Assembly: GCA_947258715.1 (NCBI GenBank)
Contig: CAMYJH010000029.1
Coordinates: forward strand, 1 to 61,707
Source: an uncultured Gammaproteobacteria bacterium
GTDB taxonomy: Bacteria > Pseudomonadota > Gammaproteobacteria > HK1
Direction: 5' to 3'
Length of the DNA stretch: 61,707 bases
In this document: positions 1-61,707 of the stretch, in pieces
How the letters are laid out: every line of letters starts with the position of its first letter
How positions within the stretch are numbered: the first letter of the stretch is position 1
Notes under the pieces: generated by a model
Databases searched by the model: none
Seen by the model: only the letters and a program-made list of their open reading frames with translations
Told to the model about the DNA's origin: nothing
Translations under genes and position numbers: made by a program

Positions 1-28
1 TGGGGTTCGAGTCCCCGGCGGCCCACCA
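1..28 (+). tRNA. 3' portion of a tRNA gene (T-arm, 7-nt acceptor strand, discriminator, CCA); 5' part lies upstream of the window
   Basis: tGGGGTTCGAGTCCCCg forms a 5-bp T-stem with a TTCGAGT loop, followed by GCGGCCC-A-CCA. Identity not assignable without the anticodon. Confidence 0.55.
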
Positions 29-56
29 GATCGAATGATTGCGCGACAGAATTTTT

Positions 57-134
57 GGGCGCGTGCAGGCAATTGGCAGACCGGGCGGTTTCAGAAACCG
101 TTGCATGTGAGTTCGAATCTCACCGCGCCTACCA
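57..134 (+). tRNA. tRNA-like gene, anticodon loop TTCAGAA (CAG), Leu-type D-loop but only a 5-nt variable loop; non-canonical or pseudo-tRNA
   Basis: Acceptor GGGCGCG pairs with CGCGCCT (one G-U). D-loop GCAATTGGCAGA resembles tRNA-Leu, but the D-stem has one mismatch. Anticodon stem GCGGT/ACCGT with loop TTCAGAA. T-arm GTGAG-TTCGAAT-CTCAC, then A-CCA. A long variable arm expected for Leu is absent. Confidence 0.4.
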
Positions 135-299
135 GATGCGTCGAAGCGGCATCGATTACTACCGCTTCGAAAGCGCAGACGAGTCGAATGCGGAACGTTA
201 ACCGGACAGCGGCGCAGGTTCTGTGTGCCTGCCCGGCGCGCCAATGCTTTTAATCGTACGGCGTGTACCGATCGGTGAGCGAGCTTCGACACCAGTGAA

Positions 300-376
300 A
301 GTAGCTCAACGGGTAGAGCAGCGGACTTTTGTTTCCGTAGGTTGAGGGTTCGAATCCCTCCTTTACGCTCACACCA
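300..376 (+). tRNA. degenerate tRNA-like sequence (TTT-containing 8-nt anticodon loop, imperfect acceptor); probable tRNA pseudogene
   Basis: D-arm TAGCTCAACGGGTAGAGCA. Anticodon region GCGGA-CTTTTGTT-TCCGT has an 8-nt loop. T-arm GAGGG-TTCGAAT-CCCTC. 3' tail CTTTACGCTCACACCA does not pair cleanly with the 5' GTGAAAG strand. Confidence 0.3.
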
Positions 377-946
377 GACTGTGGATCTGGCAAGTGGTAA
401 CGGCTTAAAGCCTCTGCGGTTCGAATCCGCAAACGAAGACCCGGTGCTTTTTGCACCGACAACAGGAGGCGCCCACGCGCCCAAGCGAACGTCAGCGAGC
501 GTCCAACCCTCGGTGATGTGAGCGAAGGCGTAACACCGGCAAGGTCCCGCGTGACCGGATCCGGGCGGCGCCGGCGACGGCCGATCGATCGATCCTCGGG
601 CAGGGCAGGGATGCCATCCTGCGCCAACGGAGTTGGCGCGAGGACGGTTCGATTCGCTGAACCGCGGCGCTGGCCGCACCGGTCATCCACCTTTCGGGTG
701 TCGGGCGCCTCCGACCGATTTGATGCAAACCGCCGCGTCCGCTCGCGGCGGTTTGAGGAAGAAGTTGAGGAAATGAACAGAAAACACCTGGGTCGTGACC
801 GCTCGTGATTGTTCTCGCGAGAGCCAGTGCTTGCAAAGGGTCACGTTTTGCTGGCAAGGGGCGGCCGATGGGCGGCCGCCCAAGAAAGGAGTCTACGATA
901 CATTCCACCCAGAATGGATCACAGGCTCCTCATAAGGAGAAGTGCA

Positions 947-2098
947 ATGTTTGGCATCAAGCGCATCGTCATTGCGCAGCACGAGCGCGGTCTGTTCTTC
1001 AAGCACCGCCGTCTCGTCAAGGTGCTCAAGCCGGGCGCGCACTGGGTCGCGGACTTTGCCGGTCGTTACACCGTCGAGGTTTACGACCTGACCCAGCCGA
1101 AGTTCACCCACGATCGCGTGGACTTCTTCCTGAAGGAGTCGCCGGAGATCACCCAGCGTCACTTTCAGGTGGTCGAGCTGGGCGCGCACGAGGTCGGGCT
1201 CGTTTACAAGAACGGACGCCTGGCGTCGATCCTGGCGCCGAGCACCCGTCAGCTCTACTGGAAGGGTCCGATCGAGGTCAAGGTCGACAAGCTCGACATC
1301 AGCGAGGACTCGGCGGTCCGTCAGCCGCTGCTGAAGCAGCTGGCCTTCCCGCGTGAGCCGGAGCTGATCGCCCTAGCCCGCCAGTACCTGGCCATCGACG
1401 AGGTGGCCGACAGCGATGTCGGTCTGCTGATTGTCGACGGCGAGCTCAGCGCAACCCTGAAGCCGGGCCTGTACGGCTTCTGGAAGTTCAACCGCACGGT
1501 CAAGGTCGTGCACGTGGACCTCCGACTGCAGGCCATGGAGGTTTCGGGTCAGGAGATCCTGACGAAGGACAAGGTGAGCCTACGCGCCAACCTGTCGGCG
1601 ACCTTTAAGGTCACCGACCCGGTGAAGGCCCGCAGCTCGCTGAAGGACTTTGAAGATTTCCTGTACCGCGAGCTCCAGTTCGGGCTGCGTCAGGCCATCG
1701 GTACCCGCACCCTGGACGCCCTCCTGGGCAGCAAGGGTGAGCTGGACCGAGTCGTCTACGAGCACGTGAGCGCGAAGGTCGCGCCCCACGGCCTCGATGT
1801 TCGCAGCGTGGGAATCAAGGATCTGATTCTCCCGGGCGAGATGAAGGACATCCTCAACCAGGTTGTCCAGGCCGAGAAGGTCGCCCAGGCGAACGTGATC
1901 AAGCGCCGTGAGGAGACTTCGGCAACGCGTTCGCTGCTCAACACGGCGAAGCTCATGGACGACAACCCGACGCTGAAGCGCCTCAAGGAGCTGGAGGTGC
2001 TGGAGAAGGTGTCGGAGAAGGTCGATCGTCTGACCGTCTTCGGCGGACTGGACGGAGTCCTTCAGGATACGGTGAAGATCAATGTGCGCGGCGAATAG
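947..2098 (+). CDS. SPFH/band-7 (stomatin/slipin-like) membrane-associated protein
   Basis: Translation MFGIKRIVIAQHERGLFFKHRRLVKVLKPGAHWV..., with an SPFH core (EVSGQEILTKDKVSLRANLSATFKVTDP...DVRSVGIKDLILPGE) and a C-terminal coiled coil. RBS AAGGAGA 6 nt upstream of ATG 947; the longer ORF start at 809 is rejected. Confidence 0.8.
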   Translation: MFGIKRIVIAQHERGLFFKHRRLVKVLKPGAHWVADFAGRYTVEVYDLTQPKFTHDRVDFFLKESPEITQRHFQVVELGAHEVGLVYKNGRLASILAPSTRQLYWKGPIEVKVDKLDISEDSAVRQPLLKQLAFPREPELIALARQYLAIDEVADSDVGLLIVDGELSATLKPGLYGFWKFNRTVKVVHVDLRLQAMEVSGQEILTKDKVSLRANLSATFKVTDPVKARSSLKDFEDFLYRELQFGLRQAIGTRTLDALLGSKGELDRVVYEHVSAKVAPHGLDVRSVGIKDLILPGEMKDILNQVVQAEKVAQANVIKRREETSATRSLLNTAKLMDDNPTLKRLKELEVLEKVSEKVDRLTVFGGLDGVLQDTVKINVRGE

Positions 2099-2130
2099 TG
2101 CACCGCACGGCGGTCAACATCGTAAGAGGT

Positions 2131-2160
2131 GAGGGCCCGGCGAATGGGTGCCGGGCCCTC
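2131..2160 (+). terminator. GC-rich hairpin downstream of the SPFH gene (11-bp stem GAGGGCCCGGC/GCCGGGCCCTC), possible terminator without a U-tract
   Basis: Perfect 11-bp inverted repeat with an 8-nt loop, 33 nt after the stop codon. No T-run follows, so it may instead be a REP-like stabilising hairpin. Confidence 0.3.
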
Positions 2161-2180
2161 GGCTTCGATAGGGGCGATAG

Positions 2181-2265
2181 GGGACATTCAGAGTTCGTAA
2201 GTTACTGAATCTCGGTCCGACCGCCGTTAGGTCTAATTCAAGGACTTACGAACTCTGAATGTCCC
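2181..2265. repeat. 85-bp element bounded by perfect 22-bp terminal inverted repeats (GGGACATTCAGAGTTCGTAAGT), MITE-like or bidirectional terminator
   Basis: GGGACATTCAGAGTTCGTAAGT ... ACTTACGAACTCTGAATGTCCC lies between the convergent SPFH and MFS genes and ends 5 bp from the MFS stop. Confidence 0.5.
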
Positions 2266-2269
2266 TCAC

Positions 2270-3496
2270 TCAGTGATCGGTGCGCTGCGCCCAGCGCATG
2301 GTGATCAGGGCGGCTGCGCCGAATACGGAGAATCCACCCGCGAGCGCCGACACGGTGCCGTCGTAGGCCTGGCCGACAGCCGCGCCAATGGGAACTGAAA
2401 GGAGGGTGCCGACGAATCCCACAACGGCGGCGCCGACGCCCGCAATGTGGCCCAGAGGCTCCATGGAAAGGGCATTGAGATTGCCGAACAGGAGGCCGAT
2501 ACAGAAGAACATTGACATAAAAAAGCACATAAAAAGCCACAGCGGCGGTATTCCTTCGAGCGACCAGACGGCGAGCAGAAATACCAGCGCAAGGCCGGTT
2601 AGCACGTGAATTGCCGTAATGGAGATCTTGCGCATGCCGTGGCGGATGACGAGCCGCCCGTTGATAACAGAGGCGCAGCCGATGGATAAAGCGAGCGTTG
2701 CAAAGTACGCCGGAAACCACTTGCCCACTCCATAGGTCTGCTGAAATATCTGTTGTGCCGAGCTCAAATAACCAACGAAAGCTGCAAATATAAATCCGGT
2801 AGCTACGGTATGACCGATGGCAACGCGGGTAGTGCACACCTCGCGGGCCGCTGCGAGAATTCTACGGACCGAGAACGCAGACCTGCGCTCGGGCGGGAGC
2901 GTTTCCGGCTGACGCAGAGCAAACCAGGCCGAAGTAATCAGCGCTATCAAGAGAAAGGTCGTGAAGATCGCCCGCCATCCGGCAAAAAACAGAATCGCTT
3001 GGCCCATGGCCGGCGCCAGGGCGGGAACCAGAATGAATACCGACAGAGCGAAGGACATGACGCGCGCCATGGCGCGGCCCAGGTACTGATCGCGCACTAG
3101 TGCGATGGTCACGATGCGAGGGGCGGCGGCGCCAACGCCCTGGAGTATCCGCCCCGCAATCATCCATTCGAAGCTTGGCGCGAATATCGATAGCAGGCAT
3201 CCACCCATGAACAAGACCAAACCGGCGTAGATAATCGGCTTACGCCCAAAGCTGTCCGAGAGCGGACCGGCAAGCAGCTGACCGAAGGCAAGCCCGAAGA
3301 ACAGCGACGCCACTACTAGCTGTGTGTCGTTCGGGTCCGAGACAGCGAGGTCGGCGCCAATAGCGGGCAGCGCGGGCAGCATCGCGTCGATGGACATCGC
3401 AACCAGCGAGAACATCAGGGCTATTAGAGCGACGAACTCGGCGAGCGGCAATTTCCCGCCGCTGTCTCGACTGACCACCGAGCGTTCCTGAATCAA
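2270..3496 (-). CDS. MFS transporter, Bcr/CflA-type multidrug efflux family
   Basis: 408-aa ORF with 12 predicted TM segments and MFS signature GRKPIIYAGLVLFMGGCLL...GRILQGVGAAAPRIV. Confidence 0.75.
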   Translation of the reverse strand: MIQERSVVSRDSGGKLPLAEFVALIALMFSLVAMSIDAMLPALPAIGADLAVSDPNDTQLVVASLFFGLAFGQLLAGPLSDSFGRKPIIYAGLVLFMGGCLLSIFAPSFEWMIAGRILQGVGAAAPRIVTIALVRDQYLGRAMARVMSFALSVFILVPALAPAMGQAILFFAGWRAIFTTFLLIALITSAWFALRQPETLPPERRSAFSVRRILAAAREVCTTRVAIGHTVATGFIFAAFVGYLSSAQQIFQQTYGVGKWFPAYFATLALSIGCASVINGRLVIRHGMRKISITAIHVLTGLALVFLLAVWSLEGIPPLWLFMCFFMSMFFCIGLLFGNLNALSMEPLGHIAGVGAAVVGFVGTLLSVPIGAAVGQAYDGTVSALAGGFSVFGAAALITMRWAQRTDH

Positions 3497-3945
3497 GTCA
3501 GGATCGACGCGGACAGAGTTGATAGAAATTGCGGAAACGTCATCTGTCCCATCAAAGCCAGCCCAAGTGGGCTTTGCCCATGTTTCAGATCTCGCTCATG
3601 TGCCGGCGCAAGCGGCGATCTGTACCGCAGGCGGTCGCAAAGTCGCACATTGATGCGCTGGGTGAGGGGCTGAACGTGAATACTTTCTCTGTTCGCGGCT
3701 CGAGCAGAAGGCGGCCGAACGTCTTTTGCCAGAACTCGACGTACCTTGTGAGCCCCATGGAGTTCCTTGCTAGGAGCGAGATTATACAGAATCAGAATCC
3801 AACTAAAGCGTTGGAATCTGCCCTGTGCGGCACCTTAGCGGGTCGACTGGGGATGGCCCCGCCTGCTGCCGACAGCACGAGCGCGAAGCCGCGAAAAAGC
3901 GTTACCGCCACGCGGTCGCGTCGGATTTCGGTTATCAATTGAGGT

Positions 3946-4950
3946 TCACGCCATGTATGCGCTTTTGTATTGTTCCAGTATTCGAATGTAATTGCCGCGT
4001 TTAAACGCCGTCGGATCGGCGACGTTTTGTTCGCTCATGGAACCCTTCATCTGCTCGATCGACGCGTACCCTCGTGCCTCCATCCACTCCTCGACATCAT
4101 GCAGCAGACGTCCGGCGTAGCTTATCCCGTTCTTCAGCAGCGCAGATGTGGTCATGACGGCGTCGGCGCCCGCCATCACGTACTTGATGATCTCGGTGGC
4201 ACTGTGGACGCCTCGCGTCGCAGCCAGTGAGGCGCGCACTCGGCCGTGTAGCAAGGCGATCCAGGTAAGCGGGAGGCGGATCTCCGAAGGCTCGCTGAGC
4301 CCCAGACTGAGGGAGACTTCGAGGCGGTCAATATCGAAATCGGGCTGGTAAAAGCGGTTGAACAGCACCAGCGCGTCTGCGCCGGCTTCATCCAGGCGGC
4401 GCGCCATGTTGCCGAAGGCGCTGAAGAACGGGCTCAGCTTGAGCGCCACCGGGATCGCTACCGCCCCCTTGACGCGCCTGAGGATTTCCACGTATCGCTC
4501 TTCGACCTCTCTGCCCGTGGTCTCGATGTTGGCAGGTATGTAGAAAACGTTGAGCTCAATCGCGCTCGCGCCCGCCTCCTCCATGCGCTTGGCGTAATCG
4601 ATCCAACCCTCGTTGGTAAGACCGTTGAGACTGGCGATAACCGGGATATCGACGGCGTCGCGGGCGCGGCGAATGAGATCGAGATACTGCTCGGCTCCGA
4701 ATTGAAAATCCTCTACCTCTGGGAAGTAGCTCAAGGCTTCACCGAAGCTTTCCGCGCCGTAGCTGGTCAAGTGCGTCATCGCCTCTTCCTCGTAGCGAAT
4801 TTGTTCCTCAAAGAGCGAGAACATCACCACCGCTGCAGCGCCGGCGTCCTCTAGTCGCTTGATGTTGGCAACATCCTCGGACAGAGGTGATGCCGATGCA
4901 ACGAGGGGGTTGCGCAGCTCCAGGCCCATGTAGCTTGTCTTAAGATCCAT
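3946..4950 (-). CDS. dihydroorotate dehydrogenase / dihydropyrimidine dehydrogenase PreA-like TIM-barrel flavoprotein (no Fe-S domain)
   Basis: MDLKTSYMGLELRNPLVASASPLS... (class-1 DHOD/DPD N-terminal motif). RBS GGAGT before ATG 4950; the upstream in-frame extension is rejected. Last gene of the nifJ operon. Confidence 0.65.
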   Translation of the reverse strand: MDLKTSYMGLELRNPLVASASPLSEDVANIKRLEDAGAAAVVMFSLFEEQIRYEEEAMTHLTSYGAESFGEALSYFPEVEDFQFGAEQYLDLIRRARDAVDIPVIASLNGLTNEGWIDYAKRMEEAGASAIELNVFYIPANIETTGREVEERYVEILRRVKGAVAIPVALKLSPFFSAFGNMARRLDEAGADALVLFNRFYQPDFDIDRLEVSLSLGLSEPSEIRLPLTWIALLHGRVRASLAATRGVHSATEIIKYVMAGADAVMTTSALLKNGISYAGRLLHDVEEWMEARGYASIEQMKGSMSEQNVADPTAFKRGNYIRILEQYKSAYMA

Positions 4951-4994
4951 AACTGACTCCTTCCGACTATGCCGCTTTCTGCTGCGACGTCGGT

Positions 4995-7900
4995 TTATTC
5001 TTCTCGAGTGAAGTGGAAGCTCGGGTCGCCTCGGGTTGCCATCTCCTCGTAGACGCGCCACTTCACCTGTAGGTTTTCCTGCGCAAGCGCCATCAGACGC
5101 TCGGCCTCTCGAGGATGGGTACGTGTCAGCATCCGGTAGCGGATCTCGTTGTAGGCGTACTTTTTCAACGCCACACGCGGAGGCTGTGAGTCGAGCAAAA
5201 ACGGATTGCTGCCTTTCTCACGCAGGGTGGGGTTATAGCGAACGAGCGGCCAGTGGCCGCTGTCCACGGCGAGCTTTTGTTGCCGCAGACCGTGCTGCAT
5301 ATTAATCCCGTGCGCAATGCAGTGACTGTAGGCAAGGATCAGGGACGGACCGGGGTAAGCTTCCGCCTCCCGGAGCGCAAGCAGCGTCTGCTGTGGATTC
5401 GCGCCCATTGCTACGCGCGCGACATATATATTTCCGTAAGAAATTGCCTGCAGCGCGAGATCTTTCTTGGCAATCGGTTTTCCCGATGTGGCGAATTTGG
5501 CGACCGCAGCGAGAGGTGTTGCCTTCGACATTTGTCCGCCGGTGTTGGAATAAACTTCGGTATCGAGCACCAGCACGTTGACGTCCCGACCGCTCGCAAG
5601 GACATGGTCTAGACCTCCGTATCCGATGTCGTATGCCCAGCCGTCGCCGCCGACGATCCAGACGCTGCGTCTCACGAATTGGTTGCTGAGTGACAGAAGC
5701 CGCCGGGCATCGTCACTATCCAGCGTCTCGAGCTTTGATTTCAGCGCCGACACCCTGACCCGCTGCTCGCGTATCTGCGACTCTTCTTGCTGCGGCGATT
5801 GAAGTAGTGCATTAACCAGCTCAGAACCCAACTCGCCTTGGAGTTTTAGAAGAAGTTTCTTAGCCAAGGCGCGGTGCGCGTCGGCAGTCAGCCGAAAGCC
5901 AAGCCCGAACTCGGCGTTGTCTTCGAAAAGGGAGTTAGACCACGCGGGACCGCGCCCCTCCGAATTCATGCTCCATGGCGTGGTGGGAAGATTTCCGCCG
6001 TATATGGATGAGCATCCGGTCGCATTGGCAACGATCATTCGGTCGCCGAAAAGCTGTGAAATGAGCTTTAAGTACGGCGTCTCTCCGCAGCCCGCGCAGG
6101 CTCCCGAAAACTCGAACAGCGGCGTGAGATACTGCACTCCCCGCACGGTGGAGAAGTCAATTCGGCTGCGGTCGTTGTCCGGAATCGACTCGAAATATTG
6201 CAGGCCTTCACGCACCTCATCGAGCACCGGTTCGAGGGGCGCCATGTTGATGGCTCTGAATCCGCTTTTCTCCTTGCTGCTGGCGGGGCAGACCTCAACG
6301 CAGAGCGCGCAGCCGGTGCAGTCCTCGGCGTACACCTGCAGCGTGTAACGGGTATCCGGAAAGCCCCGGCCGCTGAGCGGCGCCGAGCGAAAGCCGGTCG
6401 GTGCCGAGTCGAGCTGGGATTGATTGAAGAGCTTTGTCCGAATCACGCTGTGGGGGCAGACAAAGCCGCAGTTTCCACACTGTATACAGATATCCGGCTC
6501 CCATATGGGGGCGAACATGGAGATCCGTCGTTTCTCCCAGCGGGTTGTGCCCGTGGGATAGGTACCGTCTTCAGGAAGCCGGCTTGTCGGCAACTCGTCT
6601 CCCCTCCCTGCCATCATCATGGCGGTGACGTCTCTGACAAATTGTGGCGCCGTCGCGGGCACGATTTCGGGCACGCCGCGATCGCTTGTCACCGTCGAGG
6701 CAACGACCACTTGGTGAAGATTTTCGAGCGTCTGATCGATGGCCTCGAAGTTCCGGCGCACCACGTCCTCACCCTTATTGCCGTAGGTTTTTTGCACCGC
6801 CTCTTTGATCTTGGCGATGGCTTCATCGCGCGGCAGCACGCCCGATATGGCAAAGAAGCAAGTCTGCATCACGGTGTTGATACGCGTGCCCATGCCGTTT
6901 TCGCGCGCCACCCGGTAGGCGTCGATGATGAACAGGCGGATCTGTTTGTCGATGATCGTTTTCTGTGCCGCGCACGGTAGCTGGTCCCATACCGAGTCGG
7001 CCTGGTGCGGACTGTTGAGCAGCAAGGTTGCCCCGTCGGCGGCGTGCGACAGCATATCGGGTCGTTCGAGGAAGCCGAACTGGTGGCAGGCGACGAAGTT
7101 TGCGGAGCGGATAAGGTAAGGCGATCGTATAGGCTGTGGGCCGAATCTCAGGTGAGAGACCGTTCGCGAGCCGGATTTTTTCGAGTCGTAGACGAAATAA
7201 CCCTGGGCGAAAATGTTGTCATCTTCCCCGATGATCTTGATGGAATTCTTGTTGGCGCCCACGGTTCCATCGGCGCCCAGACCGTAGAATACGGCGCGCA
7301 CCGTGTGCTCGGATTCGACGTCGAAGTCGGGATCGTATTCGAGGCTGGTGTCCGACAAATCATCCCGAATACCCACCGTGAAGTGATTCTTGGGCTGCTC
7401 CCGGGCGAGCTCGTCCAGCACCGCCTTGGCCATGGCCGGGGTGAATTCCTTGGAGGAGAGGCCGTAGCGACCGCCAATGACCCGCGGGATGGAATCTCCC
7501 AACAGCGAACCGTTTGCGCGTTTTTCCGAAAACGCGGCCACCACGTCCTGATAAAGGGGCTCGCCCGTCGCCCCAGGTTCCTTGGTGCGGTCCAGTACCG
7601 CCACCGCCTTGACTGTGTCGGGAACGGCTTTGAGAAACTGGCTCGGCGAAAACGGTCGATAGAGGCGCACCTGCATCACGCCCACCGAGTCGCCGCGAGT
7701 ATTGAGGTGCTCGACCGTTTCGCGCAGGGTCTCGACGCCCGAGCCCATTAAAACGACGACCCGCTCGGCTTCCGGATCGCCGAAGTAATCGAACAGCCGG
7801 TACCGTCGCCCGGTGAGGTCGGCAAAACGCTCCATGACGTTTTGTACGATCTCGGGAGCTTGTGTGTAAAAAGGATTGACCGTTTCACGGGCCTGGAAAT

Positions 7901-8573
7901 AAACGTCGGGGTTCTGCGCACTGCCCCGCATCACAGGTCGGTCAGGAGTGAGACCGCGCCCGCGGTGAGCGATGACCAGCGGGTCCGGAATCATTGCTCG
8001 GATGTCCTCATCCGATAAAAAGTCCAGCTTGTTGATCTCGTGGCTGGTTCGAAAGCCGTCGAAGAAATGAATGAAGGGCAGACGCGACTCGAGACTGCTT
8101 GCCTGGGCGATGAGCGCGAGGTCGTGGGCCTCCTGAACTGAGCTTGATGCAAGCATGGCCCAGCCCGTGGAACGGGTTGCCATGACATCCGAATGATCTC
8201 CGAAAATCGAAAGGGCCTGCGCCGCCAGCGAACGGGCCGCGACGTGGAATACCGTGGCCGTGAGCTCTCCCGCGATCTTGTACATGTTGGGGATCATGAG
8301 CAGCAGACCCTGCGAGGCAGTGAAAGTCGTGCTGAGCGCCCCCGTCTGCAGCGAGCCGTGCACCGCGCCCGCCGCCCCGGCTTCACTTTGCATTTCGACC
8401 ACGGCGGGTACGCAACCCCAGACGTTTTCCCGGCCTTCGCTGGCCCACTGGTCAGCATGCTCGCCCATCGGCGACGACGGCGTGATGGGATAAATCACGC
8501 ACACCTCGTTGGTTCGGTAAGCGATGCTTGCGGCGGCCTCGTTACCGTCGAGGGTGACTCGTTTTGCCGTCAT
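4995..8573 (-). CDS. nifJ: pyruvate:ferredoxin (flavodoxin) oxidoreductase, single-polypeptide PFOR
   Basis: About 1190 aa. MTAKRVTLDGNEAAASIAYRTNEVCVIYPITPSS matches the PFOR N-terminus. Two CxxCxxCxxxCP ferredoxin motifs are present mid-protein. RBS GGGAGAG upstream of ATG 8573. Confidence 0.9.
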   Translation of the reverse strand: MTAKRVTLDGNEAAASIAYRTNEVCVIYPITPSSPMGEHADQWASEGRENVWGCVPAVVEMQSEAGAAGAVHGSLQTGALSTTFTASQGLLLMIPNMYKIAGELTATVFHVAARSLAAQALSIFGDHSDVMATRSTGWAMLASSSVQEAHDLALIAQASSLESRLPFIHFFDGFRTSHEINKLDFLSDEDIRAMIPDPLVIAHRGRGLTPDRPVMRGSAQNPDVYFQARETVNPFYTQAPEIVQNVMERFADLTGRRYRLFDYFGDPEAERVVVLMGSGVETLRETVEHLNTRGDSVGVMQVRLYRPFSPSQFLKAVPDTVKAVAVLDRTKEPGATGEPLYQDVVAAFSEKRANGSLLGDSIPRVIGGRYGLSSKEFTPAMAKAVLDELAREQPKNHFTVGIRDDLSDTSLEYDPDFDVESEHTVRAVFYGLGADGTVGANKNSIKIIGEDDNIFAQGYFVYDSKKSGSRTVSHLRFGPQPIRSPYLIRSANFVACHQFGFLERPDMLSHAADGATLLLNSPHQADSVWDQLPCAAQKTIIDKQIRLFIIDAYRVARENGMGTRINTVMQTCFFAISGVLPRDEAIAKIKEAVQKTYGNKGEDVVRRNFEAIDQTLENLHQVVVASTVTSDRGVPEIVPATAPQFVRDVTAMMMAGRGDELPTSRLPEDGTYPTGTTRWEKRRISMFAPIWEPDICIQCGNCGFVCPHSVIRTKLFNQSQLDSAPTGFRSAPLSGRGFPDTRYTLQVYAEDCTGCALCVEVCPASSKEKSGFRAINMAPLEPVLDEVREGLQYFESIPDNDRSRIDFSTVRGVQYLTPLFEFSGACAGCGETPYLKLISQLFGDRMIVANATGCSSIYGGNLPTTPWSMNSEGRGPAWSNSLFEDNAEFGLGFRLTADAHRALAKKLLLKLQGELGSELVNALLQSPQQEESQIREQRVRVSALKSKLETLDSDDARRLLSLSNQFVRRSVWIVGGDGWAYDIGYGGLDHVLASGRDVNVLVLDTEVYSNTGGQMSKATPLAAVAKFATSGKPIAKKDLALQAISYGNIYVARVAMGANPQQTLLALREAEAYPGPSLILAYSHCIAHGINMQHGLRQQKLAVDSGHWPLVRYNPTLREKGSNPFLLDSQPPRVALKKYAYNEIRYRMLTRTHPREAERLMALAQENLQVKWRVYEEMATRGDPSFHFTREE

Positions 8574-8613
8574 CGGCGCTCTCCCGAAAATAACCAAAAT
8601 TCCGCGAGTGCGA

Positions 8614-10242
8614 TCATGCGGGCTCCGGAATCATCTCAATGGCGCCGCACGGACACTGCTCGAAACACACGGCGCATCCGGTGCATTTCTGGTAATCGAA
8701 GCGATATCGCTTGCCGGCGCCAAGCTTGATCACCGCGTTATCGGGGCAGGCGCCGAGGCAGGCATCGCACTCGAAACAGTTGCCGCAGGAAAGACAGCGG
8801 CGCGACTCGAATAGGGCCTCGTCTTCACCGAGTCCCTTGATCACCTCGTCAAAGCTGGTACGCCGAGCTTCGACGTCAATCTGCCTTTCGGCCTTTTTCA
8901 GCGCATCGGTGAAATACCAAACGTGCAGGCGGTCGTATTCCGCGAGCGGGTTCGGGGCTCGCTTTTCGTAACTGACTCCCTTCAGCCACGCGTTAATGTG
9001 GCGTGCGGCTTTTTTACCGTGTCCGACCGCGGTGGTGACGGTGCGTTCGGCGGGCACCATGTCACCGCCGGCAAAGATGCCGGGGCAACCAGTCATCATC
9101 TGAGCGTTGACATTTACGGTGCCGTCGGACTGAAACTCCACGCCCGGCACGCGGCGCAGAAAATCCGTATCGGTGCGTTGCCCGAGCGCCATGATGAGCG
9201 AATCCGCCTCCAGCGTTTCGACCTCTCCGGTGGGTACCGGTCGACCGTTTTCATTAATGCGCATGGCCTCGACTTTGAAAGTCGTGTGATCAATCTCCTT
9301 GATGGTGCGAAGCCAGTGGATCTTGACGCCCTCTTCGATGGCGCTTTCGGCTTCAAAGTCGTGTGCGGGCATGTGCGCCCTGTCACGGCGGTAGATAATG
9401 AGCGGCTCGTAGCCGAGACGCTTCACCGTGCGCGCGGTATCCATGGCCGTGTTTCCACCACCGTAAACCGCAACCCGGCGTCCCAGCTTCGGACGCTCGC
9501 CGCCTTCCACATCCCGCAAGAAGCTCAGGGCGTCGAGAATTTTGCCCGCGTCGCGGGCGGGAATGTCGGTGCGTTGACTCAGATGGGCTCCCACCGCGAC
9601 GAAGGCGGCGTCGAATCCGCCGGCCTCCTTTTCCGTCTGCAGGTCTTCTACCTTGTGCTCCAAAACGATGCGCACGCCTGCGTCCTCGATGCGCTGAACT
9701 TCTGAGTCGAGTATGTCTCGCGGCAGCCGGTACTTGGGAATGCCGAAGTGCATCATTCCGCCCGCCAGCGGGCCCGCGTCCCGGATCTCAACCTCATGCC
9801 CCAGTCGTGCGAGATGCCAGGCGCAGGAAAGTCCGCTTGGACCGGCGCCGACGATGAGAATTCGGTTTCCGCTTTGCGCGGCTGGTTTTGCCGAACTCCA
9901 CTTCTTGGCGATCGCCTGGTCTCCGAGGAAGCGCTCTACGGCATGTATCGCGACCGGCGAGTCGAGATGCATGCGGTTACAGAGATCTTCGCAGGGGTGA
10001 TAACAGACGCGCCCGTGGGTCGCCGGCAGCGGGTTGTCGTCCACGATTTGACGCCACGCATCCTCGAAGCGGTTCTGCTGCACCAGCGCGAGCCAGGCTT
10101 GAATATTCTCGCCGGCGGGACAGGCGTGGTTGCAGGGCGGCAGCAGGTCCACGTAACGCGGGCGCCGGCTGCGCTCGACGCCGGAGAAGCCGCCGTGGCG
10201 CAAATCCGGTGGCTGCGTCAGGTCGTGGTCGGGTCGACTCAT
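8614..10242 (-). CDS. GltD-like FAD/NAD(P)H oxidoreductase with C-terminal 2x[4Fe-4S] ferredoxin domain (NfnB/PreT-like)
   Basis: 542 aa. N-terminal Cys cluster (CNHACPAG...VCYHPCEDLC) and GAGPSGL Rossmann motif match the glutamate-synthase small-subunit family. The C-terminus carries CLSCGNCFECDACLGACP and CTGCAVCFEQCP. RBS AAGGGAGAA before ATG 10242. First gene of the operon with nifJ. Confidence 0.75.
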   Translation of the reverse strand: MSRPDHDLTQPPDLRHGGFSGVERSRRPRYVDLLPPCNHACPAGENIQAWLALVQQNRFEDAWRQIVDDNPLPATHGRVCYHPCEDLCNRMHLDSPVAIHAVERFLGDQAIAKKWSSAKPAAQSGNRILIVGAGPSGLSCAWHLARLGHEVEIRDAGPLAGGMMHFGIPKYRLPRDILDSEVQRIEDAGVRIVLEHKVEDLQTEKEAGGFDAAFVAVGAHLSQRTDIPARDAGKILDALSFLRDVEGGERPKLGRRVAVYGGGNTAMDTARTVKRLGYEPLIIYRRDRAHMPAHDFEAESAIEEGVKIHWLRTIKEIDHTTFKVEAMRINENGRPVPTGEVETLEADSLIMALGQRTDTDFLRRVPGVEFQSDGTVNVNAQMMTGCPGIFAGGDMVPAERTVTTAVGHGKKAARHINAWLKGVSYEKRAPNPLAEYDRLHVWYFTDALKKAERQIDVEARRTSFDEVIKGLGEDEALFESRRCLSCGNCFECDACLGACPDNAVIKLGAGKRYRFDYQKCTGCAVCFEQCPCGAIEMIPEPA

Positions 10243-10422
10243 GATTTCTCCCTTGGGGCACGCCCCCCGAATTCAGGAGCGAGCCTCGAGTTGGCGCAAG
10301 GGATATTGTCACCGGATCGGGGGGGACCTTAAAGTGACCGAGGTCAATGGAAGGGCGGGCAGAAATGAGGGCTCGGGGATGACTCATCCAGCTAACATTT
10401 CTTGGCTCAAAAGGCCTATCCT

Positions 10423-10436
10423 TTGACTTAGGTCAT
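10423..10436. promoter_or_regulatory. candidate CRP/FNR-family dyad TTGAC-N4-GTCAT in the divergent nifJ-operon / nfnAB promoter region
   Basis: TTGACTTAGGTCAT lies about 105 bp upstream of the nfnA-like start and 180 bp upstream of the gltD-like start. Near-identical to the motif at 18281-18294. Confidence 0.3.
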
Positions 10437-10539
10437 TGCCCGAGTGGCTGAGAAACGGGAGTGTTTTTCCCAACAGGCCCCGAGCGGGCGTGAAAAGGGT
10501 GGTTTTCGGTCGGCCAGGGCCGATCCAGATGGGATAGCA

Positions 10540-11406
10540 ATGTACGAAATCGTCGCCCGCGAAGATTTTTCCGACTCCACTTTCCTGCTGGAGGTGAAGT
10601 ACCCACTGCTTGCCAAGGCCGCAAGGCCCGGCCAGTTCGTGATCGTCATGTCAAACGCTGACGGCGAGCGAATTCCGCTGACTATCGCCGACTTCTCCCC
10701 CGAGCGGGGAACGGTCACCCTGGTGATACAGGCCGTGGGCAAGACGACCATGGAGATGCAACGACGCTGCATCGTGGGCAGCGCACTGTACGCAATGGTC
10801 GGTCCCATGGGTAAGCCGAGCGAAATCAGCAAGATGGGAAAGGTCGCTTGCGTAGGGGGAGGCCTCGGCGTGGCGCCGGTGTATCCCCAGGCCCGGGCAT
10901 TCAAGCAAAACGGCGCCTACGTGATCGGCATCGTCGGCTTTCGCAGCAGGGACCTGATCTTCTGGCAGCGGAAGTTCGAGGACGTTTGCGACGAGCTCAT
11001 TATCTGCACCGACGACGGTTCGGCGGGTATCAAGGGGCTGGTGACCGACGGGATCGCGATGGCTGTGGACAAGCATCCCGACATCGACGAGGTCATTGCC
11101 ATCGGGCCGCCGGTGATGATGAAGTTCTGCGCCGAGGCGACCCGCGCCCGCGATATAAAGACCACAGTCAGCTTGAACCCGATCATGGTGGACGGCACCG
11201 GCATGTGTGGTGGCTGTCGCGTGTCCGTCGGCGGCGAGATGCGTTTTTGCTGCGTGGACGGACCCGATTTTGACGGTCACCAGGTCGACTTCGATGAACT
11301 CATGCGCCGGCTGACGCGCTTTCGCGAGGACGAACGGGCCGCGCTGGAGCGCTGGCAGCGCAACCCGGGATGCCGCCTGGAACAAGAGCCGACCGCCAGC
11401 GAGTAA
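10540..11406 (+). CDS. nfnA: NfnA / PyrK-like FAD-[2Fe-2S] NAD(P)H oxidoreductase subunit (ferredoxin:NADP+ oxidoreductase alpha-like)
   Basis: MYEIVAREDFSDSTFLLEVKYPLL...; C-terminal [2Fe-2S] motif MCGGCRVSVGGEMRFCCVDGPDFDG typical of PyrK/NfnA/SudB. ATG 10540 is chosen over the GTG at 10444 by expected length (about 288 aa). Confidence 0.7.
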   Translation: MYEIVAREDFSDSTFLLEVKYPLLAKAARPGQFVIVMSNADGERIPLTIADFSPERGTVTLVIQAVGKTTMEMQRRCIVGSALYAMVGPMGKPSEISKMGKVACVGGGLGVAPVYPQARAFKQNGAYVIGIVGFRSRDLIFWQRKFEDVCDELIICTDDGSAGIKGLVTDGIAMAVDKHPDIDEVIAIGPPVMMKFCAEATRARDIKTTVSLNPIMVDGTGMCGGCRVSVGGEMRFCCVDGPDFDGHQVDFDELMRRLTRFREDERAALERWQRNPGCRLEQEPTASE

Positions 11407-11439
11407 CTTCGCCGCCGACGGGCGGGGCGGAGACTGGAA

Positions 11440-12939
11440 ATGGCAAAGAAGACGATCCGAAACATACCGCAGGAGCGCACCGCGATGCCGGTTCAGGAGC
11501 CGAAGGCGCGGGTGCGCAACTTTTCGGAGGTGGCTCTCGGTTACTCTCTGGCTGAGGCGCTCAACGAGGCGGAGCGCTGCATCATGTGCCCGCAGGAGCC
11601 GTGTGTGAAAGGCTGTCCCGTGGAGATCGACATACCCGGGTTCATTCAAAAGATTTGTGACCAGAATTTCCGTGGCGCTTACGACGTGATCACGGATACG
11701 AACCTGCTGCCGGCCATCTGCGGCCGGGTTTGTCCCCAGGAGTCACAGTGCGAGCAGGTATGCATCGTGGGTGACCATTTGGAACCCGTCGCCGTAGGCC
11801 GGCTGGAGCGATTCGTCGGCGACATGGCGGTTGCCGAGGGCTGGAGCAACGAACCGGACATCGAGCCGAACGGCCGCCGGGTGGCCATCGTCGGCGCGGG
11901 ACCTGCCGGCATCGCCTGCGCTGCGGATATGGCGAAGGCGGGCTGCGAAGTGGTTATCTACGAAGCCCTGCACCGTCCCGGCGGTGTGCTGAGCTACGGG
12001 ATCCCGGAGTTCCGTCTCCCCAACGAAATAGTCGACGATGAATTCGGCAAAGTCATCGAGCTGGGCGTCAAGGTGGAGTGCAACACCCTCGTGGGGCGGC
12101 TATTCACCATCGAGCAGCTTCGCGAAAAGATGGGATTCGACGCGGTGTTCATCGGGACCGGCGCCGGTTACCCCACGTTCATGGGCATACCGGGAGAGTC
12201 GCTGAACGGCGTGCTTTCGGCCAACGAGTTTCTCACCCGCTGCAACCTGATGCAGGCCGGGGAGTTTCCCTACAAGGACACGCCCCTGCACATGGGGCGC
12301 AAGGTTGCCGTCATCGGTTCCGGCAATACCGCCATGGATGCGATGCGCGTATCACTGCGCCTGGAGGCGGAGGAGGTACACTGCCTGTACCGCCGCAGCC
12401 GCGCCGAGAGCCCGGCGCGGGCGGAGGAGGTCGACCACGCCGAAGAGGAGGGTGTCATCTTCCACTGGCTGACGGCGCCGGTGGAGATCCTCGACGACGG
12501 CAACAACAACGTGCGGGCGCTGCGCTGCATTCGGATGGAATTGGGCGAGCCGGACGACTCCGGCCGAAGGCGTCCTGTCGCCATCGAAGGCAGCGAGTAC
12601 GAGTTCGAGGCCGACATGGTGATCTATGCCATCGGCACAAACGCCAACCCAATCATCGGTCAGACCTCCAATCTGGAGCTCAACAAGTGGGGCTATATCG
12701 AGGCCAACGAGCAGCAGCGAACCTCGATCGCAGGCGTATTCGCCGGAGGGGATATTGTCACCGGAGCGGCCACCGTAATCCTGGCCATGGGCGCCGGAAG
12801 ACGGGCCGCGCGCAGCATGAAGGCCTATCTCGGTATTCTCGACCCGGTGGAGATGGCTGTCTCGGACCCGGAGCGCCCCCGGATATTCGGCATCGACGCG
12901 CGACAGAGGAACTACCGCAGGGTGCGGGTTGCCGCTTGA
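11440..12939 (+). CDS. nfnB: NfnB / GltD-like NADPH oxidoreductase subunit with N-terminal 2x[4Fe-4S]
   Basis: 499 aa with CIMCPQEPCVKGCP and CGRVCPQESQCEQVC, then GAGPAGIACA and a second GSGNTAMD nucleotide-binding motif. Paired with the upstream NfnA-like gene (33-bp gap). Confidence 0.75.
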   Translation: MAKKTIRNIPQERTAMPVQEPKARVRNFSEVALGYSLAEALNEAERCIMCPQEPCVKGCPVEIDIPGFIQKICDQNFRGAYDVITDTNLLPAICGRVCPQESQCEQVCIVGDHLEPVAVGRLERFVGDMAVAEGWSNEPDIEPNGRRVAIVGAGPAGIACAADMAKAGCEVVIYEALHRPGGVLSYGIPEFRLPNEIVDDEFGKVIELGVKVECNTLVGRLFTIEQLREKMGFDAVFIGTGAGYPTFMGIPGESLNGVLSANEFLTRCNLMQAGEFPYKDTPLHMGRKVAVIGSGNTAMDAMRVSLRLEAEEVHCLYRRSRAESPARAEEVDHAEEEGVIFHWLTAPVEILDDGNNNVRALRCIRMELGEPDDSGRRRPVAIEGSEYEFEADMVIYAIGTNANPIIGQTSNLELNKWGYIEANEQQRTSIAGVFAGGDIVTGAATVILAMGAGRRAARSMKAYLGILDPVEMAVSDPERPRIFGIDARQRNYRRVRVAA

Positions 12940-12963
12940 GGCCGAGAGTCGCTGGCAGCGGTT

Positions 12964-15255
12964 TCAGTCGAAAGCTGCCGCCCGCTTCTTAAGCTCCTCC
13001 AGTCCCGGCTCGCTCGGGTCCAGCGGCTGGCCCGGGTGGATGATGCAGACCGGGCAGTTCTCGGCCGCTTCCACCAGTTCCCTGTAGGTCCCGGCGGTGA
13101 CGTCCTTGATGAAGGCCTGCTTCGCGTCGTTGTAACCGAACATCGCGGCGTTGCGATCGATGCAGTCGTCGCAGGTGGTGCAGAACTCGGTGTCGATGAA
13201 GGCCTGGTCGCTCGGTGTCGAGACTTCGGGTGCCGGTGCCTCTTCAATCTCTTCCGGCGCCTCCGCCTCGGCGGGTACCGGCTCCGCCATCGGTTCCTCG
13301 GCCTGAGCCGGGCGCGTTAGATCCAGCTCTTCGATGGCGCGCTGATGTTCTTCTTCGAGTCGTGCGCGCTGCTCCTCGAGCAGCCTAATGGCGTGAGAGT
13401 TCCGGACCCCGCCCAGCTCCTGGAGCCTTTTCCAGCTGGCCAGGCATTTGCGTGCAAACGGCACCAGGGCGCGTCGCACGACTACCCGATGCACGCGGTC
13501 TTCGGAATCTATCAGGTATACGAAAGGGACCTTATCGATGCTTCCTTGTCGCGAAAGGGTAAGATATTCAGCCATTGGCACCATGTTCGCGTGCCAACGG
13601 GACTGCGGCACGATGACGAAGTGCTGCCGGGACCGCGGCTCGAGCATCAAGAAATCAACGCAGGTAAAAACGAGATTCTCGCTGGCCTCCTGGCTATCCG
13701 CGGTTTCGTAGTCGTAGCAATGCTCGGGCCAATCACGATCCGGTTGAGGACTTCCTCGGAGGGAGTAACGGGATGCCAGGTCGTCACCGCGATCCGGGTC
13801 GTAAACGAAACTCGGAAAGGCGCGGGACTCGACCGCGCTGGCGCAATTCAGATAGTGGGGGACGCTAGCCGGTGGTACATCGGGTCCAGTGTAGATACAG
13901 AAAAGCGCCGGTCCTTCGCGGCCTAGACCAGCCACGATTTCCGCCGCAAGCTGTGGCAGATGCGAGGCAGCCGTTTGCATCACGAAAGCCTCTCCCATGG
14001 AGGTCGCCATGGCGGCAATCTGCTGCGTCCACTCGGTAGACGATCCGGGGGGCGCATTGGAAGAGGTACTCACGGAAAGCTGCTTTATTTCCAGAAGCAC
14101 TTTAACCGGCATATCCGATCCGAGAATTTCAATCAGGGTTGATTTTTCCGCATCGCTCAAGTTTTCGCCGTCCAGAAAGACCAGCAAGGGTGGTAGAGCC
14201 CGGTAGTCCTCGGAGGTGAGCTGCTCGGGGCCGAATGTCTTGAAAAAGGTATCGTGCCGTTCTTCGTGGTAACGGTTCTCGAGTTCGAGACTGGCCACCC
14301 TTATCGCCCGAAGCAGCTCGACTCTGCGTTTGAGCTCAGTGTCGAAAAGTTCGACGGCTTCGGCACAGCTGTGACACGTGCCTGCGCGTCGCCGGTCGCG
14401 CCTGCGTCGTTTGCCGTTACCGCCCGGCGATGGGAGAAGCGCGCGTTCCGATTTGAGCACCTTGCTCGCGACGCGCAGGCGCTTGAGGCGTTTCGCCGGC
14501 ATGGGGCGGGATTGACTCGCGCCCCGCAGGAGAGTGGAGAGGGCTTTGAAGTCGATGCCTCCGGCGTGTTCGCCTCCCATGGCAGCCTCGAGCGCCTCCG
14601 GCGACGTCGACTTGGGAGATCTCGCGCGCTCCGATTCCAGCACCTCGGACAGTCGGGCGATGAGTTCTTCGACCGCGACGCGTTCGCTTTCGGCCCGCTG
14701 CGCCTGGATCGGCCACCAGGCATGCTCGAATATCTGGCGTGCGCTGTGGGGCCCGCAGGAGATCAATCGCCCGTCATGCGCGAGATCGGCTTTGACAGAA
14801 TCGAGGCTGGCTCGAATCTGATCCGGGCGTTCACTCCGCGCAACGACCTGCTCCGTCGCCAAGGTCCAGAGCTCCGACAGGCGCTGCGCCCGCTTTCCCT
14901 TGGTAAGACGTTTGATTGACGCCTCCAGCCGGTAGACGTGTGCCCGCAGGGCCTCCGCTTCCGCGCCCGACACCGCCACTTGGTCCAGGATGCCGTCGAT
15001 GATACTGGCCAACGAGATGACGGGCGTATCGGCTCGGTCCTCTACCAGTAACACGGGAAAGTCGTGGCGGACCGATTCGAGATCCAGGTAGGCACCGAGA
15101 AGGGCCGGAACCAACTCAGGTTGTAGCTGCTTACCCTCGCGTTGCTTTTCTTCCGGTTCGGCCAGGTGAATGCGCAGGAGATCCGTCAAGCCCTCGTCGT
15201 GAAGGACTGCCGCAAGCGGGTCCAAACGGTCGCTGGTTGTACGACCCTGCAACAT
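12964..15255 (-). CDS. large (763 aa) uncharacterized protein with a C-terminal single-cluster ferredoxin domain, co-transcribed with korAB
   Basis: RBS AAGGA 6 nt before ATG 15255, 39 bp downstream of the korB stop. C-terminus FIDTEFCTTCDDCIDRNAAMFGYNDAKQAFIKDV...ENCPVCIIHP has the CxxCxxC...CP pattern of small single-[4Fe-4S] ferredoxins. I recognise no family in the N-terminal ~700 aa, which contain a basic KRRRRDRRR patch. Confidence 0.7.
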   Translation of the reverse strand: MLQGRTTSDRLDPLAAVLHDEGLTDLLRIHLAEPEEKQREGKQLQPELVPALLGAYLDLESVRHDFPVLLVEDRADTPVISLASIIDGILDQVAVSGAEAEALRAHVYRLEASIKRLTKGKRAQRLSELWTLATEQVVARSERPDQIRASLDSVKADLAHDGRLISCGPHSARQIFEHAWWPIQAQRAESERVAVEELIARLSEVLESERARSPKSTSPEALEAAMGGEHAGGIDFKALSTLLRGASQSRPMPAKRLKRLRVASKVLKSERALLPSPGGNGKRRRRDRRRAGTCHSCAEAVELFDTELKRRVELLRAIRVASLELENRYHEERHDTFFKTFGPEQLTSEDYRALPPLLVFLDGENLSDAEKSTLIEILGSDMPVKVLLEIKQLSVSTSSNAPPGSSTEWTQQIAAMATSMGEAFVMQTAASHLPQLAAEIVAGLGREGPALFCIYTGPDVPPASVPHYLNCASAVESRAFPSFVYDPDRGDDLASRYSLRGSPQPDRDWPEHCYDYETADSQEASENLVFTCVDFLMLEPRSRQHFVIVPQSRWHANMVPMAEYLTLSRQGSIDKVPFVYLIDSEDRVHRVVVRRALVPFARKCLASWKRLQELGGVRNSHAIRLLEEQRARLEEEHQRAIEELDLTRPAQAEEPMAEPVPAEAEAPEEIEEAPAPEVSTPSDQAFIDTEFCTTCDDCIDRNAAMFGYNDAKQAFIKDVTAGTYRELVEAAENCPVCIIHPGQPLDPSEPGLEELKKRAAAFD

Positions 15256-15293
15256 TACTCGTCCTTCAAAATCATGACTTAAGGCCTTCTAGC

Positions 15294-16260
15294 CTAGGAT
15301 TCCGGCAGCACCGTAAATCTGTCGAACTCCCGCTCCAGGGCAGCGATCTTGGCGCTCACCGGTAGATGCTTCTCACGCCGATGCAGGTCCTCGTAGCAGG
15401 GGACGGAGCCGTCGCGATAGAGGATGCCTACGGAAATTTTTTCCCCCACCTCCGCCAGCGCCCGAGCCCGTCCCAGGTCAGAAGGATCATGCTCCTCGCG
15501 ACTGGAGAAAGGACGCCTCATCGGGATGGATGCCGTTGGGGTGGGTCAACAACCGAATCCGCTCGGGGTTCTTGATGTACGGATCGAAGTGACCCGGCAG
15601 GTAGTGCGGGCACCTCTGCAGAACACTGACGAAGGACAGGCCTCGGTGGAGAAACGCCTGATGGATGATGTCGTACAAAATGGCGGGCAGCCAATCGACC
15701 GCCTGGGCCACGAAGGAAATGTTGGACATGCCGAGCGTCGCCGACAGCGCGTTCAGCGGCTCTAAGGGGGCGCCACGGGGTGACGTGTTGGTCCGCAGGC
15801 CCTTCGGCGAGGTGGGTGATACCTGGTTCTTGGTCAGGCCGTACACCCGATTGTCGTGCATGATCACCGTCATGTTCATGTTGTAGCGTACGGCGTGCAG
15901 CCAGTGTCCAGCACCGATGCTGCAGCAGTCGCCGTCACCGGTGTTGACGAACACGTGCAGGTCGGGCCGCTTGATCTTGATGCCTTCGGCCAGCGGCAGC
16001 GCGCGCCCGTGCAAACCGTGGAAGCCGTACGTGCCCATGTAGTGAGGCAGCCGGGAGGCGCAGCCGATCCCCGAGACGAATACGGTTCTCTCGGGCGGGA
16101 GCTGCTCCTCGGCGCAGAGTTTCTGCAGCGCAGTGAGAATGGCGTTGTCACCGCAGCCATGGCACCAGCGCGACACGGCCCCTTCATAGTCATGCAGGAT
16201 GTGCGCGTCTTCCTCCAGATCCGCCACGCTGGTTGGCAGTCTATCGATGAAATCAGACAT
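15294..16260 (-). pseudogene. korB: 2-oxoglutarate/2-oxoacid:ferredoxin oxidoreductase beta subunit (TPP-binding), apparently interrupted by a +1/-1 frameshift near 15490-15520
   Basis: ORF 15487-16260 (...GDGDCCSIGAGHWLHA...TKNQVSPTSPKG...) matches KorB up to ...HPNGIHPDEA. The C-terminal ...REEHDPSDLGRARALAEVGEKISVGILYR... continues in another frame (ORF 15294-15521). The two ORFs overlap across an approximately 22-nt stretch GCGTCCTTTCTCCAGTCGCGAG. Confidence 0.6.
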
Positions 16261-18184
16261 TCTTGCTCCCCGTTTCTAGTTTTCGGCGAATCACCTGGAC
16301 CACGGATCCGGGCTTGAGGGGTTGTCCCTTGACCTCGGACCAGCAGTCCACGTCTATCAAATAGCGCGCCCGCAGCAGCCAGGCGAGGTTGGAGTAGCGT
16401 CGGCTTTCCGCGCTAATGTATGCGTCGTCGACGCTGTCAGACCAGCTCATCTCGACCGTCATCACCTTGGCAAACCGCTTCAGGATTTCACCGATCCCCG
16501 ACGCCATGGGCTGCAGATAGGTGAGGTGCAGCGAGGAGACGGCGTATCCGTCGGCACGGGCGCGGTCGACTGCTTCCTCGATGACGCCCCGGGTGCTTCC
16601 CCAGCCGATGATCAGCAGTTCGCCTTCCGGAGCCCCGTACACGGGCGGCGCGGCGAGCGTCTTCTGGAAGCTGGCCAGCTTCAGGCTGCGATAGCGGAGG
16701 CCCTCTTGGTTAATCTCGGGATCGTAGGCGACCCGGCTCGAGCGATCATGCGCCAATCCAGTAAGGGTGTGCATGCCACCGGGCTGGCCGGGTATGAAGC
16801 GTCTCCGCAGCCCCGTCCGGTCATCCCACTCGTACGGGCGGTCGCCTTCGGGGATCTCGTTCTGGTCGGAGGCTACCGCGTACCACTCTTGCTTCGGCTG
16901 GGGCCGCACGAACAGCTGCTGAGCCGTCGCCAGGTTGGCATCACTCAACAGCACCACCGGAAGGTTGAAGGCTTCGGCGATGTGGCGTGCAGTGATCACA
17001 AGGTAGAAACACTCCTCGATATTGGCGGCGGCCAGTACTACCCGGGGCGCGTCACCGTGGGTTCCGAAAATGGCCTGCAGGAGGTCGCCTTGCTCCACCT
17101 TGGTCGGTTGCCCGGTGCTCGGGCCGCCTCGCTGAACGTTTATCACCACCAGCGGGATTTCGGCCATCGCGGCAAGCCCGATGAGCTCCTGCTTGAGCGA
17201 CATCCCCGGTCCCGAGGTGATGGTGACGGAACACTTGCCGGCATAGGACGAGCCGATGGCGAAAGCGCAGGCCGCGATTTCGTCTTCCGCCTGGTGAACG
17301 AATCCGTCCACGTGCTCGAAGATCTCGCTCAGGTAGTGTGCAGCCGACGTCGCGGGCGTGATCGGATACATGGCGCATACCTCCATACCGGAGGCCATGA
17401 TGCCAAGCGCCAGCGCGGTGTTGCCGTTTACCACGATCTGGGCCTTCTTGGTTCGCGAACCCGGAATTGTGAAACGGAGATCCAGATTCTCGAGCGCCCA
17501 CGAATGCCCCGCTTCCAGGAGCGTATGGTTCCGATCGACCACCTCTTTGTCCTTGGTTCGGAACACGAACGCGACCTGCTTGCGTGCGAGCTTCAGATCC
17601 ATGCTGTAAATCGCGCTTAGCATCCCCAGCACGAACATGTTCTTGCCCAGCGCGGGATTGGACGTGTACTGGAAGCAGACCTGCTCCATCGGGATCTCGT
17701 AAACCCGATAGCCTTCGCCAATCAATTCGTCGTAGACCCTGGTGTAAGCGGCAACGATTTCCGCATCGCGGTGGAATCGCCACTTGTTCTCGAGAAGGAT
17801 GACCCCGCCTTGCTTCAGCGCGCCGGCTTGCAGCCGACCACGCAATACCTGCTCGTTGAAGGCCACGGCCAGATCGGCCTCGTCCCCTCCGTTGGTCACG
17901 CGGTGTGAGCCGATCCGAATGCGGTTGCCGCTGGCACCCGCAATGCTGCGAGGCGGCGGTTCGATCTCGGCTGGGATGATCTCGACGGTCCAGATCCCGT
18001 TGCCCATATTGGCGGCAATGCTGGCGAAAGACTGACCGCATTTCTGGGCGCCTTCACCGGAGTCACTGATGACCTCGATGACGTGCTCCCGAATCCGTAA
18101 CGGTGCCGCCGGGACCGGTGGACCGGGGCGCTCCGTGACGGACTGCTCCGGGGCTTCGCTTTCCCCGGTGGAAAAATTATTCAT
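16253..18184 (-). CDS. korA: 2-oxoglutarate/2-oxoacid:ferredoxin oxidoreductase alpha subunit (fused gamma-alpha domains)
   Basis: 643 aa. N-terminal gamma-like domain (AVAFNEQVLRG...), then alpha domain motifs (NGNTALALGIMASGMEVCAMYPITPATS...GPGMSLKQE). Overlaps the korB start by 8 nt. Confidence 0.85.
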   Translation of the reverse strand: MNNFSTGESEAPEQSVTERPGPPVPAAPLRIREHVIEVISDSGEGAQKCGQSFASIAANMGNGIWTVEIIPAEIEPPPRSIAGASGNRIRIGSHRVTNGGDEADLAVAFNEQVLRGRLQAGALKQGGVILLENKWRFHRDAEIVAAYTRVYDELIGEGYRVYEIPMEQVCFQYTSNPALGKNMFVLGMLSAIYSMDLKLARKQVAFVFRTKDKEVVDRNHTLLEAGHSWALENLDLRFTIPGSRTKKAQIVVNGNTALALGIMASGMEVCAMYPITPATSAAHYLSEIFEHVDGFVHQAEDEIAACAFAIGSSYAGKCSVTITSGPGMSLKQELIGLAAMAEIPLVVINVQRGGPSTGQPTKVEQGDLLQAIFGTHGDAPRVVLAAANIEECFYLVITARHIAEAFNLPVVLLSDANLATAQQLFVRPQPKQEWYAVASDQNEIPEGDRPYEWDDRTGLRRRFIPGQPGGMHTLTGLAHDRSSRVAYDPEINQEGLRYRSLKLASFQKTLAAPPVYGAPEGELLIIGWGSTRGVIEEAVDRARADGYAVSSLHLTYLQPMASGIGEILKRFAKVMTVEMSWSDSVDDAYISAESRRYSNLAWLLRARYLIDVDCWSEVKGQPLKPGSVVQVIRRKLETGSKNV

Positions 18185-18280
18185 TCGTTTCCACTTGGCC
18201 TTGGGGCTCCCGAGATCCGATATGAGCCACCAATCCTAAGTTATTGTTCCAAATAATAGGAATCCGACCATAAGCGCATC

Positions 18281-18294
18281 ATGACCTGGATCAA
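18281..18294. promoter_or_regulatory. candidate CRP/FNR-family dyad (minus-strand reading TTGATCCAGGTCAT) about 100 bp upstream of korA
   Basis: Matches the TTGAY-N4-GTCAT pattern also found at 10423-10436. Confidence 0.3.
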
Positions 18295-18639
18295 CAAGAC
18301 TCTGAAGATCACGTCGGATACAGTGTTTGTTTGAAATCGTTGAGTTCGACAGCCGCGAATGCATGAATCACCTGGAGTCAGGCAGCTAACCGTAAATGGC
18401 GGCTAAGCGATGGCTGCGTCTCTGGTGATTCGTCGGCTGCAAACCGACCGGGCGAACTACCTACGGTTGCATCATCTCCTGGACCCCAAGCTCGTTGTCG
18501 TTTCACCTGCCGAGGCAAAGAATCCCTACCTCAACAGAGAATAGCAGGCGAACGCGTTGCCCGCCGCGAGCAGGGGAAACAGGTTGAAACGACCGGCTTT
18601 GAAAGGATGCCGGCGCAACGAGCGTCGCCCAAGGCGAAT

Positions 18640-19050
18640 TTGGACCGTTCTTCGCTCCCGATCCATGGCGACGGGCGTCGCTCAGCGACGTGTGGGGAAT
18701 CTATTTCTGCCTCGGTCTCACCGCAGCGGCATCGGTGCCGCTCGTCGGCATGGTCTCAGCCCCAAATGTGCATCTCTACTGGTCCGGAATCGGGAGCGTG
18801 CTCGGGACCCGGCCGCTCGTCTATATCGCCGCCGCTTTCCCGGCGGCTGCGCTATCAGATTGGCTGGGACCGGGTCGCGTCTTGCCGGTCGCTGCGCTGC
18901 CGATGGGTTTCTCCGCTGCCCCGAGGGCACCGGCGACGGGACACTGCAGACTGATTTCCGCTGTCGGCGTTTTCGCGCTTGGCGGAGCGACGGTATCCAT
19001 ACGGGGAAAGGCATCGGGGCAGAGCAGTATCTCTCACCCTGACCAGTTTC
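18640..19050 (+). pseudogene. degenerate 5' fragment of an MFS transporter gene, paralogous to the N-terminus of the intact gene at 20101-21408
   Basis: Translation WGIYFCLGLTAAASVPLVGMVS...RPLVYIAAAFPAAALSDWLGPGRVLPVAALPMGFSAAPRAPATGHCRLISAVGVFALGGATVSI aligns with WTIYFCFGLTAAAMAPLVGVIS...WPLVYIAAAIPGGAVLDRFGVGRALLVAVLLMAFSGALRALATGHLSLFLAVGVFGLGGPLVSI (about 55% aa, about 70% nt identity). No C-terminal remainder follows, and it abuts the xni 3' end. Confidence 0.6.
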
Positions 19051-19075
19051 TGCCGATCGCCCCTTTCCGGCGCCA

Positions 19076-19849
19076 TCAAGCCGACGGCAATCGCAGCTGA
19101 TTGAGGTTGATACCAATGCTCACGTCGGTCTTCAGGCGTACCAGGGCGACGGACAGTCGCGCCTGAGTCGCTTCGGCGATCAGCGCTTTCCCCGCTCTGC
19201 CCGGAATTTCCTCCGCCTTCGCCAACATATTTTCCAGCGTGCCGTGCTCGTTGATCAGCTTTGCCGCGGTGCGCGGGCCAATCGATTTGACCCCGGGGAT
19301 GTTCAGCGACTTATCGCCCATCAGCCCGAGCACATCGGTGAGCTGCGACGGGGTAACGCCGAACTTCTCTTTTATATATACGCCATCCAATTCGCGACCC
19401 GCGAAATGATCGCGGATCCGGATCCTGTCTCCCGCCAGCTGGCACATGCTTTTGTCTGTAGAAAGAATCACCGCTTGCCCATCGTGAGCGGCTATTTTTA
19501 CAGCGATGGTCGCTATAACGTCGTCGGCTTCTACATTGGGCACGGATACGCAACGAACGCCGAGATTCTCGATCGCTTCTTCAACCCGATGCAGGTTCAA
19601 TCGGAGCGGATCAGGCATTGGCGGGCGATCTCGCTTGTAGTCTGGAAACATCTCGTGTCGCCAGTTTCTGCCGCCGGCGTCGAATACGCACACCGCGTGC
19701 GTCGGCGTGAGCTCATCCAGGGCGCGGCGTATGGAATTCAGCGTCGAATCCAGCGCGCCGTCGAAATGCTCGGGTGAATGCTCGTTTCCCGGTACCGCGG
19801 CATATACCCGTCGCACCAGGTTCAAACCGTCGATGATCAGAACTTTCAT
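19076..19849 (-). CDS. xni: flap endonuclease Xni (5'-3' exonuclease IX family)
   Basis: MKVLIIDGLNLVRRVY...VCVFDAGGRNWRHEMFPDYK...SVPNVEADDVIATIA...LSTDKSMCQL. PIN-like metal-binding residues and H3TH region are typical of Xni/ExoIX. Confidence 0.85.
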   Translation of the reverse strand: MKVLIIDGLNLVRRVYAAVPGNEHSPEHFDGALDSTLNSIRRALDELTPTHAVCVFDAGGRNWRHEMFPDYKRDRPPMPDPLRLNLHRVEEAIENLGVRCVSVPNVEADDVIATIAVKIAAHDGQAVILSTDKSMCQLAGDRIRIRDHFAGRELDGVYIKEKFGVTPSQLTDVLGLMGDKSLNIPGVKSIGPRTAAKLINEHGTLENMLAKAEEIPGRAGKALIAEATQARLSVALVRLKTDVSIGINLNQLRLPSA

Positions 19850-19928
19850 TGTGGAAAGACAACGAGAAGTCGGCGTAAGTATTTAATCGCCCGAGCGGTA
19901 AGCATGGATCTCGTTTTGTTTCTCGCCC

Positions 19929-20087
19929 TTAGGGAAACTCTGGATAATTCCATCCCTGGAATTTTCAGAGCCGGCAAGTGAAAACGCGGTTTCCACTTGC
20001 CTCATGAATCCAATGACTTACAGTCATCGGATTCGGCGGCGCATCCCTGCTTAGCTAAGGAAGGTCTGATAAATCAGATCTTCCTTA
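19929..20087 (+). repeat. repeat family A copy 1: about 155-bp multi-hairpin MITE-like element, flanked by TTA
   Basis: About 95% identical to 22531-22689. Internal hairpins GGCAAGTG-N-CACTTGCC, GAATCCAATGAC/GTCATCGGATTC, GCTAAGGAAGGTCTGATAAATCAGATCTTCCTTAGC. Imperfect termini GGAAACTCTG / CAGA(T/C)CTTCC. Confidence 0.65.
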
Positions 20088-20100
20088 GCTGTCGGCAGCA

Positions 20101-21408
20101 ATGGCAAAGGTTAACATCCGAGGTCTTAGTCGAATAACACCGTTTACATATCAGCACCATCGGGTTTTGCGCGAATTCATGCTCGCTCGAGTTCCCCAAG
20201 GCGATTCTTCGTTTGCGCAGCCCAGGCGGCGATGGTTGCTCCTGTTGGGCGTGTGGACAATCTATTTTTGCTTCGGTCTAACCGCGGCGGCTATGGCGCC
20301 GCTGGTCGGAGTAATATCGTCTGAGCTCGAGCTCTCTCGTACCGCGATGGGGAGCATCCTCGGCGCCTGGCCGCTGGTTTATATCGCCGCCGCCATCCCG
20401 GGGGGTGCGGTGCTGGATAGGTTCGGCGTGGGACGCGCCTTGCTGGTCGCTGTTCTTTTGATGGCGTTCTCCGGTGCCCTGAGAGCACTGGCCACGGGAC
20501 ACTTAAGCCTGTTCCTGGCCGTCGGCGTCTTCGGGCTCGGCGGACCGCTTGTGTCCATCGGCGGACCAAAACTCATTAGCCATCACTTCGCCGCGCGCGA
20601 GCGCGGACTCGCCATCGGCCTCTACACCACCGGTCCCGCTCTCGGCGGCATTACCGCGCTTTCGCTCACCAACAGCGTTGCCATGCCGGTGCTTGATCGA
20701 GACTGGCGCGCGGTGCTGCTGCTTTACGCCTGCTTTACGCTGGCTGCCGCGTTGTTGTGGTTCGCCATTGGCAGGAGCGAGGGCCGGGATGGGTCGGCGG
20801 GCTCGGAAAGATTAAACACATCTCAACTCGCGGTGTTCGCACGGCTGCTGCGATTGCCTGTCGTGCGGATCACGCTGCTCATGGGTATCGGCATCTTCTT
20901 CTTCAACCACGCCCTCAATAACTGGTTGCCCGAAATTTTGGCTGCAAGCGGGATGAGCCCCGTCCAGGCCGGGAACTTGGCGGCCATCCCGACTGCCGTC
21001 GGCGTGCTGGGCGCGCTCATCGTTCCGAGATTCGCGGTGGGACGAAGGCGCGTCGCTGTCATGATCGCGCTGTTCATCTGCGCCGGGGTCGCCACCCTGT
21101 TGATACCCACAAACGGTTGGACGCTGACGCTTGGACTCTCTTTGCAGGGCGTTGCCCGCGGGGCGATGATGGCCGTGGCGCTATTGGTTTTGATGGATTC
21201 CAAGCAAATTGGCCAGGCGCAAATGGGCGCCGCCGGCGGCTTGTTTTTCACCGCCGCTGAGGTCGGAGGTGTGCTGGGCCCGCTCACCGTCGGTTGGCTT
21301 GCCCAGCGCGGCGGCGGATTCGAAAGCTCTCTATGGATGCTGTCCGGCGTTTGCGTCGCCCTGATCCTGCTCGCTCTGGCGTCGGCCAGGGGGCGCGGCG
21401 AAGAATGA
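20101..21408 (+). CDS. MFS transporter (CynX/NimT-like); true start may be internal (e.g. 20179)
   Basis: 435-aa ORF, 12 TM segments, MFS motifs (PLVYIAAAIPGGAVLDRFG, GLGGPLVSIGG). No convincing RBS at either candidate start. The ORF begins 14 bp after repeat A1. Confidence 0.7.
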   Translation: MAKVNIRGLSRITPFTYQHHRVLREFMLARVPQGDSSFAQPRRRWLLLLGVWTIYFCFGLTAAAMAPLVGVISSELELSRTAMGSILGAWPLVYIAAAIPGGAVLDRFGVGRALLVAVLLMAFSGALRALATGHLSLFLAVGVFGLGGPLVSIGGPKLISHHFAARERGLAIGLYTTGPALGGITALSLTNSVAMPVLDRDWRAVLLLYACFTLAAALLWFAIGRSEGRDGSAGSERLNTSQLAVFARLLRLPVVRITLLMGIGIFFFNHALNNWLPEILAASGMSPVQAGNLAAIPTAVGVLGALIVPRFAVGRRRVAVMIALFICAGVATLLIPTNGWTLTLGLSLQGVARGAMMAVALLVLMDSKQIGQAQMGAAGGLFFTAAEVGGVLGPLTVGWLAQRGGGFESSLWMLSGVCVALILLALASARGRGEE

Positions 21409-21594
21409 GCGTTCGAGATCGAAAAACCTGAAGCACTGAGCAGTCTTTGGCGTTAGTATTGACATGCGGCCAGCTACGCTGGCGCGCTTAATTCTTTCCT
21501 GCGACAAGTCGGCAAGATGTTCTACCGGTGCTGGAGCACCCCCGGCTTGAGCGATGCGCACGGTGAAGCTTCCGTTTAGAAGCGCGATTCACTA

Positions 21595-21735
21595 GAACCT
21601 ATCTCAAAATTAGCGAGCTTGGATAAGACAAGGCAAAAACAGGCTTAATCAGCGCAGTTTACACGCCAGCAAATGAGCATTTTGAGCCTGTTTTTAACGC
21701 CGTTAGGCTAAGCGCAGCAATTTTGAGATAGGTAC
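21595..21735. mobile_element. repeat family B copy 1: 141-bp MITE with 15-bp terminal inverted repeats (GAACCTATCTCAAAAT) and flanking TA
   Basis: GAACCTATCTCAAAATT ... AATTTTGAGATAGGTAC with TA at 21593-21594 and 21736-21737. TA flanks and short TIRs suggest an IS630/Tc1-type non-autonomous element. About 90% identical to 38677-38818. Confidence 0.65.
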
Positions 21736-21782
21736 TAACAAACATTTGCGACAGCGTTTCCCACCAACCCTCGGAGAAACCA

Positions 21783-21992
21783 GTGAACGACTCAAACGAG
21801 CTGCCGATAAGTATCGAAACCAAGGGCGTCACCGGCCGTGACGGCTACATCATTGCCGAGTCACTGGTATTCGCAATAAAATACATCGACGAACTGCCCG
21901 ACAACATACGGCCGACGGCGGACAAAAACGACATCATCAAAATTCTCAATACCGCCTTTCCCACCTGGGAGGACGTGCTGGGTCCGGGCTGA
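21783..21992 (+). CDS. small acidic hypothetical protein (69 aa), GTG start, in a low-GC islet
   Basis: RBS GGAGAAACCA before GTG 21783. Translation VNDSNELPISIETKGVTGRDGYIIAESLVFAIKYIDELPDNIRPTADKNDIIKILNTAFPTWEDVLGPG. GC content clearly below surroundings. No recognised family. Confidence 0.45.
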   Translation: MNDSNELPISIETKGVTGRDGYIIAESLVFAIKYIDELPDNIRPTADKNDIIKILNTAFPTWEDVLGPG

Positions 21993-22174
21993 GTTCCGGA
22001 TCAACCCTCGATGGGGGAGGACTGCGCAATTTTCGGGCGCGCGAGTCGGGACCCAAGGCGCCAGCGGGAAAAACGAATTTGGCGCGCGTCGGCGGCGCTG
22101 CATTCAAAGCTCCGACGCCGGCCTTGTGTACCAAATCAGTAACCATCCGCGAACATGAAGATGAATGACCCTCG

Positions 22175-22534
22175 ATGAGTTCCGAGCTGAAACAAAATCT
22201 GACCCGCGGCGAAACATGGATTCGCATGCTCTACGTGGTTCTGTTTGCCGCCATTTATACGGTTGCCGAGGTCGTACTCGTGGCGGTGGTGGTCGTCCAG
22301 TTCGGATTCGTACTGATCTCAGGAAAGCGCAATCCGAATCTTCTGCAGTTCGGCGGGCGTCTGAGCCGATATATGTACGACCTGCTCCTGTATTTCACCT
22401 TCAGGAGTGACGCCAAACCGTTCCCCTTCGACGACTGGCCAGCGGCCGATTACTCAGAGGGAGCAGCCAGCTCGAGGAAGAAGAGCGTGCGAAAGAGAGT
22501 GCCGCGGAAGAAAAAGGCCAGCTCATCAACTTAA
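22175..22534 (+). CDS. small membrane protein, DUF4389-like
   Basis: MSSELKQNLTRGETWIRMLYVVLFAAIYTVAEVVLVAVVVVQFGFVLISGKRNPNLLQFGGRLSRYMYDLLLYFTFRSDAKPFPFDDWP... has two TM segments; the basic Lys-rich tail is atypical. Stop codon overlaps the start of repeat A2. Confidence 0.5.
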   Translation: MSSELKQNLTRGETWIRMLYVVLFAAIYTVAEVVLVAVVVVQFGFVLISGKRNPNLLQFGGRLSRYMYDLLLYFTFRSDAKPFPFDDWPAADYSEGAASSRKKSVRKRVPRKKKASSST

Positions 22535-22689
22535 GGAAACTCTGAATAATTCCATCCCTGGAATTTTCAGAGTCGGCAAGTGAAAACGCGGTTTCCACTT
22601 GCCTCACGAATCCAATGACTTACAGTCATCGGATTCGGCGGTGCATCCCTGCTTAGCTAAGGAAGGTCTGATAAATCAGACCTTCCTTA
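22531..22689 (+). repeat. repeat family A copy 2 (direct orientation relative to copy 1)
   Basis: About 95% identical to 19929-20087, including the perfect hairpin GCTAAGGAAGGTCTGATAAATCAGACCTTCCTTAAG. TTA at both boundaries. Confidence 0.65.
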
Positions 22690-23115
22690 AGTAGAGACTC
22701 TGACCGAGATTGGATAAAAAATCTCGCTAAGCGCTACCGGCAACCGCGATGTCCGGATTGCCACCGCGGACGCTGGTCTCGATGTCAACGTGACCCCCAA
22801 AAGGCCTCGGCGGCCCGCGTGATGACGGCAACGATCCGGAGCAGCTTTTTTTGCCGCAGGTTACTCGGCATGCTTCCGGGGCGCGCTCATGCAGGCGGCG
22901 GGTGAGGAGAAGAGGAAGATCCCTGATGAAGGAACCTCGACGGGAAGTCATGCACCGAGGGTGAGCGCTTCGTCCGAATTGCGGCACAGTTTCTGTAATC
23001 GGTGAAATAGAGACCGGCGCACGCAAGTGCTTGCTAACGCAACGCGCTCGCCAATGGCACAGATACGTTCGCTGCGGAAACGCCTGCTGGCGGAGGCTGC
23101 GGACGGCAGCGTCGG

Positions 23116-26100
23116 CTAAGGCGACGATTTCTCGCTCAAGTTCCGATAGTAGCGCTCCACGATCTCGGCATGGGAAGGTGGGGGTTCCGTGCGCGCCACC
23201 GCCGCTGAAGTGGGCGGCGTTTGTTCCAGACGCGCGCGCAGCTCTCGTTCGATGTTCTTCAACGCCGCCAGCAGCTCGGCATGCCGGAGCTGAAGCGAGG
23301 CGGCGTCCAGCTCTTCCTGCCGTCGCGCGCCCTCCAAGGCCGAAAGCAGGGCCGCCAGATCGCCTGCGAGCCCCGGTTCGGCGGCAAGCGCTTCGGCCAG
23401 GCCGCCGATACTGCCGGCGCGCTGCTCCAGCGCGTGGCGGTAGTCGGCGAGATCCGCCGGGTCGACATCTGCGCGCGATCCTCTGCCCGGCAAAACGGGT
23501 CCACGCCGGGCCTGGTCGGCGAGACGCTCCTGGTCGCGCTCCAGTCCACGCATGTTGCCGCGCAGCTCATCGAGCATGTGGGATAAACGCATGCCGCCGG
23601 GTTCGCCAATCTGCCTCGAGGCGGACGCGATGCGGGCGCGCAGAACCCGCAGCGCGCGGGTGATGTCGTCCTCCTCTTGCGCTTGCTCGGCAGTCGACCC
23701 GCGGGCAAATCCGTCTGCCGAGCGGCGAATGCGGTCGGCAATCTTCTCTTCCCGCAACCCGTCCGCGGCCTCTTTGAGCACTCTGGCGGCGCCGGGTTGC
23801 TGCTGTTGTCCGGCGCGTTCGGCCAGGCGGTCGAGCTGCGACTCCATCTCGCGCACGTCGCCCGCAAGGGTCTGCTTTCGCTGCGGCAGATCGCCGGGCT
23901 CAGCGGGGGCGTTCTCGCCTCGACTCAATCTGTCGGTGACGTCGCCCTCGATATCGCTTTGCCTCTCGGCCATCTCCTCGGCCTTGCGCAGCGCCTCTTC
24001 GGTGTCCCTGGAAAGCCTCGCCGGCCCTTCCGAGTCCAGCAGCCGGCTCGCTTCGCGCAGGCGATCCAGCGCCTCGGCACCGGCGGCGGCGTCGCCGGCA
24101 TCGGCGGAACGGCGCATCGCACGGGCGGCATTTTCGAGCGCGCTCAAAGAGGCGCGAAGCTCTTGGCTGGACTTGCGGCGGGTCAATCGCTCGAGCTCCC
24201 GCATGAGCCGCTCCACTTGCTCCGCCAATGCGCGCTGGCTGTCGGAGCCACCGCCGCCCCGACGGGCGCGCAGCTGCGCCCGTTCGAGCTCGCGCTGCTG
24301 TCGCTCCGCCAGCTCGCGCAGCTTGCGCAGAGTCTCGTCGAGCTGGCGGTTCTGGGGCCGCCAGTCGCCGCGGCGAATGTCCTCGTATTGATTTCGGAAG
24401 CGGTCCATCTCCAATCGGAACAGGTTCTCTAAATCGTTGGCCGCAGAAGCGCCGCCACGCTGGCGCGCCTGGGCGACCTGCACTTCGCGAAAGGCGCTGT
24501 CGGCGCGCTGGAGATGCAGCAGCGCGAAGCGCGCCGCGGGCAGCGCCGCCTTAACGTCGTTCAGCGCCAGCAGCGCTTCAACTTCCAACATCGACTTTGC
24601 CGCCTGCGGCAGTTCCTCGGCCATACGCCGGTAACCCGGATTGAGTTCGACGATGCTGCGGGCGCCTAGGCGTCGCACAATGGCCTCCACCCGGCTTCGG
24701 ATGCGTTCCTGGGCCGCGTTCAAAGTCGATACCCGTTTTTCGAATACTTCGCCCTCCATTGACGCGCGGTCGCGCAGCAGCTTGAACATGGCAATGACTA
24801 GAGTGCGCTGCTGTGCGGACAGCGTCTCTTCCTGCTGCGCGCCGGCGCGGCCGCCGGCGCCCCCCGCGCCGCCGCTGGGACGGTAGCTCATCTCGAACGG
24901 GCGAACGTCCATGAAAAATATGTCGGAGGTGAACTGGCGTGCGGGATCTCCGGCGGCGTCCCGGGCGCGCACGTGGTAGGCGATGAGATCCCCGGGGGCG
25001 AGATCACGCTCCTCGAGAAAGAGCTCCAGCTGGCCCTGCACTATGGGCTGCGGTCCGGAAGAATCGCTGAGATCGACGATTTCGTCGGCACCGCCGTTGA
25101 CCGAGAGCACAACTTCGAGTTCCCGCACCGCGACGTCGTCTTCGGCGCGAACGTCGACCGCGATCTCTTCGATGCTGGTTACACGCACGTCGCGCCCGGG
25201 GCTGAGCAGCGTGACTTTGGGCAGCGTGTCTACGTAAGCAACAATGGCGTGCTCGGGGGAAGCGGGCGCCATGCCGTAGCTCTCCGCTTCCAGCTCCACC
25301 CGGTAGCGACCGTCGTCGCGTACATCGATGGTGGCGCGCAGTTCGCCATTTTCTTCCGCCTTCAGATCCAGGTAACGCTCGCCGTCCAGAACGAGCCGGC
25401 CGCGGGATGTCGCTTCGCTTGGAGTGACCCGCACCTCGACCCGGGTGCCGCGCACCGCGGCGATGTCGCCGCCGTCGTTGACGAGTTCGGGGGCACGCCC
25501 GGTGTATTGGGGAAACTCGTACAGAAGGTCGATACGCTCGGCGACCGGCCGCGACACGACGTCGATTCGAAACACCGGCGATTGCAGTGACTCGTGAGTT
25601 ACGCGGTAGTCCAGCGCCGCGGTGACGTTGAATAGAAAGGTTTCGAACTCGGCTCTATCCGGAGTCGGGGCAAGCGGCACCTGCGTCCAATCCGTTTGTC
25701 CTTTGCTGCGATAGTGCAGGACGACCTGGGAAGGGTCGAAACCATCCGCGGTAGCACTGATACGCAGATCTTCTCCCGACAGCAGGGACGCATTGCCGGG
25801 TGCCACGTGCAGGGAATAGGGATTCAAAGCTTCCGCATCTGACGGCGAACTGACGAGCAGCCAGCTTCCGTGTCGCCACGAGTCCGGGCCCAGAGAAAGT
25901 AAGGCAGCGCCCACCGCGACGACGAGCGCGGCGGCAATGGACGCGCGCCGGGTGCGCCTGGTTTCGAGCTTCGACACCGCTGCTGAGGTTTCGCACTCCC
26001 GTGCCGCGTGATCCACCAGGCGACGGGCCAGCTGTGGCGAAGTGTCGCCCCGGATTTGCACCTCGTGGCGAAGCAGCGCGCGGGCTTCCACCGCGCTCAG

Positions 26101-26424
26101 CATCAGCGCGTCCAAATGTGGGGCGTTGGTTTCCACATAAAGCGCCATCGCATCGTCGGGGGCGTGAGCGATGGCGGGCCTGAGAACAAGCAGCAGGGCG
26201 ACGGCGGCGATCAGGTAAAACCCGATGCGCGCCCATGATATGGCGTCCGGCTCGAACAGCCAGGCGTTCATGACCGCGACGGCGGCGACAGCCGCCAGAA
26301 GCATCGCCGCCAGCGCGAGCGCGGTAGCTTCCAGAGTCCGTCGCCGGCGCCAGCGCCGACGCGTGCGGGTGAGCGAGCGGTCGAGGGCAAATTCACGCCC
26401 GCGGTTTCCGGCGCCTGCGGTCAC
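23116..26424 (-). CDS. large (about 1100 aa) membrane-anchored protein with central beta-rich region and long Arg/Glu/Ala-rich C-terminal coiled coil (BatD / DUF4175-like), last gene of the MoxR-VWA operon
   Basis: In-frame ORF runs to 26907, but the upstream gene ends at 26421. GTG 26424-26422 overlaps that stop (GTGA) and is preceded by AGAGGAG. N-terminal TM helices (LALAAMLLAAVAAVAVM; IGFYLIAAVALLLVL), then heptad-rich RRGDWRPQNRQLDETLRKLRELAERQQRELE... Confidence 0.6.
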   Translation of the reverse strand: MTAGAGNRGREFALDRSLTRTRRRWRRRRTLEATALALAAMLLAAVAAVAVMNAWLFEPDAISWARIGFYLIAAVALLLVLRPAIAHAPDDAMALYVETNAPHLDALMLSAVEARALLRHEVQIRGDTSPQLARRLVDHAARECETSAAVSKLETRRTRRASIAAALVVAVGAALLSLGPDSWRHGSWLLVSSPSDAEALNPYSLHVAPGNASLLSGEDLRISATADGFDPSQVVLHYRSKGQTDWTQVPLAPTPDRAEFETFLFNVTAALDYRVTHESLQSPVFRIDVVSRPVAERIDLLYEFPQYTGRAPELVNDGGDIAAVRGTRVEVRVTPSEATSRGRLVLDGERYLDLKAEENGELRATIDVRDDGRYRVELEAESYGMAPASPEHAIVAYVDTLPKVTLLSPGRDVRVTSIEEIAVDVRAEDDVAVRELEVVLSVNGGADEIVDLSDSSGPQPIVQGQLELFLEERDLAPGDLIAYHVRARDAAGDPARQFTSDIFFMDVRPFEMSYRPSGGAGGAGGRAGAQQEETLSAQQRTLVIAMFKLLRDRASMEGEVFEKRVSTLNAAQERIRSRVEAIVRRLGARSIVELNPGYRRMAEELPQAAKSMLEVEALLALNDVKAALPAARFALLHLQRADSAFREVQVAQARQRGGASAANDLENLFRLEMDRFRNQYEDIRRGDWRPQNRQLDETLRKLRELAERQQRELERAQLRARRGGGGSDSQRALAEQVERLMRELERLTRRKSSQELRASLSALENAARAMRRSADAGDAAAGAEALDRLREASRLLDSEGPARLSRDTEEALRKAEEMAERQSDIEGDVTDRLSRGENAPAEPGDLPQRKQTLAGDVREMESQLDRLAERAGQQQQPGAARVLKEAADGLREEKIADRIRRSADGFARGSTAEQAQEEDDITRALRVLRARIASASRQIGEPGGMRLSHMLDELRGNMRGLERDQERLADQARRGPVLPGRGSRADVDPADLADYRHALEQRAGSIGGLAEALAAEPGLAGDLAALLSALEGARRQEELDAASLQLRHAELLAALKNIERELRARLEQTPPTSAAVARTEPPPSHAEIVERYYRNLSEKSSP

Positions 26425-28517
26425 GTCACGGCTCCTCTTGCCACCGAGGCACGGCGGATTGAAATTCGGTTGGCGATCAGGCTTTCCACGATCAGCGTAA
26501 GGCCCGCAATCAGTAGCAGCCAGCGCGCCGGGCCGAAGGGATCGGTCCCATCGGCCCCGGCGGAGCCCGTGTTGCCTCTGAGCTCGGAACGCGCCCGGCG
26601 CACGATGCGACGCTCGAGCTCGGCAGCCGAAAGCGCCGCGAGCACGGACTCGGTCCGAGACACGTTGACCGCAAAAGGTAGCGATGCTCCGCGGCCACCG
26701 ACGCGATGAGCTTCGTGCATCCCCGCGATGCGGGTGGCGAACAAAGCGCCGCCGGCGCGCTCTATTCTCTGCGCAACCCCTGAGGGGGTTTCTACCACCA
26801 CGGCGCCGCCTCCGGCGAGCTGTGTTCGCCACTCGGACCCGGCCCGAAGATGGCTCGCAACCTGAGCCAAGTCCACCACTTCGCCCGCCAGGTAGGCGTC
26901 CCTCCATCCACCGCGCCCGGCGAGGTAAGCTACCGCCGCCTGCACGAACGGCACGAAGCCGGGTTCCAGCGCCAGAGTGCTCCAGCGGGGATCGGCGGTG
27001 GTGGCGAGCGCCAGCGCCCGTCCCGCACCGGAGACCCGTTCCAGCAACAGCGGCGGGCCGTTGTCGAGGCGGGCAAGTACCCGATCCTGGGCCGCGGGGA
27101 CCAGATTGCGGTTTGTAACGATTTTTGCGGCGGACAATGCCATGCCTCGTTCAAGCCCGGCGGCGGTCCACAGGGGATGATCGCCGGCGCTCGGTACGAC
27201 TCGATGCGCGCTGTCCGCCGCCGTCGATTCGGCGCCCAGGACGCCGGGAAGAAAACCGCCGTTTCCGCCCGGCCAGGCGGGGCCGATCGAGGGTCCGGCG
27301 ACCGCAATCACGCCGCCGCCGCGGTCAACAAAGGCTGCAATGGCATCACTCTGAGGTCCCGGTGTGATCGCCACGTCATCGAGCACCACCACATCGAAGT
27401 CTTCAAGCAGCGCATCGGCGACCTGCTCCAGACGTACCCGCCGGATCAGGACCGCTGGCTGCCGCGCCAGGCGCAAGGCTTGCTCGAAATATACGCCCTG
27501 GTGGGCGCGGGAATGGCGCGGCTCGATCAACGCTACGGCGACGGGCCGGCGCGGGGCCAGAACCAGGTGGTAGCGATCATCAGCCGGTAGGGCGTCAGGT
27601 CCGACCTGGAGCGTGATCGGCGTCGGTCGGTCCGCGGCCAGCACCAGCGGCAGCATCAGGGTGCGGGCTTCACCGGGGTCGAATTCAAGGGTCCGCGTCT
27701 CGGCTACGCGGCCGTCCACGACGAGCTCCAGTCGGGCCGCGGCAATCGGCGCGTCGCCCGTGTTTTCGATCCGCACCTGCAGCGTGTCCGCGACGCTCCC
27801 ACCCTGTTGCGGCGCCAGCCGGGCGTCGGTAACGGTGACATTCGCACCCACTGGCGCGTCGACAGCAACGATGTCCAGGGCGACTTTTTCGCCCAGCGGG
27901 ATCGCGCTGCTGTCGTCGAGGGCGCTTCGCTGCAGATCGGATATCAGCGCCACCCCGTGCCGTTTTGCATCGCTCGAGGCGAGCATCCGGCTGGCGGCAC
28001 CAAAGGCAGCCGCATATCCCGTTCTTCCCTCGCCGGGCTGGATGCGATTCAGCGCCGCGAGGAGCAACGTCTTGTCGCCACTCAGCTCCGAGATGACCTG
28101 GGCGTGGTCCTGGAATGTCACCAGCGCCGCGCGTTCGCCGGACCCGAGCGCCTGGAGGCGCTCGCTGGCGGCGGCCGTCGCACGCTTCCACCGGTCCGGA
28201 TGACTCATGCTGTAAGAGCGATCGAGCAATATCACGACGTCGCGTTCGATTGCCGAAGCGCTGGTGGCTGACAGCTTCGCATTGAAATAGGGAGACGCGA
28301 AGGCGATAACAACTGCGGCAAGCGCAAAGCAGCGAAGCGCGAGCAGTATGGGGTTCCGGATCCGGCGCCGACGTTTAATCTCGAAACGAATCCGGCGCAC
28401 GAACATCAGCGAAGGAAACTTTCGCCCGCTCTCCTCTTCTCGCTGCACCAAATGGATGAGCACCGGCACCGACAGCGCCGTGAGCCCCAACAGCAGCCAG
28501 GGATTGATCAGTCCCAT
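26421..28517 (-). CDS. BatA-like protein: N-terminal double-TM (LIHL) domain plus von Willebrand factor A domain
   Basis: MGLINPWLLLGLTALSVPVLIHLVQRE... resembles the BatA N-terminal double-TM domain. VWA/MIDAS-like DVVILLDRSYSMS follows. ATG 28517 overlaps the upstream stop (ATGA). Confidence 0.7.
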   Translation of the reverse strand: MGLINPWLLLGLTALSVPVLIHLVQREEESGRKFPSLMFVRRIRFEIKRRRRIRNPILLALRCFALAAVVIAFASPYFNAKLSATSASAIERDVVILLDRSYSMSHPDRWKRATAAASERLQALGSGERAALVTFQDHAQVISELSGDKTLLLAALNRIQPGEGRTGYAAAFGAASRMLASSDAKRHGVALISDLQRSALDDSSAIPLGEKVALDIVAVDAPVGANVTVTDARLAPQQGGSVADTLQVRIENTGDAPIAAARLELVVDGRVAETRTLEFDPGEARTLMLPLVLAADRPTPITLQVGPDALPADDRYHLVLAPRRPVAVALIEPRHSRAHQGVYFEQALRLARQPAVLIRRVRLEQVADALLEDFDVVVLDDVAITPGPQSDAIAAFVDRGGGVIAVAGPSIGPAWPGGNGGFLPGVLGAESTAADSAHRVVPSAGDHPLWTAAGLERGMALSAAKIVTNRNLVPAAQDRVLARLDNGPPLLLERVSGAGRALALATTADPRWSTLALEPGFVPFVQAAVAYLAGRGGWRDAYLAGEVVDLAQVASHLRAGSEWRTQLAGGGAVVVETPSGVAQRIERAGGALFATRIAGMHEAHRVGGRGASLPFAVNVSRTESVLAALSAAELERRIVRRARSELRGNTGSAGADGTDPFGPARWLLLIAGLTLIVESLIANRISIRRASVARGAVT

Positions 28518-29452
28518 CAGCGCACTCTCGCCAGCCGCGCGCGATTGGAAAGATAGCGCCACAGCATGTCGTCTAAGGGCCGATCAGTGACGAAGCAATC
28601 ATAATCGATGCGCCGGTCCCCCAAGGCTCTGGCCAGGGCGGTCACGTGCGCGTCCACCAGCTCGCGGTAAGCGGCGCGTCCCTTCGGCGTCACCGGCACA
28701 CGTTCCCCGGTTTCCAGATCTTCGAGCACCGCCGGATCGGAAAGGGGCAGATCGCGCTCGAAGGGATCGAGCACGTGCAGCGCTATCACGTCGTGACCGC
28801 GCACCCGAAGCGAATCGAGCGCTACGGCGACATCCGCCGGCGCGGCGTAAAAGTCGGAAATGACGACCACGATCCCGCGCCTCCCCAAACGCTCGCTCAC
28901 GCGAGGAAGGGCCGCAGTCACGTCTCCGCTGCCTTGGGCGCGGGCGCGATCCAGCGCCTGGAGAATGGCGTTGCGCCGCCTCGCCGACGGCGGCAGGAAG
29001 TCCACCAGATCCGAATCGAAGCTCACCAGTCCCACCTTGTCCCGCTGTCGCGAGGCAAGGTGCGCAAGCGAAGCCGCCATGAAGCGGGCGTAGTCGAGCT
29101 TGGAAACCTCGCCGCTGGCATAGCCCATGGAGGCCGACACGTCGAGGGCGATGACCACGTCGGCGTTGGTTTCCGCCTCGAAAGTTTTGACGTAGATACG
29201 GTCGGTGCGGGCGAATACTCGCCAGTCGACCTTTCTCACGTCATCCCCCGGCGTGTATTGACGGTGCTCTGCGAAGTCCGTGGATACGCCGAGGTACACG
29301 GTTTTGTGCAGGCCGCTGATGAAACCATCCACCACCACCTGGGCAATGAGATCCAGGTTGTCGATGCGCGCGAGCACGTTGGGATCGAGGAATTGCGCCG
29401 GCGCGGTGCGTCCCGCCGCGTTGCCGCCGCCGGTTGCAGCGGTTGCGCTCAT
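28517..29452 (-). CDS. DUF58 domain protein (MoxR-associated VWA-like)
   Basis: EHRQYTPGDDVRKVDWRVFARTDRIYVKTFEAETNADVVIALDVSASMGY... matches the DUF58 signature (DxRxIDWkatAR). Start overlaps the MoxR stop. Confidence 0.8.
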   Translation of the reverse strand: MSATAATGGGNAAGRTAPAQFLDPNVLARIDNLDLIAQVVVDGFISGLHKTVYLGVSTDFAEHRQYTPGDDVRKVDWRVFARTDRIYVKTFEAETNADVVIALDVSASMGYASGEVSKLDYARFMAASLAHLASRQRDKVGLVSFDSDLVDFLPPSARRRNAILQALDRARAQGSGDVTAALPRVSERLGRRGIVVVISDFYAAPADVAVALDSLRVRGHDVIALHVLDPFERDLPLSDPAVLEDLETGERVPVTPKGRAAYRELVDAHVTALARALGDRRIDYDCFVTDRPLDDMLWRYLSNRARLARVR

Positions 29453-30489
29453 CGCTTCTCCGTCGGCGTCGGCATCACTTCCAATAGCTCGTCGATCAGC
29501 TGATCAACGCTGACGCGTTCCGCTTCGGCGTGAAAGTTTCTCAGCAGCCGGTGTCTGAGCACTGGTCTCGTCAGCGCGCGCACATCCTCGAATCCCACGT
29601 GCACCCGGCCGTGGGTGAGCGCCCGGGCCTTACCGGCCAGTACCAGAAACTGCGCCGCGCGCACGCTCGCCCCGTAGGCCAGCCAGCGATCGGCTAGCTC
29701 GGCGGAATGCGGACCTCCGGGTCGGGTTGCGCGAACCAGGGCGAGGACGTAGCGACTCACCGCATCGGCGATGGGCACTCTCCTGACCAGCTTTTGATAG
29801 GCAAGCAAACGCGCTGCTCCCACCACGGGTTGGAGATGGGCATCGTCCACGCTGGTCGTCGTTCGCACCACGTCGAGTTCCTGCTCCTCTCCCAGATAGT
29901 CGAGCACGATCTCGAAGGCGAAACGGTCCAGCTGTGCCTCGGGCAGGGAGTACGTGCCCTCGAGCTCAATCGGGTTACGGGTGGCAAACACGAAGAAGGG
30001 TTCCGGCAGCGTATAGGTGCGTCCCTGAACGGTAACGCGGCGCTCCTGCATCGCCTCCAGCAGCGCGGCCTGGGTCTTTGGCGGTGTGCGGTTGATCTCG
30101 TCCGCCAGCACGATGTTGGCGAACACCGGACCTTTGAGAAAGGCGAGCTCGCGGCGACCGCTTTCGGGATCCTCCTGCAACAGATCGGTGCCGGTGATGT
30201 CCGAAGGCATTAAATCCGGCGTGAACTGGATGCGGGAAAATTCGAGATCGACGCTCTCAGCGATGGTCTGCACCAGCATTGTTTTCGCCAGGCCCGGCAC
30301 GCCCACCAGCAGACTGTTGCCGCCAATGAGCAGCGTGAGCAGGGCGAGCTCCACCACGTCGTCCTGGCCGACGATGCGCTTGTGGATCTCGTCGACGATG
30401 CGCTCGAAGTCCGATTTGAGCGCGTCGGCGTATCCGCTGTCGTCCATTCCTTCGCCGCGTGACACGGCGGCAAGCCCTTCATCACTCAC
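29449..30489 (-). CDS. MoxR-family AAA+ ATPase
   Basis: IVGQDDVVELALLTLLIGGNSLLVGVPGLAKT (Walker A), ANIVLADEINRTPPKTQAALLEAMQERRVTV (Walker B / sensor). 346 aa, typical MoxR size. Confidence 0.9.
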   Translation of the reverse strand: MSDEGLAAVSRGEGMDDSGYADALKSDFERIVDEIHKRIVGQDDVVELALLTLLIGGNSLLVGVPGLAKTMLVQTIAESVDLEFSRIQFTPDLMPSDITGTDLLQEDPESGRRELAFLKGPVFANIVLADEINRTPPKTQAALLEAMQERRVTVQGRTYTLPEPFFVFATRNPIELEGTYSLPEAQLDRFAFEIVLDYLGEEQELDVVRTTTSVDDAHLQPVVGAARLLAYQKLVRRVPIADAVSRYVLALVRATRPGGPHSAELADRWLAYGASVRAAQFLVLAGKARALTHGRVHVGFEDVRALTRPVLRHRLLRNFHAEAERVSVDQLIDELLEVMPTPTEKR

Positions 30490-30520
30490 GCTTCGTCTCC
30501 CATGTTACTGAGCCGCTGTT

Positions 30521-33013
30521 TTAAGCTCCGGATGCCTCGCGGATTTGCAAAAGAAGCTCCAGCGCCTCCTCATACATAGGCGCCACTTCCAGCGCGCCAA
30601 GCACCTCGCGCCTCGCCGCCGACAGCTTGCCCGCTCGATGATGCGCCCGCGCCAGCAGGTAGCGCGCCTCGGCCGGGTCGCTGGGATCCAGAGCCACCAC
30701 CGCCTCCCGGGCGGTGGCCGCTTGCTGCCATTCGCCTCGGGACTCGCGGATCTGGGCCAGGCTGAGATAGAGCGTCGCATCAAAGGGCTGAATCAGCAAC
30801 GCCCGGTCGATCACTCCGGCAGCGGCGGCGTCATCTCCACTCTTGATGTAAAGCTCGGCCAGCCGGCGGTGGGCGTCCAGATCATCGGCATCGATGGCGA
30901 TGGATCGCTTCAGCTGGTCGACGGCCAGCTCGAGTTCGCCGCGTTCAAGGTAAAGCGTCGCGAGTAGGGGATAAGTGGAGTCAGGCCCGGCGTGCTCTGG
31001 AAACAGCGATTGAGCCTCGATAAGCGCGCTATGCGCGCGCTCGAACTCTTTCCCCTCCATCGACCGGCGCGCTTCGCGCAGCAGGTGGGGGTAACGACCT
31101 TCGGGCATGCTGCCTAGCTCGGAGTCCGCAACCGGCGTCAGCGCTTCGAGCGCGCGGCCGAATCGTTCGCGCACGAAGTCTTCGAACGCCGCGTCCACGG
31201 CCTCGGGCTCGAGCCCCAGCAGCTCGCGAAACAGATCCGATGTCGAGCGCCCATCGCGATAACCCTCAAGCATGCCGACGATGGCCTCGAATCCATGCTG
31301 GCGCTCAATCATTTCCATCAGCAGCGCGCCCTGGAAATAGGCGTGGACGACCTGCTCGGGATAGCTCGGGCGGAGGAAGGACTGGTTGAGGGCGCTTGCC
31401 GCTGCCAAGCGTCCTTGCTTAAACGCGATCAGGAATTTCGGCGTCACGTCGAAACCCCAGCCGGTGCGGGCGCGGCGCTCCTCAAACACCGCCAGCCCTT
31501 CCGAAAACCACCGCGGCACCCGCGAGTTCGTCAGTCCCAGGTGAAAGCTGTGAGCAAGCTCGTGCCAAAGAGTGGAGCCGAAATTGAGCGCGCCGAATAC
31601 GCCCGCAGAAGGAGAGTCCAGGGCCACGACGGGTCCGAAGGAGACGCCCAGGATGTCGACGCCGACGAGGCCAGTGGTCCTTACGGAGAAATCTTCGTGG
31701 CGGCGGTAGAACTCGATGCGCAGCGGTATCGGCGGGTGGTAAGCGTACACCTCGGAGAAGTAGTCGTAGGCCTGTTCGGCAATTTCGATCACGCGGGGCG
31801 CCAGCACCCGCATCTCGCGAGGGTGGGTGCTGAGCACGAAGCGTGGCGAGCGAAGCTCCTCGTAGTCGTCTAGCAGGTCCAGCAACTCGAGCGCGTTCTT
31901 GGTTCGCGGGTCGAAGGGATCGCCGCGAAACGCGACCTCCAGCGCGGCCCGTCCGGCGTCCATCTCCCCCAAGCGCAAGCGGTTTATACCGAGCAGCGCA
32001 TAGCCGCGCCAGGAGTTGGGGTTAAGGTTGACGGCCCAGAGCGCAAACCGCTCCGCACGGGCGTAATAGCGATTCTGGGCGGCAATTTCCGCCAGGGTTT
32101 CGAAAAGGGCCGTATATCCCGGCGCGTTGTCTCTGATCTCGGTGACCCGGGCGTCGTAACTCTCGCTTTCTCCGCGCAGGAATGCCAGCGCGGCCAAAAG
32201 GGTCAGGGCTTCCGGCGATCGCGGATTAACCGCAAGCGCGCGCTCGACGAAATCCTCGGATTTCTCGTACTCCTCGAACTCCAGGTGCAGACGCGCCAGC
32301 AGCACCAGCGCGCCGATGTCATTGGGACGCACTTTCAGTACCTGATGCGCTGTGTCGATGGTGCCGGTGGAATGATCGAAGTGCTGGCTGCGTGCGACGC
32401 CAAGCAGCGCTGGGGTAAACTTGTCGTCAATGCTCAACGCCGCGCGATAAGCTTCCAACGCTTCCTCGTTGTTATAACGATCCAGGAGCAGATCGCCGAT
32501 GGCGACGTGGGAGGCGGGATCGTTCGGCTCGCGCGCGATGGCCTGCTCGTAAATCCTGAGCGCGGTGGCATAGAGCGCCGGATCTTCTCCGGCGAGAGCC
32601 CAGGCGGCGTCTCCGGCGGCCCGGACCTCGGCTGCCGGCAGCGTCGTCGATCTGTCGCGGTAGGCGGCGAGCACCCGCTGGATGCGGTGGCGCCAGCCGG
32701 CAGACAGGCCGTGCACCCGCTCGATTCGGGCCATTGCCATTTCCACGTCCAAACGCGGCCCTTCGGGACCTGGTGGAATCTTCTCATAGGCGGCCAGGGC
32801 CCCCTCATTTTCGCCCGTCGCCGCCAGCGCATCGGCGAGCGTTCGCCAGGCTTCGCTCGCCTGCGGCGTGGTGGCGATTACGGCTCGGGCGGCCTCGGCG
32901 GCTTCGGCGTAACGTCCCGCGTCAAGCAGCGCGCGGGCATCGGCCGGGGCTGTTTCCGCGGCGGCAAACGGAGCCGAGACCAGTCCCACCAGTGCCAGCG
33001 CGGCCAGACGCAT
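30521..33013 (-). CDS. secreted TPR-repeat protein fused to a C-terminal HExxH (gluzincin, peptidase-MA-like) domain
   Basis: Signal peptide MRLAALALVGLVSAPFAAA. Multiple TPR-like Ala-rich repeats. Residues ~380-830 contain LWHELAHSFHLGL...WFSEGLAVFEE (HExxH ... E). ATG overlaps the upstream stop. Confidence 0.7.
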   Translation of the reverse strand: MRLAALALVGLVSAPFAAAETAPADARALLDAGRYAEAAEAARAVIATTPQASEAWRTLADALAATGENEGALAAYEKIPPGPEGPRLDVEMAMARIERVHGLSAGWRHRIQRVLAAYRDRSTTLPAAEVRAAGDAAWALAGEDPALYATALRIYEQAIAREPNDPASHVAIGDLLLDRYNNEEALEAYRAALSIDDKFTPALLGVARSQHFDHSTGTIDTAHQVLKVRPNDIGALVLLARLHLEFEEYEKSEDFVERALAVNPRSPEALTLLAALAFLRGESESYDARVTEIRDNAPGYTALFETLAEIAAQNRYYARAERFALWAVNLNPNSWRGYALLGINRLRLGEMDAGRAALEVAFRGDPFDPRTKNALELLDLLDDYEELRSPRFVLSTHPREMRVLAPRVIEIAEQAYDYFSEVYAYHPPIPLRIEFYRRHEDFSVRTTGLVGVDILGVSFGPVVALDSPSAGVFGALNFGSTLWHELAHSFHLGLTNSRVPRWFSEGLAVFEERRARTGWGFDVTPKFLIAFKQGRLAAASALNQSFLRPSYPEQVVHAYFQGALLMEMIERQHGFEAIVGMLEGYRDGRSTSDLFRELLGLEPEAVDAAFEDFVRERFGRALEALTPVADSELGSMPEGRYPHLLREARRSMEGKEFERAHSALIEAQSLFPEHAGPDSTYPLLATLYLERGELELAVDQLKRSIAIDADDLDAHRRLAELYIKSGDDAAAAGVIDRALLIQPFDATLYLSLAQIRESRGEWQQAATAREAVVALDPSDPAEARYLLARAHHRAGKLSAARREVLGALEVAPMYEEALELLLQIREASGA

Positions 33014-33996
33014 TACTGGGCCTGCTTCGCGCGGTAGGCGCGGCGATTGAGAGCAAGTTCCAGCAGCAGCGCCTCCAGCCGCTGAAGATAATCGGCGGAC
33101 TCGAGCGAGCGTTTCTTTCGTTTTGTCTCTTCGATCCGATCCACCAGTCGGCGCGCCTGGATCTGAAGCGCCAGCGCCTCGCGCCCGGCGGGCGTGTCGA
33201 TCGCGGCCGGCGCCTGCAGATGCACCCGGGCCGCCAGCATCCCATCCCCTTCATCGGCGTCCGGGTCGCGGCTTCCCGCGCCGTCACCGTCGTCATCCAA
33301 CATCGCGTGCTCGGTGCGAATGCGTCCCTCGGTCTCGAATTCGCGAGCGACTTCGCGGCTGGCGTAACGAAACGCTTCCAGCAGCGACACCTGCTTGTCT
33401 TTGTCCGCATCTGCGGCGTCTTCCGCGAAGGCATCGACGAAATGACCGCCGAATCGGGTGTGCTGGTTTTCCGCCGTGTTGGCGGTGGCGGTGATGACGA
33501 TGCGGCCGGGCGCCGAAAGCGCCTCGACGAAGGGCGCGCTGGAAGGCGCCGCGATCACCGCTACTACGGTTCTGCCGTCGAGCGCATCCAGCGCCGCTGC
33601 GAGCTCGGCGGCGGAAAGATCCGGCCCCGGAAGATTCAACAACGCCTGTCGGCCGCCGGCGGTGGCGTGGCCCAGATAGACCAGCGCCACCAAGTCGCCA
33701 TCGCCAGCAATCTTGCCCAGTCGATCAACGCTTTCGATCACCTGTTGCTTGCGCGAAACCGCGGCAATGAATTCCGGATCCCGCGACGGATCCTCCGCCA
33801 GGCGAATCACCCGCCCGGGCGAAACGCCGAGCCGGGTGGTGGCCACCTGGCTCAAGGTGGTCGCCCAGCGGTGGAAAAGATCGGAGTAGTAGGGCTCGCC
33901 GCCCAAACCAGTGACGATTAGGAGGTGCGGCTCCGCTGCCCGCGCTTGCGCGCCTGCGGCAAGCAGGAGGGCAAGCAAAAACCCGCGCGCGCTCAT
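33013..33996 (-). CDS. secreted hypothetical protein (327 aa) with acidic Asp-rich segment and C-terminal coiled coil
   Basis: Signal peptide MSARGFLLALLLAAGAQARA; start ATG 33996 overlaps the upstream stop (ATGA). No confident family assignment; a caspase/legumain-like fold is speculative. Confidence 0.5.
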   Translation of the reverse strand: MSARGFLLALLLAAGAQARAAEPHLLIVTGLGGEPYYSDLFHRWATTLSQVATTRLGVSPGRVIRLAEDPSRDPEFIAAVSRKQQVIESVDRLGKIAGDGDLVALVYLGHATAGGRQALLNLPGPDLSAAELAAALDALDGRTVVAVIAAPSSAPFVEALSAPGRIVITATANTAENQHTRFGGHFVDAFAEDAADADKDKQVSLLEAFRYASREVAREFETEGRIRTEHAMLDDDGDGAGSRDPDADEGDGMLAARVHLQAPAAIDTPAGREALALQIQARRLVDRIEETKRKKRSLESADYLQRLEALLLELALNRRAYRAKQAQ

Positions 33997-36254
33997 GCCA
34001 TGTCTCGCCGTCGGCGCCAGGCCCACTCAAGGCAGGCGAGCGCGAGCAGCGCCAGCAGCAGCGCCGGCGCGTCGCGAAGCGGAAGCCGTTTTTCCACCCG
34101 CAGCGTGGACTTGGTGTCGTCGATGACTCTAGTCATCTCCGACGCGCTGGCGGCGGTGAAGAAGCGGCCGCCGGTGTCCTCGGCAAGTCGCTTAAGCCGG
34201 GGCACATGGAGCTCCGCAGAGTGAAACTCTCGGCCTGAGCCGGAGACCTCAACCGAAGCCTCGGTCTGAATCGCTTCTCCCTCGGGCCCACTGAGCCTCA
34301 AGCGGAATTCGTGGCGCCCGATGTCCCGGGCGATAAAGCTCCCACGATGGAATCCGTCTTTGCTGATTGCGCGCTCAAGGGCAACTTCCTCCACCTGGCC
34401 CAGCGGGTCGGTGACTTCAAGCGTGACCCTCGGATCTGCCAGCGGAAAGAAGCGGGGATCCAATGTTTGCGCCTCGATGGAGATACTTTCCCCAACAACG
34501 GCCTCCGCCGGCTCGAGTTTAAGCTGTGCCCGGCCGCCTGCCGGCCGCGCGACGTGCCGGAGGAGATTGCGCCAAAGCCGCTCGTGGGTTTCGTCTTCTA
34601 GCGGCACCTCGGCGTGCATCTGCCAACGCCAAGAGTCGCGCACCGGAAACGCGGCCACGGTGCCGCGCCCGTAGCGCTGCCAGGCGAGTATCACCAGAGG
34701 CTCTCCGGATCCGTCGTCGCCTTCGAGCACGGTGGTGGCGCCCGGCTTGGAACGTCGTATGGGGTTGATTACGGTGAGCGGCGGTAGCTGTTCCCAGGAG
34801 GCATAAAGCTGATCTGCTTTCGCCAGCCGAAGCAGCGGATTGTCGCCATGGCTTACGGATGGACGCACCGGTACCTGCGCCCGGTAGGCGCTGGCCGCGG
34901 GCGGTAGAACCACCGGCGAGATCCCGGCGAGTGTGGATTCCGAATAGCCGCCTTCGGCGAAGGCGCGGCGGCCCCCGAGCAACACCAGACCGCCGCCGCG
35001 GCGGGCGACGAACTCTCGTAACCGAGACTGCAGCGCTTCGTCAAAGAGGTCGTTGCCGATGCTGCCGAGCACCACGGCGTGGTAGCGAAAAAGCGCTTCC
35101 TCCGAGGCCGGCAGCCCTTCGGCCAGCTCGTCCGCATCTTCGACGCCGAGGCGGTAGTATTTGTTTTCCGCCGTGCGCACCAGGGAAACCAGACGGATGG
35201 CGTCATCCGCCGCCACGGCGCGGCGGAGAAACTTGACCTCGAAACGCGGCTCGCCCTCGATGTGCAATATGCGCACCGGATCGCCACGCACGTCAACGGC
35301 TCGGTGCGCCGCGTTGTTTTCTACCACGATCTCGCCGGGTTCAGGCGCAACCCGAAAAACCATCCGCCGCGGCCCCTGTCGATTGAATTCGAGCGGAACC
35401 TTAAGCGACACCGGCCGGTCGCCAGCGGGGAGCGTCAGTGACTGCTCTTTCACGATCGCGCTCTCTTCCTCCACCACCAGCGTGACCGTCTTAGCGGCGA
35501 GTCCGCGGTGGCTGAGCTTCACTTCCGCCTCCATCGCGTCTCCGCGCAGCACCGTCCGCGGCAAGCGCACTTCGGTCACTTCAATGTCGGTCTTCAGCCG
35601 CTCCGACCCCACGCCCACGCTGTGGAGGGTCACGCCCGAGGCCTTCAACGCGCGCAGCGCATGGTCCAACGTGCCGCTGTCTTCGACTGCGCCATCGGTG
35701 ACCAGTACGACGGCCGCGAGGGCGCTGGCGTCAGGGGCGTGCGCTACCCGCTCGAGTGCACGGGCGAGGTCGGAACGCGCCCCGGAGAAGGTTAAAACTT
35801 CGCCGGGCGCGAGCGTTTCCACGTCGGCGGAAAATTTGAGATAGCGGATGTCGAAGCGCTGCTCCAGCGTCGCGGCCAGCGTGCCCGCGCCGGGGGTGAA
35901 CGCGCCTGCGACGAATTCGGAACGCGCCGCGCCGTCTAAGTCGCGAATGCGCATGCTCAAGGAGTCGTCGATCAGCACCGTCACGTGGCCCCGCACCGGG
36001 TCATCGGTTTCCACCACCAGCCTCGGGTCCAGAAGCACGAATAACAGCAGCGCCAGCAGCGTCGTTCGTAGCGCCCAAAGTCCCACCCGATCGCGTTTGC
36101 GGCGCGGAGATCCCGCGCCGAAATAGCCGAGCGCGATCGCCGCCAGAAGGGCAATCGCCAAGACCGCGGCGGCGTAGCCGCCGAGGGGCCACAGCATCTC
36201 CAGTGTCCCGCGTGAGAAAAGCTCCGCCGGATATTTAAAGGCGAGTTCCAGCAC
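33993..36254 (-). CDS. BatA/BatB-like membrane protein: N-terminal TM pair, VWA domain, additional C-terminal domains
   Basis: N-terminal TM pair (LWPLGGYAAAVLAIALLAAIALGYF; GLWALRTTLLALLLFVLL). MIDAS-like VTVLIDDSLSM. C-terminal hydrophobic anchor LLLALLALACLEWAWRRRR. The region ...VVLGSIGNDLFDEALQSRLREFVARRGGGLVLLGG looks GATase1-like; weak call. Confidence 0.65.
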   Translation of the reverse strand: MLELAFKYPAELFSRGTLEMLWPLGGYAAAVLAIALLAAIALGYFGAGSPRRKRDRVGLWALRTTLLALLLFVLLDPRLVVETDDPVRGHVTVLIDDSLSMRIRDLDGAARSEFVAGAFTPGAGTLAATLEQRFDIRYLKFSADVETLAPGEVLTFSGARSDLARALERVAHAPDASALAAVVLVTDGAVEDSGTLDHALRALKASGVTLHSVGVGSERLKTDIEVTEVRLPRTVLRGDAMEAEVKLSHRGLAAKTVTLVVEEESAIVKEQSLTLPAGDRPVSLKVPLEFNRQGPRRMVFRVAPEPGEIVVENNAAHRAVDVRGDPVRILHIEGEPRFEVKFLRRAVAADDAIRLVSLVRTAENKYYRLGVEDADELAEGLPASEEALFRYHAVVLGSIGNDLFDEALQSRLREFVARRGGGLVLLGGRRAFAEGGYSESTLAGISPVVLPPAASAYRAQVPVRPSVSHGDNPLLRLAKADQLYASWEQLPPLTVINPIRRSKPGATTVLEGDDGSGEPLVILAWQRYGRGTVAAFPVRDSWRWQMHAEVPLEDETHERLWRNLLRHVARPAGGRAQLKLEPAEAVVGESISIEAQTLDPRFFPLADPRVTLEVTDPLGQVEEVALERAISKDGFHRGSFIARDIGRHEFRLRLSGPEGEAIQTEASVEVSGSGREFHSAELHVPRLKRLAEDTGGRFFTAASASEMTRVIDDTKSTLRVEKRLPLRDAPALLLALLALACLEWAWRRRRDMA

Positions 36255-36255
36255 C

Positions 36256-37068
36256 TCAGTAGCTCATTCCGTAAATCACGAAATTGATCCCGATCTCGAA
36301 GGCGTAGGTGGAATAACGCAGCGGATAGCTCGGCAGGTCCGCCCACTCCCAGGCGTCGCCGAGATCGGTGTTCCAGTTGATGAGCACCATGAGCCGACCT
36401 TCGTCGTCGAAGATGCCGCGCACCCGAGGTATGCGCCCGTCGTATTCCCAGGTGGGGCCGCCGGCGGCCTGGTGCACGTTGGGCACCTGGAGGATCTCGC
36501 TGATGTCATAAAAGGCATGAAATACGGGATGATCCAGCGGCACGTCGACGATGGTGCGATTGGGAAATACGAGCCGCATCTCCTGCTCCAGGTTCTGCCA
36601 CGCCCATGTGCCCCAGAAGTCGTCGATGACCATGAAGCCGCCGGCGAGCAGGTATTCCCTCAGGGCCTTGGCCTGCGCTTCGGTCAGGGACAGCGAACCG
36701 ACTTCAAGCACGTAGAGAAAAGGAAAATCGTGCAGCCGCGCTTCGCCGATGCTGATGGCGTTATCTTTGTCGAATGCGTCGACCACCGTCAGGCGGCGGA
36801 GCGCCACCAGGAACTGCTCGTCGGCTTTCGGAAAATCAACCGCCCAGCGGGGACCCCAGTCGGCAGCGCCGACACCGCCTTCGCCGTAGATCCCCCGGGT
36901 GAAGTAAAATTCGTGCTCTCCTCCGCGCAGCTCACCGTTTGCGAGCGATGGCGAAGCCGATGCCAAAAGCAGGCCCAAGGCGACCAAAACCCTTCCAGCG
37001 GCCTCGCGCATTGTCAGCCCCGGCTGCAGGAAAGCGGTGTCCCGCGTGTCTTCAAAAGCACGACGCAT
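36256..37068 (-). CDS. DUF4159-like secreted protein, first gene of the MoxR-VWA operon
   Basis: Signal peptide (MRRAFEDTRDTAFLQPGLTMREAAGRVLVALGLLLASASPSLANG). ...YGMSY C-terminus; I recall this family co-occurring with DUF58/MoxR/BatA genes. Start set at 37068 so the gene does not overlap the upstream dioxygenase-like CDS; 37011 is an alternative. Confidence 0.55.
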   Translation of the reverse strand: MRRAFEDTRDTAFLQPGLTMREAAGRVLVALGLLLASASPSLANGELRGGEHEFYFTRGIYGEGGVGAADWGPRWAVDFPKADEQFLVALRRLTVVDAFDKDNAISIGEARLHDFPFLYVLEVGSLSLTEAQAKALREYLLAGGFMVIDDFWGTWAWQNLEQEMRLVFPNRTIVDVPLDHPVFHAFYDISEILQVPNVHQAAGGPTWEYDGRIPRVRGIFDDEGRLMVLINWNTDLGDAWEWADLPSYPLRYSTYAFEIGINFVIYGMSY

Positions 37069-37114
37069 GGGCCAAGCGCCCAGAAACTGGCGCGCAGCCC
37101 GATCTCGGGGTTGA

Positions 37115-37648
37115 TCAGTTGCCGGCATTCGAGGGGAGAACGAGTTCCACCCCACCCACCAGAACCTTCTCGCCGTCTTTGCGCACTTCTTCCAGAAGGA
37201 TGGCGAAATCCCCTTCGCGCGCTTCGTTCAGATGAGGATCACCTTTGAACAGTATCCTGGTTACGAGCTGTCCGTGGGATTCGTGGCGCACCAGGAGGTG
37301 AATGTGTTTCGCACCCCAGTATTGTCCCGGAAGCACGGTGGAGACGCTAAAACTCCCGTCCTTCGCGGTCTGAAGCGTCGCCCGGTAACGGACATCGTGG
37401 TAGTCGCCGTTGCCGTCGGCCTGGCGCAGCGCCACAAGCGCACCGGCCAGGGGCTGGCCGCTCGGATCCACGACGCGACCGCGCAGGAACAAGCGTTCCC
37501 CTGGGTCGCCGGGCTGCCAAAGGACTACGCTTGCCGGACCCCCCGTGACGCCTGATGCCGCTGACGGCACGGTGGCGGCAGGAACGGCCGCTGGCAGCAC
37601 GAGGAGGCCGAAGATTGAAGCCAAAAGGCAGCGTTTGATAGCGTACAT
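37115..37648 (-). CDS. small secreted intradiol-dioxygenase-like protein (protocatechuate dioxygenase beta-sandwich fold)
   Basis: Signal peptide MYAIKRCLLASIFGLLVLPAAVPA. Motifs LFLRGRVVDPSGQPLAGALVALRQADGNGDY ... VLPGQYWGAKHIHLLV resemble the intradiol dioxygenase core including the HIH iron ligands. RBS GAGGTGGAGG. Confidence 0.55.
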   Translation of the reverse strand: MYAIKRCLLASIFGLLVLPAAVPAATVPSAASGVTGGPASVVLWQPGDPGERLFLRGRVVDPSGQPLAGALVALRQADGNGDYHDVRYRATLQTAKDGSFSVSTVLPGQYWGAKHIHLLVRHESHGQLVTRILFKGDPHLNEAREGDFAILLEEVRKDGEKVLVGGVELVLPSNAGN

Positions 37649-37788
37649 CCTCCACCTCGCTGCTTAACAGCTGGGACCCCAACTATAACGGAAGAAGGCA
37701 CAGATTGAGCAAGGAATCAGCGGCCATAATATGCAATTCATTCGCCAAATAATCTCCTAAACTGTTTCTTTAAGACGGATGTAAGCCA

Positions 37789-38589
37789 GTGTTTACTGCC
37801 AAGAACATTTCCTCCGCGTTAGTCCTCCATTTTGCCGCGCTTTTGGGCGTGGCGCAGGCGGCACCTGCGTTTCAACCTGAGCCCTTTGAGGCTCATTTCG
37901 AGCTCGAAGTCCGGGGATTCACGGTTGGTGAGACGGTATGGCGCGTGCAGCGCGTGGACGACGGATTCATCTATGAAACTCGGACAAGAGCCATCGGTTT
38001 TGCCGCAGTGTTTGGTGCGAAGCAGGTAGTGGAGCGCAGCGAGTGGAAACGCGTCGGCGACGGCGTCAAGCCCGCGAGCTACCTCTATGAGCGCAGCGGC
38101 AGACCTGACAAGACAACAAAGATTGCTTTCGACTGGAACAACGGTCTAGTTGAAAGCACCCGGCGCGGACAAACCTCGCGAATGCCCGTACCGGTCGATA
38201 CGCTGGACAAGCTCGGCTACATGCTGGTGCTGATGGAGGACCTCAAAGCAGGAAAGCGCAGCGTGCGTTACCACATCGCCAGCGGCAAAAATCGGATGAA
38301 GGTATACGAGCTCAAAGTCGTTGCCGAGGAACGGATGAAGACGGCGCTGGGCACCTTTGGAGTACTTAGAATCGTGCGCGAGCGCAAGGACGACGATCGC
38401 CAAACCACTATCTGGGTTGCGCCAGAGCTGGATTTCATGCCGGTGCGAATCAAGCATCGGGAACGCGAGGATGAAGTCGTGACTATTAGTATCCGATCCT
38501 TTTCGCGTGGTTCCATGGCCAAGAAAGCTGGCACTGACGAGGCCGAAGTACATACCCAGCCGAATCCCGTCCCTCAAGATAGAAGATAA
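37789..38589 (+). CDS. secreted hypothetical protein (possibly DUF3108 family)
   Basis: GTG start; signal peptide VFTAKNISSALVLHFAALLGVAQAAPA. 266 aa, beta-rich, no enzymatic motif recognised. Confidence 0.5.
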   Translation: MFTAKNISSALVLHFAALLGVAQAAPAFQPEPFEAHFELEVRGFTVGETVWRVQRVDDGFIYETRTRAIGFAAVFGAKQVVERSEWKRVGDGVKPASYLYERSGRPDKTTKIAFDWNNGLVESTRRGQTSRMPVPVDTLDKLGYMLVLMEDLKAGKRSVRYHIASGKNRMKVYELKVVAEERMKTALGTFGVLRIVRERKDDDRQTTIWVAPELDFMPVRIKHREREDEVVTISIRSFSRGSMAKKAGTDEAEVHTQPNPVPQDRR

Positions 38590-38676
38590 TCCCCGAGTAC
38601 GGTTTCGGGCTTGAACGGCTTTGAAATGTCGAGTTCGATTCAACCCGCTGGATAATCTATCGACGGCGCTTGATTA

Positions 38677-38818
38677 GAACCTATCTCAAAATCAGCGAGC
38701 TTGGATAAGACAAGTCAAAAACAGGCTTAACGAGCGCAGTTTACAAGCCAGTCAATGAGCATTTTGAGCCTGTTCTAAACGCCGTTAAGCTAGACACAGC
38801 AATTTTCTGGATTAGTTC
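38677..38818. mobile_element. repeat family B copy 2: 142-bp MITE, degenerate right TIR, TA flanks
   Basis: About 90% identical to 21595-21735. Left TIR GAACCTATCTCAAAAT intact, right end GATTAGTTC degenerate. TA at 38675-38676 and 38819-38820. Confidence 0.6.
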
Positions 38819-38836
38819 TAAGCCCAAGTAGCAGGC

Positions 38837-39514
38837 GTGAACAAAAGCGAATTCCGACTCCCCGGTTCTCTCGCCACCGCTGTCCTGGCGGCGCTAGTGA
38901 TCGTGGGCGCTTATCCCAACCCCGCCTCGGGCGCCGATCAAAGTGAACCGGTTGCAGCGGCAGAGATGTTGGAGGTTGCTACATTTGCCGGCGGCTGTTT
39001 TTGGTGCGTGGAATCAGACTTCGATGCTGTTGCCGGCGTTGTGCGCACGGTTTCCGGCTACACCGGCGGTCACGTCGAAAATCCGACCTACAGGCAAGTG
39101 TCATCAGATACCACGGGACACCGGGAGGCGGTTCAGATCTACTTCGATCCGGATCGGGTCGCCTTTGCCGATCTACTGGAGATTTTCTGGCGCACCATCG
39201 ATCCCACTGACGCCGGCGGTCAGTTCTGCGATCGCGGCAAAAGCTATACCACGGCGGTATTCGCAAACTCGGAACAGCAGCGCCGTGCGGCAGAAGCGTC
39301 AAAGAAAATGGTTGAAAGCTCGGGTGTCCTCGGGCAACCCGTGGTGACAGCTATCGAGACTGCGGGGCCGTTTTATCCCGCCGAGGATTACCACCAGGAC
39401 TACTACAAAAAGAACCCCCTGCGCTACAAGTTCTACCGCTTCTCGTGCGGGCGCGACGCCCGGGTTAAAGATCTCTGGGGGGAGCAGGCGCACCGCGGGA
39501 TCGCAGCGCATTGA
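38837..39514 (+). CDS. msrA: peptide methionine-S-sulfoxide reductase MsrA with signal peptide (periplasmic)
   Basis: ATFAGGCFWCVESDF (catalytic GCFWC), YTGGHVENPTYRQV, HQDYYKKNP. GTG start. Confidence 0.9.
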   Translation: MNKSEFRLPGSLATAVLAALVIVGAYPNPASGADQSEPVAAAEMLEVATFAGGCFWCVESDFDAVAGVVRTVSGYTGGHVENPTYRQVSSDTTGHREAVQIYFDPDRVAFADLLEIFWRTIDPTDAGGQFCDRGKSYTTAVFANSEQQRRAAEASKKMVESSGVLGQPVVTAIETAGPFYPAEDYHQDYYKKNPLRYKFYRFSCGRDARVKDLWGEQAHRGIAAH

Positions 39515-39631
39515 TTACCCTCTAAGGCAAGCCGGGCACAACGAGGCCGGGACTATGCTTGACCCGGCCTCGTTTCTCAATTTACGTGGTTGAGTGAACG
39601 ACCGATCGATCAGCGTGACTGGTGACCGTTT

Positions 39632-41539
39632 CTAATCTTCGTCGTCATCATTGTCATTACTCCGGCGCAAAGACTCCACTGCGCCGATGCGACGCCGGTC
39701 ACCGGCGCCGTACTGGCGTTTTCCTTTCCGGTCTATGGCGACCAGCTGCACCGACCCGATTACCGAAAGCCGCGAGTCCGAAAGATTGTGGCCGAGGCCT
39801 TCGAGTTCGTCGATGACGTCCTCGTCAAAGCCCGCTTCCCAACTCGGGCTTCCGTTGGCGCTGGTCTGGGAAATACGCGGTAGGTCTACGGCTTCCTGGG
39901 CGTTGCGGACGTGATCGATGAGACCCATCGTCACGTTGGTCACCGAGTTAATTATCGTGGACCCGCCCGGTGAGCCCAGCGCAACCAGGGGCTTTTTACC
40001 TTTGAATATGAGCGTCGGCGACATGCTGCTTCGCGGCCTTTTGAACGCAGCCGCATCATTCGCACCCGGATTGAAATTGTCCGGATCCGGATTGAACGTG
40101 GGCACGCGGTTGAAGTCCGTCAGCTCATTATTCAGGAGGAATCCCCAACCCGGCACCATCAGACCCGTGCCCCAGGCGGACTCGATAGTGTTGGTGTAGG
40201 TCACGATATTGCCTTCGCGGTCGACGATGGAGAAGTGGGTCGTATTCAGCCCTTCTTCGTCCGGAAGACCGGCCATGGCGAGCTGGACTTCATCGGCATC
40301 GAACTGCGCCATTTCGAACGGCCGGGGATCGTCGGCCTCGACATTGTTCTGGCGCGCGTCGGGATCGATCAGCGCGCTGCGAAGGGCGATGTAGTCATCA
40401 TCCAGCAGGCCTTCCGAGGGCACGTCGACGAAGTCGTCGTCGCCCATCCACACCGCGCGGTCTGCAAAGGCGAGGCGCATGGCCTCCATCATGACGTTCA
40501 GGGTTCGCTTCGACCCGAAGCCGTAGCCCGCCTCCTCGTCGCCGATGGGGAAACGTTCGATGAGCTTCAGGATCTGGATGACGGTGAGCCCGCCCGATGA
40601 GGGTGGCGGCATCGAGACGATGCGGAACCCTCGATAGTCTCCCACGACGGGGTCGCGAATCGCCGCCTCGTAATCACTGAGATCCTGCAGCACCATTCGC
40701 CCGCGCAGCCGCGCCTGATCGTTAGGGTCGGCCACCGTGCGCGCGTTTTTCTGGGTTTCGACAATCGCCGTCGCGATGGGCCCGGTGTAGAACGCGTCCG
40801 CGCCCTCGTCGGCAATCTTCTCTAGCGTCGCCGCGAGTTCGGGCTGGACCAGAAGATCATTTTGTTGGAGGGGGACCCCGCCAGGTCTGAACACGTCACG
40901 CGCTACTTCGTATGCAGGGTTTCCGGGCTCACTGTCGAGTCGCGAGGACAGGATGCTCTCTTCGAGCCGCTTGCTCACCCGGAAGCCCTTCTCGGCCAGG
41001 TCGATTGCAGGCCCGAGCACTTCGTCAAACGACATCGTTCCCCATCGATCCAGGGCCAACTCCAGCCCGCGCACCATTCCAGGCACGCCGACGCCTATTC
41101 CGCTTGTCGAGCGGATCGAGAACCCGAACGGGTCACCGTTGGAGTCGAGAAACATGTTCGCGTCACCTGCCGCGGGTGTGCGCTCTCGCGAATCCACGAC
41201 CACCGTCTCCTTTTGCTTCGCCAGATAGATGATCATGAAACCGCCGCCGCCAACTCCCGATGACTGCGGCTCGACCACGTTCAGAGCGAACGCTACCGCA
41301 GCCGCCGCGTCGATGGCGTTGCCACCAGCTTCGAGGATCGCCCGGCCGGCACGGGCGGCCGCCGGTTCGCTGGTGGCCACCACGCCCCCGCGTACGCCGG
41401 GAATGCCAAGGGAGGTCTTGTCTCCTGCGGTGGCCAACGCAGGACCGAGCAGCGCGACGGTGGCGACCGCGGCGGCAACGGTGTAAAGAATTCCGCGGGC
41501 GCCGTGCCGGCGGGAGGCAATGTTTTCTTGCTTATTCAT
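39632..41539 (-). CDS. ggt: gamma-glutamyltranspeptidase
   Basis: 635 aa, signal peptide. GGT signatures ...TSGIGVGVPG..., autoproteolytic Thr region (...GGSMSPTLIF...), LGSPGGSTIINSV. Confidence 0.85.
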   Translation of the reverse strand: MNKQENIASRRHGARGILYTVAAAVATVALLGPALATAGDKTSLGIPGVRGGVVATSEPAAARAGRAILEAGGNAIDAAAAVAFALNVVEPQSSGVGGGGFMIIYLAKQKETVVVDSRERTPAAGDANMFLDSNGDPFGFSIRSTSGIGVGVPGMVRGLELALDRWGTMSFDEVLGPAIDLAEKGFRVSKRLEESILSSRLDSEPGNPAYEVARDVFRPGGVPLQQNDLLVQPELAATLEKIADEGADAFYTGPIATAIVETQKNARTVADPNDQARLRGRMVLQDLSDYEAAIRDPVVGDYRGFRIVSMPPPSSGGLTVIQILKLIERFPIGDEEAGYGFGSKRTLNVMMEAMRLAFADRAVWMGDDDFVDVPSEGLLDDDYIALRSALIDPDARQNNVEADDPRPFEMAQFDADEVQLAMAGLPDEEGLNTTHFSIVDREGNIVTYTNTIESAWGTGLMVPGWGFLLNNELTDFNRVPTFNPDPDNFNPGANDAAAFKRPRSSMSPTLIFKGKKPLVALGSPGGSTIINSVTNVTMGLIDHVRNAQEAVDLPRISQTSANGSPSWEAGFDEDVIDELEGLGHNLSDSRLSVIGSVQLVAIDRKGKRQYGAGDRRRIGAVESLRRSNDNDDDED

Positions 41540-41845
41540 GTTGAATTTCCTCTTCTTCGATCGAGCGTGGTGATAGAAAACGACGAGGGGGTAGCGCGTG
41601 CGCCGCTCTGTGCCGTGGTGTCGGCGTCGCGGCGCGAGGAAAGAATGTTATTCCTCTTTTGCCTCGACTCCAACCTGCACGGCGCTTGTAACACGAACGC
41701 TGGCGATTACGACCGCAAATTTGGGCGAGAAAGGTCGACAGAGAACGCATTTACAGCGGAATTCGGCAAGCAGTCGAGCCGTGAAGTGGCCTCCAGTCGC
41801 AGCGCCGTCGCGCCGATGGAAAACTGTCTAGCTATTCAACAAAGC

Positions 41846-43573
41846 TCACGGCGTCATACGCCCGTTAAGCGGCGGCAGCATGAAATCGAAATCGGCGCCG
41901 CGATCCGCCTGGGTGACATGCTGCAAGTAAAGCTTCAGATATCCTCGGCTCGCACCGTGGGGGATTCTCGGCGGCCTCCAGGCCGCACGTCTTCTTTCCA
42001 GCTCAGCGGCGTCCACCTCGAGCTGCAGTCGCCTCGCTTCCACGTCGAGCTCGATTAAATCGCCCGTTCTAACCAGCGCCAGCGGTCCACCCACCGCCGC
42101 TTCCGGCGTGACGTGCAGCACGACGGTGCCGAAGGCGGTGCCGCTCATGCGCGCATCCGAGATCCGGACCATATCATTGACACCCTCGGAGGCCAGCTTT
42201 TTCGGAATCGGGATGTAACCCGCTTCGGGCATCCCCGGCGCGCCTTTGGGACCCGCGTTGCGCAGAACGAGTACATCGTCCGCGCTGAGCTGAAGATTCG
42301 GGTCGTCGATGCGGGCGGCGAGGTCCTCGAGGGAATCAAAAACCACGGCATGTCCGCGGTGTTTAAACAAGGCCGGCAGGGCGGCCGACTGTTTGATGAT
42401 GGCGCCGTCGGGCGCCAGATTGCCGCGCAGCACGGCGATTCCGCCCTGCGGATGGACCGGGCTGTTGATCGGTCGCACCACCGATTGTTCCCAGGACGAT
42501 GGCGCCGCAGCGAGGTTTTCGCCGAGGGTTTTCCCGCTGACGGTAAGGCAATTCAAATCCAGCAGCGGTTCGAGCTCGCGCAGCACCGCCGTCATACCTC
42601 CGGCGTTTTGCAGATCCTCCATGTAGTGCTGGCCGCTGGGTTTGAGGTCCACCAGTACCGGGGTCTCCCGTCCCATTCGATCGAATGCCTCCAGATCGAC
42701 TTCGATACCGAGGCGGCCGGCAACGGCGGTGATGTGTACCAGACCGTTGCTGGAACCGCCGACGGCCAGCAGCACCCGAAGCGCGTTGGCGAACGCGGCC
42801 GACGTCATGATCTTCGACGGCGCGAGCCCGTCCTCGGCCAGCGCAACCGCACGCCGTCCCGCTGCTTCGGCGTGACGTAAGCGATCCGCCGCTATGGCCG
42901 GAATCGCGGCACCATCCGGCAACATCATGCCAAGGGCTTCGGTCATGCAGGCCATGGTGCTGGCGGTGCCCATGACCATGCAGGTACCCGCGGTTGGGGC
43001 CAGCTTTCCGCTGATCTCTTCGATCTCCGCTTGATCCACATCGCCAGCACGGTGCATTCCCCAATAGCGCCGGCAGTCGGTGCAGGCACCGAGGCGCTCG
43101 CCGCGGTAGCTGCCGGTCACCATCGGCCCGGTCACCACCTGAATGGCAGGAATGTCTGCGCTCGCCGCGGCCATCAGCTGTGCCGGCACGGTCTTATCGC
43201 ATCCGCCGATGAGCACTACCGAATCCATCGGCTGGGCGCGGATCATTTCCTCCGTGTCCATCGCCATCAGATTGCGCAGGAACATGGAGGTCGGGTGTGA
43301 AAACGACTCGTGCAGCGAGATGGTGGGAAATTCAACCGGCAGCCCCCCGGCCAGCATCACACCGCGCTTGATGGCCTCGCACAACTCGGGTGCGTTTCGG
43401 TGACAGGCGTTATAGCCGCTGAAAGTATTGGCGATGCCGACAATGGTGCGATCAAGGGCATCATCGGAATAGCCCATGGCCTTGATGAAGGCTTTGCGCA
43501 GGTAGAGGGAAAATGCGGGGTCGCCGTAGCTGGTAAGCCCGCGACGCATGCCGCGGGTGCGATCGCTGCCCAT
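41846..43573 (-). CDS. IlvD/EDD-family dehydratase (dihydroxy-acid / sugar-acid dehydratase)
   Basis: 575 aa; Fe-S cluster ligand context CDKTVP...C, GGSSNGLVHITAVAG, SGTAFGTVVLHVTPEAAVGGPLA. Start codon ambiguous between 43573 and 43549. Confidence 0.8.
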   Translation of the reverse strand: MGSDRTRGMRRGLTSYGDPAFSLYLRKAFIKAMGYSDDALDRTIVGIANTFSGYNACHRNAPELCEAIKRGVMLAGGLPVEFPTISLHESFSHPTSMFLRNLMAMDTEEMIRAQPMDSVVLIGGCDKTVPAQLMAAASADIPAIQVVTGPMVTGSYRGERLGACTDCRRYWGMHRAGDVDQAEIEEISGKLAPTAGTCMVMGTASTMACMTEALGMMLPDGAAIPAIAADRLRHAEAAGRRAVALAEDGLAPSKIMTSAAFANALRVLLAVGGSSNGLVHITAVAGRLGIEVDLEAFDRMGRETPVLVDLKPSGQHYMEDLQNAGGMTAVLRELEPLLDLNCLTVSGKTLGENLAAAPSSWEQSVVRPINSPVHPQGGIAVLRGNLAPDGAIIKQSAALPALFKHRGHAVVFDSLEDLAARIDDPNLQLSADDVLVLRNAGPKGAPGMPEAGYIPIPKKLASEGVNDMVRISDARMSGTAFGTVVLHVTPEAAVGGPLALVRTGDLIELDVEARRLQLEVDAAELERRRAAWRPPRIPHGASRGYLKLYLQHVTQADRGADFDFMLPPLNGRMTP

Positions 43574-43647
43574 AGGTTAATAGCCCGTTTCGGTTTCTTT
43601 GCTCTCTCGAGGGTACTGCTTCAGAGTCACTTTCAGCGCAGATTGAT

Positions 43648-43941
43648 TTACAGAAAGACGGTGTCCTTTACGAAGGTCGCCGCATGATCCGTGCCCGCAG
43701 GGAAGTGAAATACGTCGTCTGATTCGAACGCTATGGTTCCCGCCGGCGTGGTCAGCGCGCCGGCACCTTCCAAAACTTCGAAAAACTGCTCGTGAGCATA
43801 TGGGTGACTCGGTGCCACCACGCCGCCCGGAATCTCCACCCGCAAGAGCTCCGCACCGGATCCTTTCAGTCTGCGCCGGACGACCCCGTTCGCGCCTTTT
43901 TCCTGATCAAGAGAGCTCCAGGAGGTGAGATGTTCGGTCAT
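43648..43941 (-). CDS. cupin-domain protein (98 aa)
   Basis: RBS GAGGAG before ATG 43941. Conserved cupin motifs G(X)5HxH...E and G...P.G..H (PSHPYAHEQFFEVLEG...FPAGTDH). Confidence 0.6.
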   Translation of the reverse strand: MTEHLTSWSSLDQEKGANGVVRRRLKGSGAELLRVEIPGGVVAPSHPYAHEQFFEVLEGAGALTTPAGTIAFESDDVFHFPAGTDHAATFVKDTVFL

Positions 43942-44106
43942 GACCCGGTCTCCTCGACTTATTGTGTTAAACGGGTTCCCAAGAATACCCGTCATCGGCG
44001 GACGGGGGCATTATGTGGCGATAGGCCGTCCTTCGCGAGGGGCCCTGGGCCACCCGGCTCGAGCGCGGTCAGACGGAAGAAAAAAAGGCACAATATAAAC
44101 AGCGCA

Positions 44107-47100
44107 ATGGACAGCCAAGGAATGATTTTCGAAAAGCCACTCGCCGAGCGCACCTTGCTGCGCCGCGCCATTGACGCGCACTACCGCGCCGACGAGACGC
44201 AATCTGTTCGCGAGCTCTTGAGCCAGCTCGAACTCGATTCCGAGACCAGCGGTCGCATCGCGTCCACCGCGCGCAAACTGGTCGAGGCGGTACGCGGACG
44301 GGCCAAAGGTGGCCTCGACGCATTTCTCTACGAGTACGGGCTCTCGACCCAGGAAGGCGTGATGCTCATGTGCATCGCCGAGGCGCTGCTCAGAATTCCC
44401 GATGACGAAACCCAGGAAGCGCTGATCCGCGACAAGATTTCGGCGGGAAACTGGAACCGCCACCTCGGCCACAGCGACTCGGTGTTCGTCAACGCTTCGA
44501 CCTGGGGGCTGATGCTGACCGGACGGGTGGTGCGTATGCACGGCATCCGCGGGCAGAGTGCGGGCTCGGTGCTTCGCCGGCTGGTGGCGCGGGTCGGCGA
44601 GCCGGTGATCCGCGAGGCGGTCAATCAGGCGATGCGCATCATGGGCCGCCAGTTCGTCATGGGACGCAGCATCGGCGAGGCGCTGGAGCGGGCCAAGGCG
44701 TTCGAAAAGCGGGGTTATCGCTACTCCTACGACATGCTCGGCGAAGCGGCGCGCACCATGGAGGATGCGGACCGGTTCTTCGAGGCGTACAAAAGCGCCA
44801 TCGAAGCAATCGGGGAAGTCGCCACAGGCAAAGGGATCGTCGATGGTCCCGGCATCTCGGTGAAGCTCTCCGCGCTGCATCCGCGCTATGAGCTCTGGAA
44901 TGAGCGGCGGGTGATGGACGAAGTGGTGCCGCGCATTCACGCGCTGGCGCGGTTGGCGGCGGAGCACGGCATCGGCCTCAACATCGATGCGGAGGAGGCG
45001 GCGCGGCAGGATCTTTCTCTCGACGTCACCGAGGCGGTTTCAGGCTCGGTCGAGCTGAGAGGCTGGAATGGCTTCGGCGTGGTGGTGCAGGCGTACCAGA
45101 AGCGCGCGCCGTTCGTGATCGACTGGCTTGCCGACATGGCGCGGCGACACAAGCGCAGGCTTATGCTGCGGCTGGTGAAGGGCGCGTATTGGGACGCCGA
45201 GATTAAGCTCGCCCAGGAGCTGGCGCTGGCGGGGTATCCGGTGTTCACGCGCAAAGTGAACTCCGATGTTTGTTATCTCGCCTGCGCGCGCAAGCTGTTT
45301 GCCGACAAGGACGCGTTCTACCCCCAGTTTGCCACCCATAACGCCCACACCATAGCCGCGGTGCTCGAGTTCGCGGGCAACACGCGGGACTTCGAGTTTC
45401 AGCGCCTGCACGGCATGGGCGAGGAGCTTTACGAAGAAGTGGTAGAGAAAGCGGACGTGGGCACGCCCTGCCGGATCTACGCCCCGGTAGGCGAGCACGA
45501 GGATCTGCTCGCTTACCTGGTGCGACGTTTGCTGGAGAATGGCTCCAACAGTTCTTTCGTCAACCGTATTCAGGACGAAGATCTGCCGGTCGAGGAGATC
45601 ATTGCCGATCCCATCGCCCAGGCCCGCGGCCATGCTTTCGTGCCCCATCCACGTATTCCGCTGCCAAGGGATCTGTACGGTGCACGGCGACAGAACTTTT
45701 CCGGCATTGATCTGACCGACCGCGCGGAGCTCGAGAAATTGCGCGTCGCCATGCTGGTTGCAGAGGCCAAACCTTGGACCGCCGGCGCCATTGTTGCCGG
45801 CAAGGAGCGCGGCGGCACCACGCGCGAAGTGGTCTCGCCTGCAGACCACGCGCGCGTGGTGGGGCAGGTCAGCGAAGCCGATACAGACGACATCGAGGGC
45901 GCGCTCAAAAGCGCCGCCGGCGCGGCGAAAGCCTGGGCCGAGACGTCGGCGACAAAACGCGCGGACTGCTTGAGAAGGCTCGCCGATCTCATGCAGGCAG
46001 AGACGCCCGAGCTGATGGCGATTGCCGTGCGCGAAGCCGGCAAGACCATCAACGATGCCTTGGCTGAGGTTCGCGAGGCAGTCGATTTTTGCCGCTACTA
46101 TGCGCTGCGCGCGCTAGGGGACTGTGGGCGGCAAACTCGACTGCGCGTGCCGCGGGAGGACGGGCGCACTTTGCGCCTGGAGGGCGGCGGTGTTTTTTGC
46201 TGCATCAGCCCGTGGAATTTCCCTTTGGCAATCTTTAGCGGCCAGGTCACCGCGGCGTTGGCCGCGGGTAACGCAGTTGTGGCCAAGCCCGCCGAGCAAA
46301 CGCCGCTCATGGCGGCAGCTGCGGTACGGCTCATGCACCGGGCCGGGATCCCATCAGAGGTTTTACACCTGCTTCCCGGCGACGGAGCCAAGGTGGGCGG
46401 GGCGCTGGTGGCGGATCCCCGCGTAACCGGCGTCTGTTTCACCGGCTCCACCGAGGTAGCGCAAATCATCAACAGGACGCTGGCGAAAAGAGACGGTCCC
46501 ATTCATCCGCTCATCGCCGAGACTGGCGGCATGAACGCCATGATTGTCGACTCCAGCGCGCTGCCCGAACAGGTGACGCGGGACGTGTTGACGTCCGCGT
46601 TTCAAAGCGCCGGCCAGCGCTGCTCGGCACTGAGGGTGTTGTTCCTGCAGGAGGAAGTGGCCGATCGAATGCTCAACATGATCCGTGGAGCCATGGAGCA
46701 GCTTTGCGTTGGCGATCCGGCCTATCTTTGCACCGACGTCGGGCCGGTCATTGACGAAGAAGCGGAGTCGATGCTCGAAGGTCACATCCGTCGCATGCGC
46801 GGTGAAGCAAGGTTAATCCATCAGGTAAAGCCCGGTCCGCGCACCGGCAACGGATCCTTTATCGCCCCGGTCGCGTTCGAGATCGACAGACTCTCACGTT
46901 TGCAGCGCGAGGTATTCGGGCCGGTGCTGCACGTGCTGCGCTATTCGGGAAACCACCTCGATGCCGTGATTGAAGCCATCAACGCCACCGGCTACGGGCT
47001 CACCCACGGCATCCACACCCGGGTGGACGAAACCCGCGACTACATTCTGTCCCGGGTGCACGCCGGCAACGCTTACGTCAACCGCAATCAGATCGGTGCC

Positions 47101-48033
47101 GTGGTTGGGGTGCAACCTTTCGGCGGCGAGAGGCTGTCGGGCACGGGACCGAAGGCTGGTGGACCGCATTACATCCCCCGTTTTGCATCCGAGCGCGCCG
47201 ACAGCGGGGCGACCGGAAATAACAACAGCTCAGACCACGGCGGCGACCTGGGCCGATTCGGGATCTCGCGCAAGGTTCTCGACGGCGCGGTCGAGGCCGC
47301 CGTTTCAGGCGCCAGGACCTGGTCGCAACAATCGGTGTCCTTGCGCGCGGCGGTGCTGGAGCGCGCCGCCGCGCAGCTCGAGGACGCGGTCGAGGAAGGG
47401 CTCGCCGGATTGGACCCGCGTGGCAGCGACGGCGTGGATCTGGCCGCGGATTACCTGCGCTTTCACGCCGCCCAGGCCGAGTCCGAGCTGGCAGAGCCCT
47501 TGTCTCTGCCGGGGCCGACGGGTGAGCGCAACGAGCTTTCCTATGCCGCGCGCGGCGTTATTGCGTGTTTCGCCGCCGACGGGGTGGCGCCGCTCGCGGC
47601 GCAAATGGGCGCCGCGCTGGCGGCAGGCAACGCTGTGATTGCGTGGCACGCTGACGATCGAGTTGCAACCGAACTAGCGTCGATCTTTCGCCAGGCCGGC
47701 GCGCCGGAGTCGGTGGTGCATGCGGTGCCCAAAGGTGAGGGCGCGTCTTTGAGACACATCGTCGTCGACGCGCGCGTGGACGCGCTGGCCTTTTCCGGTG
47801 AACACGACGACGCCAAAGCAGTTGCCCGCCTGCTGGCTGAGGTCCAAGGGCCGATCCGGCCGCTGATTCCCTACGCCGAGCTCGAGCACTCGGGCGGTGC
47901 ACCGGGCAGCCCGCTGGCCGGAAGCCCGCACTATCTGCATCGCTTCCTGCTCGAGCGCTCATTGAGCGTCGACACTACCGCCTCGGGGGGCAACGCTTCG
48001 CTGTTTTCCCTTGAGGAATCGCAGTCTGGCTGA
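44107..48033 (+). CDS. putA: bifunctional proline dehydrogenase / 1-pyrroline-5-carboxylate dehydrogenase PutA, lacking the N-terminal ribbon-helix-helix DNA-binding domain
   Basis: Strong collinear similarity to PutA that I recall from E. coli (LSTQEGVMLMCIAEALLRIPD, RLVKGAYWD, YAPVGEHEDLLAYLVRRLLENG, ISPWNFPLAIF, ETGGMNAMIVDSSAL, FGGERLSGTGPKAGGP). Starts at the aligned arm domain; C-terminal ALDH-superfamily extension present. Confidence 0.9.
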   Translation: MDSQGMIFEKPLAERTLLRRAIDAHYRADETQSVRELLSQLELDSETSGRIASTARKLVEAVRGRAKGGLDAFLYEYGLSTQEGVMLMCIAEALLRIPDDETQEALIRDKISAGNWNRHLGHSDSVFVNASTWGLMLTGRVVRMHGIRGQSAGSVLRRLVARVGEPVIREAVNQAMRIMGRQFVMGRSIGEALERAKAFEKRGYRYSYDMLGEAARTMEDADRFFEAYKSAIEAIGEVATGKGIVDGPGISVKLSALHPRYELWNERRVMDEVVPRIHALARLAAEHGIGLNIDAEEAARQDLSLDVTEAVSGSVELRGWNGFGVVVQAYQKRAPFVIDWLADMARRHKRRLMLRLVKGAYWDAEIKLAQELALAGYPVFTRKVNSDVCYLACARKLFADKDAFYPQFATHNAHTIAAVLEFAGNTRDFEFQRLHGMGEELYEEVVEKADVGTPCRIYAPVGEHEDLLAYLVRRLLENGSNSSFVNRIQDEDLPVEEIIADPIAQARGHAFVPHPRIPLPRDLYGARRQNFSGIDLTDRAELEKLRVAMLVAEAKPWTAGAIVAGKERGGTTREVVSPADHARVVGQVSEADTDDIEGALKSAAGAAKAWAETSATKRADCLRRLADLMQAETPELMAIAVREAGKTINDALAEVREAVDFCRYYALRALGDCGRQTRLRVPREDGRTLRLEGGGVFCCISPWNFPLAIFSGQVTAALAAGNAVVAKPAEQTPLMAAAAVRLMHRAGIPSEVLHLLPGDGAKVGGALVADPRVTGVCFTGSTEVAQIINRTLAKRDGPIHPLIAETGGMNAMIVDSSALPEQVTRDVLTSAFQSAGQRCSALRVLFLQEEVADRMLNMIRGAMEQLCVGDPAYLCTDVGPVIDEEAESMLEGHIRRMRGEARLIHQVKPGPRTGNGSFIAPVAFEIDRLSRLQREVFGPVLHVLRYSGNHLDAVIEAINATGYGLTHGIHTRVDETRDYILSRVHAGNAYVNRNQIGAVVGVQPFGGERLSGTGPKAGGPHYIPRFASERADSGATGNNNSSDHGGDLGRFGISRKVLDGAVEAAVSGARTWSQQSVSLRAAVLERAAAQLEDAVEEGLAGLDPRGSDGVDLAADYLRFHAAQAESELAEPLSLPGPTGERNELSYAARGVIACFAADGVAPLAAQMGAALAAGNAVIAWHADDRVATELASIFRQAGAPESVVHAVPKGEGASLRHIVVDARVDALAFSGEHDDAKAVARLLAEVQGPIRPLIPYAELEHSGGAPGSPLAGSPHYLHRFLLERSLSVDTTASGGNASLFSLEESQSG

Positions 48034-48365
48034 AATCGAATCGCCCACGGCCACGGTCGAGCTCGATCTCAGATATTGGGTAAGTGTCTGTTGCAGATGA
48101 TTAGATCGGTTAATTCTGCTGCCATCCTGCAAATGGGCCTGATAAAGGGCGGGTATTTCCGACGGCCGCGAAATGTAAAGCATTGTAAAAACCCTGCCGC
48201 TTCCTTTGTGGACGCACTGCTATCGGCATAAAATGTGCCCCGTCGCGCGCTGCTAGCGCGCACGATTTCTGATTTCCTGGAAAACCAATCCAAGAAAATC
48301 GTGGCTTTAAGCCCCTGAGCAAAGAGGGGCTGCTTCACATCAAGTGTTATCAGCGATAGGAGTTT

Positions 48366-48779
48366 ATGGTAATGGGCTACAAAATTGACGAAATCGAGGG
48401 TATTGGGCCGGCGTCCGCCGAGAAGCTCGGTACCGCTGGCATCAAGAGCACGGACGATCTTCTGAAGTTGTGCTGTGACTCTAAAGGACGAAAGTCGACC
48501 GCGGAAAAAACCGGCCTGGGCGAGAAGCAGCTGCTGAAATGGGCCAACATGGCGGACCTGATGCGAATCTCCGGCGTGGGCGAGGAATACTCCGAACTGC
48601 TGGAGGCCGCCGGCGTGGATACCGTCAAAGAGCTCGGCAACCGAAGTGCCGAAAACCTGGCGGCCAAGATGGCCGAGGTCAACTTGCAGAAAAAGCTTAC
48701 CCGCAACGTTCCCTCTGAGAAGCAGGTCGCCAAGTGGGTACAACAGGCCAAGTCGATGGAAGCAATGATTTCGCACTGA
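48366..48779 (+). CDS. DUF4332-like small protein with two helix-hairpin-helix-like repeats
   Basis: RBS AGGAG before ATG 48366. Repeated IEGIGPASAEKLGTAGI / ISGVGEEYSELLEAAGV motifs. Preceded by a 330-bp AT-richer promoter region. Confidence 0.6.
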   Translation: MVMGYKIDEIEGIGPASAEKLGTAGIKSTDDLLKLCCDSKGRKSTAEKTGLGEKQLLKWANMADLMRISGVGEEYSELLEAAGVDTVKELGNRSAENLAAKMAEVNLQKKLTRNVPSEKQVAKWVQQAKSMEAMISH

Positions 48780-48804
48780 TCTCGCTGCTCGACAGAATGG
48801 AAAA

Positions 48805-48839
48805 GGCGCGGGGCGTTTTACATCCCGCGCTTTTTTTTT
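48805..48839 (+). terminator. rho-independent terminator after the DUF4332-like gene
   Basis: GCGCGGG-GCGTTTTACAT-CCCGCGC stem-loop immediately followed by TTTTTTTTT. Confidence 0.75.
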
Positions 48840-48926
48840 GCGCGGACAGTTACAAACACGCCAGACCGGAACATTCGCCAATCGATGACAGCCGGGATTG
48901 AACTCCTACAGAAACAACCCCGTAAT

Positions 48927-50036
48927 CTAACCAACCGGATTAATGACGAAGTTGCCCACGTGCTGTTTCTTCAGGAATGCGGTCTGTGCTTCTCGCAAAG
49001 ATTCTAATGGCCAGGTGCCCGCGAGCAGCGGCTTGATTTCCTTGCGTTCGATATAGCCGACCAGATCCGCAAAAAGACCCGGCGGAATGGTGGTTGCGCC
49101 GGTCAGCGTGAGATCGTTCAAATAGAAGGTGCGTAAGTCAAACTCCACTATCGGCCCGGCAATGGCGCCCGAGCAGGTGTAGCGTCCGCCGCGGCGCAGG
49201 CAATCGATGAGCTGCGGCCAGAGCGTTCCGCCGACCACGTCGGCAACCACCTCCACTTGTGGTTTGCCGATTGCCGCTTCGAGCGCGGCCGGCAAGTTAT
49301 CTGGAGATCGGGGCAGCACGGCTTCGGCGCCGATGGACCGCACCTGATCCACCTTGGTCTCGGCGCAGATGGCAACCGGGATCGCGCCGCGGCGACGGGC
49401 GAGCTGGATCAGGGCCGAGCCGACGCCTCCAGAGGCTCCCGGTACCAGCACCACCTCGTCCGCTTTAACCCCTGCGCGGCGGAGCATGTTCTCCGCCGTA
49501 ATGGAGGAGGTGGCGAAAGTCGCGAGCTCCGCGTCGCTAAAGTCACTCTCTATGGGATGCACGTTCTTCGCCGGCGCCTTGGTGTACTCGGCGAACCCAC
49601 CGTCGGTCTCCGATCCGAAATAGCGGCACTTGTCGACGTTGTCAGGGTCGCTCCAGTCCCGCAGCCAGGTATCAACGAGCACACGCTTGCCCATCAACGC
49701 TTCGGGCGCGCCGCTTCCAAGGGCGATGACCCGGCCGCAGACGTCGGCGCCCTGAATGCGCGGAAAGGAAATGCCGTTACCGCCCCAGCCGCTGGCGGCC
49801 TCGCGCTCCAGGCCGAATCCCGTTTCGCCGCGCTCGGCGGTCGTTCCCTCGGTCACGGATTTCGAATACCAGCCGATACGGGTATTGATGTCGGTGTTGT
49901 TCATGCCGCAGGCGCCGACTTCGATCAGAACCTCGTCCCCGTGCGGAGTCGGAAGCGGCCAATCCTCGCGGTACTCCAACTTTTCAAGGCCGCCGTAGCC
50001 AGTGAGCACCATCGCCCGCATCCGCTTCTGAATCAT
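48927..50036 (-). CDS. zinc-binding alcohol dehydrogenase / quinone oxidoreductase (MDR superfamily)
   Basis: MRAMVLTGYGGLEKLEYREDWPLPTPHGDEVLIEVGACGMNNTD..., Rossmann GASGGVGS, ...GRYTCSGAIAG. RBS GGGGAGAG before ATG 50036. Confidence 0.75.
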   Translation of the reverse strand: MIQKRMRAMVLTGYGGLEKLEYREDWPLPTPHGDEVLIEVGACGMNNTDINTRIGWYSKSVTEGTTAERGETGFGLEREAASGWGGNGISFPRIQGADVCGRVIALGSGAPEALMGKRVLVDTWLRDWSDPDNVDKCRYFGSETDGGFAEYTKAPAKNVHPIESDFSDAELATFATSSITAENMLRRAGVKADEVVLVPGASGGVGSALIQLARRRGAIPVAICAETKVDQVRSIGAEAVLPRSPDNLPAALEAAIGKPQVEVVADVVGGTLWPQLIDCLRRGGRYTCSGAIAGPIVEFDLRTFYLNDLTLTGATTIPPGLFADLVGYIERKEIKPLLAGTWPLESLREAQTAFLKKQHVGNFVINPVG

Positions 50037-50173
50037 GACTCTCCCCATCCTTTGTTCGTACCGCCGGCATCAGACATGCACGCCGGGCGCAGTGTGAAAT
50101 CACTCAGTCAAGAGAACACGACGATTGAACACGCCAACGTTCAGGCGGCCTAGTCTAAACCTTCAGCTCGGGC

Positions 50174-50896
50174 TCAGGAGTGGCGCAAGGGAACGAAGCG
50201 AACCCGAAACAGCTCTTTCCGCGAGACTCGTCCATCGGCGTGCTTCTCAATCAGGGTGAGCCACTGTTCGCCCCCCGGCTCGCGAAGCGGAATCACCAGG
50301 CGTCCGTCGGCCACGAGCTGAGCCACGAGGGCGGGAGGAATACTTTCAGCCACCGCCGTGACCACGACTGCGCGGTAGGGCGCGAACTCGGGCCAGCCCT
50401 TACGGCCGTCTCCGGTGCGAACACGAACGTTTCGGTATCCAAGCGCCTGCAGCTTGTGCTGCGCTGCGACCGCGAGCTCCGGAATCGTCTCCACCGAATA
50501 CACCTGTGCACCGAGTTCCGCCAGTACCGCAGCCTGGTATCCCGATCCGCTCCCGATCTCGAGCACACGATCGCCCGCGCCCACCTTAAGCAGCTCGGTC
50601 ATGTAGGCGACGATGAAGGGTTGGGAGATAGTTTGGCCGTGGCCGATGGGAAGCGCGGCGTCAGCATAGGCGAGCATCCGCTCGTGCCGGGGGACGAACT
50701 TTTCCCGTCGCACCCGTGCAATGGCTCTCAAAACGGCCGGCGATATGTCGCACGCCCCGATTTCCATCGCCACCGCCTGCGCGTGGGCGCGTATGGATGC
50801 GATCAGCGCTTCTATCCGCGGGTCGTCCCGTGCAGATTGAGAATTTTCCTCGCCCTTGGAGGTCGAGGAACCGGGCGCATTTGAAGCTATCCACAC
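50174..50896 (-). CDS. pcm: protein-L-isoaspartate O-methyltransferase
   Basis: ...VPRHERMLAYADAALPIGHGQTISQPFIVAYMTELLKVGAGDRVLEIGSGSGYQAAVLAEL... aligns with Pcm motifs I, post-I and II/III. Start set at GTG 50896 (RBS AGGAG) since the ORF's upstream 39 aa lack homology; uncertain. Confidence 0.75.
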   Translation of the reverse strand: MWIASNAPGSSTSKGEENSQSARDDPRIEALIASIRAHAQAVAMEIGACDISPAVLRAIARVRREKFVPRHERMLAYADAALPIGHGQTISQPFIVAYMTELLKVGAGDRVLEIGSGSGYQAAVLAELGAQVYSVETIPELAVAAQHKLQALGYRNVRVRTGDGRKGWPEFAPYRAVVVTAVAESIPPALVAQLVADGRLVIPLREPGGEQWLTLIEKHADGRVSRKELFRVRFVPLRHS

Positions 50897-51049
50897 GGTG
50901 CCGAACTCCTGAACTGGAAATGCTCCACCGAACCCGCAATCCCATTCTTTGGTCACGCTCGAAAGCTCGCATTGACCAGGATCAGGGTTGGCCGAGATTC
51001 GGCCGCGTGACATGAGCGGCAGCCGGAGGGCGAAACGTGGCCCCCGGAT

Positions 51050-52810
51050 TCAGGCAGAGGTCACGGATTCCTTCTTCATCTGTTCGACCACCTTTTCACG
51101 CATGCGGAATTTCTGCAGTTTCCCCGTCACCGTCATTGGGAACTCCTGCACCAGCTGGATGTGGCTCGGGATTTTGAAGTGCGCGATATGGCCTTCGCAG
51201 AAGTCCCGTATTTCCTGCTCGGTGAGCTGCTCTCCAGCGTGCGGCTGGATCCAGGCGGCGACCGCCTCACCGAAGTACTCGTCGGGTATCCCGAACACGG
51301 CCACCTCCGCAACCTTGGGGTGAGTGAAGAGGAAGTCCTCGATCTCCCGGGGATAGATGTTCTCACCGCCGCGGATGATCATCTCTTTGCGTCGGCCGGT
51401 GATGCTCACGTATCCCTCTTCGTCCATGTGGCCAATGTCCCCCGAGCGCAGCCAGCCGTTTTCATCGATGGCTTCACGGGTCGCCTCTGCATCCGCGTAG
51501 TAGCCTTTCATCACGTGATAGCCGCGAAAGCAGATCTCGCCGTCGTCGCCCAAAGGCACGGTTGCGCCGCTTTCCACCTCTATCACCTTGACCTCCTGGT
51601 GCGGCAAATTGCGGCCCACGGTGGCGACACGTCGCTGCAGGCTGTCGCTGGCGCTGGTCAAGTGAGTGAGCGGCGAAGCCTCGGTCTCCCCATAGCCGAT
51701 GAGGATCTCGGGCACGTGCATGTCCTCCATCACGCGGCGCATGAGTTCCGGGGGGCAGGGCGCCCCGGCCATGATTCCGGTACGCAGCGTGCTGAGATCG
51801 GTATCCGCGAACCGAGGGTGCCCGAGCGCAGCGATGAACATCGTCGGCACCCCGTGGATGGCGGTGCAGCGCTCTCGCTGAACGCAATCGAGAATCGCTC
51901 CGGGGTCGAAGTGCTCGCTGGGCACCACCGCGCACGCTCCGACCGAAAAACACAGCAGATTCGAAAGCACCATCCCAAAGCAGTGATAGAACGGCACCGG
52001 AATACACAGCCGGTCGTTTTGATCAAAGCTCATGCACTGCGCCGTGAACCAGGCGTTGTTGAGAATATTGTGATGCGAGAGCACCACGGCTTTCGGAAAT
52101 CCGGTGGTACCGGAGGTGTACTGGATATTGATCGCGTCGTCCGGGTCCAGGGAAGCGGTCTCCCCCTCGAGACGCTGCCGGGAGATCTCGTCGGCGCGGG
52201 CGAGGAACCTTTCCCAGGAAAGAAATCCGGCGACGGCGGTGGTGGCGGATGCGGTCATATTCGGATCGAAAAGGATGAGCCTGCTCAGATGGGGAAACTG
52301 CTTCGACTCAACGCTGTCGGTTTTCGATGTTGTCAGTTCCGGTATCAGCTGTGTCAGCATGGCCACGTAATCGCTGGAGCGAAACCGCGGGATTAGAAAC
52401 ACGGCTTCGATTTCCGAACGTTCGAGCGCATGGGCAAGCTCTCGCGGCCGGTACGCCGGATTGACGTTGACCAGGACGGCGCCGATGCGTGCGGTCGCAA
52501 GCTGCAGCAGCACCCACTCCACGTTGTTGGTGGACCAGATGCCGATCCGGTTTCCCTTGCCGAAGCCATGCGCAAGCAATGCGCGCGCGACTCTGTCCGC
52601 CTGCGTGCTCAGCTCGCGGTAGCTCAATCTCCGCGACTGGGGCACGGCGACAATCGCCTCGCGTTTTTCGAAGCGGGAAACGATATCCGCGAACTGCTCC
52701 GGGATGGTGACTCCCCTGAGCGGCGTTTCCCCGCCGCGATGAAAATAGCTGCGCCGAAGTGCGTCGCTTGCGCTGCCGATAGCGTTGGGGTTTCGACCCG
52801 AGCGCGCCAT
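51050..52810 (-). CDS. AMP-dependent synthetase / long-chain acyl-CoA ligase (FadD-like)
   Basis: 586 aa; AMP-binding signature IQYTSGTTGFPKAVVLSHHN, YGETE, GWLRSGDIGHMDEEGYVSITGRRKEMIIRGGENIYPREIE. Confidence 0.85.
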   Translation of the reverse strand: MARSGRNPNAIGSASDALRRSYFHRGGETPLRGVTIPEQFADIVSRFEKREAIVAVPQSRRLSYRELSTQADRVARALLAHGFGKGNRIGIWSTNNVEWVLLQLATARIGAVLVNVNPAYRPRELAHALERSEIEAVFLIPRFRSSDYVAMLTQLIPELTTSKTDSVESKQFPHLSRLILFDPNMTASATTAVAGFLSWERFLARADEISRQRLEGETASLDPDDAINIQYTSGTTGFPKAVVLSHHNILNNAWFTAQCMSFDQNDRLCIPVPFYHCFGMVLSNLLCFSVGACAVVPSEHFDPGAILDCVQRERCTAIHGVPTMFIAALGHPRFADTDLSTLRTGIMAGAPCPPELMRRVMEDMHVPEILIGYGETEASPLTHLTSASDSLQRRVATVGRNLPHQEVKVIEVESGATVPLGDDGEICFRGYHVMKGYYADAEATREAIDENGWLRSGDIGHMDEEGYVSITGRRKEMIIRGGENIYPREIEDFLFTHPKVAEVAVFGIPDEYFGEAVAAWIQPHAGEQLTEQEIRDFCEGHIAHFKIPSHIQLVQEFPMTVTGKLQKFRMREKVVEQMKKESVTSA

Positions 52811-52813
52811 GGC

Positions 52814-53929
52814 TCAGAACGAGGACCAGCGCCGGGTGCGCATCGCTGCCTCGACCCGCGAGGTGGCCAAATCGAGCGCCGCCTTTCTTGGCAGAAGCTG
52901 CTCTTCGCGGGCGCGCGTCAATACCTCCCGCGTATTGCGCCGGATTTTTTCATCGATGGCCTGCATGGCGGCAGCTTCGCTGGCGCCGTGGTATTCCATC
53001 GCCGCGCAGATGACGCCGCCAGCGTTGGCAATGAAGTCGGGGATGTTCAGCACCCCGCGCTCGTGCAGCGTGCGCTCGGCGTCTTCGGTGATGGGAATGT
53101 TTGCGCCCTGAATAATGAGCCGTGTTTTGAGTCGATCGACGTTGGCCTCATCAATTACGTCCGGGCGCGCGGCGGGGATCCAGATATCGCAGTCAATATC
53201 GAGCGTGGCGTCCAGCGGCAGCACTTGCGCGCCTTTCCACTGTGACAGGTTGACGCCCGCGTCCTTGTGCGCGATGAGGGCGTTGACGTCGATGCCGGAG
53301 GGATCGTGCACGGTGCCGCTGGAGTCGCTGGCGCCCACTAGAACCGTCCCGCGCTCACCCAAAATTCGCGCCGCGTGCTTGCCCACAGCGCCGAAGCCCT
53401 GGACCACGACTCGGGCGCCTTTCAGCTCCAGATCGCAATACTCCGCGGCCACCTCGGCCGCGCTGGCGAGACCCAGCCCCGTGGCGCCGATTTCGTCCAG
53501 AGGAATGCCGCCCAGCTCCCGCGGAAGGCCGACGGCGCGCCCGATTTCGTCTTTTACCCACGCCATGCAGCTTTCGTCGGTGCCCATGTCGGGTCCGAAG
53601 ATATAGTGCTCCTCGCCCGCCAACGCGCAGGCAAAGGAACGCACGAGCTGCTGCTTGCCCTGATCGTCGATGCGTTTCGGGTCGGCGAATAGAACCGATT
53701 TACCGCCCCCGTGGGGAAGACCTGCCGCCGCGTTTTTGAACGTCATCGCGCGCGCGAGGCGGAAGCATTCGCGGGCGCTCACGTCGGGCGCCATGCGCAG
53801 CCCGCCGATGGACGACCCGGCGGCAACGTTGTCGACCACGAGCACGCCTTTTAGAGAAACAGACGGCTCGTAGACGTGAATGACCTTGAGTGGCCCCAGG
53901 TTATCGGCAAAGCTGAACGGATCTTCCAC
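52814..53929 (-). CDS. Glu/Leu/Phe/Val-family amino-acid dehydrogenase
   Basis: GGLRMAPDVSARECFRLARAMTFKNAAAGLPHGGGKSV (catalytic Lys region), VVQGFGAVGKHAA NAD(P)-binding. GTG start with RBS GGAGGG. Stop overlaps the downstream fadD-like start. Confidence 0.8.
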   Translation of the reverse strand: MEDPFSFADNLGPLKVIHVYEPSVSLKGVLVVDNVAAGSSIGGLRMAPDVSARECFRLARAMTFKNAAAGLPHGGGKSVLFADPKRIDDQGKQQLVRSFACALAGEEHYIFGPDMGTDESCMAWVKDEIGRAVGLPRELGGIPLDEIGATGLGLASAAEVAAEYCDLELKGARVVVQGFGAVGKHAARILGERGTVLVGASDSSGTVHDPSGIDVNALIAHKDAGVNLSQWKGAQVLPLDATLDIDCDIWIPAARPDVIDEANVDRLKTRLIIQGANIPITEDAERTLHERGVLNIPDFIANAGGVICAAMEYHGASEAAAMQAIDEKIRRNTREVLTRAREEQLLPRKAALDLATSRVEAAMRTRRWSSF

Positions 53930-54134
53930 TTCGGCGCCCTCCGCTTATCGATTCGGCTGGCGGCAGGCGGGGAGTTTCTTCCTCGTCACCGTCGGCCGCA
54001 CACAGTCAGTCTGCCTCAGGCAAAGCGTGGCTTGCGTTGATCTCGATCACTTCCCTTCGAGGGCCGAAATCGGTTCCCGCCGCAACGGCTACCGTCGCTT
54101 TTTTACCAACATGCGCGTAGAGCAGAAATTGGCC

Positions 54135-55622
54135 TCAGCGCGCGATTTCCGCGCCCGCACCCATGGTAACCAGCAGCGTAACCGTGACGATCGACAAAAG
54201 ATTGAGCGCAAATCCCGCTCGCGCCATCCGCGCAATGGTCAAATGTCCGCTGGCAAAGACGATGGCGTTCGGCGGGGTCGCCACCGGCAGCATGAAGGCG
54301 CAGCTTGCCGAGAGCGCGGCCGCCACCAGAAGCGGCCCCGGCGGCACGCCCAGGGCGATGGCGCTTGCCGCCAGCACCGGCAGCAGGGTCGCGGTGACCG
54401 CGGTATTGCTGGTGATTTCTGTAAGAAATACCACCAGCGATGCCACCGCGAGCGCCACCAGCACGAGCGGCGCGCCGGCGAGGGGATCGAGCGCCGAGGC
54501 GATCCACGCGTCTACTCCGTGGCGGGTAATGGCGGCGGCGAGCGTGAGGCCCCCTCCGAACAGAATCAGGATCTCCCACGGCAACTTTCGTGCCGTGGGC
54601 CAGTCCATGGCGAAGTTCAGCGGCTTCGCGCAGACCGGGATGGCGAACAGCGCGAGCGCGGCGGCCATGGCGATGACCGCATCCGATACGCCTTTCAACC
54701 CGGTAACAGCGACGATTTGTGGGCGCAGGATCCAGCCCGTGACGGCAGAAGCGAAGATCAGCATCATGACCCACTCTCCCCGCGACAGCGGTCCAAGCTG
54801 GCAAAGCTGCTCGGCAAACAGCCTTCGGCTGCCCGGCAGGTGGGAAGCCATCTTACGGCAGGCGACGCGAGTGAGATAAAGCCAGGCAAGTGGAAGCATG
54901 ATCGCGGTGAAAGGCAGGCCGATGGCGAGCCAGCGCAGCATGTCCACTTCGATGCCGTAATGCTCGCGCAGGAAAGCGGCGAGGATGAGATTCGGCGGCG
55001 TTCCAATGAGCGTGGCCACCCCGCCGATGGAAGCCGAGTAAGCGATAGCAAGCATCAGTGCCGTGGCCAGATGGGCCAGGGGTCCATCATCAGCTGGCTT
55101 GGGACCACGTCCGTTGGCCACCGTTGCGATCAGGCTGGATGCGATGGGGAGCAGCATGATGGCGGTGGCGGTGTTCGAGATCCACATGCTGAGCAGTGCG
55201 GTCACCAGCATGAATCCGGCGATGAGTCGACGCGTGTCGTTGCCTGCGGCCTTCAGCACCAGCAGCGCGGTGCGCCGGTGGAGTCCCCAGCGCTGCATGC
55301 CGAGACCGAGTATGAACCCCCCCATGAATAAAAAGATGAGACTGTTGGCATAGGGCGCGGCGGTTTCCTCGATGCTCGCCACGCCGAGCAGCGGGAACGC
55401 AACCAGCGGAAGCAACGCCGTGGCGGCGAGCGGCACCGCTTCGGTGAGCCACCAGCAGGCCATCCACGCGGCAACTGCGGTCGTCGCCCGCCCAGGTTGG
55501 GTCAGCGCTGAATCATCCCCACCGAGCAAAGCGTAGATCAGCGCCGCCAGGACCGGACCGGCCGCCAGCGCCAGCCAGCGAAACGCGGGTTTGTCTTCTA
55601 TAGCGTTCGTCGAGTCTGTCAT
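54135..55622 (-). CDS. DASS-family (SLC13-like) divalent anion:Na+ symporter
   Basis: About 495 aa, 12+ TM segments, duplicated SNTA-like motifs (LLSMWISNTATAIMLLP ... FLTEITSNTAVTATLLP). Start uncertain (ATG 55622 preferred; ORF extends to 55733). Confidence 0.7.
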   Translation of the reverse strand: MTDSTNAIEDKPAFRWLALAAGPVLAALIYALLGGDDSALTQPGRATTAVAAWMACWWLTEAVPLAATALLPLVAFPLLGVASIEETAAPYANSLIFLFMGGFILGLGMQRWGLHRRTALLVLKAAGNDTRRLIAGFMLVTALLSMWISNTATAIMLLPIASSLIATVANGRGPKPADDGPLAHLATALMLAIAYSASIGGVATLIGTPPNLILAAFLREHYGIEVDMLRWLAIGLPFTAIMLPLAWLYLTRVACRKMASHLPGSRRLFAEQLCQLGPLSRGEWVMMLIFASAVTGWILRPQIVAVTGLKGVSDAVIAMAAALALFAIPVCAKPLNFAMDWPTARKLPWEILILFGGGLTLAAAITRHGVDAWIASALDPLAGAPLVLVALAVASLVVFLTEITSNTAVTATLLPVLAASAIALGVPPGPLLVAAALSASCAFMLPVATPPNAIVFASGHLTIARMARAGFALNLLSIVTVTLLVTMGAGAEIAR

Positions 55623-55873
55623 TCGCGGCTGCAAACAAAGCACGATCGGATCACGATGCTGTCCTCGGAGTCTGTCAAAATACTCGGCGCGAGGCCCTTC
55701 TGTGCGCCAAGCGATGGAGGCTCGCTGCGTCATGAGGTGACGACGTCATGAGCGGAATAGCTTATTACATTCCATCGCCTCCACGAGCTGACGAAGTACG
55801 CGATGGCGGACAGGTTTTTTGAAACACAACCTTGAAGCAGATTGGAAAAGACCAAGGAACCGGATACTACAGA

Positions 55874-56977
55874 ATGAAGATTACGACCATCGAGACCTTC
55901 AGCAACGAGTTCGTGGGCTTTTTGCGCGTGACCACCGATGAAGGTGCTCAAGGGTGGGGACAGGTTTCCACCTACAACGCGGACATCACCTCGCTCATCG
56001 TTCATCGTCAGATCGCGCCCTGGGCGCTGGGCGCCGACGCGATGGACATCGAACACCTGGTCGACATCATTCCCGAGCGCGAGCACAAGTATCCGGGCTC
56101 GTATCTGTATCGAGCGCTGGCGGGACTGGATACGGCGTTGTGGGACTTGCGGGGCAAGCTCGAAGACAAGAGCGTATGTGAGCTGATCGGAGGCACGCCG
56201 GGTCCGATTCGCGTCTACGCCTCGTCCATGAGGCGCGACATCAAGCCTGAAGACGAAGGCGAGCGCTTTATCAGACTGCGTGAGCGCTATGGCTACGACG
56301 CCTTCAAGTTCAGGGTCGGCGCCGAATGTGGCCACGACGTGGACGAGTGGCCCGGGCGCACGGAGGCGATCGTGCCGGCGGTGCGCAAGGCATTGGGCGA
56401 CGAGATTGCGCTGCTGGTGGATGCCAACAGCGGCTTTTCGCCGCCGCGGGCGATCGAAGTGGGAAAGATGCTTCAGGACCACGGCGTGGAGCATTTCGAG
56501 GAGCCTTGTCCCTACTGGGAGCTGGAGCAGACCCGGGCGGTGACGGAAGCGCTGGATATGGACGTCACCGGCGGCGAGCAGGACTGCGAGATCCCCACAT
56601 GGCGGCGCATCATCGAGTTGAGAGCGGTGGATGTGATCCAGCCGGACGTTTGCTATCTGGGCGGGCTGACGCGCGCGCTGCGGGTGGCAAAAATGGGCGC
56701 GGAAGCGGGACTTCCGTGCACCCCGCACAGTGCCAACCTTTCCATGGTGACGCTGTTCACGATGCATCTTCTGGGAGCGATCGAAAACCCGGGCAAGTAC
56801 CTCGAGTTTTCCATCGAAGGACCGGACTACTATCCCTGGCAGCAGGACCTGTTTCGCGACTCGCCCTATGAAATCGTTGACGGCAAGGCGCGTATTCCCG
56901 ATGCGCCCGGCTGGGGCGTGGAGATCAACCCGGCGTGGCTGGAAAAAGCCGGCTATCGGATCAGCAGGTTCGCGTAG
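55874..56977 (+). CDS. enolase-superfamily enzyme (mandelate racemase / muconate lactonizing enzyme-like; acid-sugar dehydratase type)
   Basis: MKITTIETF...[15 protein letters not shown]... N-terminal capping domain. Metal ligands in the LVDANSGF ... EEP ... GGEQDCE pattern. 381-aa ORF trimmed to the ATG at 55874. Confidence 0.75.
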
Positions 56978-57064
56978 CTGGAAAAAACCCGCTGGCGATG
57001 GTGCGCCCGTCGATTTTTCCCGAGCTCAGTGCGGCGACCCGATTAAAAACAGCAGCCAACGAGC

Positions 57065-58264
57065 TTATGGCTTGTTCAGACCGGCAACGAAGGCAGCGAT
57101 TCGGCGGCAGCCTTCTTCGAGCTGCGCTTCCTCGGCGCTGAACGACAGCCGCACCAAGCCGTCGGCGGCGCCGAAGGGCGCCGCGTCCAAAACCGAGACG
57201 CCGCTGGCGCGGTAGAGTCTGCGGGCGAACTCGGCGCTGGTAAGTCCAGTGCCTCGGACGTCGAGCAACAGAAACATGCCGGCCTGCGGCTTAAAACAGC
57301 GGATTCCTTTCACCTCGGCAAGGGCGTCAAGCACCGCGTCGCGCCGGCGGCGGTAGTGATCGCGCATGCGCGACGAATCCGCATCGGATCCGGTCAGCGC
57401 CTCCTCGGCCCCCGCCTGGGCGAACCCGGGAAGACCGTAGAGCATGCACAGGGCGAGATTCGCCAAGTGTGGCACCAGCACCGGCGGAGCAATCGCCCAA
57501 CCCGTCCGCCAGCCGGGCATGGCGTGGGACTTGGAAAGACTGGAGACGGTGACGGTGCGCTCCGCCATTTGCGGCAGCGCGGCGATGGAAAGGTGCGCGC
57601 CGTCGAAGACCAGATCGGCGTAGACCTCGTCGCTCACCAGCCACAGATCGTAGCGCCGGGCGAGATCGGCAACAGCCTCGAGCTCCCGGCGGTTCATGAC
57701 CACCCCGGTGGGATTGTTGGGGTTGGCAAAAAACAGAGCCCGCGTGCGCGGCGTTACCGCCGCCTCTAGGCGCTCGAGATCCGGGCGGAAACCCTGGGCC
57801 GCGTCGCAGGGAACCGGCACCAGCCTCGCGCCGGCGGCGCCGATGGTGGCCTCGTAGGTGACGTACATGGGTACCGGCACGACGACCTCGTCGCCCGGTG
57901 CGGTGAGACAAAGGGCGCAGGCGAAGAGACCGTTTTGCGCCCCGGCGAGAATCACCACCCGATCGGGCTCCACATTGAGTCCGGTGCGCGCGGCGTGACG
58001 ACGGGCGATGGCGGTGCGCAGCGACGGGCGCCCGACGATGGGCGTGTAGTGGGTATCGCCGCTTCGAAGCGCGCCGACTGCCGCGTCGACGATGGCGGGC
58101 GGGGTGTCGAAATCCGGATCGCCGACGCTCATCACAACGACGTCTTCACCGCGGCGCTTGGCCGTCATGGCTTCCTGGTGCAGCGCCCACGCCGCCGCGC
58201 CGCGTCCGGCGATGCGTTCGACGAGCGGCGAAAGCGTGCGGCTGCCGCCCGCGGCGTCGTTCAC
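57065..58264 (-). CDS. PLP-dependent aminotransferase, class I/II (AspC-like)
   Basis: ...YTPIVGRPSLRTAIA..., NPNNPTGVVM, SLSKSHAMPGWRTGW (PLP-Lys in the SKxxxxxGxR motif). Confidence 0.8.
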   Translation of the reverse strand: MNDAAGGSRTLSPLVERIAGRGAAAWALHQEAMTAKRRGEDVVVMSVGDPDFDTPPAIVDAAVGALRSGDTHYTPIVGRPSLRTAIARRHAARTGLNVEPDRVVILAGAQNGLFACALCLTAPGDEVVVPVPMYVTYEATIGAAGARLVPVPCDAAQGFRPDLERLEAAVTPRTRALFFANPNNPTGVVMNRRELEAVADLARRYDLWLVSDEVYADLVFDGAHLSIAALPQMAERTVTVSSLSKSHAMPGWRTGWAIAPPVLVPHLANLALCMLYGLPGFAQAGAEEALTGSDADSSRMRDHYRRRRDAVLDALAEVKGIRCFKPQAGMFLLLDVRGTGLTSAEFARRLYRASGVSVLDAAPFGAADGLVRLSFSAEEAQLEEGCRRIAAFVAGLNKP

Positions 58265-58666
58265 CGCGGGCGGGCTCGAATGAAAAGTGAGAAATCAGTG
58301 ATGTTCAAAGCTTGCGCCTCCGGCAGTTTAGAGCGATCGCCATTTCTCATGCGCGGTTCGGCGCTAGTTTATTCGATCTGAACAGTTTCCACTTTGAACC
58401 CGAGCATGGCCGTCTGGCAAACGCCTCGATTCGGTAAACTACAACAGGCGGGACCAGGCGGCCGGCTCCATCGGGCGCATACCAACGGGTAGACACCCGG
58501 GTAACGCTATGCGTTATCTATTCATATATAAAGACCAGGGGGCAGGCGATTTGCGCCGGCGATGTCGTGCTGAAACCCGAATCTAGGGCGCAGCTTCGGG
58601 ATTGAATTCTGGCGCCGAAAGCGGAACATTCATTGCCCGCATCGACAACCAACCGAGGGGGAAGAA

Positions 58667-59368
58667 ATGGCGCGGTTTGACGAAGTAGAAGTGAACGGAA
58701 GCCCGATGCGTATCTTTCTGGCGTCACCGGAGGGCGGTGGACCGCACCCGGCGGTCGTCGTCATGTGCCACATTGGCGGCCTGGATGAATTCACCGCGGA
58801 TCGGGTAGACCGGCTGGCGGCCGCCGGCTATGTCGCCGCCGCGCCCGACGTGTTCCACTACCACGAGTGGATTGAGGACAATGCGGCGCGGCGCGCCAGC
58901 CTGCGCGATCGTTCGATTATTGACGACATCGAGTCCTGCATCGCTCACATCGAAAAGGTCGAGCAGGTAGACGAAAAGCGGATCGGCATTCTCGGACACT
59001 GCATGGGCGGGCGTACGGCGATGCTCGGGGCCGGCAACATCTCGCGCATCGGTCCGCTGATGATTTACTACGGCGGGCGAACCATGCTCTCCTGGGGCGG
59101 CGACGGTCCCACGCCCTTCGAGCGTATTGCCAACATCAAGGGTCCCGTGGTCGGTTTCTTCGGTCTCGACGACACCGAGCCTTCCCCCGAAGACGTGGAC
59201 AAGATCGAGGCGGAGTTCAAGCGCCACCGGGTCGCCTGCGAGTTCCATCGATACCAAGGTGCCGGGCACGCGTTTCAGAATTTCATGAGCCCCGAGCGCT
59301 ACCGCGAAGCAGCGGCCAACGATTCCTGGGAGAAGACGCTGCAATTTCTTGGCAAAGCGTTTGGCTGA
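58667..59368 (+). CDS. dienelactone hydrolase-family alpha/beta hydrolase
   Basis: RBS GAGGGGGAAG before ATG 58667. Nucleophile elbow GHCMGG and C-terminal GAGHAF His motif. Confidence 0.75.
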   Translation: MARFDEVEVNGSPMRIFLASPEGGGPHPAVVVMCHIGGLDEFTADRVDRLAAAGYVAAAPDVFHYHEWIEDNAARRASLRDRSIIDDIESCIAHIEKVEQVDEKRIGILGHCMGGRTAMLGAGNISRIGPLMIYYGGRTMLSWGGDGPTPFERIANIKGPVVGFFGLDDTEPSPEDVDKIEAEFKRHRVACEFHRYQGAGHAFQNFMSPERYREAAANDSWEKTLQFLGKAFG

Positions 59369-59586
59369 CGCGCACGCGAAGAGCTAAGGAAGTGCCGACC
59401 GTGTGAAATCCCGCTGCTCACTCCTGGCACTTGGATCGTCGGTGGTTTTTTGGCGTGAGTGAGTGTGTGCCCGGTGATTCGGGAAGAACGTTTGCTGCTG
59501 GCGTGAAACCGAGTTTCCCGGGCGTTTACAACCTGTGCATGTATTCCAAGGAATGGTATGGCATCTGCGTTGCTTGCGGGGATGTC

Positions 59587-59600
59587 TCGATACGTATCGA
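59587..59600. promoter_or_regulatory. perfect 14-bp palindrome TCGATACGTATCGA about 235 bp upstream of the Na/Pi cotransporter gene
   Basis: Exact dyad symmetry in a 465-bp non-coding region; possible regulator operator. Confidence 0.2.
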
Positions 59601-59835
59601 TCAGCTGACCTCAGTGTTGCACTCATTCAGTAAAGGGAGACTGAAATTGCGACATTCACCACGCGAGAAGTTATCGCAGTCTTTCTCAGTACCGGCACCG
59701 CATCCGCCCGGAAGGAATCAATGTGTTTGTGTCCGACTGGTCCAGGCGATCACTGATTCGCATCGTTGTCCCTAGGTCTCCAGTGTGGTCACGAAATAGG
59801 TCGAGACCAATCCTTACAGTAAAAGGAACAGGCAA

Positions 59836-61686
59836 ATGAGAAACTCACGCGGGTCTGGTATGACTTCGATGGTATCCGCTGCCGTGAAATCGGGCTTCGC
59901 GTTGCACTTGGAGCACCGGCGGGTCCGACTGCTGCTCGCCTTCGCCGCCGGCCTTATCGCGTGGCTCGCACTCGGTCCCGTGTTGGCTGCAGAGGGGTTG
60001 GAAAGTGAAGGTTTGAATCGGTTCGACATGGGCATGGGGCTGTTCGGCGGCCTCGCTCTGTTTCTGTTCGGCATGGAGCAGATGGGTGACGGCCTCAAGG
60101 CGGCGGCGGGCGAGCGGATGAAAGACATACTCGCAAAACTAACGAGGACTCGTGTCTCCGCCGCTGTCACCGGCGCTTTCGTTACCGCGGTCATCCAATC
60201 CTCCTCGGTGACCACCGTGCTCGTGGTCGGCTTTGTTTCCGCCGGACTCATGACCCTGACCCAATCCATCGGCATCATCATGGGCGCAAACGTGGGCACC
60301 ACGGTTACAGCGCAGATCGTCGCATTCAAAGTCGAGAAGCTCGCTCTGCTCATGATCGCGGCCGGGTTCGGGATGCTCATGATCTCGAAACAAGATCGGG
60401 TCAGGCACTATGGCGCCATTCTGATGGGGCTAGGCCTCGTATTCTTCGGTATGGGCATCATGAGCGACAGCATGCGCCCGTTACGTTCCCACCAGCCGTT
60501 TCTCGAACTCATGGCGTCCATGGACAGACCGCTTCTGGCGATTCTGGTGGGCGCTGGCTTTACTGCTCTAGTGCAATCCTCCTCGGCGACCACTGGCATC
60601 GTCATCGTGATGGCGAGTCAGGGCTTCGTGTCCCTCGAGGCGGGGATTTCGCTCGCTTTCGGCGCGAATGTGGGAACCTGCGTCACGGCATTGCTGGCGG
60701 GTCTGGGCAAGCCGCGTGAGGCGGTGAGGGCTGCCGTAGTGCACGTGCTCTTCAACGTGTTGGGTGTTCTGCTCTGGCTCGGCTTTATCGATCAGTTAGC
60801 CGCGCTCACTACCTCGATATCGCCCATGTACCCGGAGCTCTCCGGGACAGAACGGCTGGCGGCCGAGACGCCGCGGCAGATTGCCAATGCCAACACGCTG
60901 TTCAACGTCGTCAATACCGTGGTATTCCTGGGATTCGCCGGCCTTTTCGCGCGGTTTGCCACCGCGCTGGTACCCGAGCGGCCGGTGGACGAACGATTCC
61001 TCGTGCGGCCTAAGTTCCTCGACGCGGAGCTCGTCGACACCCCGGCGCTTGCCCTCGAGCGCGTGCGGCTTGAGATCGGCCATCTAGGTGAAATCGTGCG
61101 TGGTATGTTCGATCGGTTACCGGATGCGTTCCTTGGCGGCCGGGTCGAGCCGTTCGAGGAAATCGCCAAGCTGGATGACCGGGTGGATCTGCTGGAGACA
61201 GAGATCATTGGATACCTTGGGCAAGTCCGGAAGCGCACTCTGGGGGATACGGAGAGCGAGGACTTCGTGACCCTCATGCATGCTACGGATAACTTGGAGA
61301 GCATCGGGGACGTGATCGAAACCGACATCGTCGGCCTCGGAAAAAAGACTCTCACCGAAGGCGTGGAGGCAAGCGATACCATGAGGCAACTGCTTCAAGA
61401 GCTGTATGCCGTCGTGGTCAAGGCGGTCGACCTTTCCGTGCAGGCGGTGCGGGATGACGATCAGCGCGCAGCCCAAGAGGTCATCACCTTGAAGGGGGAG
61501 GTGGACCGGAGCGTCAACGCGGCGCTTGCCCACCAGGCCAAGATGCTCGGGCAAGGCGATGCCAAGCGATTGGCGATTTTCCGCATCGAAATGGAGCTGG
61601 TGGAGAAGTTCAAGCACATCCACACGCTCGCCAAGCGCATCGCTCGCGGTGTGTTGCCAAAGGAACTCGCGGCTCGCGCGGAATGA
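59836..61686 (+). CDS. Na+/phosphate cotransporter family protein (NptA/YjbB-like) with C-terminal PhoU-like domains
   Basis: Duplicated QSSS(V/A)TT motifs (AVIQSSSVTTVLVVGFVSAG ... ALVQSSSATTGIVIVMASQG) typical of Na/Pi-cotransporter II-related proteins. Helical Glu/Asp-rich C-terminal ~230 aa. RBS AAAGGAACAGG. Confidence 0.8.
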   Translation: MRNSRGSGMTSMVSAAVKSGFALHLEHRRVRLLLAFAAGLIAWLALGPVLAAEGLESEGLNRFDMGMGLFGGLALFLFGMEQMGDGLKAAAGERMKDILAKLTRTRVSAAVTGAFVTAVIQSSSVTTVLVVGFVSAGLMTLTQSIGIIMGANVGTTVTAQIVAFKVEKLALLMIAAGFGMLMISKQDRVRHYGAILMGLGLVFFGMGIMSDSMRPLRSHQPFLELMASMDRPLLAILVGAGFTALVQSSSATTGIVIVMASQGFVSLEAGISLAFGANVGTCVTALLAGLGKPREAVRAAVVHVLFNVLGVLLWLGFIDQLAALTTSISPMYPELSGTERLAAETPRQIANANTLFNVVNTVVFLGFAGLFARFATALVPERPVDERFLVRPKFLDAELVDTPALALERVRLEIGHLGEIVRGMFDRLPDAFLGGRVEPFEEIAKLDDRVDLLETEIIGYLGQVRKRTLGDTESEDFVTLMHATDNLESIGDVIETDIVGLGKKTLTEGVEASDTMRQLLQELYAVVVKAVDLSVQAVRDDDQRAAQEVITLKGEVDRSVNAALAHQAKMLGQGDAKRLAIFRIEMELVEKFKHIHTLAKRIARGVLPKELAARAE

Positions 61687-61707
61687 GGTGCGTCTAGCAA
61701 GAAATTT

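Follow-up and report, generated by a model that had tools for sequence, protein, structure and literature searches.

In the window analysed here, a stretch of 61,707 nucleotides (contig CAMYJH010000029.1), nifJ lies between the genes of two flavoproteins whose domains recall dihydropyrimidine dehydrogenase (DPD), which raises the question of whether the three proteins act together and, if so, in which reaction. The sequence-only reading had placed three minus-strand genes here, separated by gaps of 40 bp and 44 bp, each with an RBS, and the sequence agrees with it. The features of the region are as follows:

10247..10252, minus strand: RBS-like GGGAGA, 5' of the GltD-Fd start codon, read from the sequence.
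8614..10242, minus strand: GltD/NfnB-like iron-sulfur flavoprotein (FAD, NAD(P)H) whose C-terminal domain is a 2x[4Fe-4S] ferredoxin (GltD-Fd), 542 aa; NCBIfam NF009410/PRK12771.
8579..8585, minus strand: RBS-like GGGAGAG, 5' of the PFOR start codon and inside the 40-bp gap, read from the sequence.
4995..8573, minus strand: canonical single-chain pyruvate:ferredoxin oxidoreductase (PFOR), 1192 aa from the ATG at 8573; TIGR02176.
4957..4964, minus strand: RBS-like GGAAGGAG, 5' of the DHOD-like start codon and inside the 44-bp gap, read from the sequence.
3946..4950, minus strand: DHOD-like FMN TIM-barrel protein, 334 aa from the ATG at 4950; NCBIfam NF005741/PRK07565.
3894..3916, minus strand: terminator-like hairpin and T-run, 30 bp past the DHOD-like stop codon, a consensus match only.
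10540-11406 and 11440-12939, plus strand: divergently transcribed canonical NfnA-like (NF004862, 381 bits) and NfnB-like (TIGR01316, 605 bits) pair, context only and outside the conserved module.

The RBS-like motifs of all three genes are purine-rich. The only minus-strand terminator-like hairpins of the region (3916-3904 and 3815-3798) are found just past the last gene, and the one within 3894..3916 probably marks the operon end. On the opposite strand, next to the triplet, a genuine NfnAB is encoded: the NfnB-like protein (11440-12939) keeps the Arg333 residue (in SPAR), and its gene directly follows nfnA. This pair was seen adjoining the triplet only in the closest relative, L001.

Gene linkage was followed in 62 genome loci for which 5.6 kb or more of upstream flank was available. 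They span at least five phyla and come from Beta-, Alpha- and Gammaproteobacteria, Acidobacteriota, Bacteroidota, Ignavibacteria and Kiritimatiellia (Chitinophagaceae, Nitrosomonas and Vicinamibacteria are among the carriers). PFOR is directly upstream of the DHOD-like gene in every one of them. The sequence-only reading had made its proposal depend on the triplet being syntenic in relatives, and 60 of the 62 loci keep the complete triplet in identical order and strand, the remaining two having PFOR and the DHOD-like gene with the GltD-like gene missing. The arrangement is far from chance. It also has a precedent around nifJ, which the sequence-only reading did not recognise: a Propionibacterium triplet in which nifJ is accompanied by a DHOD-like protein and by a GltD-like protein that has an additional ferredoxin site has already been described (McCubbin et al. 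2020, Genes 11:1115; PMC7650540). Those genes are co-transcribed and co-regulated, a PFOR knockout crippled growth, and a complex was postulated (PMC7650540). The three-gene arrangement is common to both organisms, which differ in phylum (Actinobacteria and, for the window, a betaproteobacterial MAG). Synteny across phyla in 60 of 62 loci, together with co-transcription and co-regulation in Propionibacterium, makes the three genes a conserved unit, and they are very probably co-functional.

Within this unit the partners are not equivalent. Distant NF005741 members (37-41% identity, 365-393 bits) still adjoin a single-chain PFOR, in three different orientations, and the four that are PFOR-linked all lack the GltD-like gene. 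Since this gene is also missing from two of the 62 close loci, PFOR and the DHOD-like protein make up the conserved core and are the ancestral and tightest pair, so that the idea of a PFOR inserted between the two halves of a DPD is not supported and has to be revised. In other contexts the family has ferredoxin-type partners of different kinds. One member (L098) has an overlapping small ferredoxin gene as neighbour, another (L096) lies in an operon with AOR, polyferredoxin and NuoEF-like genes, and a third (L092) stands beside an NAD(P)-type [NiFe]-hydrogenase cluster; one distant PFOR-linked locus adjoins aa3-type cytochrome oxidase genes. In three of the nine informative distant contexts neither PFOR nor another Fe-S enzyme is close by. 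The family is also present in strict anaerobes (Synergistales).

The domain content proposed earlier for the three proteins was borne out by profile matches, and curated NCBI families exist for both of the proteins that flank PFOR. PFOR itself reaches 1770 bits against TIGR02176 (cut-off 911) and aligns end to end with the enzymes of M. thermoacetica (6cin) and D. africanus (1b0p) with small indels only. These alignments contain no extra domain or lineage-specific docking insertion, and the protective domain VII that the D. africanus enzyme bears as a C-terminal extension is absent from the window PFOR. No fusion proteins were found among the best 150 family representatives either, so a stable complex remains putative.

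The GltD-like protein (753 bits against NF009410/PRK12771, cut-off 516; 276 against TIGR01316, below its cut-off of 472) consists, according to Pfam, of Fer4_20, Pyr_redox_2 and a C-terminal 4Fe-4S dicluster, which can be divided as follows:

9901..10140, minus strand: N-terminal Fer4_20 segment, residues 35-114 (PF14691, 74 bits), with C37, C41, C80, C84, C88 and E103.
9016..9864, minus strand: FAD and NAD(P)H Rossmann domains, residues 127-409 (Pyr_redox_2, 148 bits).
8782..8889, minus strand: linker, residues 452-487, RRTSFDEVIKGLGEDEALFESRRCLSCG, aligning to the NfnB N-terminal segment that bears the first two cluster Cys.
8632..8781, minus strand: C-terminal 2x[4Fe-4S] ferredoxin domain, residues 488-537, with CxxCxxCxxxCP twice (Pfam Fer4_21, Fer4_7, Fer4).

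It scores 232-313 bits with modules of the NfnB/StnC/NfnA(Bfu) type, against 155 with GltD and 110 with DPD. The highest-scoring solved relatives are Csac NfnA (9bov, 313 bits), the archaeal Nfn-Bfu (9n5u, 295) and StnC (8oh5, 283). For the linker, HMMER gives secondary alignments to 5jca_L and 4ylf_B, whereas the alignment to 9bov and 8oh5 is contiguous through residue 493; as the alignment to StnC and NfnA(Bfu) continues through the post-flavin linker and its CxxC, the window protein has the permuted layout of these modules. C483 and C486 of the linker are invariant in orthologues and would complete the distal NfnB-type cluster. All eight Cys of the ferredoxin domain (pI 4.7) are invariant as well, and its best dicluster match, Fer4_21, gives 28.7 bits, below the 35-bit cut-off. 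In total, 16 Cys and E103 are invariant in the 60 orthologues, which would be enough for four [4Fe-4S] clusters. By alignment, E103 occupies the site-differentiated ligand position, which is Glu126 in PfNfnB and Lys170 in StnC (PMC12221290, PMC10482914), so that the window protein resembles NfnB in this respect.

The likeness to NfnB extends to the FAD, to one 3Cys+Glu cluster and one all-Cys cluster, to R172 (the Arg201 equivalent) and to an NADPH-type site (GGGNTAMD...YRRDR). On the other hand, the operon has no NfnA partner, the N-terminal segment is relocated, and each of the 60 orthologues has H, Y or F (H294 in the window) where bifurcating NfnB has its discriminating Arg333. The Bacteroidota orthologues carry another nucleotide-site signature (GGGKLALY...YFPGDKK), so NADPH specificity, predicted here for the window protein, is not general. 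In StnC and in the NfnA of Bfu-type NfnABC (8OH5, 9BOV, 9N5U), the module connects NADPH through its FAD to an Fe-S wire and does not bifurcate (PMC10482914, PMC11829005). There it is part of NuoG/FdhF-like subunits of about 960-1180 aa which feed a HydBC/BfuBC bifurcating core, whereas the window protein has 542 aa, a simple ferredoxin domain at its end and no NuoEF-like partner. Monofunctional oxidoreductases of the CA_C0764 type, for which non-energy-conserving transfer from ferredoxin to NADP+ has been measured (Huang et al. 2025, JBC; PMC12221290), are similar in domain and residue make-up: standalone Fer4_20 and Pyr_redox_2, no NfnA and no Arg333. They differ in lacking the C-terminal ferredoxin domain, and linkage to PFOR is not described for them (PMC12221290). 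The earlier proposal that the GltD-like subunit is an NAD(P)H port is therefore credible, given the NADPH-type signature and the Fd:NADP+ oxidoreductase activity of such standalone relatives (PMC12221290).

The DHOD-like protein, which in some sources bears the automated name "dihydroorotate dehydrogenase (fumarate)", reaches 482 bits against NF005741/PRK07565 (cut-off 303) and 42.9 bits against the Pfam DHO_dh TIM barrel. It falls far under the cut-offs of the curated models for DHOD (93 vs 270 and 93 vs 269) and PreA (75 vs 335). The FMN-contacting K171, N134 and N198 are kept (K171 in 131 of 131 distant representatives), N668, K709 and N736 of DPD are conserved in it, and FMN is presumably bound. 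The DHOD/DPD residues Cys671/Cys130, Lys574/Lys43 and Asn609/Asn67 are all replaced, those of DPD (Cys671, Lys574, Asn609) by I138, V42 and P77; the catalytic Cys/Ser loop is remodelled to N-[VI]-[FY]-Y-I-P-A, and the protein has no Cys at all. The loss of the catalytic Cys and of two other key residues indicates that it is not a pyrimidine enzyme. Other polar or charged residues are conserved (S45, E48, E49, Y/F136, R199, D204, D206, R318, Y321), and neither a quinone-binding N-terminal domain nor an Fe-S cluster is present. The closest fold of its AF2 model (pLDDT 72.5) is DPD domain IV, followed by class 1A DHOD; the AF2 models have low confidence exactly in the conserved loops and the Fe-S regions.

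Fer4_20 with FAD/NADPH, a 2x[4Fe-4S] ferredoxin domain and an FMN TIM barrel are also the components of DPD (mammalian, or E. coli PreT/PreA). The notion of a DPD-like module thus stands as far as the sum of domains and the match of the TIM barrel to domain IV are concerned, and does not as regards the GltD-like chain, which is closer to NfnB/StnC/NfnA(Bfu), and the catalytic Cys, which is lost. A difference from DPD is that the GltD-like chain carries the ferredoxin domain as a fusion.

Functional precedents, in which an added flavoprotein module links PFOR-type enzymes directly to pyridine nucleotide, are pyruvate:NADP+ oxidoreductase (PNO) of Euglena and Cryptosporidium and the NAD(P)-linked 2-oxoacid oxidoreductases KorABC and PadEFGHI of Azoarcus/Aromatoleum. 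In PNO the module is an FMN/FAD domain resembling cytochrome P450 reductase and fused to the enzyme; KorC belongs to the Fpr-type reductases. We know of no DHOD-like TIM barrel or NfnB-like Fe-S flavoprotein around a single-chain PFOR in either of them.

The reading that we favour, tentatively and at somewhat less than even confidence, is that the operon encodes a self-wired, PFOR-centred pyruvate:NADP+ electron-transfer system. PFOR would oxidise pyruvate and CoA to acetyl-CoA and CO2, and low-potential electrons would leave it via its three [4Fe-4S] clusters. The 542-aa protein would be an NADP(H) port of the NfnB/StnC type, with FAD, a pair of [4Fe-4S] clusters of the NfnB type and, in place of free ferredoxin, a 2x[4Fe-4S] domain of its own. 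The net reaction would be pyruvate + CoA + NADP+ -> acetyl-CoA + CO2 + NADPH, the FAD being most likely non-bifurcating. PRK12771 membership, the 16 Cys and Glu103, the NADPH signature, the non-bifurcating StnC and Csac NfnA relatives and the missing Arg333 all point to such a port. However, mere transfer from pyruvate to NADP+ would make the FMN protein redundant, and yet this is the more strictly conserved partner. The three distant contexts that lack PFOR and any other Fe-S enzyme close by also count against this reading.

That strict conservation would be accounted for by a flavin-based bifurcating or confurcating complex of the three proteins with three redox ports, which we regard as possible though unlikely. 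The low-potential port, at about -500 mV, would be PFOR, and the medium one NADP(H) at the FAD of GltD-Fd; the DHOD-like FMN would meet some substrate of high potential, such as quinone, fumarate or NAD+. In one direction, pyruvate and a reduced high-potential donor would yield 2 NADPH; in reverse, 2 NADPH would drive acetyl-CoA + CO2 to pyruvate while the high-potential acceptor is reduced. The NfnB-type Glu ligand (E103) and R172 are kept, and the AOR/NuoEF-like context, like that of a [NiFe]-hydrogenase with a PyrK-like module, is the pattern typical of bifurcation, with low-potential enzymes near NAD(P)H modules. An FMN between Fe-S wires also resembles the Bfu flavobicluster site (PMC11829005), and bifurcation with quinol as third substrate was postulated for Propionibacterium on bioenergetic grounds (PMC7650540). 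That proposal places quinol at an "NfnA-like" subunit and rests on weak similarity (PMC7650540), whereas the window protein is a PyrD/DPD-IV-type TIM barrel, not NfnA/PyrK-like, and pairs with PFOR even where no GltD-like gene or other adjacent NAD(P)H subunit occurs. The third substrate is only hypothetical, and the DHOD-like protein has neither the quinone-binding domain nor an Fe-S cluster. Furthermore, Arg is never found at the Arg333 position, NfnA-like and HydBC-like partners are absent from the operon, and the module's closest relatives of solved structure are expressly described as non-bifurcating (PMC10482914, PMC11829005).

The residues conserved in the DHOD-like protein suggest a genuine ligand pocket. 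To our knowledge, every GltD-type system characterised so far (GOGAT, DPD, FadH) has its substrate site in the FMN TIM barrel. GltD-Fd and the DHOD-like protein might thus form a DPD/GOGAT-style NADPH-dependent reductase of a small molecule (NADPH to FAD, Fe-S, FMN and substrate) without a dedicated PFOR complex, co-expressed because of a shared pathway or because PFOR is an alternative donor via free ferredoxin. The DPD-like domain sum, the match to domain IV and Fer4_21 as best dicluster match fit this explanation, which we nevertheless consider improbable: the DHOD-like gene follows PFOR (62/62) more faithfully than it follows GltD-Fd (60/62), the PFOR-linked distant members (4/4) have no GltD-Fd, and GltD-Fd is nearer to Nfn/Stn-type modules than to PreT or DPD.

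Many triplet carriers (Chitinophagaceae, Nitrosomonas, Vicinamibacteria) are aerobes. Together with the locus beside aa3-type oxidase genes and the missing protective extension of PFOR, this would suit a DHOD-like flavoprotein that serves oxygen-exposed bacteria as an accessory or protective electron sink, draining or buffering electrons from the distal cluster or shielding it, with no metabolic reaction, GltD-Fd being a separate Fd:NADP+ reductase. It is a very improbable role, as members of the family are also found in strict anaerobes and next to genes for AOR and hydrogenase, and the strong conservation of the pocket-like residues speaks for specific chemistry. Finally, ordinary pyrimidine enzymes (DHOD or DPD subunits) adjoining nifJ by chance, as the automated names and the DHO_dh match would have it, can practically be dismissed on account of scores far below every DHOD/PreA cut-off, the lost catalytic loop, Lys43/574 and Asn67/609, and a cross-phylum PFOR synteny incompatible with chance.

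The literature searched contained no biochemistry of any family member; the cluster is widespread and had been noted once before. Within the pyruvate:NADP+ system proposed here, the 334-aa protein would be the evolutionarily primary partner of PFOR, an FMN TIM barrel fed by ferredoxin-type clusters much as the ferredoxin domain of DPD feeds its FMN domain. The kept FMN contacts, the fold match to DPD domain IV and the ferredoxin-type neighbours of other family members point this way. Having lost its pyrimidine chemistry, it may act as an adaptor between one-electron and two-electron transfer, or as a redox site for some two-electron substrate.

The operon is formed by three minus-strand open reading frames (ORFs), which are seen in the sequence as the sequence-only reading had described them, with gaps of 40 and 44 bp and a purine-rich motif resembling a ribosome binding site before every start codon. 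The domain description given there for the three proteins is borne out by Pfam and NCBIfam matches. The terminator-like hairpins 3' of the last gene are the only minus-strand ones in the region. The features of the operon are:

8614-10242, minus strand: GltD-like protein with a ferredoxin domain (GltD-Fd), ORF of 542 aa
ATG at 8573 to 4995, minus strand: pyruvate:ferredoxin oxidoreductase (PFOR), ORF of 1192 aa
ATG at 4950 to 3946, minus strand: dihydroorotate dehydrogenase-like (DHOD-like) protein, ORF of 334 aa
3916-3904 and 3815-3798, minus strand: terminator-like hairpins

To analyse the conservation of this triplet, the DHOD-like protein was used to scan genomes at one per species, and at least 588 relatives were obtained. 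Of these, the best 80 loci were analysed with ORF assignment by BLAST, and counts were taken from the 62 in which the upstream flank extended for 5.6 kb or more. Among these best 80 of at least 588 relatives, PFOR is found immediately upstream of the DHOD-like gene in 62 of 62 loci, and the whole triplet, in identical order and strand, in 60 of the 62; the search for a conserved triplet proposed in the sequence-only reading was thus answered positively. In the other two, L014 (a Bacteroidota MAG) and L021 (a Kiritimatiellia MAG), PFOR and the DHOD-like gene are kept and the genes upstream are unrelated. Identities to the window proteins in the loci scanned are 48-91% for GltD-Fd, 62-90% for PFOR and 54-87% for the DHOD-like protein. 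The loci belong to Beta-, Alpha- and Gammaproteobacteria (Nitrosomonas and Rhodocyclaceae included), Acidobacteriota (Vicinamibacteria), Bacteroidota (Chitinophagaceae, Saprospiraceae), Ignavibacteria and Kiritimatiellia. None of the 62 loci is from Competibacteraceae, a name met only as the source of homologous proteins. As far as the literature searched shows, the breadth of the association of PFOR with the DHOD-like protein has not been reported before.

More distant relatives of the DHOD-like protein were considered as well. The contexts of 12 distant representatives (37-46% identity) were inspected, nine of which were informative, all of them members of the NCBIfam family NF005741 at 365-443 bits. 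A single-chain PFOR adjoins the DHOD-like gene in four of these nine, in three orientations: the DHOD-like gene comes first, follows PFOR (with an overlap or a 4-bp gap) or is divergent from it. GltD-Fd is missing next to all four, and one of them lies beside genes of an aa3-type cytochrome oxidase. Because PFOR is paired with the DHOD-like gene in distant members without GltD-Fd, these two genes constitute an old and tight pair to which GltD-Fd was added later, in one large subclade. This overturns the proposal that PFOR had been inserted between the two halves of a dihydropyrimidine dehydrogenase (DPD).

The remaining informative contexts are of several kinds, three of the nine showing unrelated neighbours. 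In the Synergistales context (one of nine) the DHOD-like gene closes the following operon:

L096 29-7048: NuoE-like, NuoF-like, Fer2/Fer4 (Fe-S), polyferredoxin, tungsten-type aldehyde:ferredoxin oxidoreductase (AOR) and ThiS/MoaD-like genes, then the NF005741 gene

This operon resembles a Bfu-type NAD(P)H-linked AOR plus the same accessory flavoprotein. In another context (one of nine) the DHOD-like gene comes after a cluster of four genes for an NAD(P)-type [NiFe]-hydrogenase, one of which encodes a PyrK-like subunit. A metagenome scan with this member returned only three loci, and in the closest of them (L098, 86% identical) the hydrogenase large subunit is reduced to a C-terminal fragment, for which reason the hydrogenase link is not robust. 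A more informative feature of L098 than this fragment is the overlap of the DHOD-like gene with the start of a small single-cluster Fer4_13 ferredoxin gene (L098 3387-3635). A peroxiredoxin (Redoxin/AhpC-TSA) fused to a pterin-4a-carbinolamine dehydratase is the neighbour in both L098 (983-3635) and a further locus, L099 (814-2717), and a pterin or peroxide link is conceivable for this subgroup. Altogether, the NF005741 family recurs next to carriers of ferredoxin-type clusters. As far as our searches show, it is new that PFOR and NF005741 form the core pair and that the family is also placed beside other low-potential Fe-S enzymes and ferredoxins.

The sequence-only reading did not recognise the arrangement around nifJ; however, it had already been described in Propionibacterium, where GltD-like and DHOD-like genes flank nifJ and are co-transcribed with it, the triplet being co-regulated at the transcript and protein levels (McCubbin et al. 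2020, PMC7650540). In the same work, CRISPR knockout of the PFOR resulted in severe growth impairment, and the authors postulated a bifurcating complex that would work with ferredoxin, NAD(P) and quinol, and asked for more study of it (PMC7650540). In a full-text literature search this was the sole paper found on the triplet, and no biochemical characterisation of its proteins was found; with the window, a widespread gene cluster noted once before gains a further member. The mention of PRK07565 (the other name of NF005741) in PMC3224940 was discarded as a mislabel for a class 2 PyrD. The genes most strongly induced at night in Microcystis include one with the annotation dihydroorotate dehydrogenase-like protein (bioRxiv 10.1101/2024.07.07.602159), which would fit a dark, fermentative (PFOR-active) role, the link to NF005741 and nifJ being putative.

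The PFOR itself is canonical. It matches TIGR02176 (pyruv_ox_red) with 1770.7 bits (cut-off 911.35) over model positions 2-1166 of 1167, with the domain order POR_N, PFOR_II, POR(gamma), EKR, 2x[4Fe-4S] ferredoxin domain and TPP_enzyme_C, and it carries the motifs CIQCGNCGFVCP and CTGCALCVEVCP. Residues 5-1179 align with the enzyme from M. thermoacetica (6cin), and that from D. africanus (1b0p) aligns equally well, with small indels only; neither a PFOR-specific docking insertion nor an extra domain was found in comparison with these two structures. In terms of sequence, nothing in this PFOR marks a partner specialisation. Whereas pyruvate:NADP+ oxidoreductase (PNO) of the Euglena type has a fused NADPH-cytochrome-P450-reductase-like domain, the window PFOR stops at the canonical C-terminus.

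The DHOD-like protein is a full-length member of NF005741/PRK07565 ("dihydroorotate dehydrogenase-like protein"), with 482.2 bits against a cut-off of 303 and a DHO_dh barrel. This family and that of GltD-Fd (NF009410) are curated by NCBI, both without an assigned function. In a phmmer search of 1.84 billion representatives, the DHOD-like family amounts to 1,128 clusters (counted at 50% identity) at E <= 1e-30; with E <= 1e-10 the number rises to 3,897. All of the best 150 representatives are standalone proteins of 253-419 aa, and no Rosetta-stone fusion with PFOR or a GltD-like protein was found among them. The AF2 model is of moderate confidence (overall pLDDT 72.5), and with it the top Foldseek matches are pig DPD chains (E = 5e-13, TM about 0.6, 19% identity), domain IV of DPD being followed by class 1A DHODs.

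Residues were mapped by profile and pairwise alignments to solved DHODs and pig DPD, and their conservation was followed in 81 close and 131 distant members. K171 (Lys164 of DHODA, Lys709 of DPD) is invariant in the distant members (131/131), N198 (Asn193/Asn736) is present in 122 of the 131 and N134 (Asn127/Asn668) is also conserved; the counterparts of these three residues contact FMN in the DHOD and DPD structures. The phosphate-binding strands are kept as well, the motifs ATRGV and TTSA aligning to GTGGI and IGTA. The catalytic N-x-S-C-P-N loop is replaced by N-[VI]-[FY]-Y-I-P-A in the family (N134-V-F-Y-I-P-A-N in the window protein), so that Cys671/Cys130 aligns to I138, while Lys574/Lys43 aligns to V42 and Asn609/Asn67 to P77, the Asn67 region being occupied by a helical insert. 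Of the DPD residues compared, among them the catalytic Cys671 and Lys574 and the pyrimidine-binding Asn609, Asn668 and Asn736, only N668, K709 and N736 are retained. There is no cysteine in the window protein and no conserved one in the family. The family has its own conserved residues (S45, E48, E49, N109, Y/F136, R199, D204, D206, S219, R318 and Y321), which cluster in loops at the catalytic face of the barrel, where the AF2 model has low confidence.

DHOD function (class 1A, 1B or 2) was rejected, given that the DHOD models are all below threshold (TIGR01037, 93.4 vs 270; NF005574, 92.7 vs 269; NF002702, 59.3 vs 301; NF003645, 31.6 vs 366) and that the combination of a catalytic base (Cys130 in class 1, Ser in class 2) with the orotate-binding Asn67 and Asn132 is not preserved. 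DPD/PreA function was rejected on similar grounds: the PreA model NF006183 gives 75.1 against a cut-off of 335, Cys671, Lys574 and Asn609 are replaced, and the TIM-barrel chain has no 2x[4Fe-4S] domain. The likeness to DPD is that of the fold of domain IV, whereas the Fe-S domain that DPD carries on its barrel chain is missing. Sub-threshold models and absent catalytic residues together exclude ordinary pyrimidine metabolism. From sequence and model the protein is concluded to belong to the PyrD/DPD-IV lineage of FMN TIM barrels and to lack pyrimidine chemistry; its FMN occupancy is predicted. Its acidic pI was dismissed as a sign of docking to a ferredoxin site, the family median of 5.3 being too unspecific.

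GltD-Fd matches NF009410/PRK12771 over its full length (753.3 bits, cut-off 516, model positions 18-565 of 566) and is composed, according to Pfam, of Fer4_20, Pyr_redox_2 and a 4Fe-4S dicluster at the C-terminus. Its scores against solved relatives show that in sequence it is far nearer to the NfnB-type modules than to GltD or DPD.

Scores of known proteins against GltD-Fd
Csac NfnA (9BOV): 313 bits
archaeal Nfn-Bfu NfnA (9N5U): 295 bits
StnC (8OH5): 283 bits
P. furiosus NfnI-B: 232 bits
T. maritima NfnB: 220 bits
GltD: 155 bits
DPD: 110 bits

The opening segment of NfnB with the first two cluster cysteines (Cys42/Cys45) is located after the flavin domains in GltD-Fd (residues 452-487), a layout identical to that of StnC and NfnA(Bfu). 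Sixteen cysteines and Glu103 are invariant in 60 orthologues; Glu103 aligns to the site-differentiated ligand (Glu126 of NfnB, Lys170 of StnC), and R172, equivalent to Arg201, is invariant too, both features being common to NfnB. These ligands would suffice for two NfnB-type [4Fe-4S] clusters (seven Cys plus Glu, if C483/C486 fold back to the N-terminal domain) and the 2x[4Fe-4S] domain, with one Cys to spare; the Fe-S regions of the AF2 model (pLDDT 63) are unusable.

It has been reported that bifurcating NfnB proteins are distinguished by a long N-terminus, Arg333 and an upstream nfnA, and that NfnB-like proteins without NfnA are monofunctional Fd:NADP+ oxidoreductases (Huang et al. 2025, PMC12221290). 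In GltD-Fd the Arg333 position is H294 (Y in 33, H in 25 and F in two of the 60 orthologues). On the minus strand there is no nfnA-like gene upstream, where a promoter region precedes 10242; the nfnA-like gene nearby lies on the other strand, where it has an nfnB partner of its own. A bifurcating NfnB was accordingly rejected for GltD-Fd, which is below the curated cut-off and has neither Arg333, an upstream nfnA nor the long N-terminus. The Stn/Bfu-type transhydrogenases (StnABC, NfnABC) combine a GltD-like subunit with a bifurcating HydBC/BfuBC core, which is absent here, as no NuoE/NuoF-like (HydBC/BfuBC) genes were found in the operon or in the first 22 kb of the window; in their cryo-EM structures the homologous module is a non-bifurcating NADPH/FAD entry to an Fe-S wire (PMC10482914, PMC11829005). 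With the CA_C0764-type Fd:NADP+ oxidoreductase GltD-Fd shares Fer4_20 and Pyr_redox_2 and the lack of NfnA and Arg333, a likeness that is necessary but not sufficient, whereas the description of that type does not include the extra ferredoxin domain. As far as searches show, the residue-level evidence against a DHOD, DPD or NfnB identity is new.

The nucleotide site of GltD-Fd (residues 250-300 of the window protein) exists in two subtypes. GGGNTAMD...YRRDR (24 of 60) is NADPH-like and occurs in the window, other proteobacteria, Acidobacteriota and some Bacteroidota; GGGKLALY...YFPGDKK (36 of 60), typical of Chitinophagaceae-type proteins, has an acidic residue in place of the Arg pair and may use NADH. 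In the two Nitrosomonas sequences FRLDR is found, and the Arg333 position is F. This variation suggests that cofactor specificity (NADPH or NADH) differs among lineages.

Other genes of the window lie near the operon:

10540-12939, plus strand: canonical NfnAB pair, divergent from the PFOR operon (NfnA-like, NF004862, 381 bits; NfnB-like, TIGR01316, 605 bits)
12964-15255, minus strand: 763-aa ORF without NCBIfam match, its sole Pfam match a C-terminal Fer4_13 (26 bits)
15294-16260, minus strand: korB, seemingly frameshifted
20101-21408: MFS transporter gene, counterpart of ORF 18690-19100

The NfnB-like gene (11440-12939) has both the upstream nfnA and Arg at the Arg333 position. NfnAB, with KorAB further along, makes up a local cluster of low-potential electron-transfer genes, and among the loci analysed both are next to the operon only in the closest relative, L001; they are local context, outside the conserved module. 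The 763-aa ORF, which comes immediately after korAB in the same orientation and is 80% conserved in L001, may be a Kor-associated electron carrier. The korB ORF 15487-16260 matches positions 2-190 of the 286-position PorB/KorB model (227.7 vs cut-off 261.9), and about 68 more residues (...VGILYRDGSVPCYEDL...) in another frame at 15297-15500, with a stop at 15294-15296, are taken to be the putative missing C-terminus, the frameshift being either a sequencing error or the mark of a pseudogene. ORF 18690-19100 (plus strand), which overlaps the 3' end of xni, looks like a decayed partial duplicate of the MFS transporter gene: over 116 aa it shares 56% identity (E = 1e-31) with the N-terminal part of the transporter. 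At 23116-37155 (minus strand) there is an aerotolerance-operon-like BatA/VWA/DUF58/MoxR-AAA/TPR/DUF4159 cluster, and no Pfam match was found for the two large ORFs flanking this cluster, 23116-26907 (1263 aa) and 33993-36254 (753 aa).

The best-supported reading of the triplet, which we hold tentatively, is that of a three-part electron-transfer system. PFOR would supply low-potential electrons and GltD-Fd would be the NADP(H) port, its own ferredoxin domain replacing free ferredoxin, with the net reaction pyruvate + CoA + NADP+ -> acetyl-CoA + CO2 + NADPH. The DHOD-like FMN protein would be the primary partner of PFOR, accepting electrons from ferredoxin-type clusters, and would act as a one-electron to two-electron adaptor or turn over some substrate. 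The analogy with DPD is compatible at one contact, where the FMN barrel would receive electrons from a 2x[4Fe-4S] ferredoxin fold; the candidates for this fold are domain V of PFOR, the C-terminal domain of GltD-Fd or a free ferredoxin. Two rival explanations stay alive because a simple pyruvate:NADP+ chain needs no FMN protein, yet the FMN protein is the more strictly conserved partner. The first, a three-port bifurcating or confurcating system as in the idea of McCubbin et al., with a high-potential substrate at the FMN, would give that protein a task of its own, and is rather unlikely. Less likely still is its generalisation, in which NF005741 flavoproteins would be a third-port module giving very low-potential Fe-S enzymes (PFOR, aldehyde:ferredoxin oxidoreductase, NAD(P)-linked hydrogenase) flavin-based bifurcation or confurcation; here, NADPH would drive pyruvate synthesis from acetyl-CoA and CO2, or pyruvate and a high-potential donor would yield 2 NADPH, and, if true, no free ferredoxin would be required, in largely aerobic bacteria. 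The second rival, a DPD/GOGAT-style NADPH-dependent reductase of some substrate that is only co-expressed with PFOR, has the fold of DPD domain IV on its side and the core pairing with PFOR against it, and is less probable than the first.

PFOR is usually regarded as an anaerobes' enzyme that depends on ferredoxin or flavodoxin. In this operon it is paired with a dedicated flavoprotein from a very large family, to which a large subclade adds an NADP(H)-binding Fe-S flavoprotein, and many of the carrier lineages, for example Chitinophagaceae, Saprospiraceae, Vicinamibacteria, Nitrosomonas, Competibacteraceae and Rhodocyclaceae, have an aerobic or facultative way of life and are abundant in the environment. 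If the three-part system is a ferredoxin-independent pyruvate:NAD(P)+ oxidoreductase, it would be a compact alternative to the pyruvate dehydrogenase complex and redox-balance models would change, for instance as regards NADPH for PHA synthesis in wastewater bacteria; if it is bifurcating, it would represent a new class of bifurcating enzymes and a route to NADPH-driven pyruvate synthesis. Either way, two curated but unnamed NCBI families would acquire a function.

Follow-up and report, generated by a model that had tools for sequence, protein, structure and literature searches.

A predicted PFOR-descended pseudoenzyme with a tethered ferredoxin, encoded with KorAB and an NfnAB-type pair: a candidate electron shuttle

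Genes at the locus

The window, that is, the whole stretch of 61,707 nucleotides that was analyzed, carries korA and korB, followed on the same strand by a gene that we call X, and, on the other strand, an nfnA–nfnB pair (Table 1).

Table 1. Features of the locus (positions in the window; aa numbers refer to protein X)
Feature	Positions	Strand	Evidence or remark
NfnA/NfnS-type subunit, 320-aa ORF from GTG	10444..11406	plus	PRK06222; DHODB_Fe-S_bind domain
NfnB/NfnL-type subunit, 499 aa	11440..12939	plus	convergent with X, 24 nt between stop codons
protein X, 763 aa: body assigned to PFOR by homology, flexible linker, C-terminal predicted single-cluster ferredoxin	12964..15255	minus	ORF and translation, AF2 model, large conserved family
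X aa 746-763 and stop, conserved C-terminal tail PGKPxNPxEPGLEELxKRAxxF	12964..13020	minus	column conservation 0.77
X aa 685-745, predicted single-[4Fe-4S] ferredoxin domain (CxxCxxC...CP)	13021..13203	minus	Fer4_13, invariant Cys
X aa 647-684, disordered Ala/Pro/Glu-rich acidic linker	13204..13317	minus	pLDDT <50 for aa 648-681
X aa 326-620, homologue of PFOR from the C-terminal half of domain VI to the PFOR C-terminus; TPP/Mg motif lost	13396..14280	minus	
X aa 1-325, N-terminal region, largely helical; runs colinear with PFOR domains IV-V and first half of VI	14281..15255	minus	alignments
poly-basic patch KRRRRDRRR, X aa 282-290	14386..14412	minus	within segment 279-288, pLDDT <50
korB, 2-oxoacid:ferredoxin oxidoreductase beta subunit, split by deletion near 15500	15294..16260	minus	TPP_enzyme_C and PFO_beta_C
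korA, fused gamma-alpha subunit, 643 aa	16253..18184	minus	POR, POR_N, PFOR_II domains; TIGR03710 498.7 bits

The TIGR03710 score of KorA is above the cut-off of this model, and the best solved relative of the protein is the OGOR of M. marinus (6N2N_A); close KorA homologues form more than 8,000 clusters. KorAB matches only a model of the 2-oxoacid:acceptor superfamily, and 2-oxoglutarate is taken as the putative substrate. In alignment with the intact korB of relatives 90% and 79% identical, the korB of the window shows an 8-nt frameshifting deletion; the gene is split into a 257-aa ORF (TPP_enzyme_C) and a 68-aa tail in another frame (PFO_beta_C). Because of this frameshift the module may be inactive in the window, or the assembly may be wrong at korB. 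The sequence-only reading of this DNA had missed the frameshift, as well as the NfnAB-type partners at 10444-12939, the PFOR origin of X and the size of its family.

Both neighbours on the plus strand are, by family thresholds, of NfnAB (NfnSL) type. NfnB scored 605.5 bits with TIGR01316 (cut-off 471.75); among solved proteins it matched T. maritima NfnB (4YLF_B) with 557.6 bits and P. furiosus NfnI-L with 501 bits. NfnA scored 380.7 bits with PRK06222 (cut-off 220); as only the part from aa 33 onward is covered by this match, translation probably starts downstream of the GTG. Some homologues within the NfnAB family are not bifurcating (PMC6405883).

Translated on the minus strand, the 763 codons and stop of X fill exactly the coordinates that the sequence-only reading had given for them; on the plus strand the same stretch (12964-15255) contains many stops, so the gene was assigned to the minus strand. 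The korB reading frame closes with a TAG (15296-15294), and X starts 38 nt further on (39 bp in the sequence-only reading); AGGA lies 6 nt upstream of the ATG of X (15255), where AAGGA had been proposed as the ribosome binding site. A promoter and terminator scan of positions 10200-19100 gave signals no better than shuffles, with no terminator found between korB and X, and an Rfam search of 10000-20200 returned zero matches. The AF2 model of X has mean pLDDT 83.3 and pTM 0.74. Ala/Glu-rich segments are present in the body, as had been observed before. The KRRRRDRRR patch is present too, in a low-confidence loop, but its charge is not conserved (median net -1 over 83 sequences), for which reason it was rejected as a functional motif.

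The body of X

No family had been recognized in the first ~700 aa, and standard models indeed fall short here: Pfam and NCBIfam gave zero matches over X aa 1-686, the Pfam models POR_N, POR and TPP_enzyme_C did not match X even at E 0.1, and a sequence-profile search of PDB found the ferredoxin part only, with nothing for the body. Profile and fold comparison nevertheless assigned the body to PFOR, the sister enzyme of KOR and thus to a family with a redox function, rather than to one unrelated to redox. X 326-550 matched PFOR domain VI by BLASTP (5e-13) and by hhalign (99.1%, E 1.9e-18); all top fold matches were PFOR or OFOR beta subunits, and homology to the pyrophosphate-binding fold of PFOR domain VI and of the beta subunits was thereby found. 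Colinearity of aa 1-325 was derived from long family members aligned with full-length PFOR and from low-stringency hhalign; the long members align with PFOR end to end (prob 100%, E 1.6e-45, 1,052 columns).

The active-site features of PFOR are missing from this scaffold. The TPP/Mg2+ binding motif GDG...N was not found in X: position 362, corresponding to the GDG Asp, is not conserved (R21/N20/D12), and at position 395, corresponding to the motif Asn (E58/G12/D7), Asn is outside the six commonest residues. PFOR holds its proximal cluster and the two clusters of domain V by Cys ligands, none of which X has; the fourth ligand of cluster A (C1093) is aligned by hhalign to Pro. As residues other than Cys occupy the ligand positions, a proximal cluster of the PFOR kind was rejected for X. 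The only conserved Cys outside the ferredoxin domain are C167, C297 and C604 (83 sequences), the former two within aa 1-325, where Fe-S ligands of PFOR domains IV-VI are absent. The pyrimidine-binding domain I and domains II and III are missing from the 763-aa form; in the long forms they persist only as degenerate remnants with a weak PFOR_II match, and the YPITPS and GDG motifs are lost there as well.

X was also compared with its neighbour: when the X alignment was matched by hhalign to 62 KorB sequences, the probability was 0.4%, and X was rejected as a KorB homologue. By these comparisons X is derived from the PFOR type and not from the beta subunit encoded next to it; we classify it as a PFOR-descended pseudoenzyme that kept the fold of the C-terminal half and lost the TPP site and the PFOR Fe-S ligands.

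The ferredoxin domain, linker and tail

The C-terminal module CTTCDDC...ENCPVC, already pointed out in the sequence-only reading, is real: Pfam Fer4_13 matches X aa 687-740 above its cut-off (E 1.4e-5; 26.1 versus 24.5 bits), and the same family (PF13370) is present in most X homologues. The domain has the ferredoxin fold, its best solved match being D. africanus Fd I. C692, C695, C698 and C734 occur without exception (83/83 homologues). What separates [4Fe-4S] from [3Fe-4S] ferredoxins is a Cys at the second ligand position, and by its ligand pattern CxxCxxC...CP the domain is assigned to the single [4Fe-4S] type. It is the most conserved segment of X (mean column conservation 0.81 versus 0.57-0.65 in the body).

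The linker is the segment of lowest conservation. Across 83 homologues it has 25-49 aa (A 35%, P 18%, E 13%) and is net negative in every one; its flexible Ala/Pro character suggests that the ferredoxin is a mobile carrier. In the C-terminal tail the AF2 model predicts a helix at 752-760. In our reading X has gained one C-terminal [4Fe-4S] ferredoxin domain on an Ala/Pro/Glu linker of 25-49 residues.

Family size and earlier record

X had been called an orphan, which it is not: homologues fall into 58 clusters at 90% identity, and the hosts comprise at least 485 species genomes. At E<=1e-30 the family has 1,418 representatives (clusters at 50% identity), and homologues occur in seven or more phyla. 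Among the hosts are Ramlibacter, Xanthobacteraceae, Gaiellaceae and Tropicimonas, all of them aerobic lineages. Public annotation of the homologues reads only ‘ferredoxin’ or ‘hypothetical protein’, so the present work provides a family definition for proteins that now carry only the name ‘ferredoxin’. Identity of X across phyla is 35-40%, versus 62-74% for KorA, KorB, NfnA and NfnB of the same operons.

In literature searches we found no described KorAB-Nfn-X system, and the X family was encountered only as a ‘PFOR-like ferredoxin’ in a transcriptome table of the Riftia symbiont. The entry is WP_006475426.1 of Candidatus Endoriftia persephone, whose gene directly follows KorA(3)/KorB(3); under sulfide or oxygen limitation KorA(3), KorB(3) and the ‘PFOR-like ferredoxin’ decrease together (PMC11636981, Suppl. 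Table 5). In that study the gene, labelled ‘possible PFOR’, appears as a table row only, and its domains, distribution and function were not analyzed there (PMC11636981). By position, name and co-regulation WP_006475426.1 is probably a member of the X family. The earlier suggestion that X may be an undescribed component stands.

Synteny of korAB, X and nfnAB

Wherever the upstream sequence sufficed for a judgement (65/65 loci, no exception), X directly follows korA-korB on the same strand; X thus shares the one-operon arrangement of OFOR delta subunits. Loci picked through KorA alone show the same linkage (3/3), and distant long forms keep it. Either korB and X overlap or 4-60 nt separate them.

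An NfnAB-type pair adjoins X in 57/57 informative loci across phyla, with nfnA next to nfnB in all module loci; gene tables of homologues 35-38% identical likewise show korAB-X together with nfnAB, as do the loci picked through KorA (3/3). Placement of nfnAB varies (upstream, downstream, inverted) against the fixed order korA-korB-X. In the reverse test, NfnB homologues at least 69% identical adjoin korAB-X in 23 of 25 loci, versus none of 14 for ordinary NfnB (45-62% identity); on this evidence the NfnAB of the module is a distinct subclade dedicated to korAB-X. The long forms have no NfnAB; next to them are encoded a protein resembling RnfB and a further PFOR-like protein, and therefore the link to NfnAB is not universal. 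No free small ferredoxin gene was seen in the conserved module (gene tables of homologue loci and of KorA-picked loci), and X is the only ferredoxin-type carrier encoded in it.

Proposed function of X

Ferredoxin is a substrate of both KorAB (an OFOR) and NfnAB. Since X has always turned up next to KorAB, and mostly next to a dedicated NfnAB as well, it probably serves this enzyme set as a built-in electron shuttle. Our main reading, to which we give a probability of about 0.6, is that X would be a scaffold dedicated to KorAB, with a swinging-arm [4Fe-4S] ferredoxin relaying electrons between KorAB and NfnAB. The PFOR-like body would dock on the two-subunit KorAB, which carries just one cluster and lacks a ferredoxin domain; from the KorB cluster the tethered ferredoxin would accept electrons and, in this lineage, pass them on to the NfnAB-type flavoprotein encoded alongside, at its ferredoxin site. 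Oxidation of 2-oxoglutarate would in this way be coupled to reduction of NAD(P)+, or vice versa, and no free pool of ferredoxin would be involved. The sequence-only reading had seen in the tethered ferredoxin a dedicated acceptor, donor or adaptor for KOR; the invariant Cys, the PFOR-type body and the linkage to korAB, absolute in the sample, argue for such a role, with physical association, electron path, reaction direction and substrate being what we infer.

One observation is unexpected: identity of X (35-40%) is below that of its operon partners, which is not what tight docking would predict. Also, to carry electrons a ferredoxin of 60 aa would be enough, and a cofactor-less body of ~680 aa goes beyond that need.

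One could speculate further that KorAB, X and the dedicated NfnAB form one self-contained megacomplex which the ferredoxin arm never leaves; we hold this stronger version tentatively, with the odds somewhat against it. The arm would then ferry electrons of low potential between the couple 2-oxoglutarate/succinyl-CoA and an NfnAB engaged in flavin-based electron confurcation or bifurcation, with the net reaction 2-oxoglutarate + CoA + NADH + 2 NADP+ <-> succinyl-CoA + CO2 + NAD+ + 2 NADPH. If true, the pseudo-PFOR scaffold would let many aerobic or microaerobic bacteria run the ‘anaerobic’ OFOR and Nfn enzymes with no free ferredoxin exposed to O2.

Alternatively, X could be a dedicated ferredoxin partner of KorAB that feeds a general pool or other acceptors; NfnAB would merely balance free ferredoxin, NADH and NADPH, and there would be no channel. 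Such a pool would agree with the long forms, which keep korAB and have the RnfB-like neighbour instead of NfnAB, with the variable position and orientation of nfnAB next to a fixed korA-korB-X, and with the fact that classical NfnAB works with soluble ferredoxin (PMC6405883). We nevertheless consider it unlikely, given the adjacency of NfnAB to X in every informative locus across phyla, the subclade contrast of the reverse test and a conserved module that has no free small ferredoxin gene. Less probable again is a mainly structural, protective or regulatory X, which might shield KorAB from oxygen in aerobes, sense redox state or assist KorAB assembly, with the cluster or the three body Cys serving as sensor or switch instead of conducting electrons. 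That most of X is a cofactor-less scaffold, that many hosts belong to aerobic lineages and that C167, C297 and C604 are conserved with no known role would suit it, and the PFOR of D. africanus has a C-terminal extension with a disulfide that protects against oxygen. However, the part of X under the strongest conservation is the ferredoxin domain; it is of the D. africanus Fd I type, the physiological partner of PFOR in that species, it sits on a flexible Ala/Pro linker suggestive of a mobile carrier, and both enzymes encoded alongside need ferredoxin.

We see very little chance that X is an active 2-oxoacid oxidoreductase or a catalytic subunit (a divergent PFOR). The homology to PFOR domain VI, the extent of the long forms, which cover the whole enzyme, and the label ‘possible PFOR’ of the Riftia study point that way; against this, the 763-aa form has no domains I (Pyr), II and III, TPP/Mg positions are not conserved, the PFOR cluster ligands are absent, the catalytic-domain models POR_N, POR and TPP_enzyme_C find nothing in X, and even the long forms miss YPITPS and GDG. 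Finally, the bare annotation as ‘ferredoxin’ or ‘hypothetical protein’ might be read as a sign that the ORF of X was mis-called, or encodes a generic ferredoxin fusion, and that its place near korAB is incidental. With the full-length frame conserved in hundreds of species of seven or more phyla, a confidently predicted fold and a korAB linkage that none of the 65 informative loci breaks, family spread and synteny effectively refute this idea, and it ranks lowest of all.

Significance

Two-subunit KorAB is common in aerobes, with M. tuberculosis as the textbook example (PMC2773412). Enzymes of the Nfn type are considered essentially anaerobic, and that aerobes have them at all has been described as surprising (PMC6405883, PMC6085437). 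The very abundant five-gene module of KorAB, a ferredoxin tethered to a PFOR-derived scaffold and a dedicated NfnAB subclade offers a testable answer to two questions: which low-potential electron carrier serves KorAB in aerobes, and why Nfn occurs in them. If the relay by X is confirmed, OFOR enzymes would gain a new architecture and pseudoenzymes a new use, possibly with a direct link between the TCA cycle and NADPH supply, or with NADPH-driven fixation of CO2 into 2-oxoglutarate.

Comparison with known systems

The closest known relative is the single-polypeptide PFOR of Moorella thermoacetica (6CIN) and Desulfovibrio africanus (2C3Y), to which X 326-620 is homologous, including the motifs AVESRAFP..YDP and W..LQELGG; long members of the X family are colinear with PFOR domains I-VI. 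PFOR has the TPP/Mg motif, the cluster A ligands and the 2x[4Fe-4S] motifs of domain V, none of which X has; conversely, PFOR is without the C-terminal linker and single-cluster ferredoxin of X. Ferredoxin I of D. africanus and other Fer4_13 ferredoxins are free proteins of 6-7 kDa, whereas the domain in X is tethered to a 680-aa scaffold and carries, unlike them, a conserved C-terminal tail of 20 aa.

In concept X resembles the delta subunits (PorD, KorD, OorD) and domain V of PFOR, as a co-encoded Fe-S relay leading outward from the TPP-proximal cluster. Two-subunit KorAB has no such Fe-S module (PMC5020499). PorD, KorD and OorD are small, rigidly built in and bind two clusters, one CxxCxxCxxxCP motif for each; in X only one motif, CxxCxxC...CP, is present and no dicluster Pfam model matches, which makes one predicted cluster, in a ferredoxin of another type on a flexible linker.

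The 2-oxoglutarate:NADP+ oxidoreductase KorABC of Azoarcus evansii, said to have been described by Ebenau-Jehle et al. in 2003, reportedly achieves its coupling to pyridine nucleotides via a single flavoprotein subunit. The likeness lies in a KorAB-type enzyme coupled to pyridine nucleotides through an extra co-encoded redox protein; the difference is that here coupling would run via X and a two-subunit NfnAB, X itself having no flavin or NAD(P) domain. AadN of R. palustris was considered as a described counterpart and rejected, being a fused Nfn homologue that replaces KorAB instead of partnering with it.

The E2 components of 2-oxoacid dehydrogenase complexes offer an analogy only, with proteins and chemistry unrelated to X. 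Their lipoyl domains, which act as swinging arms, are joined to the scaffold by Ala/Pro-rich flexible linkers. X shares with them a small carrier domain and an Ala/Pro-rich linker of 25-50 residues, and the two enzyme systems have the same substrates; what E2 transfers on lipoate is an acyl group together with electrons, whereas in X a single electron would travel on an Fe-S cluster.

The ferredoxin domain and the size of the family

The 763-aa protein X is encoded by one ORF of 763 codons, running on the minus strand from the ATG at 15255 to the stop at 12964; the sequence-only reading had these coordinates exactly. A plus-strand reading of the interval is ruled out by many stops. Its ribosome-binding site and short gap after korB were confirmed: AGGA lies 6 nt 5′ of the ATG, and 38 nt separate the TAG of the korB frame (15296-15294) from the X start. 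Its C-terminal ferredoxin (CTTCDDC...ENCPVC) proved a genuine single-cluster module, with a Pfam Fer4_13 match at aa 687-740 (E 1.4e-5, 26.1 bits; cut-off 24.5 bits); among proteins of solved structure, the closest in sequence is Desulfovibrio africanus ferredoxin I (profile E 2.9e-7). All four cysteines, on whose conservation that reading depended, are present in 83/83 aligned homologues, and conservation is highest in this segment (0.81 versus 0.57-0.65 in the body). By profile, the domain is a bona fide Fer4_13 member.

The label 'orphan' had to be dropped. A word-indexed search gave 58 full-length clusters at 90% identity, reaching down to 29% identity; a profile search covering 1.84 billion representatives gave 3046 matches, 1418 of them at E<=1e-30, with the top 150 each above 640 bits. 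When each species was represented by a single genome, relatives turned up in at least 485 species, among them Alpha-, Beta- and Gammaproteobacteria, Myxococcota, Actinobacteria (Gaiellaceae, Acidimicrobiia, Ilumatobacter), Chloroflexia, Acidobacteria and Verrucomicrobiia. The hosts listed include a single cultured strain, Tropicimonas sp. IMCC6043. Databases name these proteins 'ferredoxin', 'hypothetical protein' or 'YjdI'.

Descent of the body from PFOR

No family had been recognized in the body, and aa 1-686 indeed have no Pfam or NCBIfam match; the profile and fold comparisons proposed as a check did identify one, pyruvate:ferredoxin oxidoreductase (PFOR), a redox family. The weakest matches of the first search with X were full-length PFORs. 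BLASTP aligned PFOR 957-1145 to X 366-546 (E 5e-13); profile-profile comparison matched X 326-550 to the C-terminal half of PFOR domain VI (99.1% probability, E 1.9e-18), and a looser alignment reached the PFOR C-terminus (NWRRLQELAG in PFOR, W608-KRLQELGG in X). AlphaFold, given an alignment of 39 sequences, produced a confident model (mean pLDDT 83.3, pTM 0.74) that is disordered only at aa 1-10, 37-44, 279-288, 397-407 and 648-681; Foldseek ranked PFOR at the top, followed by beta subunits of 2-oxoacid:ferredoxin oxidoreductases (OFORs) and other ThDP enzymes. Profile-level comparison detected no homology between X and the neighbouring KorB.

Some family members are longer (1236-1460 aa), X corresponding to their C-terminal part; two have weak PFOR_II matches. 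Since an alignment of the long members matches full-length PFOR over 1052 columns (100% probability, E 1.6e-45), the family traces back to an entire PFOR, with the 763-aa form colinear, by these alignments, with domains IV, V and VI.

Catalytic residues were counted in the 83 aligned homologues. The equivalent of the GDG-motif Asp is Arg in 21, Asn in 20 and Asp in 12; that of the TPP-motif Asn is Glu in 58, Gly in 12 and Asp in 7, Asn being outside the six commonest residues. In X, Pro occupies the site of the fourth proximal-cluster Cys of PFOR. Judged from sequence, X is a PFOR homologue, yet every membership test as a PFOR-family enzyme came out negative, and it classes as a pseudoenzyme; that X is an active enzyme we consider highly improbable. 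C167, C297 and C604 are the only conserved cysteines beyond the ferredoxin domain, retained despite loss of every PFOR cofactor ligand; they could make up a metal site, either relic or new, or act as a redox switch.

The linker between body and ferredoxin, disordered in the model, has 25-49 residues in all homologues (Ala 35%, Pro 18%, Glu 13%), with net charge always negative, a composition akin to that of lipoyl swinging-arm linkers. The KRRRRDRRR patch mentioned in the sequence-only reading is present; it falls within a loop that the model shows as disordered, and the 83 homologues do not conserve it.

The korAB-X module

In three X homologues on large contigs (35-38% identity) the order is nfnA-nfnB-korA-korB-X on one strand. 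Among 82 distinct loci picked by X, korA-korB is directly upstream on the same strand in all 65 whose upstream sequence spans at least 3.3 kb, which answers the co-occurrence check proposed earlier; an nfnAB-like pair is at X in 57/57 loci with at least 5.9 kb (56 upstream, one convergent). Loci selected by KorA similarity alone have X after korB and nfnAB adjacent in 3/3, one being ordered korA-korB-X-nfnA-nfnB. In the reverse test with NfnB in metagenomes, korA, korB and X adjoin in 23 of 25 loci with enough flank at >=69% identity, both exceptions being fragments at contig starts, and in 0 of 14 at 45-62% identity.

Long forms also directly follow korA-korB. No nfnAB was present beside the three long-form loci (L084-L086); downstream are an RnfB-like Fe-S protein (288 aa, PF04060 FeS and dicluster domains) and then a second very large PFOR-like protein (in L085 at least 1527 aa, with weak POR_N, PFOR_II and one Fer4 motif). 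As the long forms keep korAB but have the RnfB-like protein rather than nfnAB, gene order indicates that the korAB-X link is the fixed element and that the downstream redox partner differs by lineage. Across phyla as far apart as Proteobacteria, Actinobacteria and Chloroflexia (loci L001-L083), X is only 35-40% identical versus 62-74% for KorA, KorB, NfnA and NfnB of the same operons; the gap suggests that the module has been transferred horizontally as a unit and that X is under relaxed constraint.

Features of the window and of the long-form loci
Feature	Coordinates	Strand	Remarks
korA	16253-18184	minus	first of korA-korB-X order
korB	15294-16260	minus	between korA and X; split by 8-nt deletion
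nfnA-type gene	10444-11406	convergent with X	passes curated threshold (PRK06222/TIGR01316 pair)
nfnB-type gene	11440-12939	convergent with X	passes curated threshold (PRK06222/TIGR01316 pair)
C167 of X	14755-14757	minus	each of the three Cys kept in 76-81/83 homologues
C297 of X	14365-14367	minus	as C167
C604 of X	13444-13446	minus	as C167
Redox trio	3946-10242	minus	adjoins module
Trio: GltD-like flavoprotein		minus	542 aa, C-terminal 2x[4Fe-4S] domain; PRK12771, 753 bits
Trio: full-length PFOR		minus	1200-aa ORF; TIGR02176, 1770 bits
Trio: dihydroorotate-dehydrogenase-like protein		minus	PRK07565, 482 bits
MFS-transporter N-terminal-like fragment	18690-19040	plus	between korA and 5'-3' exonuclease gene
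Bat/MoxR-type cluster	26421-37155	minus	BatA and VWA, DUF58, MoxR AAA_3 ATPase, 830-aa TPR protein, DUF4159
Mostly amino-acid and 2-oxoglutarate-related metabolism	39632-61686		gamma-glutamyl transpeptidase, IlvD/Edd dehydratase, PutA (1413-aa ORF), Glu/Leu dehydrogenase, aminotransferase, acyl-CoA synthetase, Na+/dicarboxylate-type symporter
Long-form locus, L084	9450-15537		degenerate whole PFOR and ferredoxin, after korA-korB
Long-form locus, L085	6571-16288		as L084
Long-form locus, L086	762-4886		as L084

In the window, 24 nt separate the stops of X and the convergent NfnAB-type pair; the NfnB-type large subunit scores 557.6 bits with T. maritima NfnB and 501 bits with P. furiosus NfnI-L, and the nearest solved relative of KorA is the Magnetococcus 2-oxoglutarate enzyme. 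The korB deletion, near 15500 (TGCGACGA in L090, whose X is 90% identical), leaves a 257-aa ORF ending at TGA 15489-15487, while the PFO_beta_C tail runs on in another frame to TAG 15294. In the relatives L090 and L004 (X 90% and 79% identical to that of the window) korB is intact (324 aa). The deletion reflects either a mistake in the assembly or a recent conversion of korB to a pseudogene, in which case the module is decaying in this genome.

Both L004 and L090 carry the redox trio after the module, with identical genes and order; it may constitute a PFOR system linked to pyridine nucleotides. The MFS fragment is 56% identical in amino acids (E 1e-31) to aa 51-161 of an intact MFS gene (20101-21408) and resembles the decayed product of a partial duplication within the long stretch 5′ of korA. 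ORFs of 337 and 753 aa in the Bat/MoxR cluster, and a 1263-aa ORF just 3′ of it (23116-26907), have no Pfam match.

A possible electron path and its alternatives

Two-subunit OFORs contain a single cluster and lack an integral ferredoxin domain (PMC5020499), ferredoxin is a substrate of Nfn enzymes (PMC6405883), and X is the sole ferredoxin-type carrier of the conserved module. The most parsimonious interpretation is a swinging-ferredoxin path through KorAB, X and NfnAB: the PFOR-like body would dock onto KorAB and the tethered [4Fe-4S] domain would swing from the cluster of KorB to the ferredoxin site of NfnB and back. From this swinging would follow the coupling of 2-oxoglutarate oxidation to NAD(P)+ reduction, or of NADPH oxidation to reductive carboxylation. 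Elsewhere the window has many genes of amino-acid catabolism (PutA, Glu/Leu dehydrogenase, aminotransferase, gamma-glutamyl transpeptidase), a setting that agrees only loosely with the oxidative direction. Expression data were found solely for the Riftia symbiont, where KorA(3), KorB(3) and the gene that follows them, listed as 'PFOR-like ferredoxin', jointly drop under sulfide or oxygen limitation (PMC11636981); by name and position the last is a putative X homologue.

With korAB beside X in every informative locus, one could hardly attribute the linkage to coincidence, the least probable of the alternatives. X might instead partner KorAB and feed a general pool rather than NfnAB; long-form loci do have korAB with no nfnAB, nfnAB accompanies X wherever flanks suffice in the X-picked sample, and we regard this alternative as rather unlikely. 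The weak points of the swinging-ferredoxin reading are that X diverges at a far higher rate than its four partners, has a 680-aa body with three conserved cysteines, and is preceded in the window itself by a frameshifted korB. A chiefly protective or regulatory X is less probable still than delivery to a general pool; the ferredoxin is the best conserved segment of the protein.

Comparison with known systems

Apart from the Riftia supplementary-table row, we found no description of the X family or of a KorAB-Nfn module in the literature. The nearest functional precedent is the KorABC of Azoarcus evansii, which is reported to be NADP+-dependent. X is homologous to PFOR without its enzyme-defining features, and its C-terminal domain belongs among the Fer4_13 ferredoxins. 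X would take the role that the delta subunit has in OFORs or domain V in PFOR, from which it differs in its one cluster and flexible tether; we rate the module as an OFOR system whose accessory subunit is of a new type.

What the first reader, a model, noticed from the sequence alone, without database searches (positions are those of the whole stretch)
21593..38820. New MITE family with 15-bp TIRs (GAACCTATCTCAAAAT) and TA flanks, two copies in the window
The 141-bp copy at 21595-21735 and the 142-bp copy at 38677-38818 are about 90% identical, both intergenic, and each bounded by TA dinucleotides. They have terminal inverted repeats; the second copy's right TIR is degenerate. Internal complementary segments (AAAACAGGCT / AGCCTGTTTT) predict a folded RNA or DNA hairpin. 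TA target duplication plus short TIRs is the signature of IS630/Tc1-mariner-derived non-autonomous elements; no transposase is present here.
Basis: seen in the sequence. Interest (0 to 1): 0.55.

Follow-up and report, generated by a model that had tools for sequence, protein, structure and literature searches.

The report
Miniature transposon of an IS5-type element
The two ~141-bp repeats are real miniature transposons that inserted at TA sites. They ride on an IS5-family (IS427-type) transposase, not the IS630/mariner type first proposed, and their hairpin core is shared with many similar elements that carry different ends.

Summary
Copy A (21595-21735) and copy B (38677-38818) are 87% identical, 43% G+C in a 62% G+C contig, intergenic and flanked by TA. 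Copy A folds into one long hairpin.

They are mobile. Close relatives carry exact empty sites with a single TA, so each insertion equals the element plus a 2-bp TA duplication.

The proposed IS630/Tc1-mariner origin is wrong. The same 16-bp terminal repeat bounds an ~837-bp insertion sequence found in many MAGs of several phyla. That element encodes a 257-aa IS5-family transposase (DUF4096 + DDE_Tnp_1, NF033580). Its size, repeat length and 2-bp duplication match the IS427 group. The window holds no transposase, so mobilisation must be in trans.

One result was unexpected. The ~72-100-nt interior core occurs in at least 120 metagenome contigs and in Pseudomonas and Halomonas plasmids, nearly always with different terminal repeats (at least five types, one with 4-bp duplications). 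The whole hairpin is kept by compensatory changes in 31 of 43 pairs.

Verdict: a new member of a known kind (IS5/IS427-derived MITE). The modular core is the more interesting part and remains unexplained.

The parts
21593..21594 (.). Left TA of the target-site duplication, copy A
   Evidence: The relative L126 has a single TA here (GCGATTCAC-TA-ACAAAC). The window has TA + 141 bp + TA (alignment A3).
21595..21735 (+). MITE copy A, 141 bp, intact
   Evidence: The hairpin is -56 to -58 kcal/mol and G+C is 43%. The copy is absent from the 92-94% identical syntenic contig L126 and from L127.
21595..21610 (+). Left terminal inverted repeat of copy A (GAACCTATCTCAAAAT)
   Evidence: Identical to both ends of the ~837-bp IS5-family elements.
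21720..21735 (-). Right terminal inverted repeat of copy A (GTACCTATCTCAAAAT on the - strand, 15/16)
21629..21700 (+). Conserved hairpin core of copy A (CAAGGCAAAAACAGGC...GTTTAC...AAATGAGCATTTTGAGCCTGTTTTTAACGC)
   Evidence: About 86% identical to the cores of more than 100 metagenome elements that carry other terminal repeats. The pairing is kept by compensatory changes.
21736..21737 (.). Right TA of the target-site duplication, copy A
38675..38676 (.). Left TA of the target-site duplication, copy B
   Evidence: The relative L125 has GAT-TG-AGCCC where the window has GAT-TA-[142 bp]-TA-AGCCC (alignment A2).
38677..38818 (+). MITE copy B, 142 bp, with a decayed right arm. It ends 18 nt upstream of the msrA start codon at 38837.
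   Evidence: It is absent from the orthologous DUF3108-msrA spacer of L125 and L119-L124.
38677..38692 (+). Left terminal inverted repeat of copy B (GAACCTATCTCAAAAT)
38802..38818 (-). Degenerate right terminal inverted repeat of copy B (ATTTTCTGGATTAGTTC)
38711..38782 (+). Conserved hairpin core of copy B
38819..38820 (.). Right TA of the target-site duplication, copy B

Best explanation
The two repeats are copies of a non-autonomous miniature transposon (MITE). Its 16-bp ends (GAACCTATCTCAAAAT) are the terminal inverted repeats of an ~837-bp insertion sequence of the IS5 family, IS427-group type. That element encodes a 257-aa DDE transposase. SHOWN: each copy is a precise insertion at a TA dinucleotide that is duplicated on both sides. 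SHOWN: the same ends bound transposase-coding elements in many genomes. SHOWN: the window contains no such transposase. INFERRED: a transposase supplied in trans, from a full-length copy elsewhere in this genome or once present in the lineage, binds the two ends and makes staggered cuts 2 bp apart at a TA target. Repair of the gaps then gives the TA duplication. INFERRED: copy A is recent and probably still mobilisable. Its ends are intact and it is absent from a relative that is 92-94% identical. INFERRED: copy B is older and probably immobile because its right end is decayed. SHOWN: the interior is not a deletion remnant of the IS. It is a ~100-nt hairpin core shared with a much larger set of gammaproteobacterial MITEs that carry other terminal repeats, and its pairing is maintained by compensatory substitutions. 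INFERRED, weakly: the single-stranded fold of the '+' orientation (RNA, or DNA during transposition or replication) contributes to the element's success. This reading rests on an excess of G:U over A:C and on a 2:1 orientation bias with respect to flanking transcription.
For: The repeats are real and hairpin-forming. Empty sites exist for both copies. For copy A, the window has CAC-TA-[141 bp]-TA-ACA where L126 has CAC-TA-ACA, a gap of exactly 143 columns; L126 is syntenic and 92-94% identical over ~21 kb, with the alignment breaking exactly at 21594/21734. For copy B, the gap against L125 and L119 is 144 columns, and the DUF3108-msrA spacer is 92-103 nt in relatives against 247 nt here. It gave 17 repeat pairs 831-857 bp apart and about 60 pairs of 118-323 bp. 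The 837-bp elements encode DUF4096 + DDE_Tnp_1 and match NF033580 'IS5 family transposase' at 202 bits against a cut-off of 110, with 72-100% amino-acid identity among copies. The typical protein length is 257 aa, and 3337 protein clusters match at E<=1e-40. TA flanks both ends of most of the 90 paired elements, including ends that the search pattern did not constrain. IS427-group elements are 832-865 bp with 13-21-bp repeats and 2-bp duplications (PMC3281130 Table 2). The window has no transposase homologue. The element's G+C is 43% against 62% for the contig.
Against: No full-length IS could be shown in the same genome, because only this 61.7-kb contig is available and the window's proteins are not indexed for contig look-up. 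Mobilisation in trans is therefore inferred. Only two copies are seen here, so the genome-wide copy number is unknown. The MITE shares only the terminal 16-20 nt with the IS, so it is not a simple deletion derivative. Assignment to the IS427 subgroup rests on size, repeat length and duplication length; ISfinder could not be queried. Covariation of inner helices is not required by a double-strand DDE cut-and-paste mechanism and remains unexplained.
Confidence: 0.85

Rival explanations
1. One reading: an IS630/Tc1-mariner-derived (Stowaway-like) MITE, mobilised by a DDE_3-type transposase that duplicates TA.
For: A TA duplication and short terminal repeats fit this superfamily.
Against: All 17 coding elements bounded by this repeat encode an IS5-family transposase, with no IS630 domain hit. 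IS427-group IS5 elements also make 2-bp duplications. No IS630-like gene occurs in the window (for the neighbouring genes).
Confidence: 0.03
2. An immobile structured intergenic repeat, such as a REP/ERIC-like regulatory hairpin, terminator or small RNA gene, conserved by descent rather than inserted.
For: The hairpin is long and stable. Both copies are intergenic and lie in the same orientation as their flanking genes. The core covaries.
Against: Close relatives lack each copy precisely, with a single TA at the site. G+C is 19 points below the contig. The ends are identical to those of a transposase-bearing IS. No Rfam family matches, even at E<=10. No promoter or terminator consensus falls inside the copies.
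Confidence: 0.03
3. The hairpin core is itself the selected unit: a modular 'chassis' that has repeatedly acquired new terminal repeats. It is therefore mobilised by several different transposases, because its single-stranded fold (RNA or DNA) promotes transposition, persistence or a host-tolerated function. This complements the best explanation rather than excluding it.
For: The internal 21-mer hits at least 120 metagenome contigs, and only 4 of them carry the window's ends. At least five terminal-repeat types surround the same core. The T2 type shows 4-bp flanking direct repeats instead of TA. 31 of 43 pairs have compensatory changes, and 93.8% of cells are paired against 81% in shuffles and about 40% when the partner is slid; inner helices that are not part of the terminal repeats also covary. 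G:U exceeds A:C by 110 to 53, or 25 pairs to 10, p=0.017. Conversely, the window's terminal repeat is joined to 38 unrelated interiors in other genomes.
Against: The anchor 21-mer is conserved by construction of the search. The sequences are related, so shuffle tests overstate significance. Both arms of a terminal repeat must covary anyway if one protein binds both. The orientation bias is weak: 29 against 15 with naive gene calls. No partner IS was found for types T1-T4.
Confidence: 0.4
4. Each copy arose in place, by internal deletion of a full-length IS that had inserted at that site.
For: The ends and the TA duplication would be the same as for a full-length insertion.
Against: The two copies share the same ~110-bp interior, which has no similarity to any of the 17 IS interiors beyond about 20 nt at the ends. 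Two independent deletions cannot produce that.
Confidence: 0.01

Closest known systems
IS427-group insertion sequences of the IS5 family (for example IS1248, ISPpa2, ISPaes1 of Paracoccus; PMC3281130)
   Same: The autonomous partner found here is 831-846 bp, has 16-bp terminal repeats starting with GA, is flanked by a 2-bp duplication, and encodes a DUF4096 + DDE_Tnp_1 transposase. The published group is 832-865 bp with 13-21-bp repeats and 2-bp (rarely 4-bp) duplications. A partial IHF-site-like match in the left repeat (TATCTCAAAATTA against WATCAANNNNTTR) parallels what that paper reports; this comparison is by eye.
   Different: The elements in the window are 141-142 bp and non-coding. The partner has a single 257-aa ORF rather than the usual two frameshifted ORFs. 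It is unnamed and known only from MAGs and metagenomes. The nearest annotated plasmid homologues (Deinococcus, Leptospira) are 47-55% identical.
Correia elements (NEMIS) of Neisseria (from my own knowledge)
   Same: They are ~100-150-bp MITEs with terminal inverted repeats and a TA duplication. They are intergenic, often lie just upstream of genes, and their transcripts fold into long hairpins.
   Different: Correia repeats are 26 bp and unrelated in sequence. No cognate transposase is known and the elements are confined to one genus. Here a cognate IS is identified and the ends occur in several phyla.
Tourist MITEs / PIF-Harbinger transposons of eukaryotes (from my own knowledge)
   Same: They are non-autonomous elements mobilised by transposases of the superfamily related to bacterial IS5, with A/T-rich targets centred on TA.
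   Different: They make a 3-bp TAA/TTA duplication, live in eukaryotic hosts and share no sequence with these elements.
Stowaway / IS630-Tc1-mariner-derived MITEs
   Same: TA target duplication and short terminal repeats.
   Different: The transposase family differs. The matching autonomous element here is IS5-family.
Bacterial hairpin MITEs whose stems are reported to be kept by compensatory changes (for example Nezha in cyanobacteria, Chunjie in Geobacter; recalled from memory, not checked)
   Same: Whole-length imperfect palindromes, mobilised in trans by an IS sharing the ends.
   Different: The IS families and sequences differ. For those elements I found no description of one core combined with several unrelated terminal-repeat sets.

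Membership tests
MITE (non-autonomous DDE transposon) | Short (about 50-500 bp) with no transposase ORF | tested here: met
   The copies are 141 and 142 bp. The only overlapping ORFs are chance ones, and tblastn finds no transposase.
MITE (non-autonomous DDE transposon) | Terminal inverted repeats | tested here: met
   The 16-nt repeats match 15/16 in copy A. The right repeat of copy B is decayed.
MITE (non-autonomous DDE transposon) | Target-site duplication shown by comparing filled and empty sites | tested here: met
   Relatives have a single TA and the window has TA on both sides. The gaps are exactly element + 2 bp for both copies.
MITE (non-autonomous DDE transposon) | Multiple dispersed copies in the genome | tested here: inconclusive
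   There are two copies in 61.7 kb. Four more copies of the same subtype occur on other metagenome contigs (L140, L142, L211, L246). The rest of this genome is not available.
MITE (non-autonomous DDE transposon) | An autonomous element with matching ends exists | tested here: met
   17 elements of ~837 bp have the identical 16-bp ends and a transposase gene. None of them is shown to be in this genome.
IS5 family, IS427 group (as the mobilising element) | DDE transposase of the IS5 type (DUF4096 N-terminal domain + DDE_Tnp_1) | tested here: met
   Pfam gives PF13340 at 2.5e-22 and PF01609 at 1.8e-16. NCBIfam NF033580 scores 202.5 bits against a cut-off of 110.
IS5 family, IS427 group (as the mobilising element) | Length of about 800-1000 bp, repeats of about 13-21 bp, duplication of 2 (to 4) bp | tested here: met
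   The elements are 831-857 bp with 16-bp repeats and TA on both sides in most copies. The reference values come from PMC3281130 Table 2.
IS5 family, IS427 group (as the mobilising element) | Placement within the ISfinder IS427 clade by transposase phylogeny | not testable with these tools
   ISfinder is not available. The nearest annotated homologues are simply called 'IS5 family transposase' or ISDds9-like.
IS5 family, IS427 group (as the mobilising element) | The transposase actually mobilises the MITE in trans | not testable with these tools
   This needs an experiment.
IS630/Tc1-mariner-derived MITE | TA target-site duplication | tested here: met
   The feature is not specific to this family.
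IS630/Tc1-mariner-derived MITE | Ends shared with an IS630-family transposase-coding element | tested here: not met
   All coding elements with these ends encode IS5-family enzymes, and Pfam and NCBIfam list no IS630-type domain.
REP / REPIN (RAYT-mobilised palindromes) | Palindromes of 20-40 bp with a GTAG or CGTC head, no terminal repeats matching an IS, and no duplication | tested here: not met
   This element is 141 bp, has IS-type ends and makes a TA duplication.
Any curated RNA family (Rfam 15) | Match to a covariance model | tested here: not met
   No hit at gathering score in the window or in three related loci, and none at E<=10 on copy A.

The most novel reading that the evidence does not exclude
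The ~100-nt hairpin core is a modular, structure-constrained passenger that has swapped its terminal inverted repeats at least four or five times. It is therefore mobilised by several different transposases: TA-duplicating IS427-like enzymes and at least one enzyme that makes 4-bp duplications. Conversely, the GAACCTATCTCAAAAT ends have captured dozens of unrelated interiors across bacterial phyla. The compensatory evolution of the inner helices and the G:U excess would then mean that a single-stranded form of one strand (a transcript, or a DNA hairpin) is functionally important for the element's spread or for its tolerance by the host.
Probability: 0.35. Interest if true: 0.65.

Novelty: new member of a known kind. 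Interest (0 to 1): 0.42.

Why it matters
For this genome, it shows recent transposition. Copy A is absent from a relative that is 92-94% identical. Copy B places a hairpin-forming insert 18 nt upstream of the msrA start codon, which may alter that gene's expression.

More generally, it links an abundant but unnamed environmental IS5/IS427-type element to a large set of MITEs. That element is present in closed MAG chromosomes of Nitrospirota, Acidobacteriota and Pseudomonadota, and in MAG contigs of other phyla. A recent census found MITEs to be almost always genus-specific (PMC11602168).

The many-to-many relation between ends and cores is also of interest. One core occurs with at least five end types, and one end type with 38 interiors. 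Together with covariation along the whole hairpin, this gives a concrete system for asking how MITEs acquire new transposase specificities and why bacterial MITEs are so often whole-length hairpins.

Tried and rejected
1. Looking up the source genome by exact protein failed three times, and cluster look-up gave no accession. The copy number and the presence of the IS in this genome therefore could not be determined.
2. Rfam gave nothing at the gathering threshold on the window or on three related loci, and nothing at E<=10 on copy A.
3. Consensus scans found no promoter or terminator inside either copy.
4. Full-text searches for the terminal repeat and for core sequences returned no papers. 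Keyword searches found no description of this family.
5. No partner IS for terminal-repeat types T1-T4 was found among the fetched loci. The plasmid tblastn listed only distant IS5-family genes.
6. Phage carriage is not supported. The 14 viral-contig hits to the terminal repeat are solo, with no partner arm, and look like chance. Only 2 viral contigs hold the core.
7. A short ORF starting at the conserved ATG of the core (MSILSLF...) is 12, 7 and 15 codons long in copy A, copy B and the T1 consensus, read by eye. It was rejected as coding.
8. The in-situ deletion model was rejected because the interior is unrelated to the IS.
Full report
OBSERVATION. The two repeats are real and lie at the stated coordinates.
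- Copy A is TA|GAACCTATCTCAAAAT...ATTTTGAGATAGGTAC|TA at 21593-21737, with a 141-bp element.
- Copy B is TA|GAACCTATCTCAAAAT...ATTTTCTGGATTAGTTC|TA at 38675-38820, with a 142-bp element.
- The repeat finder recovers them as one two-copy family at 89% ungapped identity. Global identity is 86.6%.
- Their G+C is 43% against 62% for the contig.
- Copy A folds over its whole length into one hairpin on either strand: -57.6 and -52.9 kcal/mol, z about -7, with 0 of 200 shuffles as good. Copy B has decayed to about -32 kcal/mol.
- Both copies are intergenic. A lies between an MFS transporter gene (20101-21408) and a conserved 69-aa ORF followed by a DUF4389 gene. B lies between a DUF3108 gene (37789-38589) and msrA (38837-39514), ending 18 nt before the msrA start codon.

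MOBILITY. The window is a complete 61,707-bp NCBI contig. Its own proteins could not be traced to a record, but homologues led to orthologous loci.
- Copy B: relatives with 79-83% identical DUF3108 proteins have a DUF3108-msrA spacer of 92-103 nt, against 247 nt here. The alignment shows one clean 144-column gap. The window reads GAT-TA-[142 bp]-TA-AGCCC and L125 reads GAT-TG-AGCCC.
- Copy A: a 72-kb JGI contig (L126) is syntenic and 92-94% identical over about 21 kb, and the similarity breaks exactly at 21594/21734. L126 reads GCGATTCAC-TA-ACAAACATTTGCGA and the window reads ...CAC-TA-[141 bp]-TA-ACAAAC..., a gap of exactly 143 columns. A second relative, L127, is also empty.
- Each copy is therefore an insertion at a TA that became duplicated. 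Copy A is recent.

WHICH TRANSPOSASE.
- Pairing the arms gave about 60 elements of 118-323 bp and 17 elements of 831-857 bp.
- The long elements carry one ORF that fills the space between the ends. Its product has DUF4096 plus DDE_Tnp_1 and matches NCBIfam NF033580 'IS5 family transposase' at 202 bits against a cut-off of 110.
- Copies are 72-100% identical at the protein level. The usual length is 257 aa, and 3337 protein clusters match at E<=1e-40.
- Most of the 90 paired elements have TA outside both ends, including ends that the search pattern did not constrain. Deviations are mostly TG or CA. One IS has AT on both sides.
- Published IS427-group members of the IS5 family are 832-865 bp with 13-21-bp repeats and 2-bp duplications (PMC3281130 Table 2). 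That is the architecture seen here.
- The carriers include closed MAG chromosomes of Nitrospira, Terriglobia, Bryobacterales and Arenicellales, plus contigs from Alpha-, Beta- and Gammaproteobacteria, Thermodesulfovibrionales, Desulfobacterales, Opitutales, Kiritimatiellia and Latescibacterota. Bin contamination is therefore unlikely to explain the cross-phylum spread.
- The IS630/Tc1-mariner assignment is not supported. The window contains no homologue of the transposase, so any mobilisation is in trans.

RELATION OF THE MITE TO THE IS. The MITE shares only the terminal 16-20 nt with the IS, so it is not a simple deletion derivative. Across genomes, the 67 MITE-sized elements with these ends fall into 38 unrelated interior clusters. 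The window's interior matched only a few gammaproteobacterial or Arenicellales MAGs, at 73-81%.

AN UNEXPECTED LAYER: THE CORE.
- Only four of these contigs carry the window's ends (L140, L142, L211, L246; about 84-90% identical to copy A).
- The rest share the ~72-100-nt core and subterminal sequence but have other terminal repeats:
  - T1, the dominant type: TA|GCAGGCCGTTGAAAAAC...GTTTTTCAACAGCCTGC|TA.
  - T2: GGGCGCCTCTAAAAAC...
  - T3: GGGAAGCTCTGCAAAAC...
  - T4: CAGACAGAGTGAAAAC...
  - Several rarer types.
- T1 is flanked by TA. T2 shows 4-bp flanking direct repeats such as TGAA, AGTA, TGGA and GAAA.
- T1 or core copies also sit unannotated on plasmids of Pseudomonas veronii, P. aeruginosa, the P. 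syringae group and Halomonas.

COVARIATION IN THE HAIRPIN. The analysis used 55 non-redundant elements spanning all end types (alignment A5).
- The consensus fold has 43 pairs, and 31 of them show compensatory double changes.
- 93.8% of cells are paired, against 81.3% in shuffles (0 of 500 reach the observed value) and about 40% when partners are slid by 1-3 columns.
- All 12 pairs of the terminal-repeat helix covary. So do inner helices, for example an apical C-G to U-A exchange at 38:15.
- G:U exceeds A:C by 110 to 53, or 25 pairs against 10 (sign test p=0.017).
- With naive gene calls, 77 of 89 elements are intergenic. Among co-directional neighbours, 29 elements share the genes' orientation and 15 oppose it.
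- These are hints that one strand matters in single-stranded form, not proof. The sequences are related, and the anchor 21-mer is conserved by construction of the search.

MECHANISM. The best-supported account is a MITE mobilised in trans by an IS5/IS427-type DDE transposase that recognises the 16-bp ends and makes 2-bp staggered cuts at TA.
- Shown: the precise insertions, the TA duplication, the identity of the ends with a transposase-bearing IS, and the absence of a transposase in the window.
- Inferred: trans mobilisation, and the present activity of copy A.
- Not explained by that mechanism: why one core persists under at least five end types with its pairing maintained.
- I rate at about 0.35-0.4 the reading that the core is a selected module that has repeatedly changed ends.

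COMPARISON AND NOVELTY. The autonomous partner fits the IS427 group by every feature I could test. Clade membership in ISfinder could not be checked. The MITEs work like Correia elements (TA duplication, hairpin, positions next to genes). Through their transposase superfamily they are also the bacterial counterpart of plant Tourist elements. Both comparisons come from my own knowledge. No Rfam family matches and no paper in the searchable library contains these sequences. A 2024 census reports tens of thousands of unnamed MITEs, including more than 19,000 in Pseudomonas, and finds them largely genus-specific (PMC11602168), so the T1 form may already be catalogued without a name. I classify the finding as a new member of a known kind. 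The modular core is a possible new variant.

LIMITS.
Counts are therefore lower bounds, and no partner IS for T1-T4 was found.
- The host is probably an uncultured gammaproteobacterium. This is inferred from the names attached to homologous proteins and from the taxa that carry the same MITE subtype.

Noticed in passing
window 19928-20087 and 22530-22689: A 160-nt direct repeat (96% identical) brackets the MFS - MITE A - ORF69 - DUF4389 block. It ends in a 35-nt near-perfect palindrome (TAAGGAAGGTCTGATAAATCAGA(T/C)CTTCCTTA). The upstream copy is absent from the close relative L126, which has only the first ~85 nt of the downstream copy. It may be a second small mobile or duplicated element.
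   Followed up: partly
window 18564-19000 (compare 20342-20565): A fragment about 72% identical to the 5' part of MFS transporter genes lies between the pyruvate:ferredoxin oxidoreductase gene and the 5'-3' exonuclease gene. It is probably a pseudogene remnant of an MFS paralogue. The region aligns with L126, so the fragment is not recent.
   Followed up: partly
window 39515-41841: A ~2.3-kb segment carrying a gamma-glutamyltranspeptidase gene (39632-41539, - strand; PF01019, E=3e-140) lies between msrA and the next gene. It is missing from relatives L119 and L125, where msrA is followed within ~10 nt by the dihydroxy-acid dehydratase gene. This is a lineage-specific gain or loss next to MITE copy B.
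   Followed up: partly
window 22627-23050: About 425 bp, comprising the end of the downstream 160-nt repeat and a 99-aa ORF with no Pfam hit, has no counterpart in the syntenic relative L126.
   Followed up: no
window 2181-2265: An inverted repeat with 30-nt arms, 90% complementary and 25 nt apart (GGGACATTCAGAGTTCGTAAGTTACTGAAT / ATTCAAGGACTTACGAACTCTGAATGTCCC). It lies about 1.8 kb downstream of two tRNA genes at 57-131 and 295-367.
   Followed up: no
L140:1539-1688, L142:747-902, L211:6769-6912: Metagenome copies of the window's own MITE subtype carry a compensated variant of the terminal repeat...ATCTCAGAAT on the left and ATTCTGAGAT... on the right. Both arms changed together.
   Followed up: partly
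L251:2501-2676 (P. aeruginosa RW109 plasmid); also L153, L196, and L135, L158, L165, L204: Some T1-type elements carry extra short inserts inside the hairpin. The P. aeruginosa copy has inserts in both arms that are roughly complementary to each other (cggtcggagtcgcgctcgac / tcggactcgcgcacgag). Others have a ~30-nt insert in the left arm only.
   Followed up: no
L138, L161, L196, L220, L224 (T2-type elements): Elements with GGGCGCCTCTAAAAAC ends are flanked by 3-4-bp direct repeats that are not TA (TGAA, TAT, AGTA, TGGA, GAAA). This points to a different transposase for the same core.
   Followed up: partly
L096:1070-1926 (Latescibacterota MAG): A full-length IS copy is flanked by AT on both sides instead of TA. 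The same 8-kb locus holds parts of two further copies. This is consistent with a 2-bp duplication that is not strictly limited to TA.
   Followed up: no
T1 and T5 elements in many loci (for example L136, L150, L157): The elements begin with G or A just after the TA, so the left junction reads TAG or TAA. With naive gene calls, elements lie a median of 0-16 nt after the stop of the upstream gene. They may often insert into the TA of stop codons and regenerate a stop. This was not tested properly.
   Followed up: no
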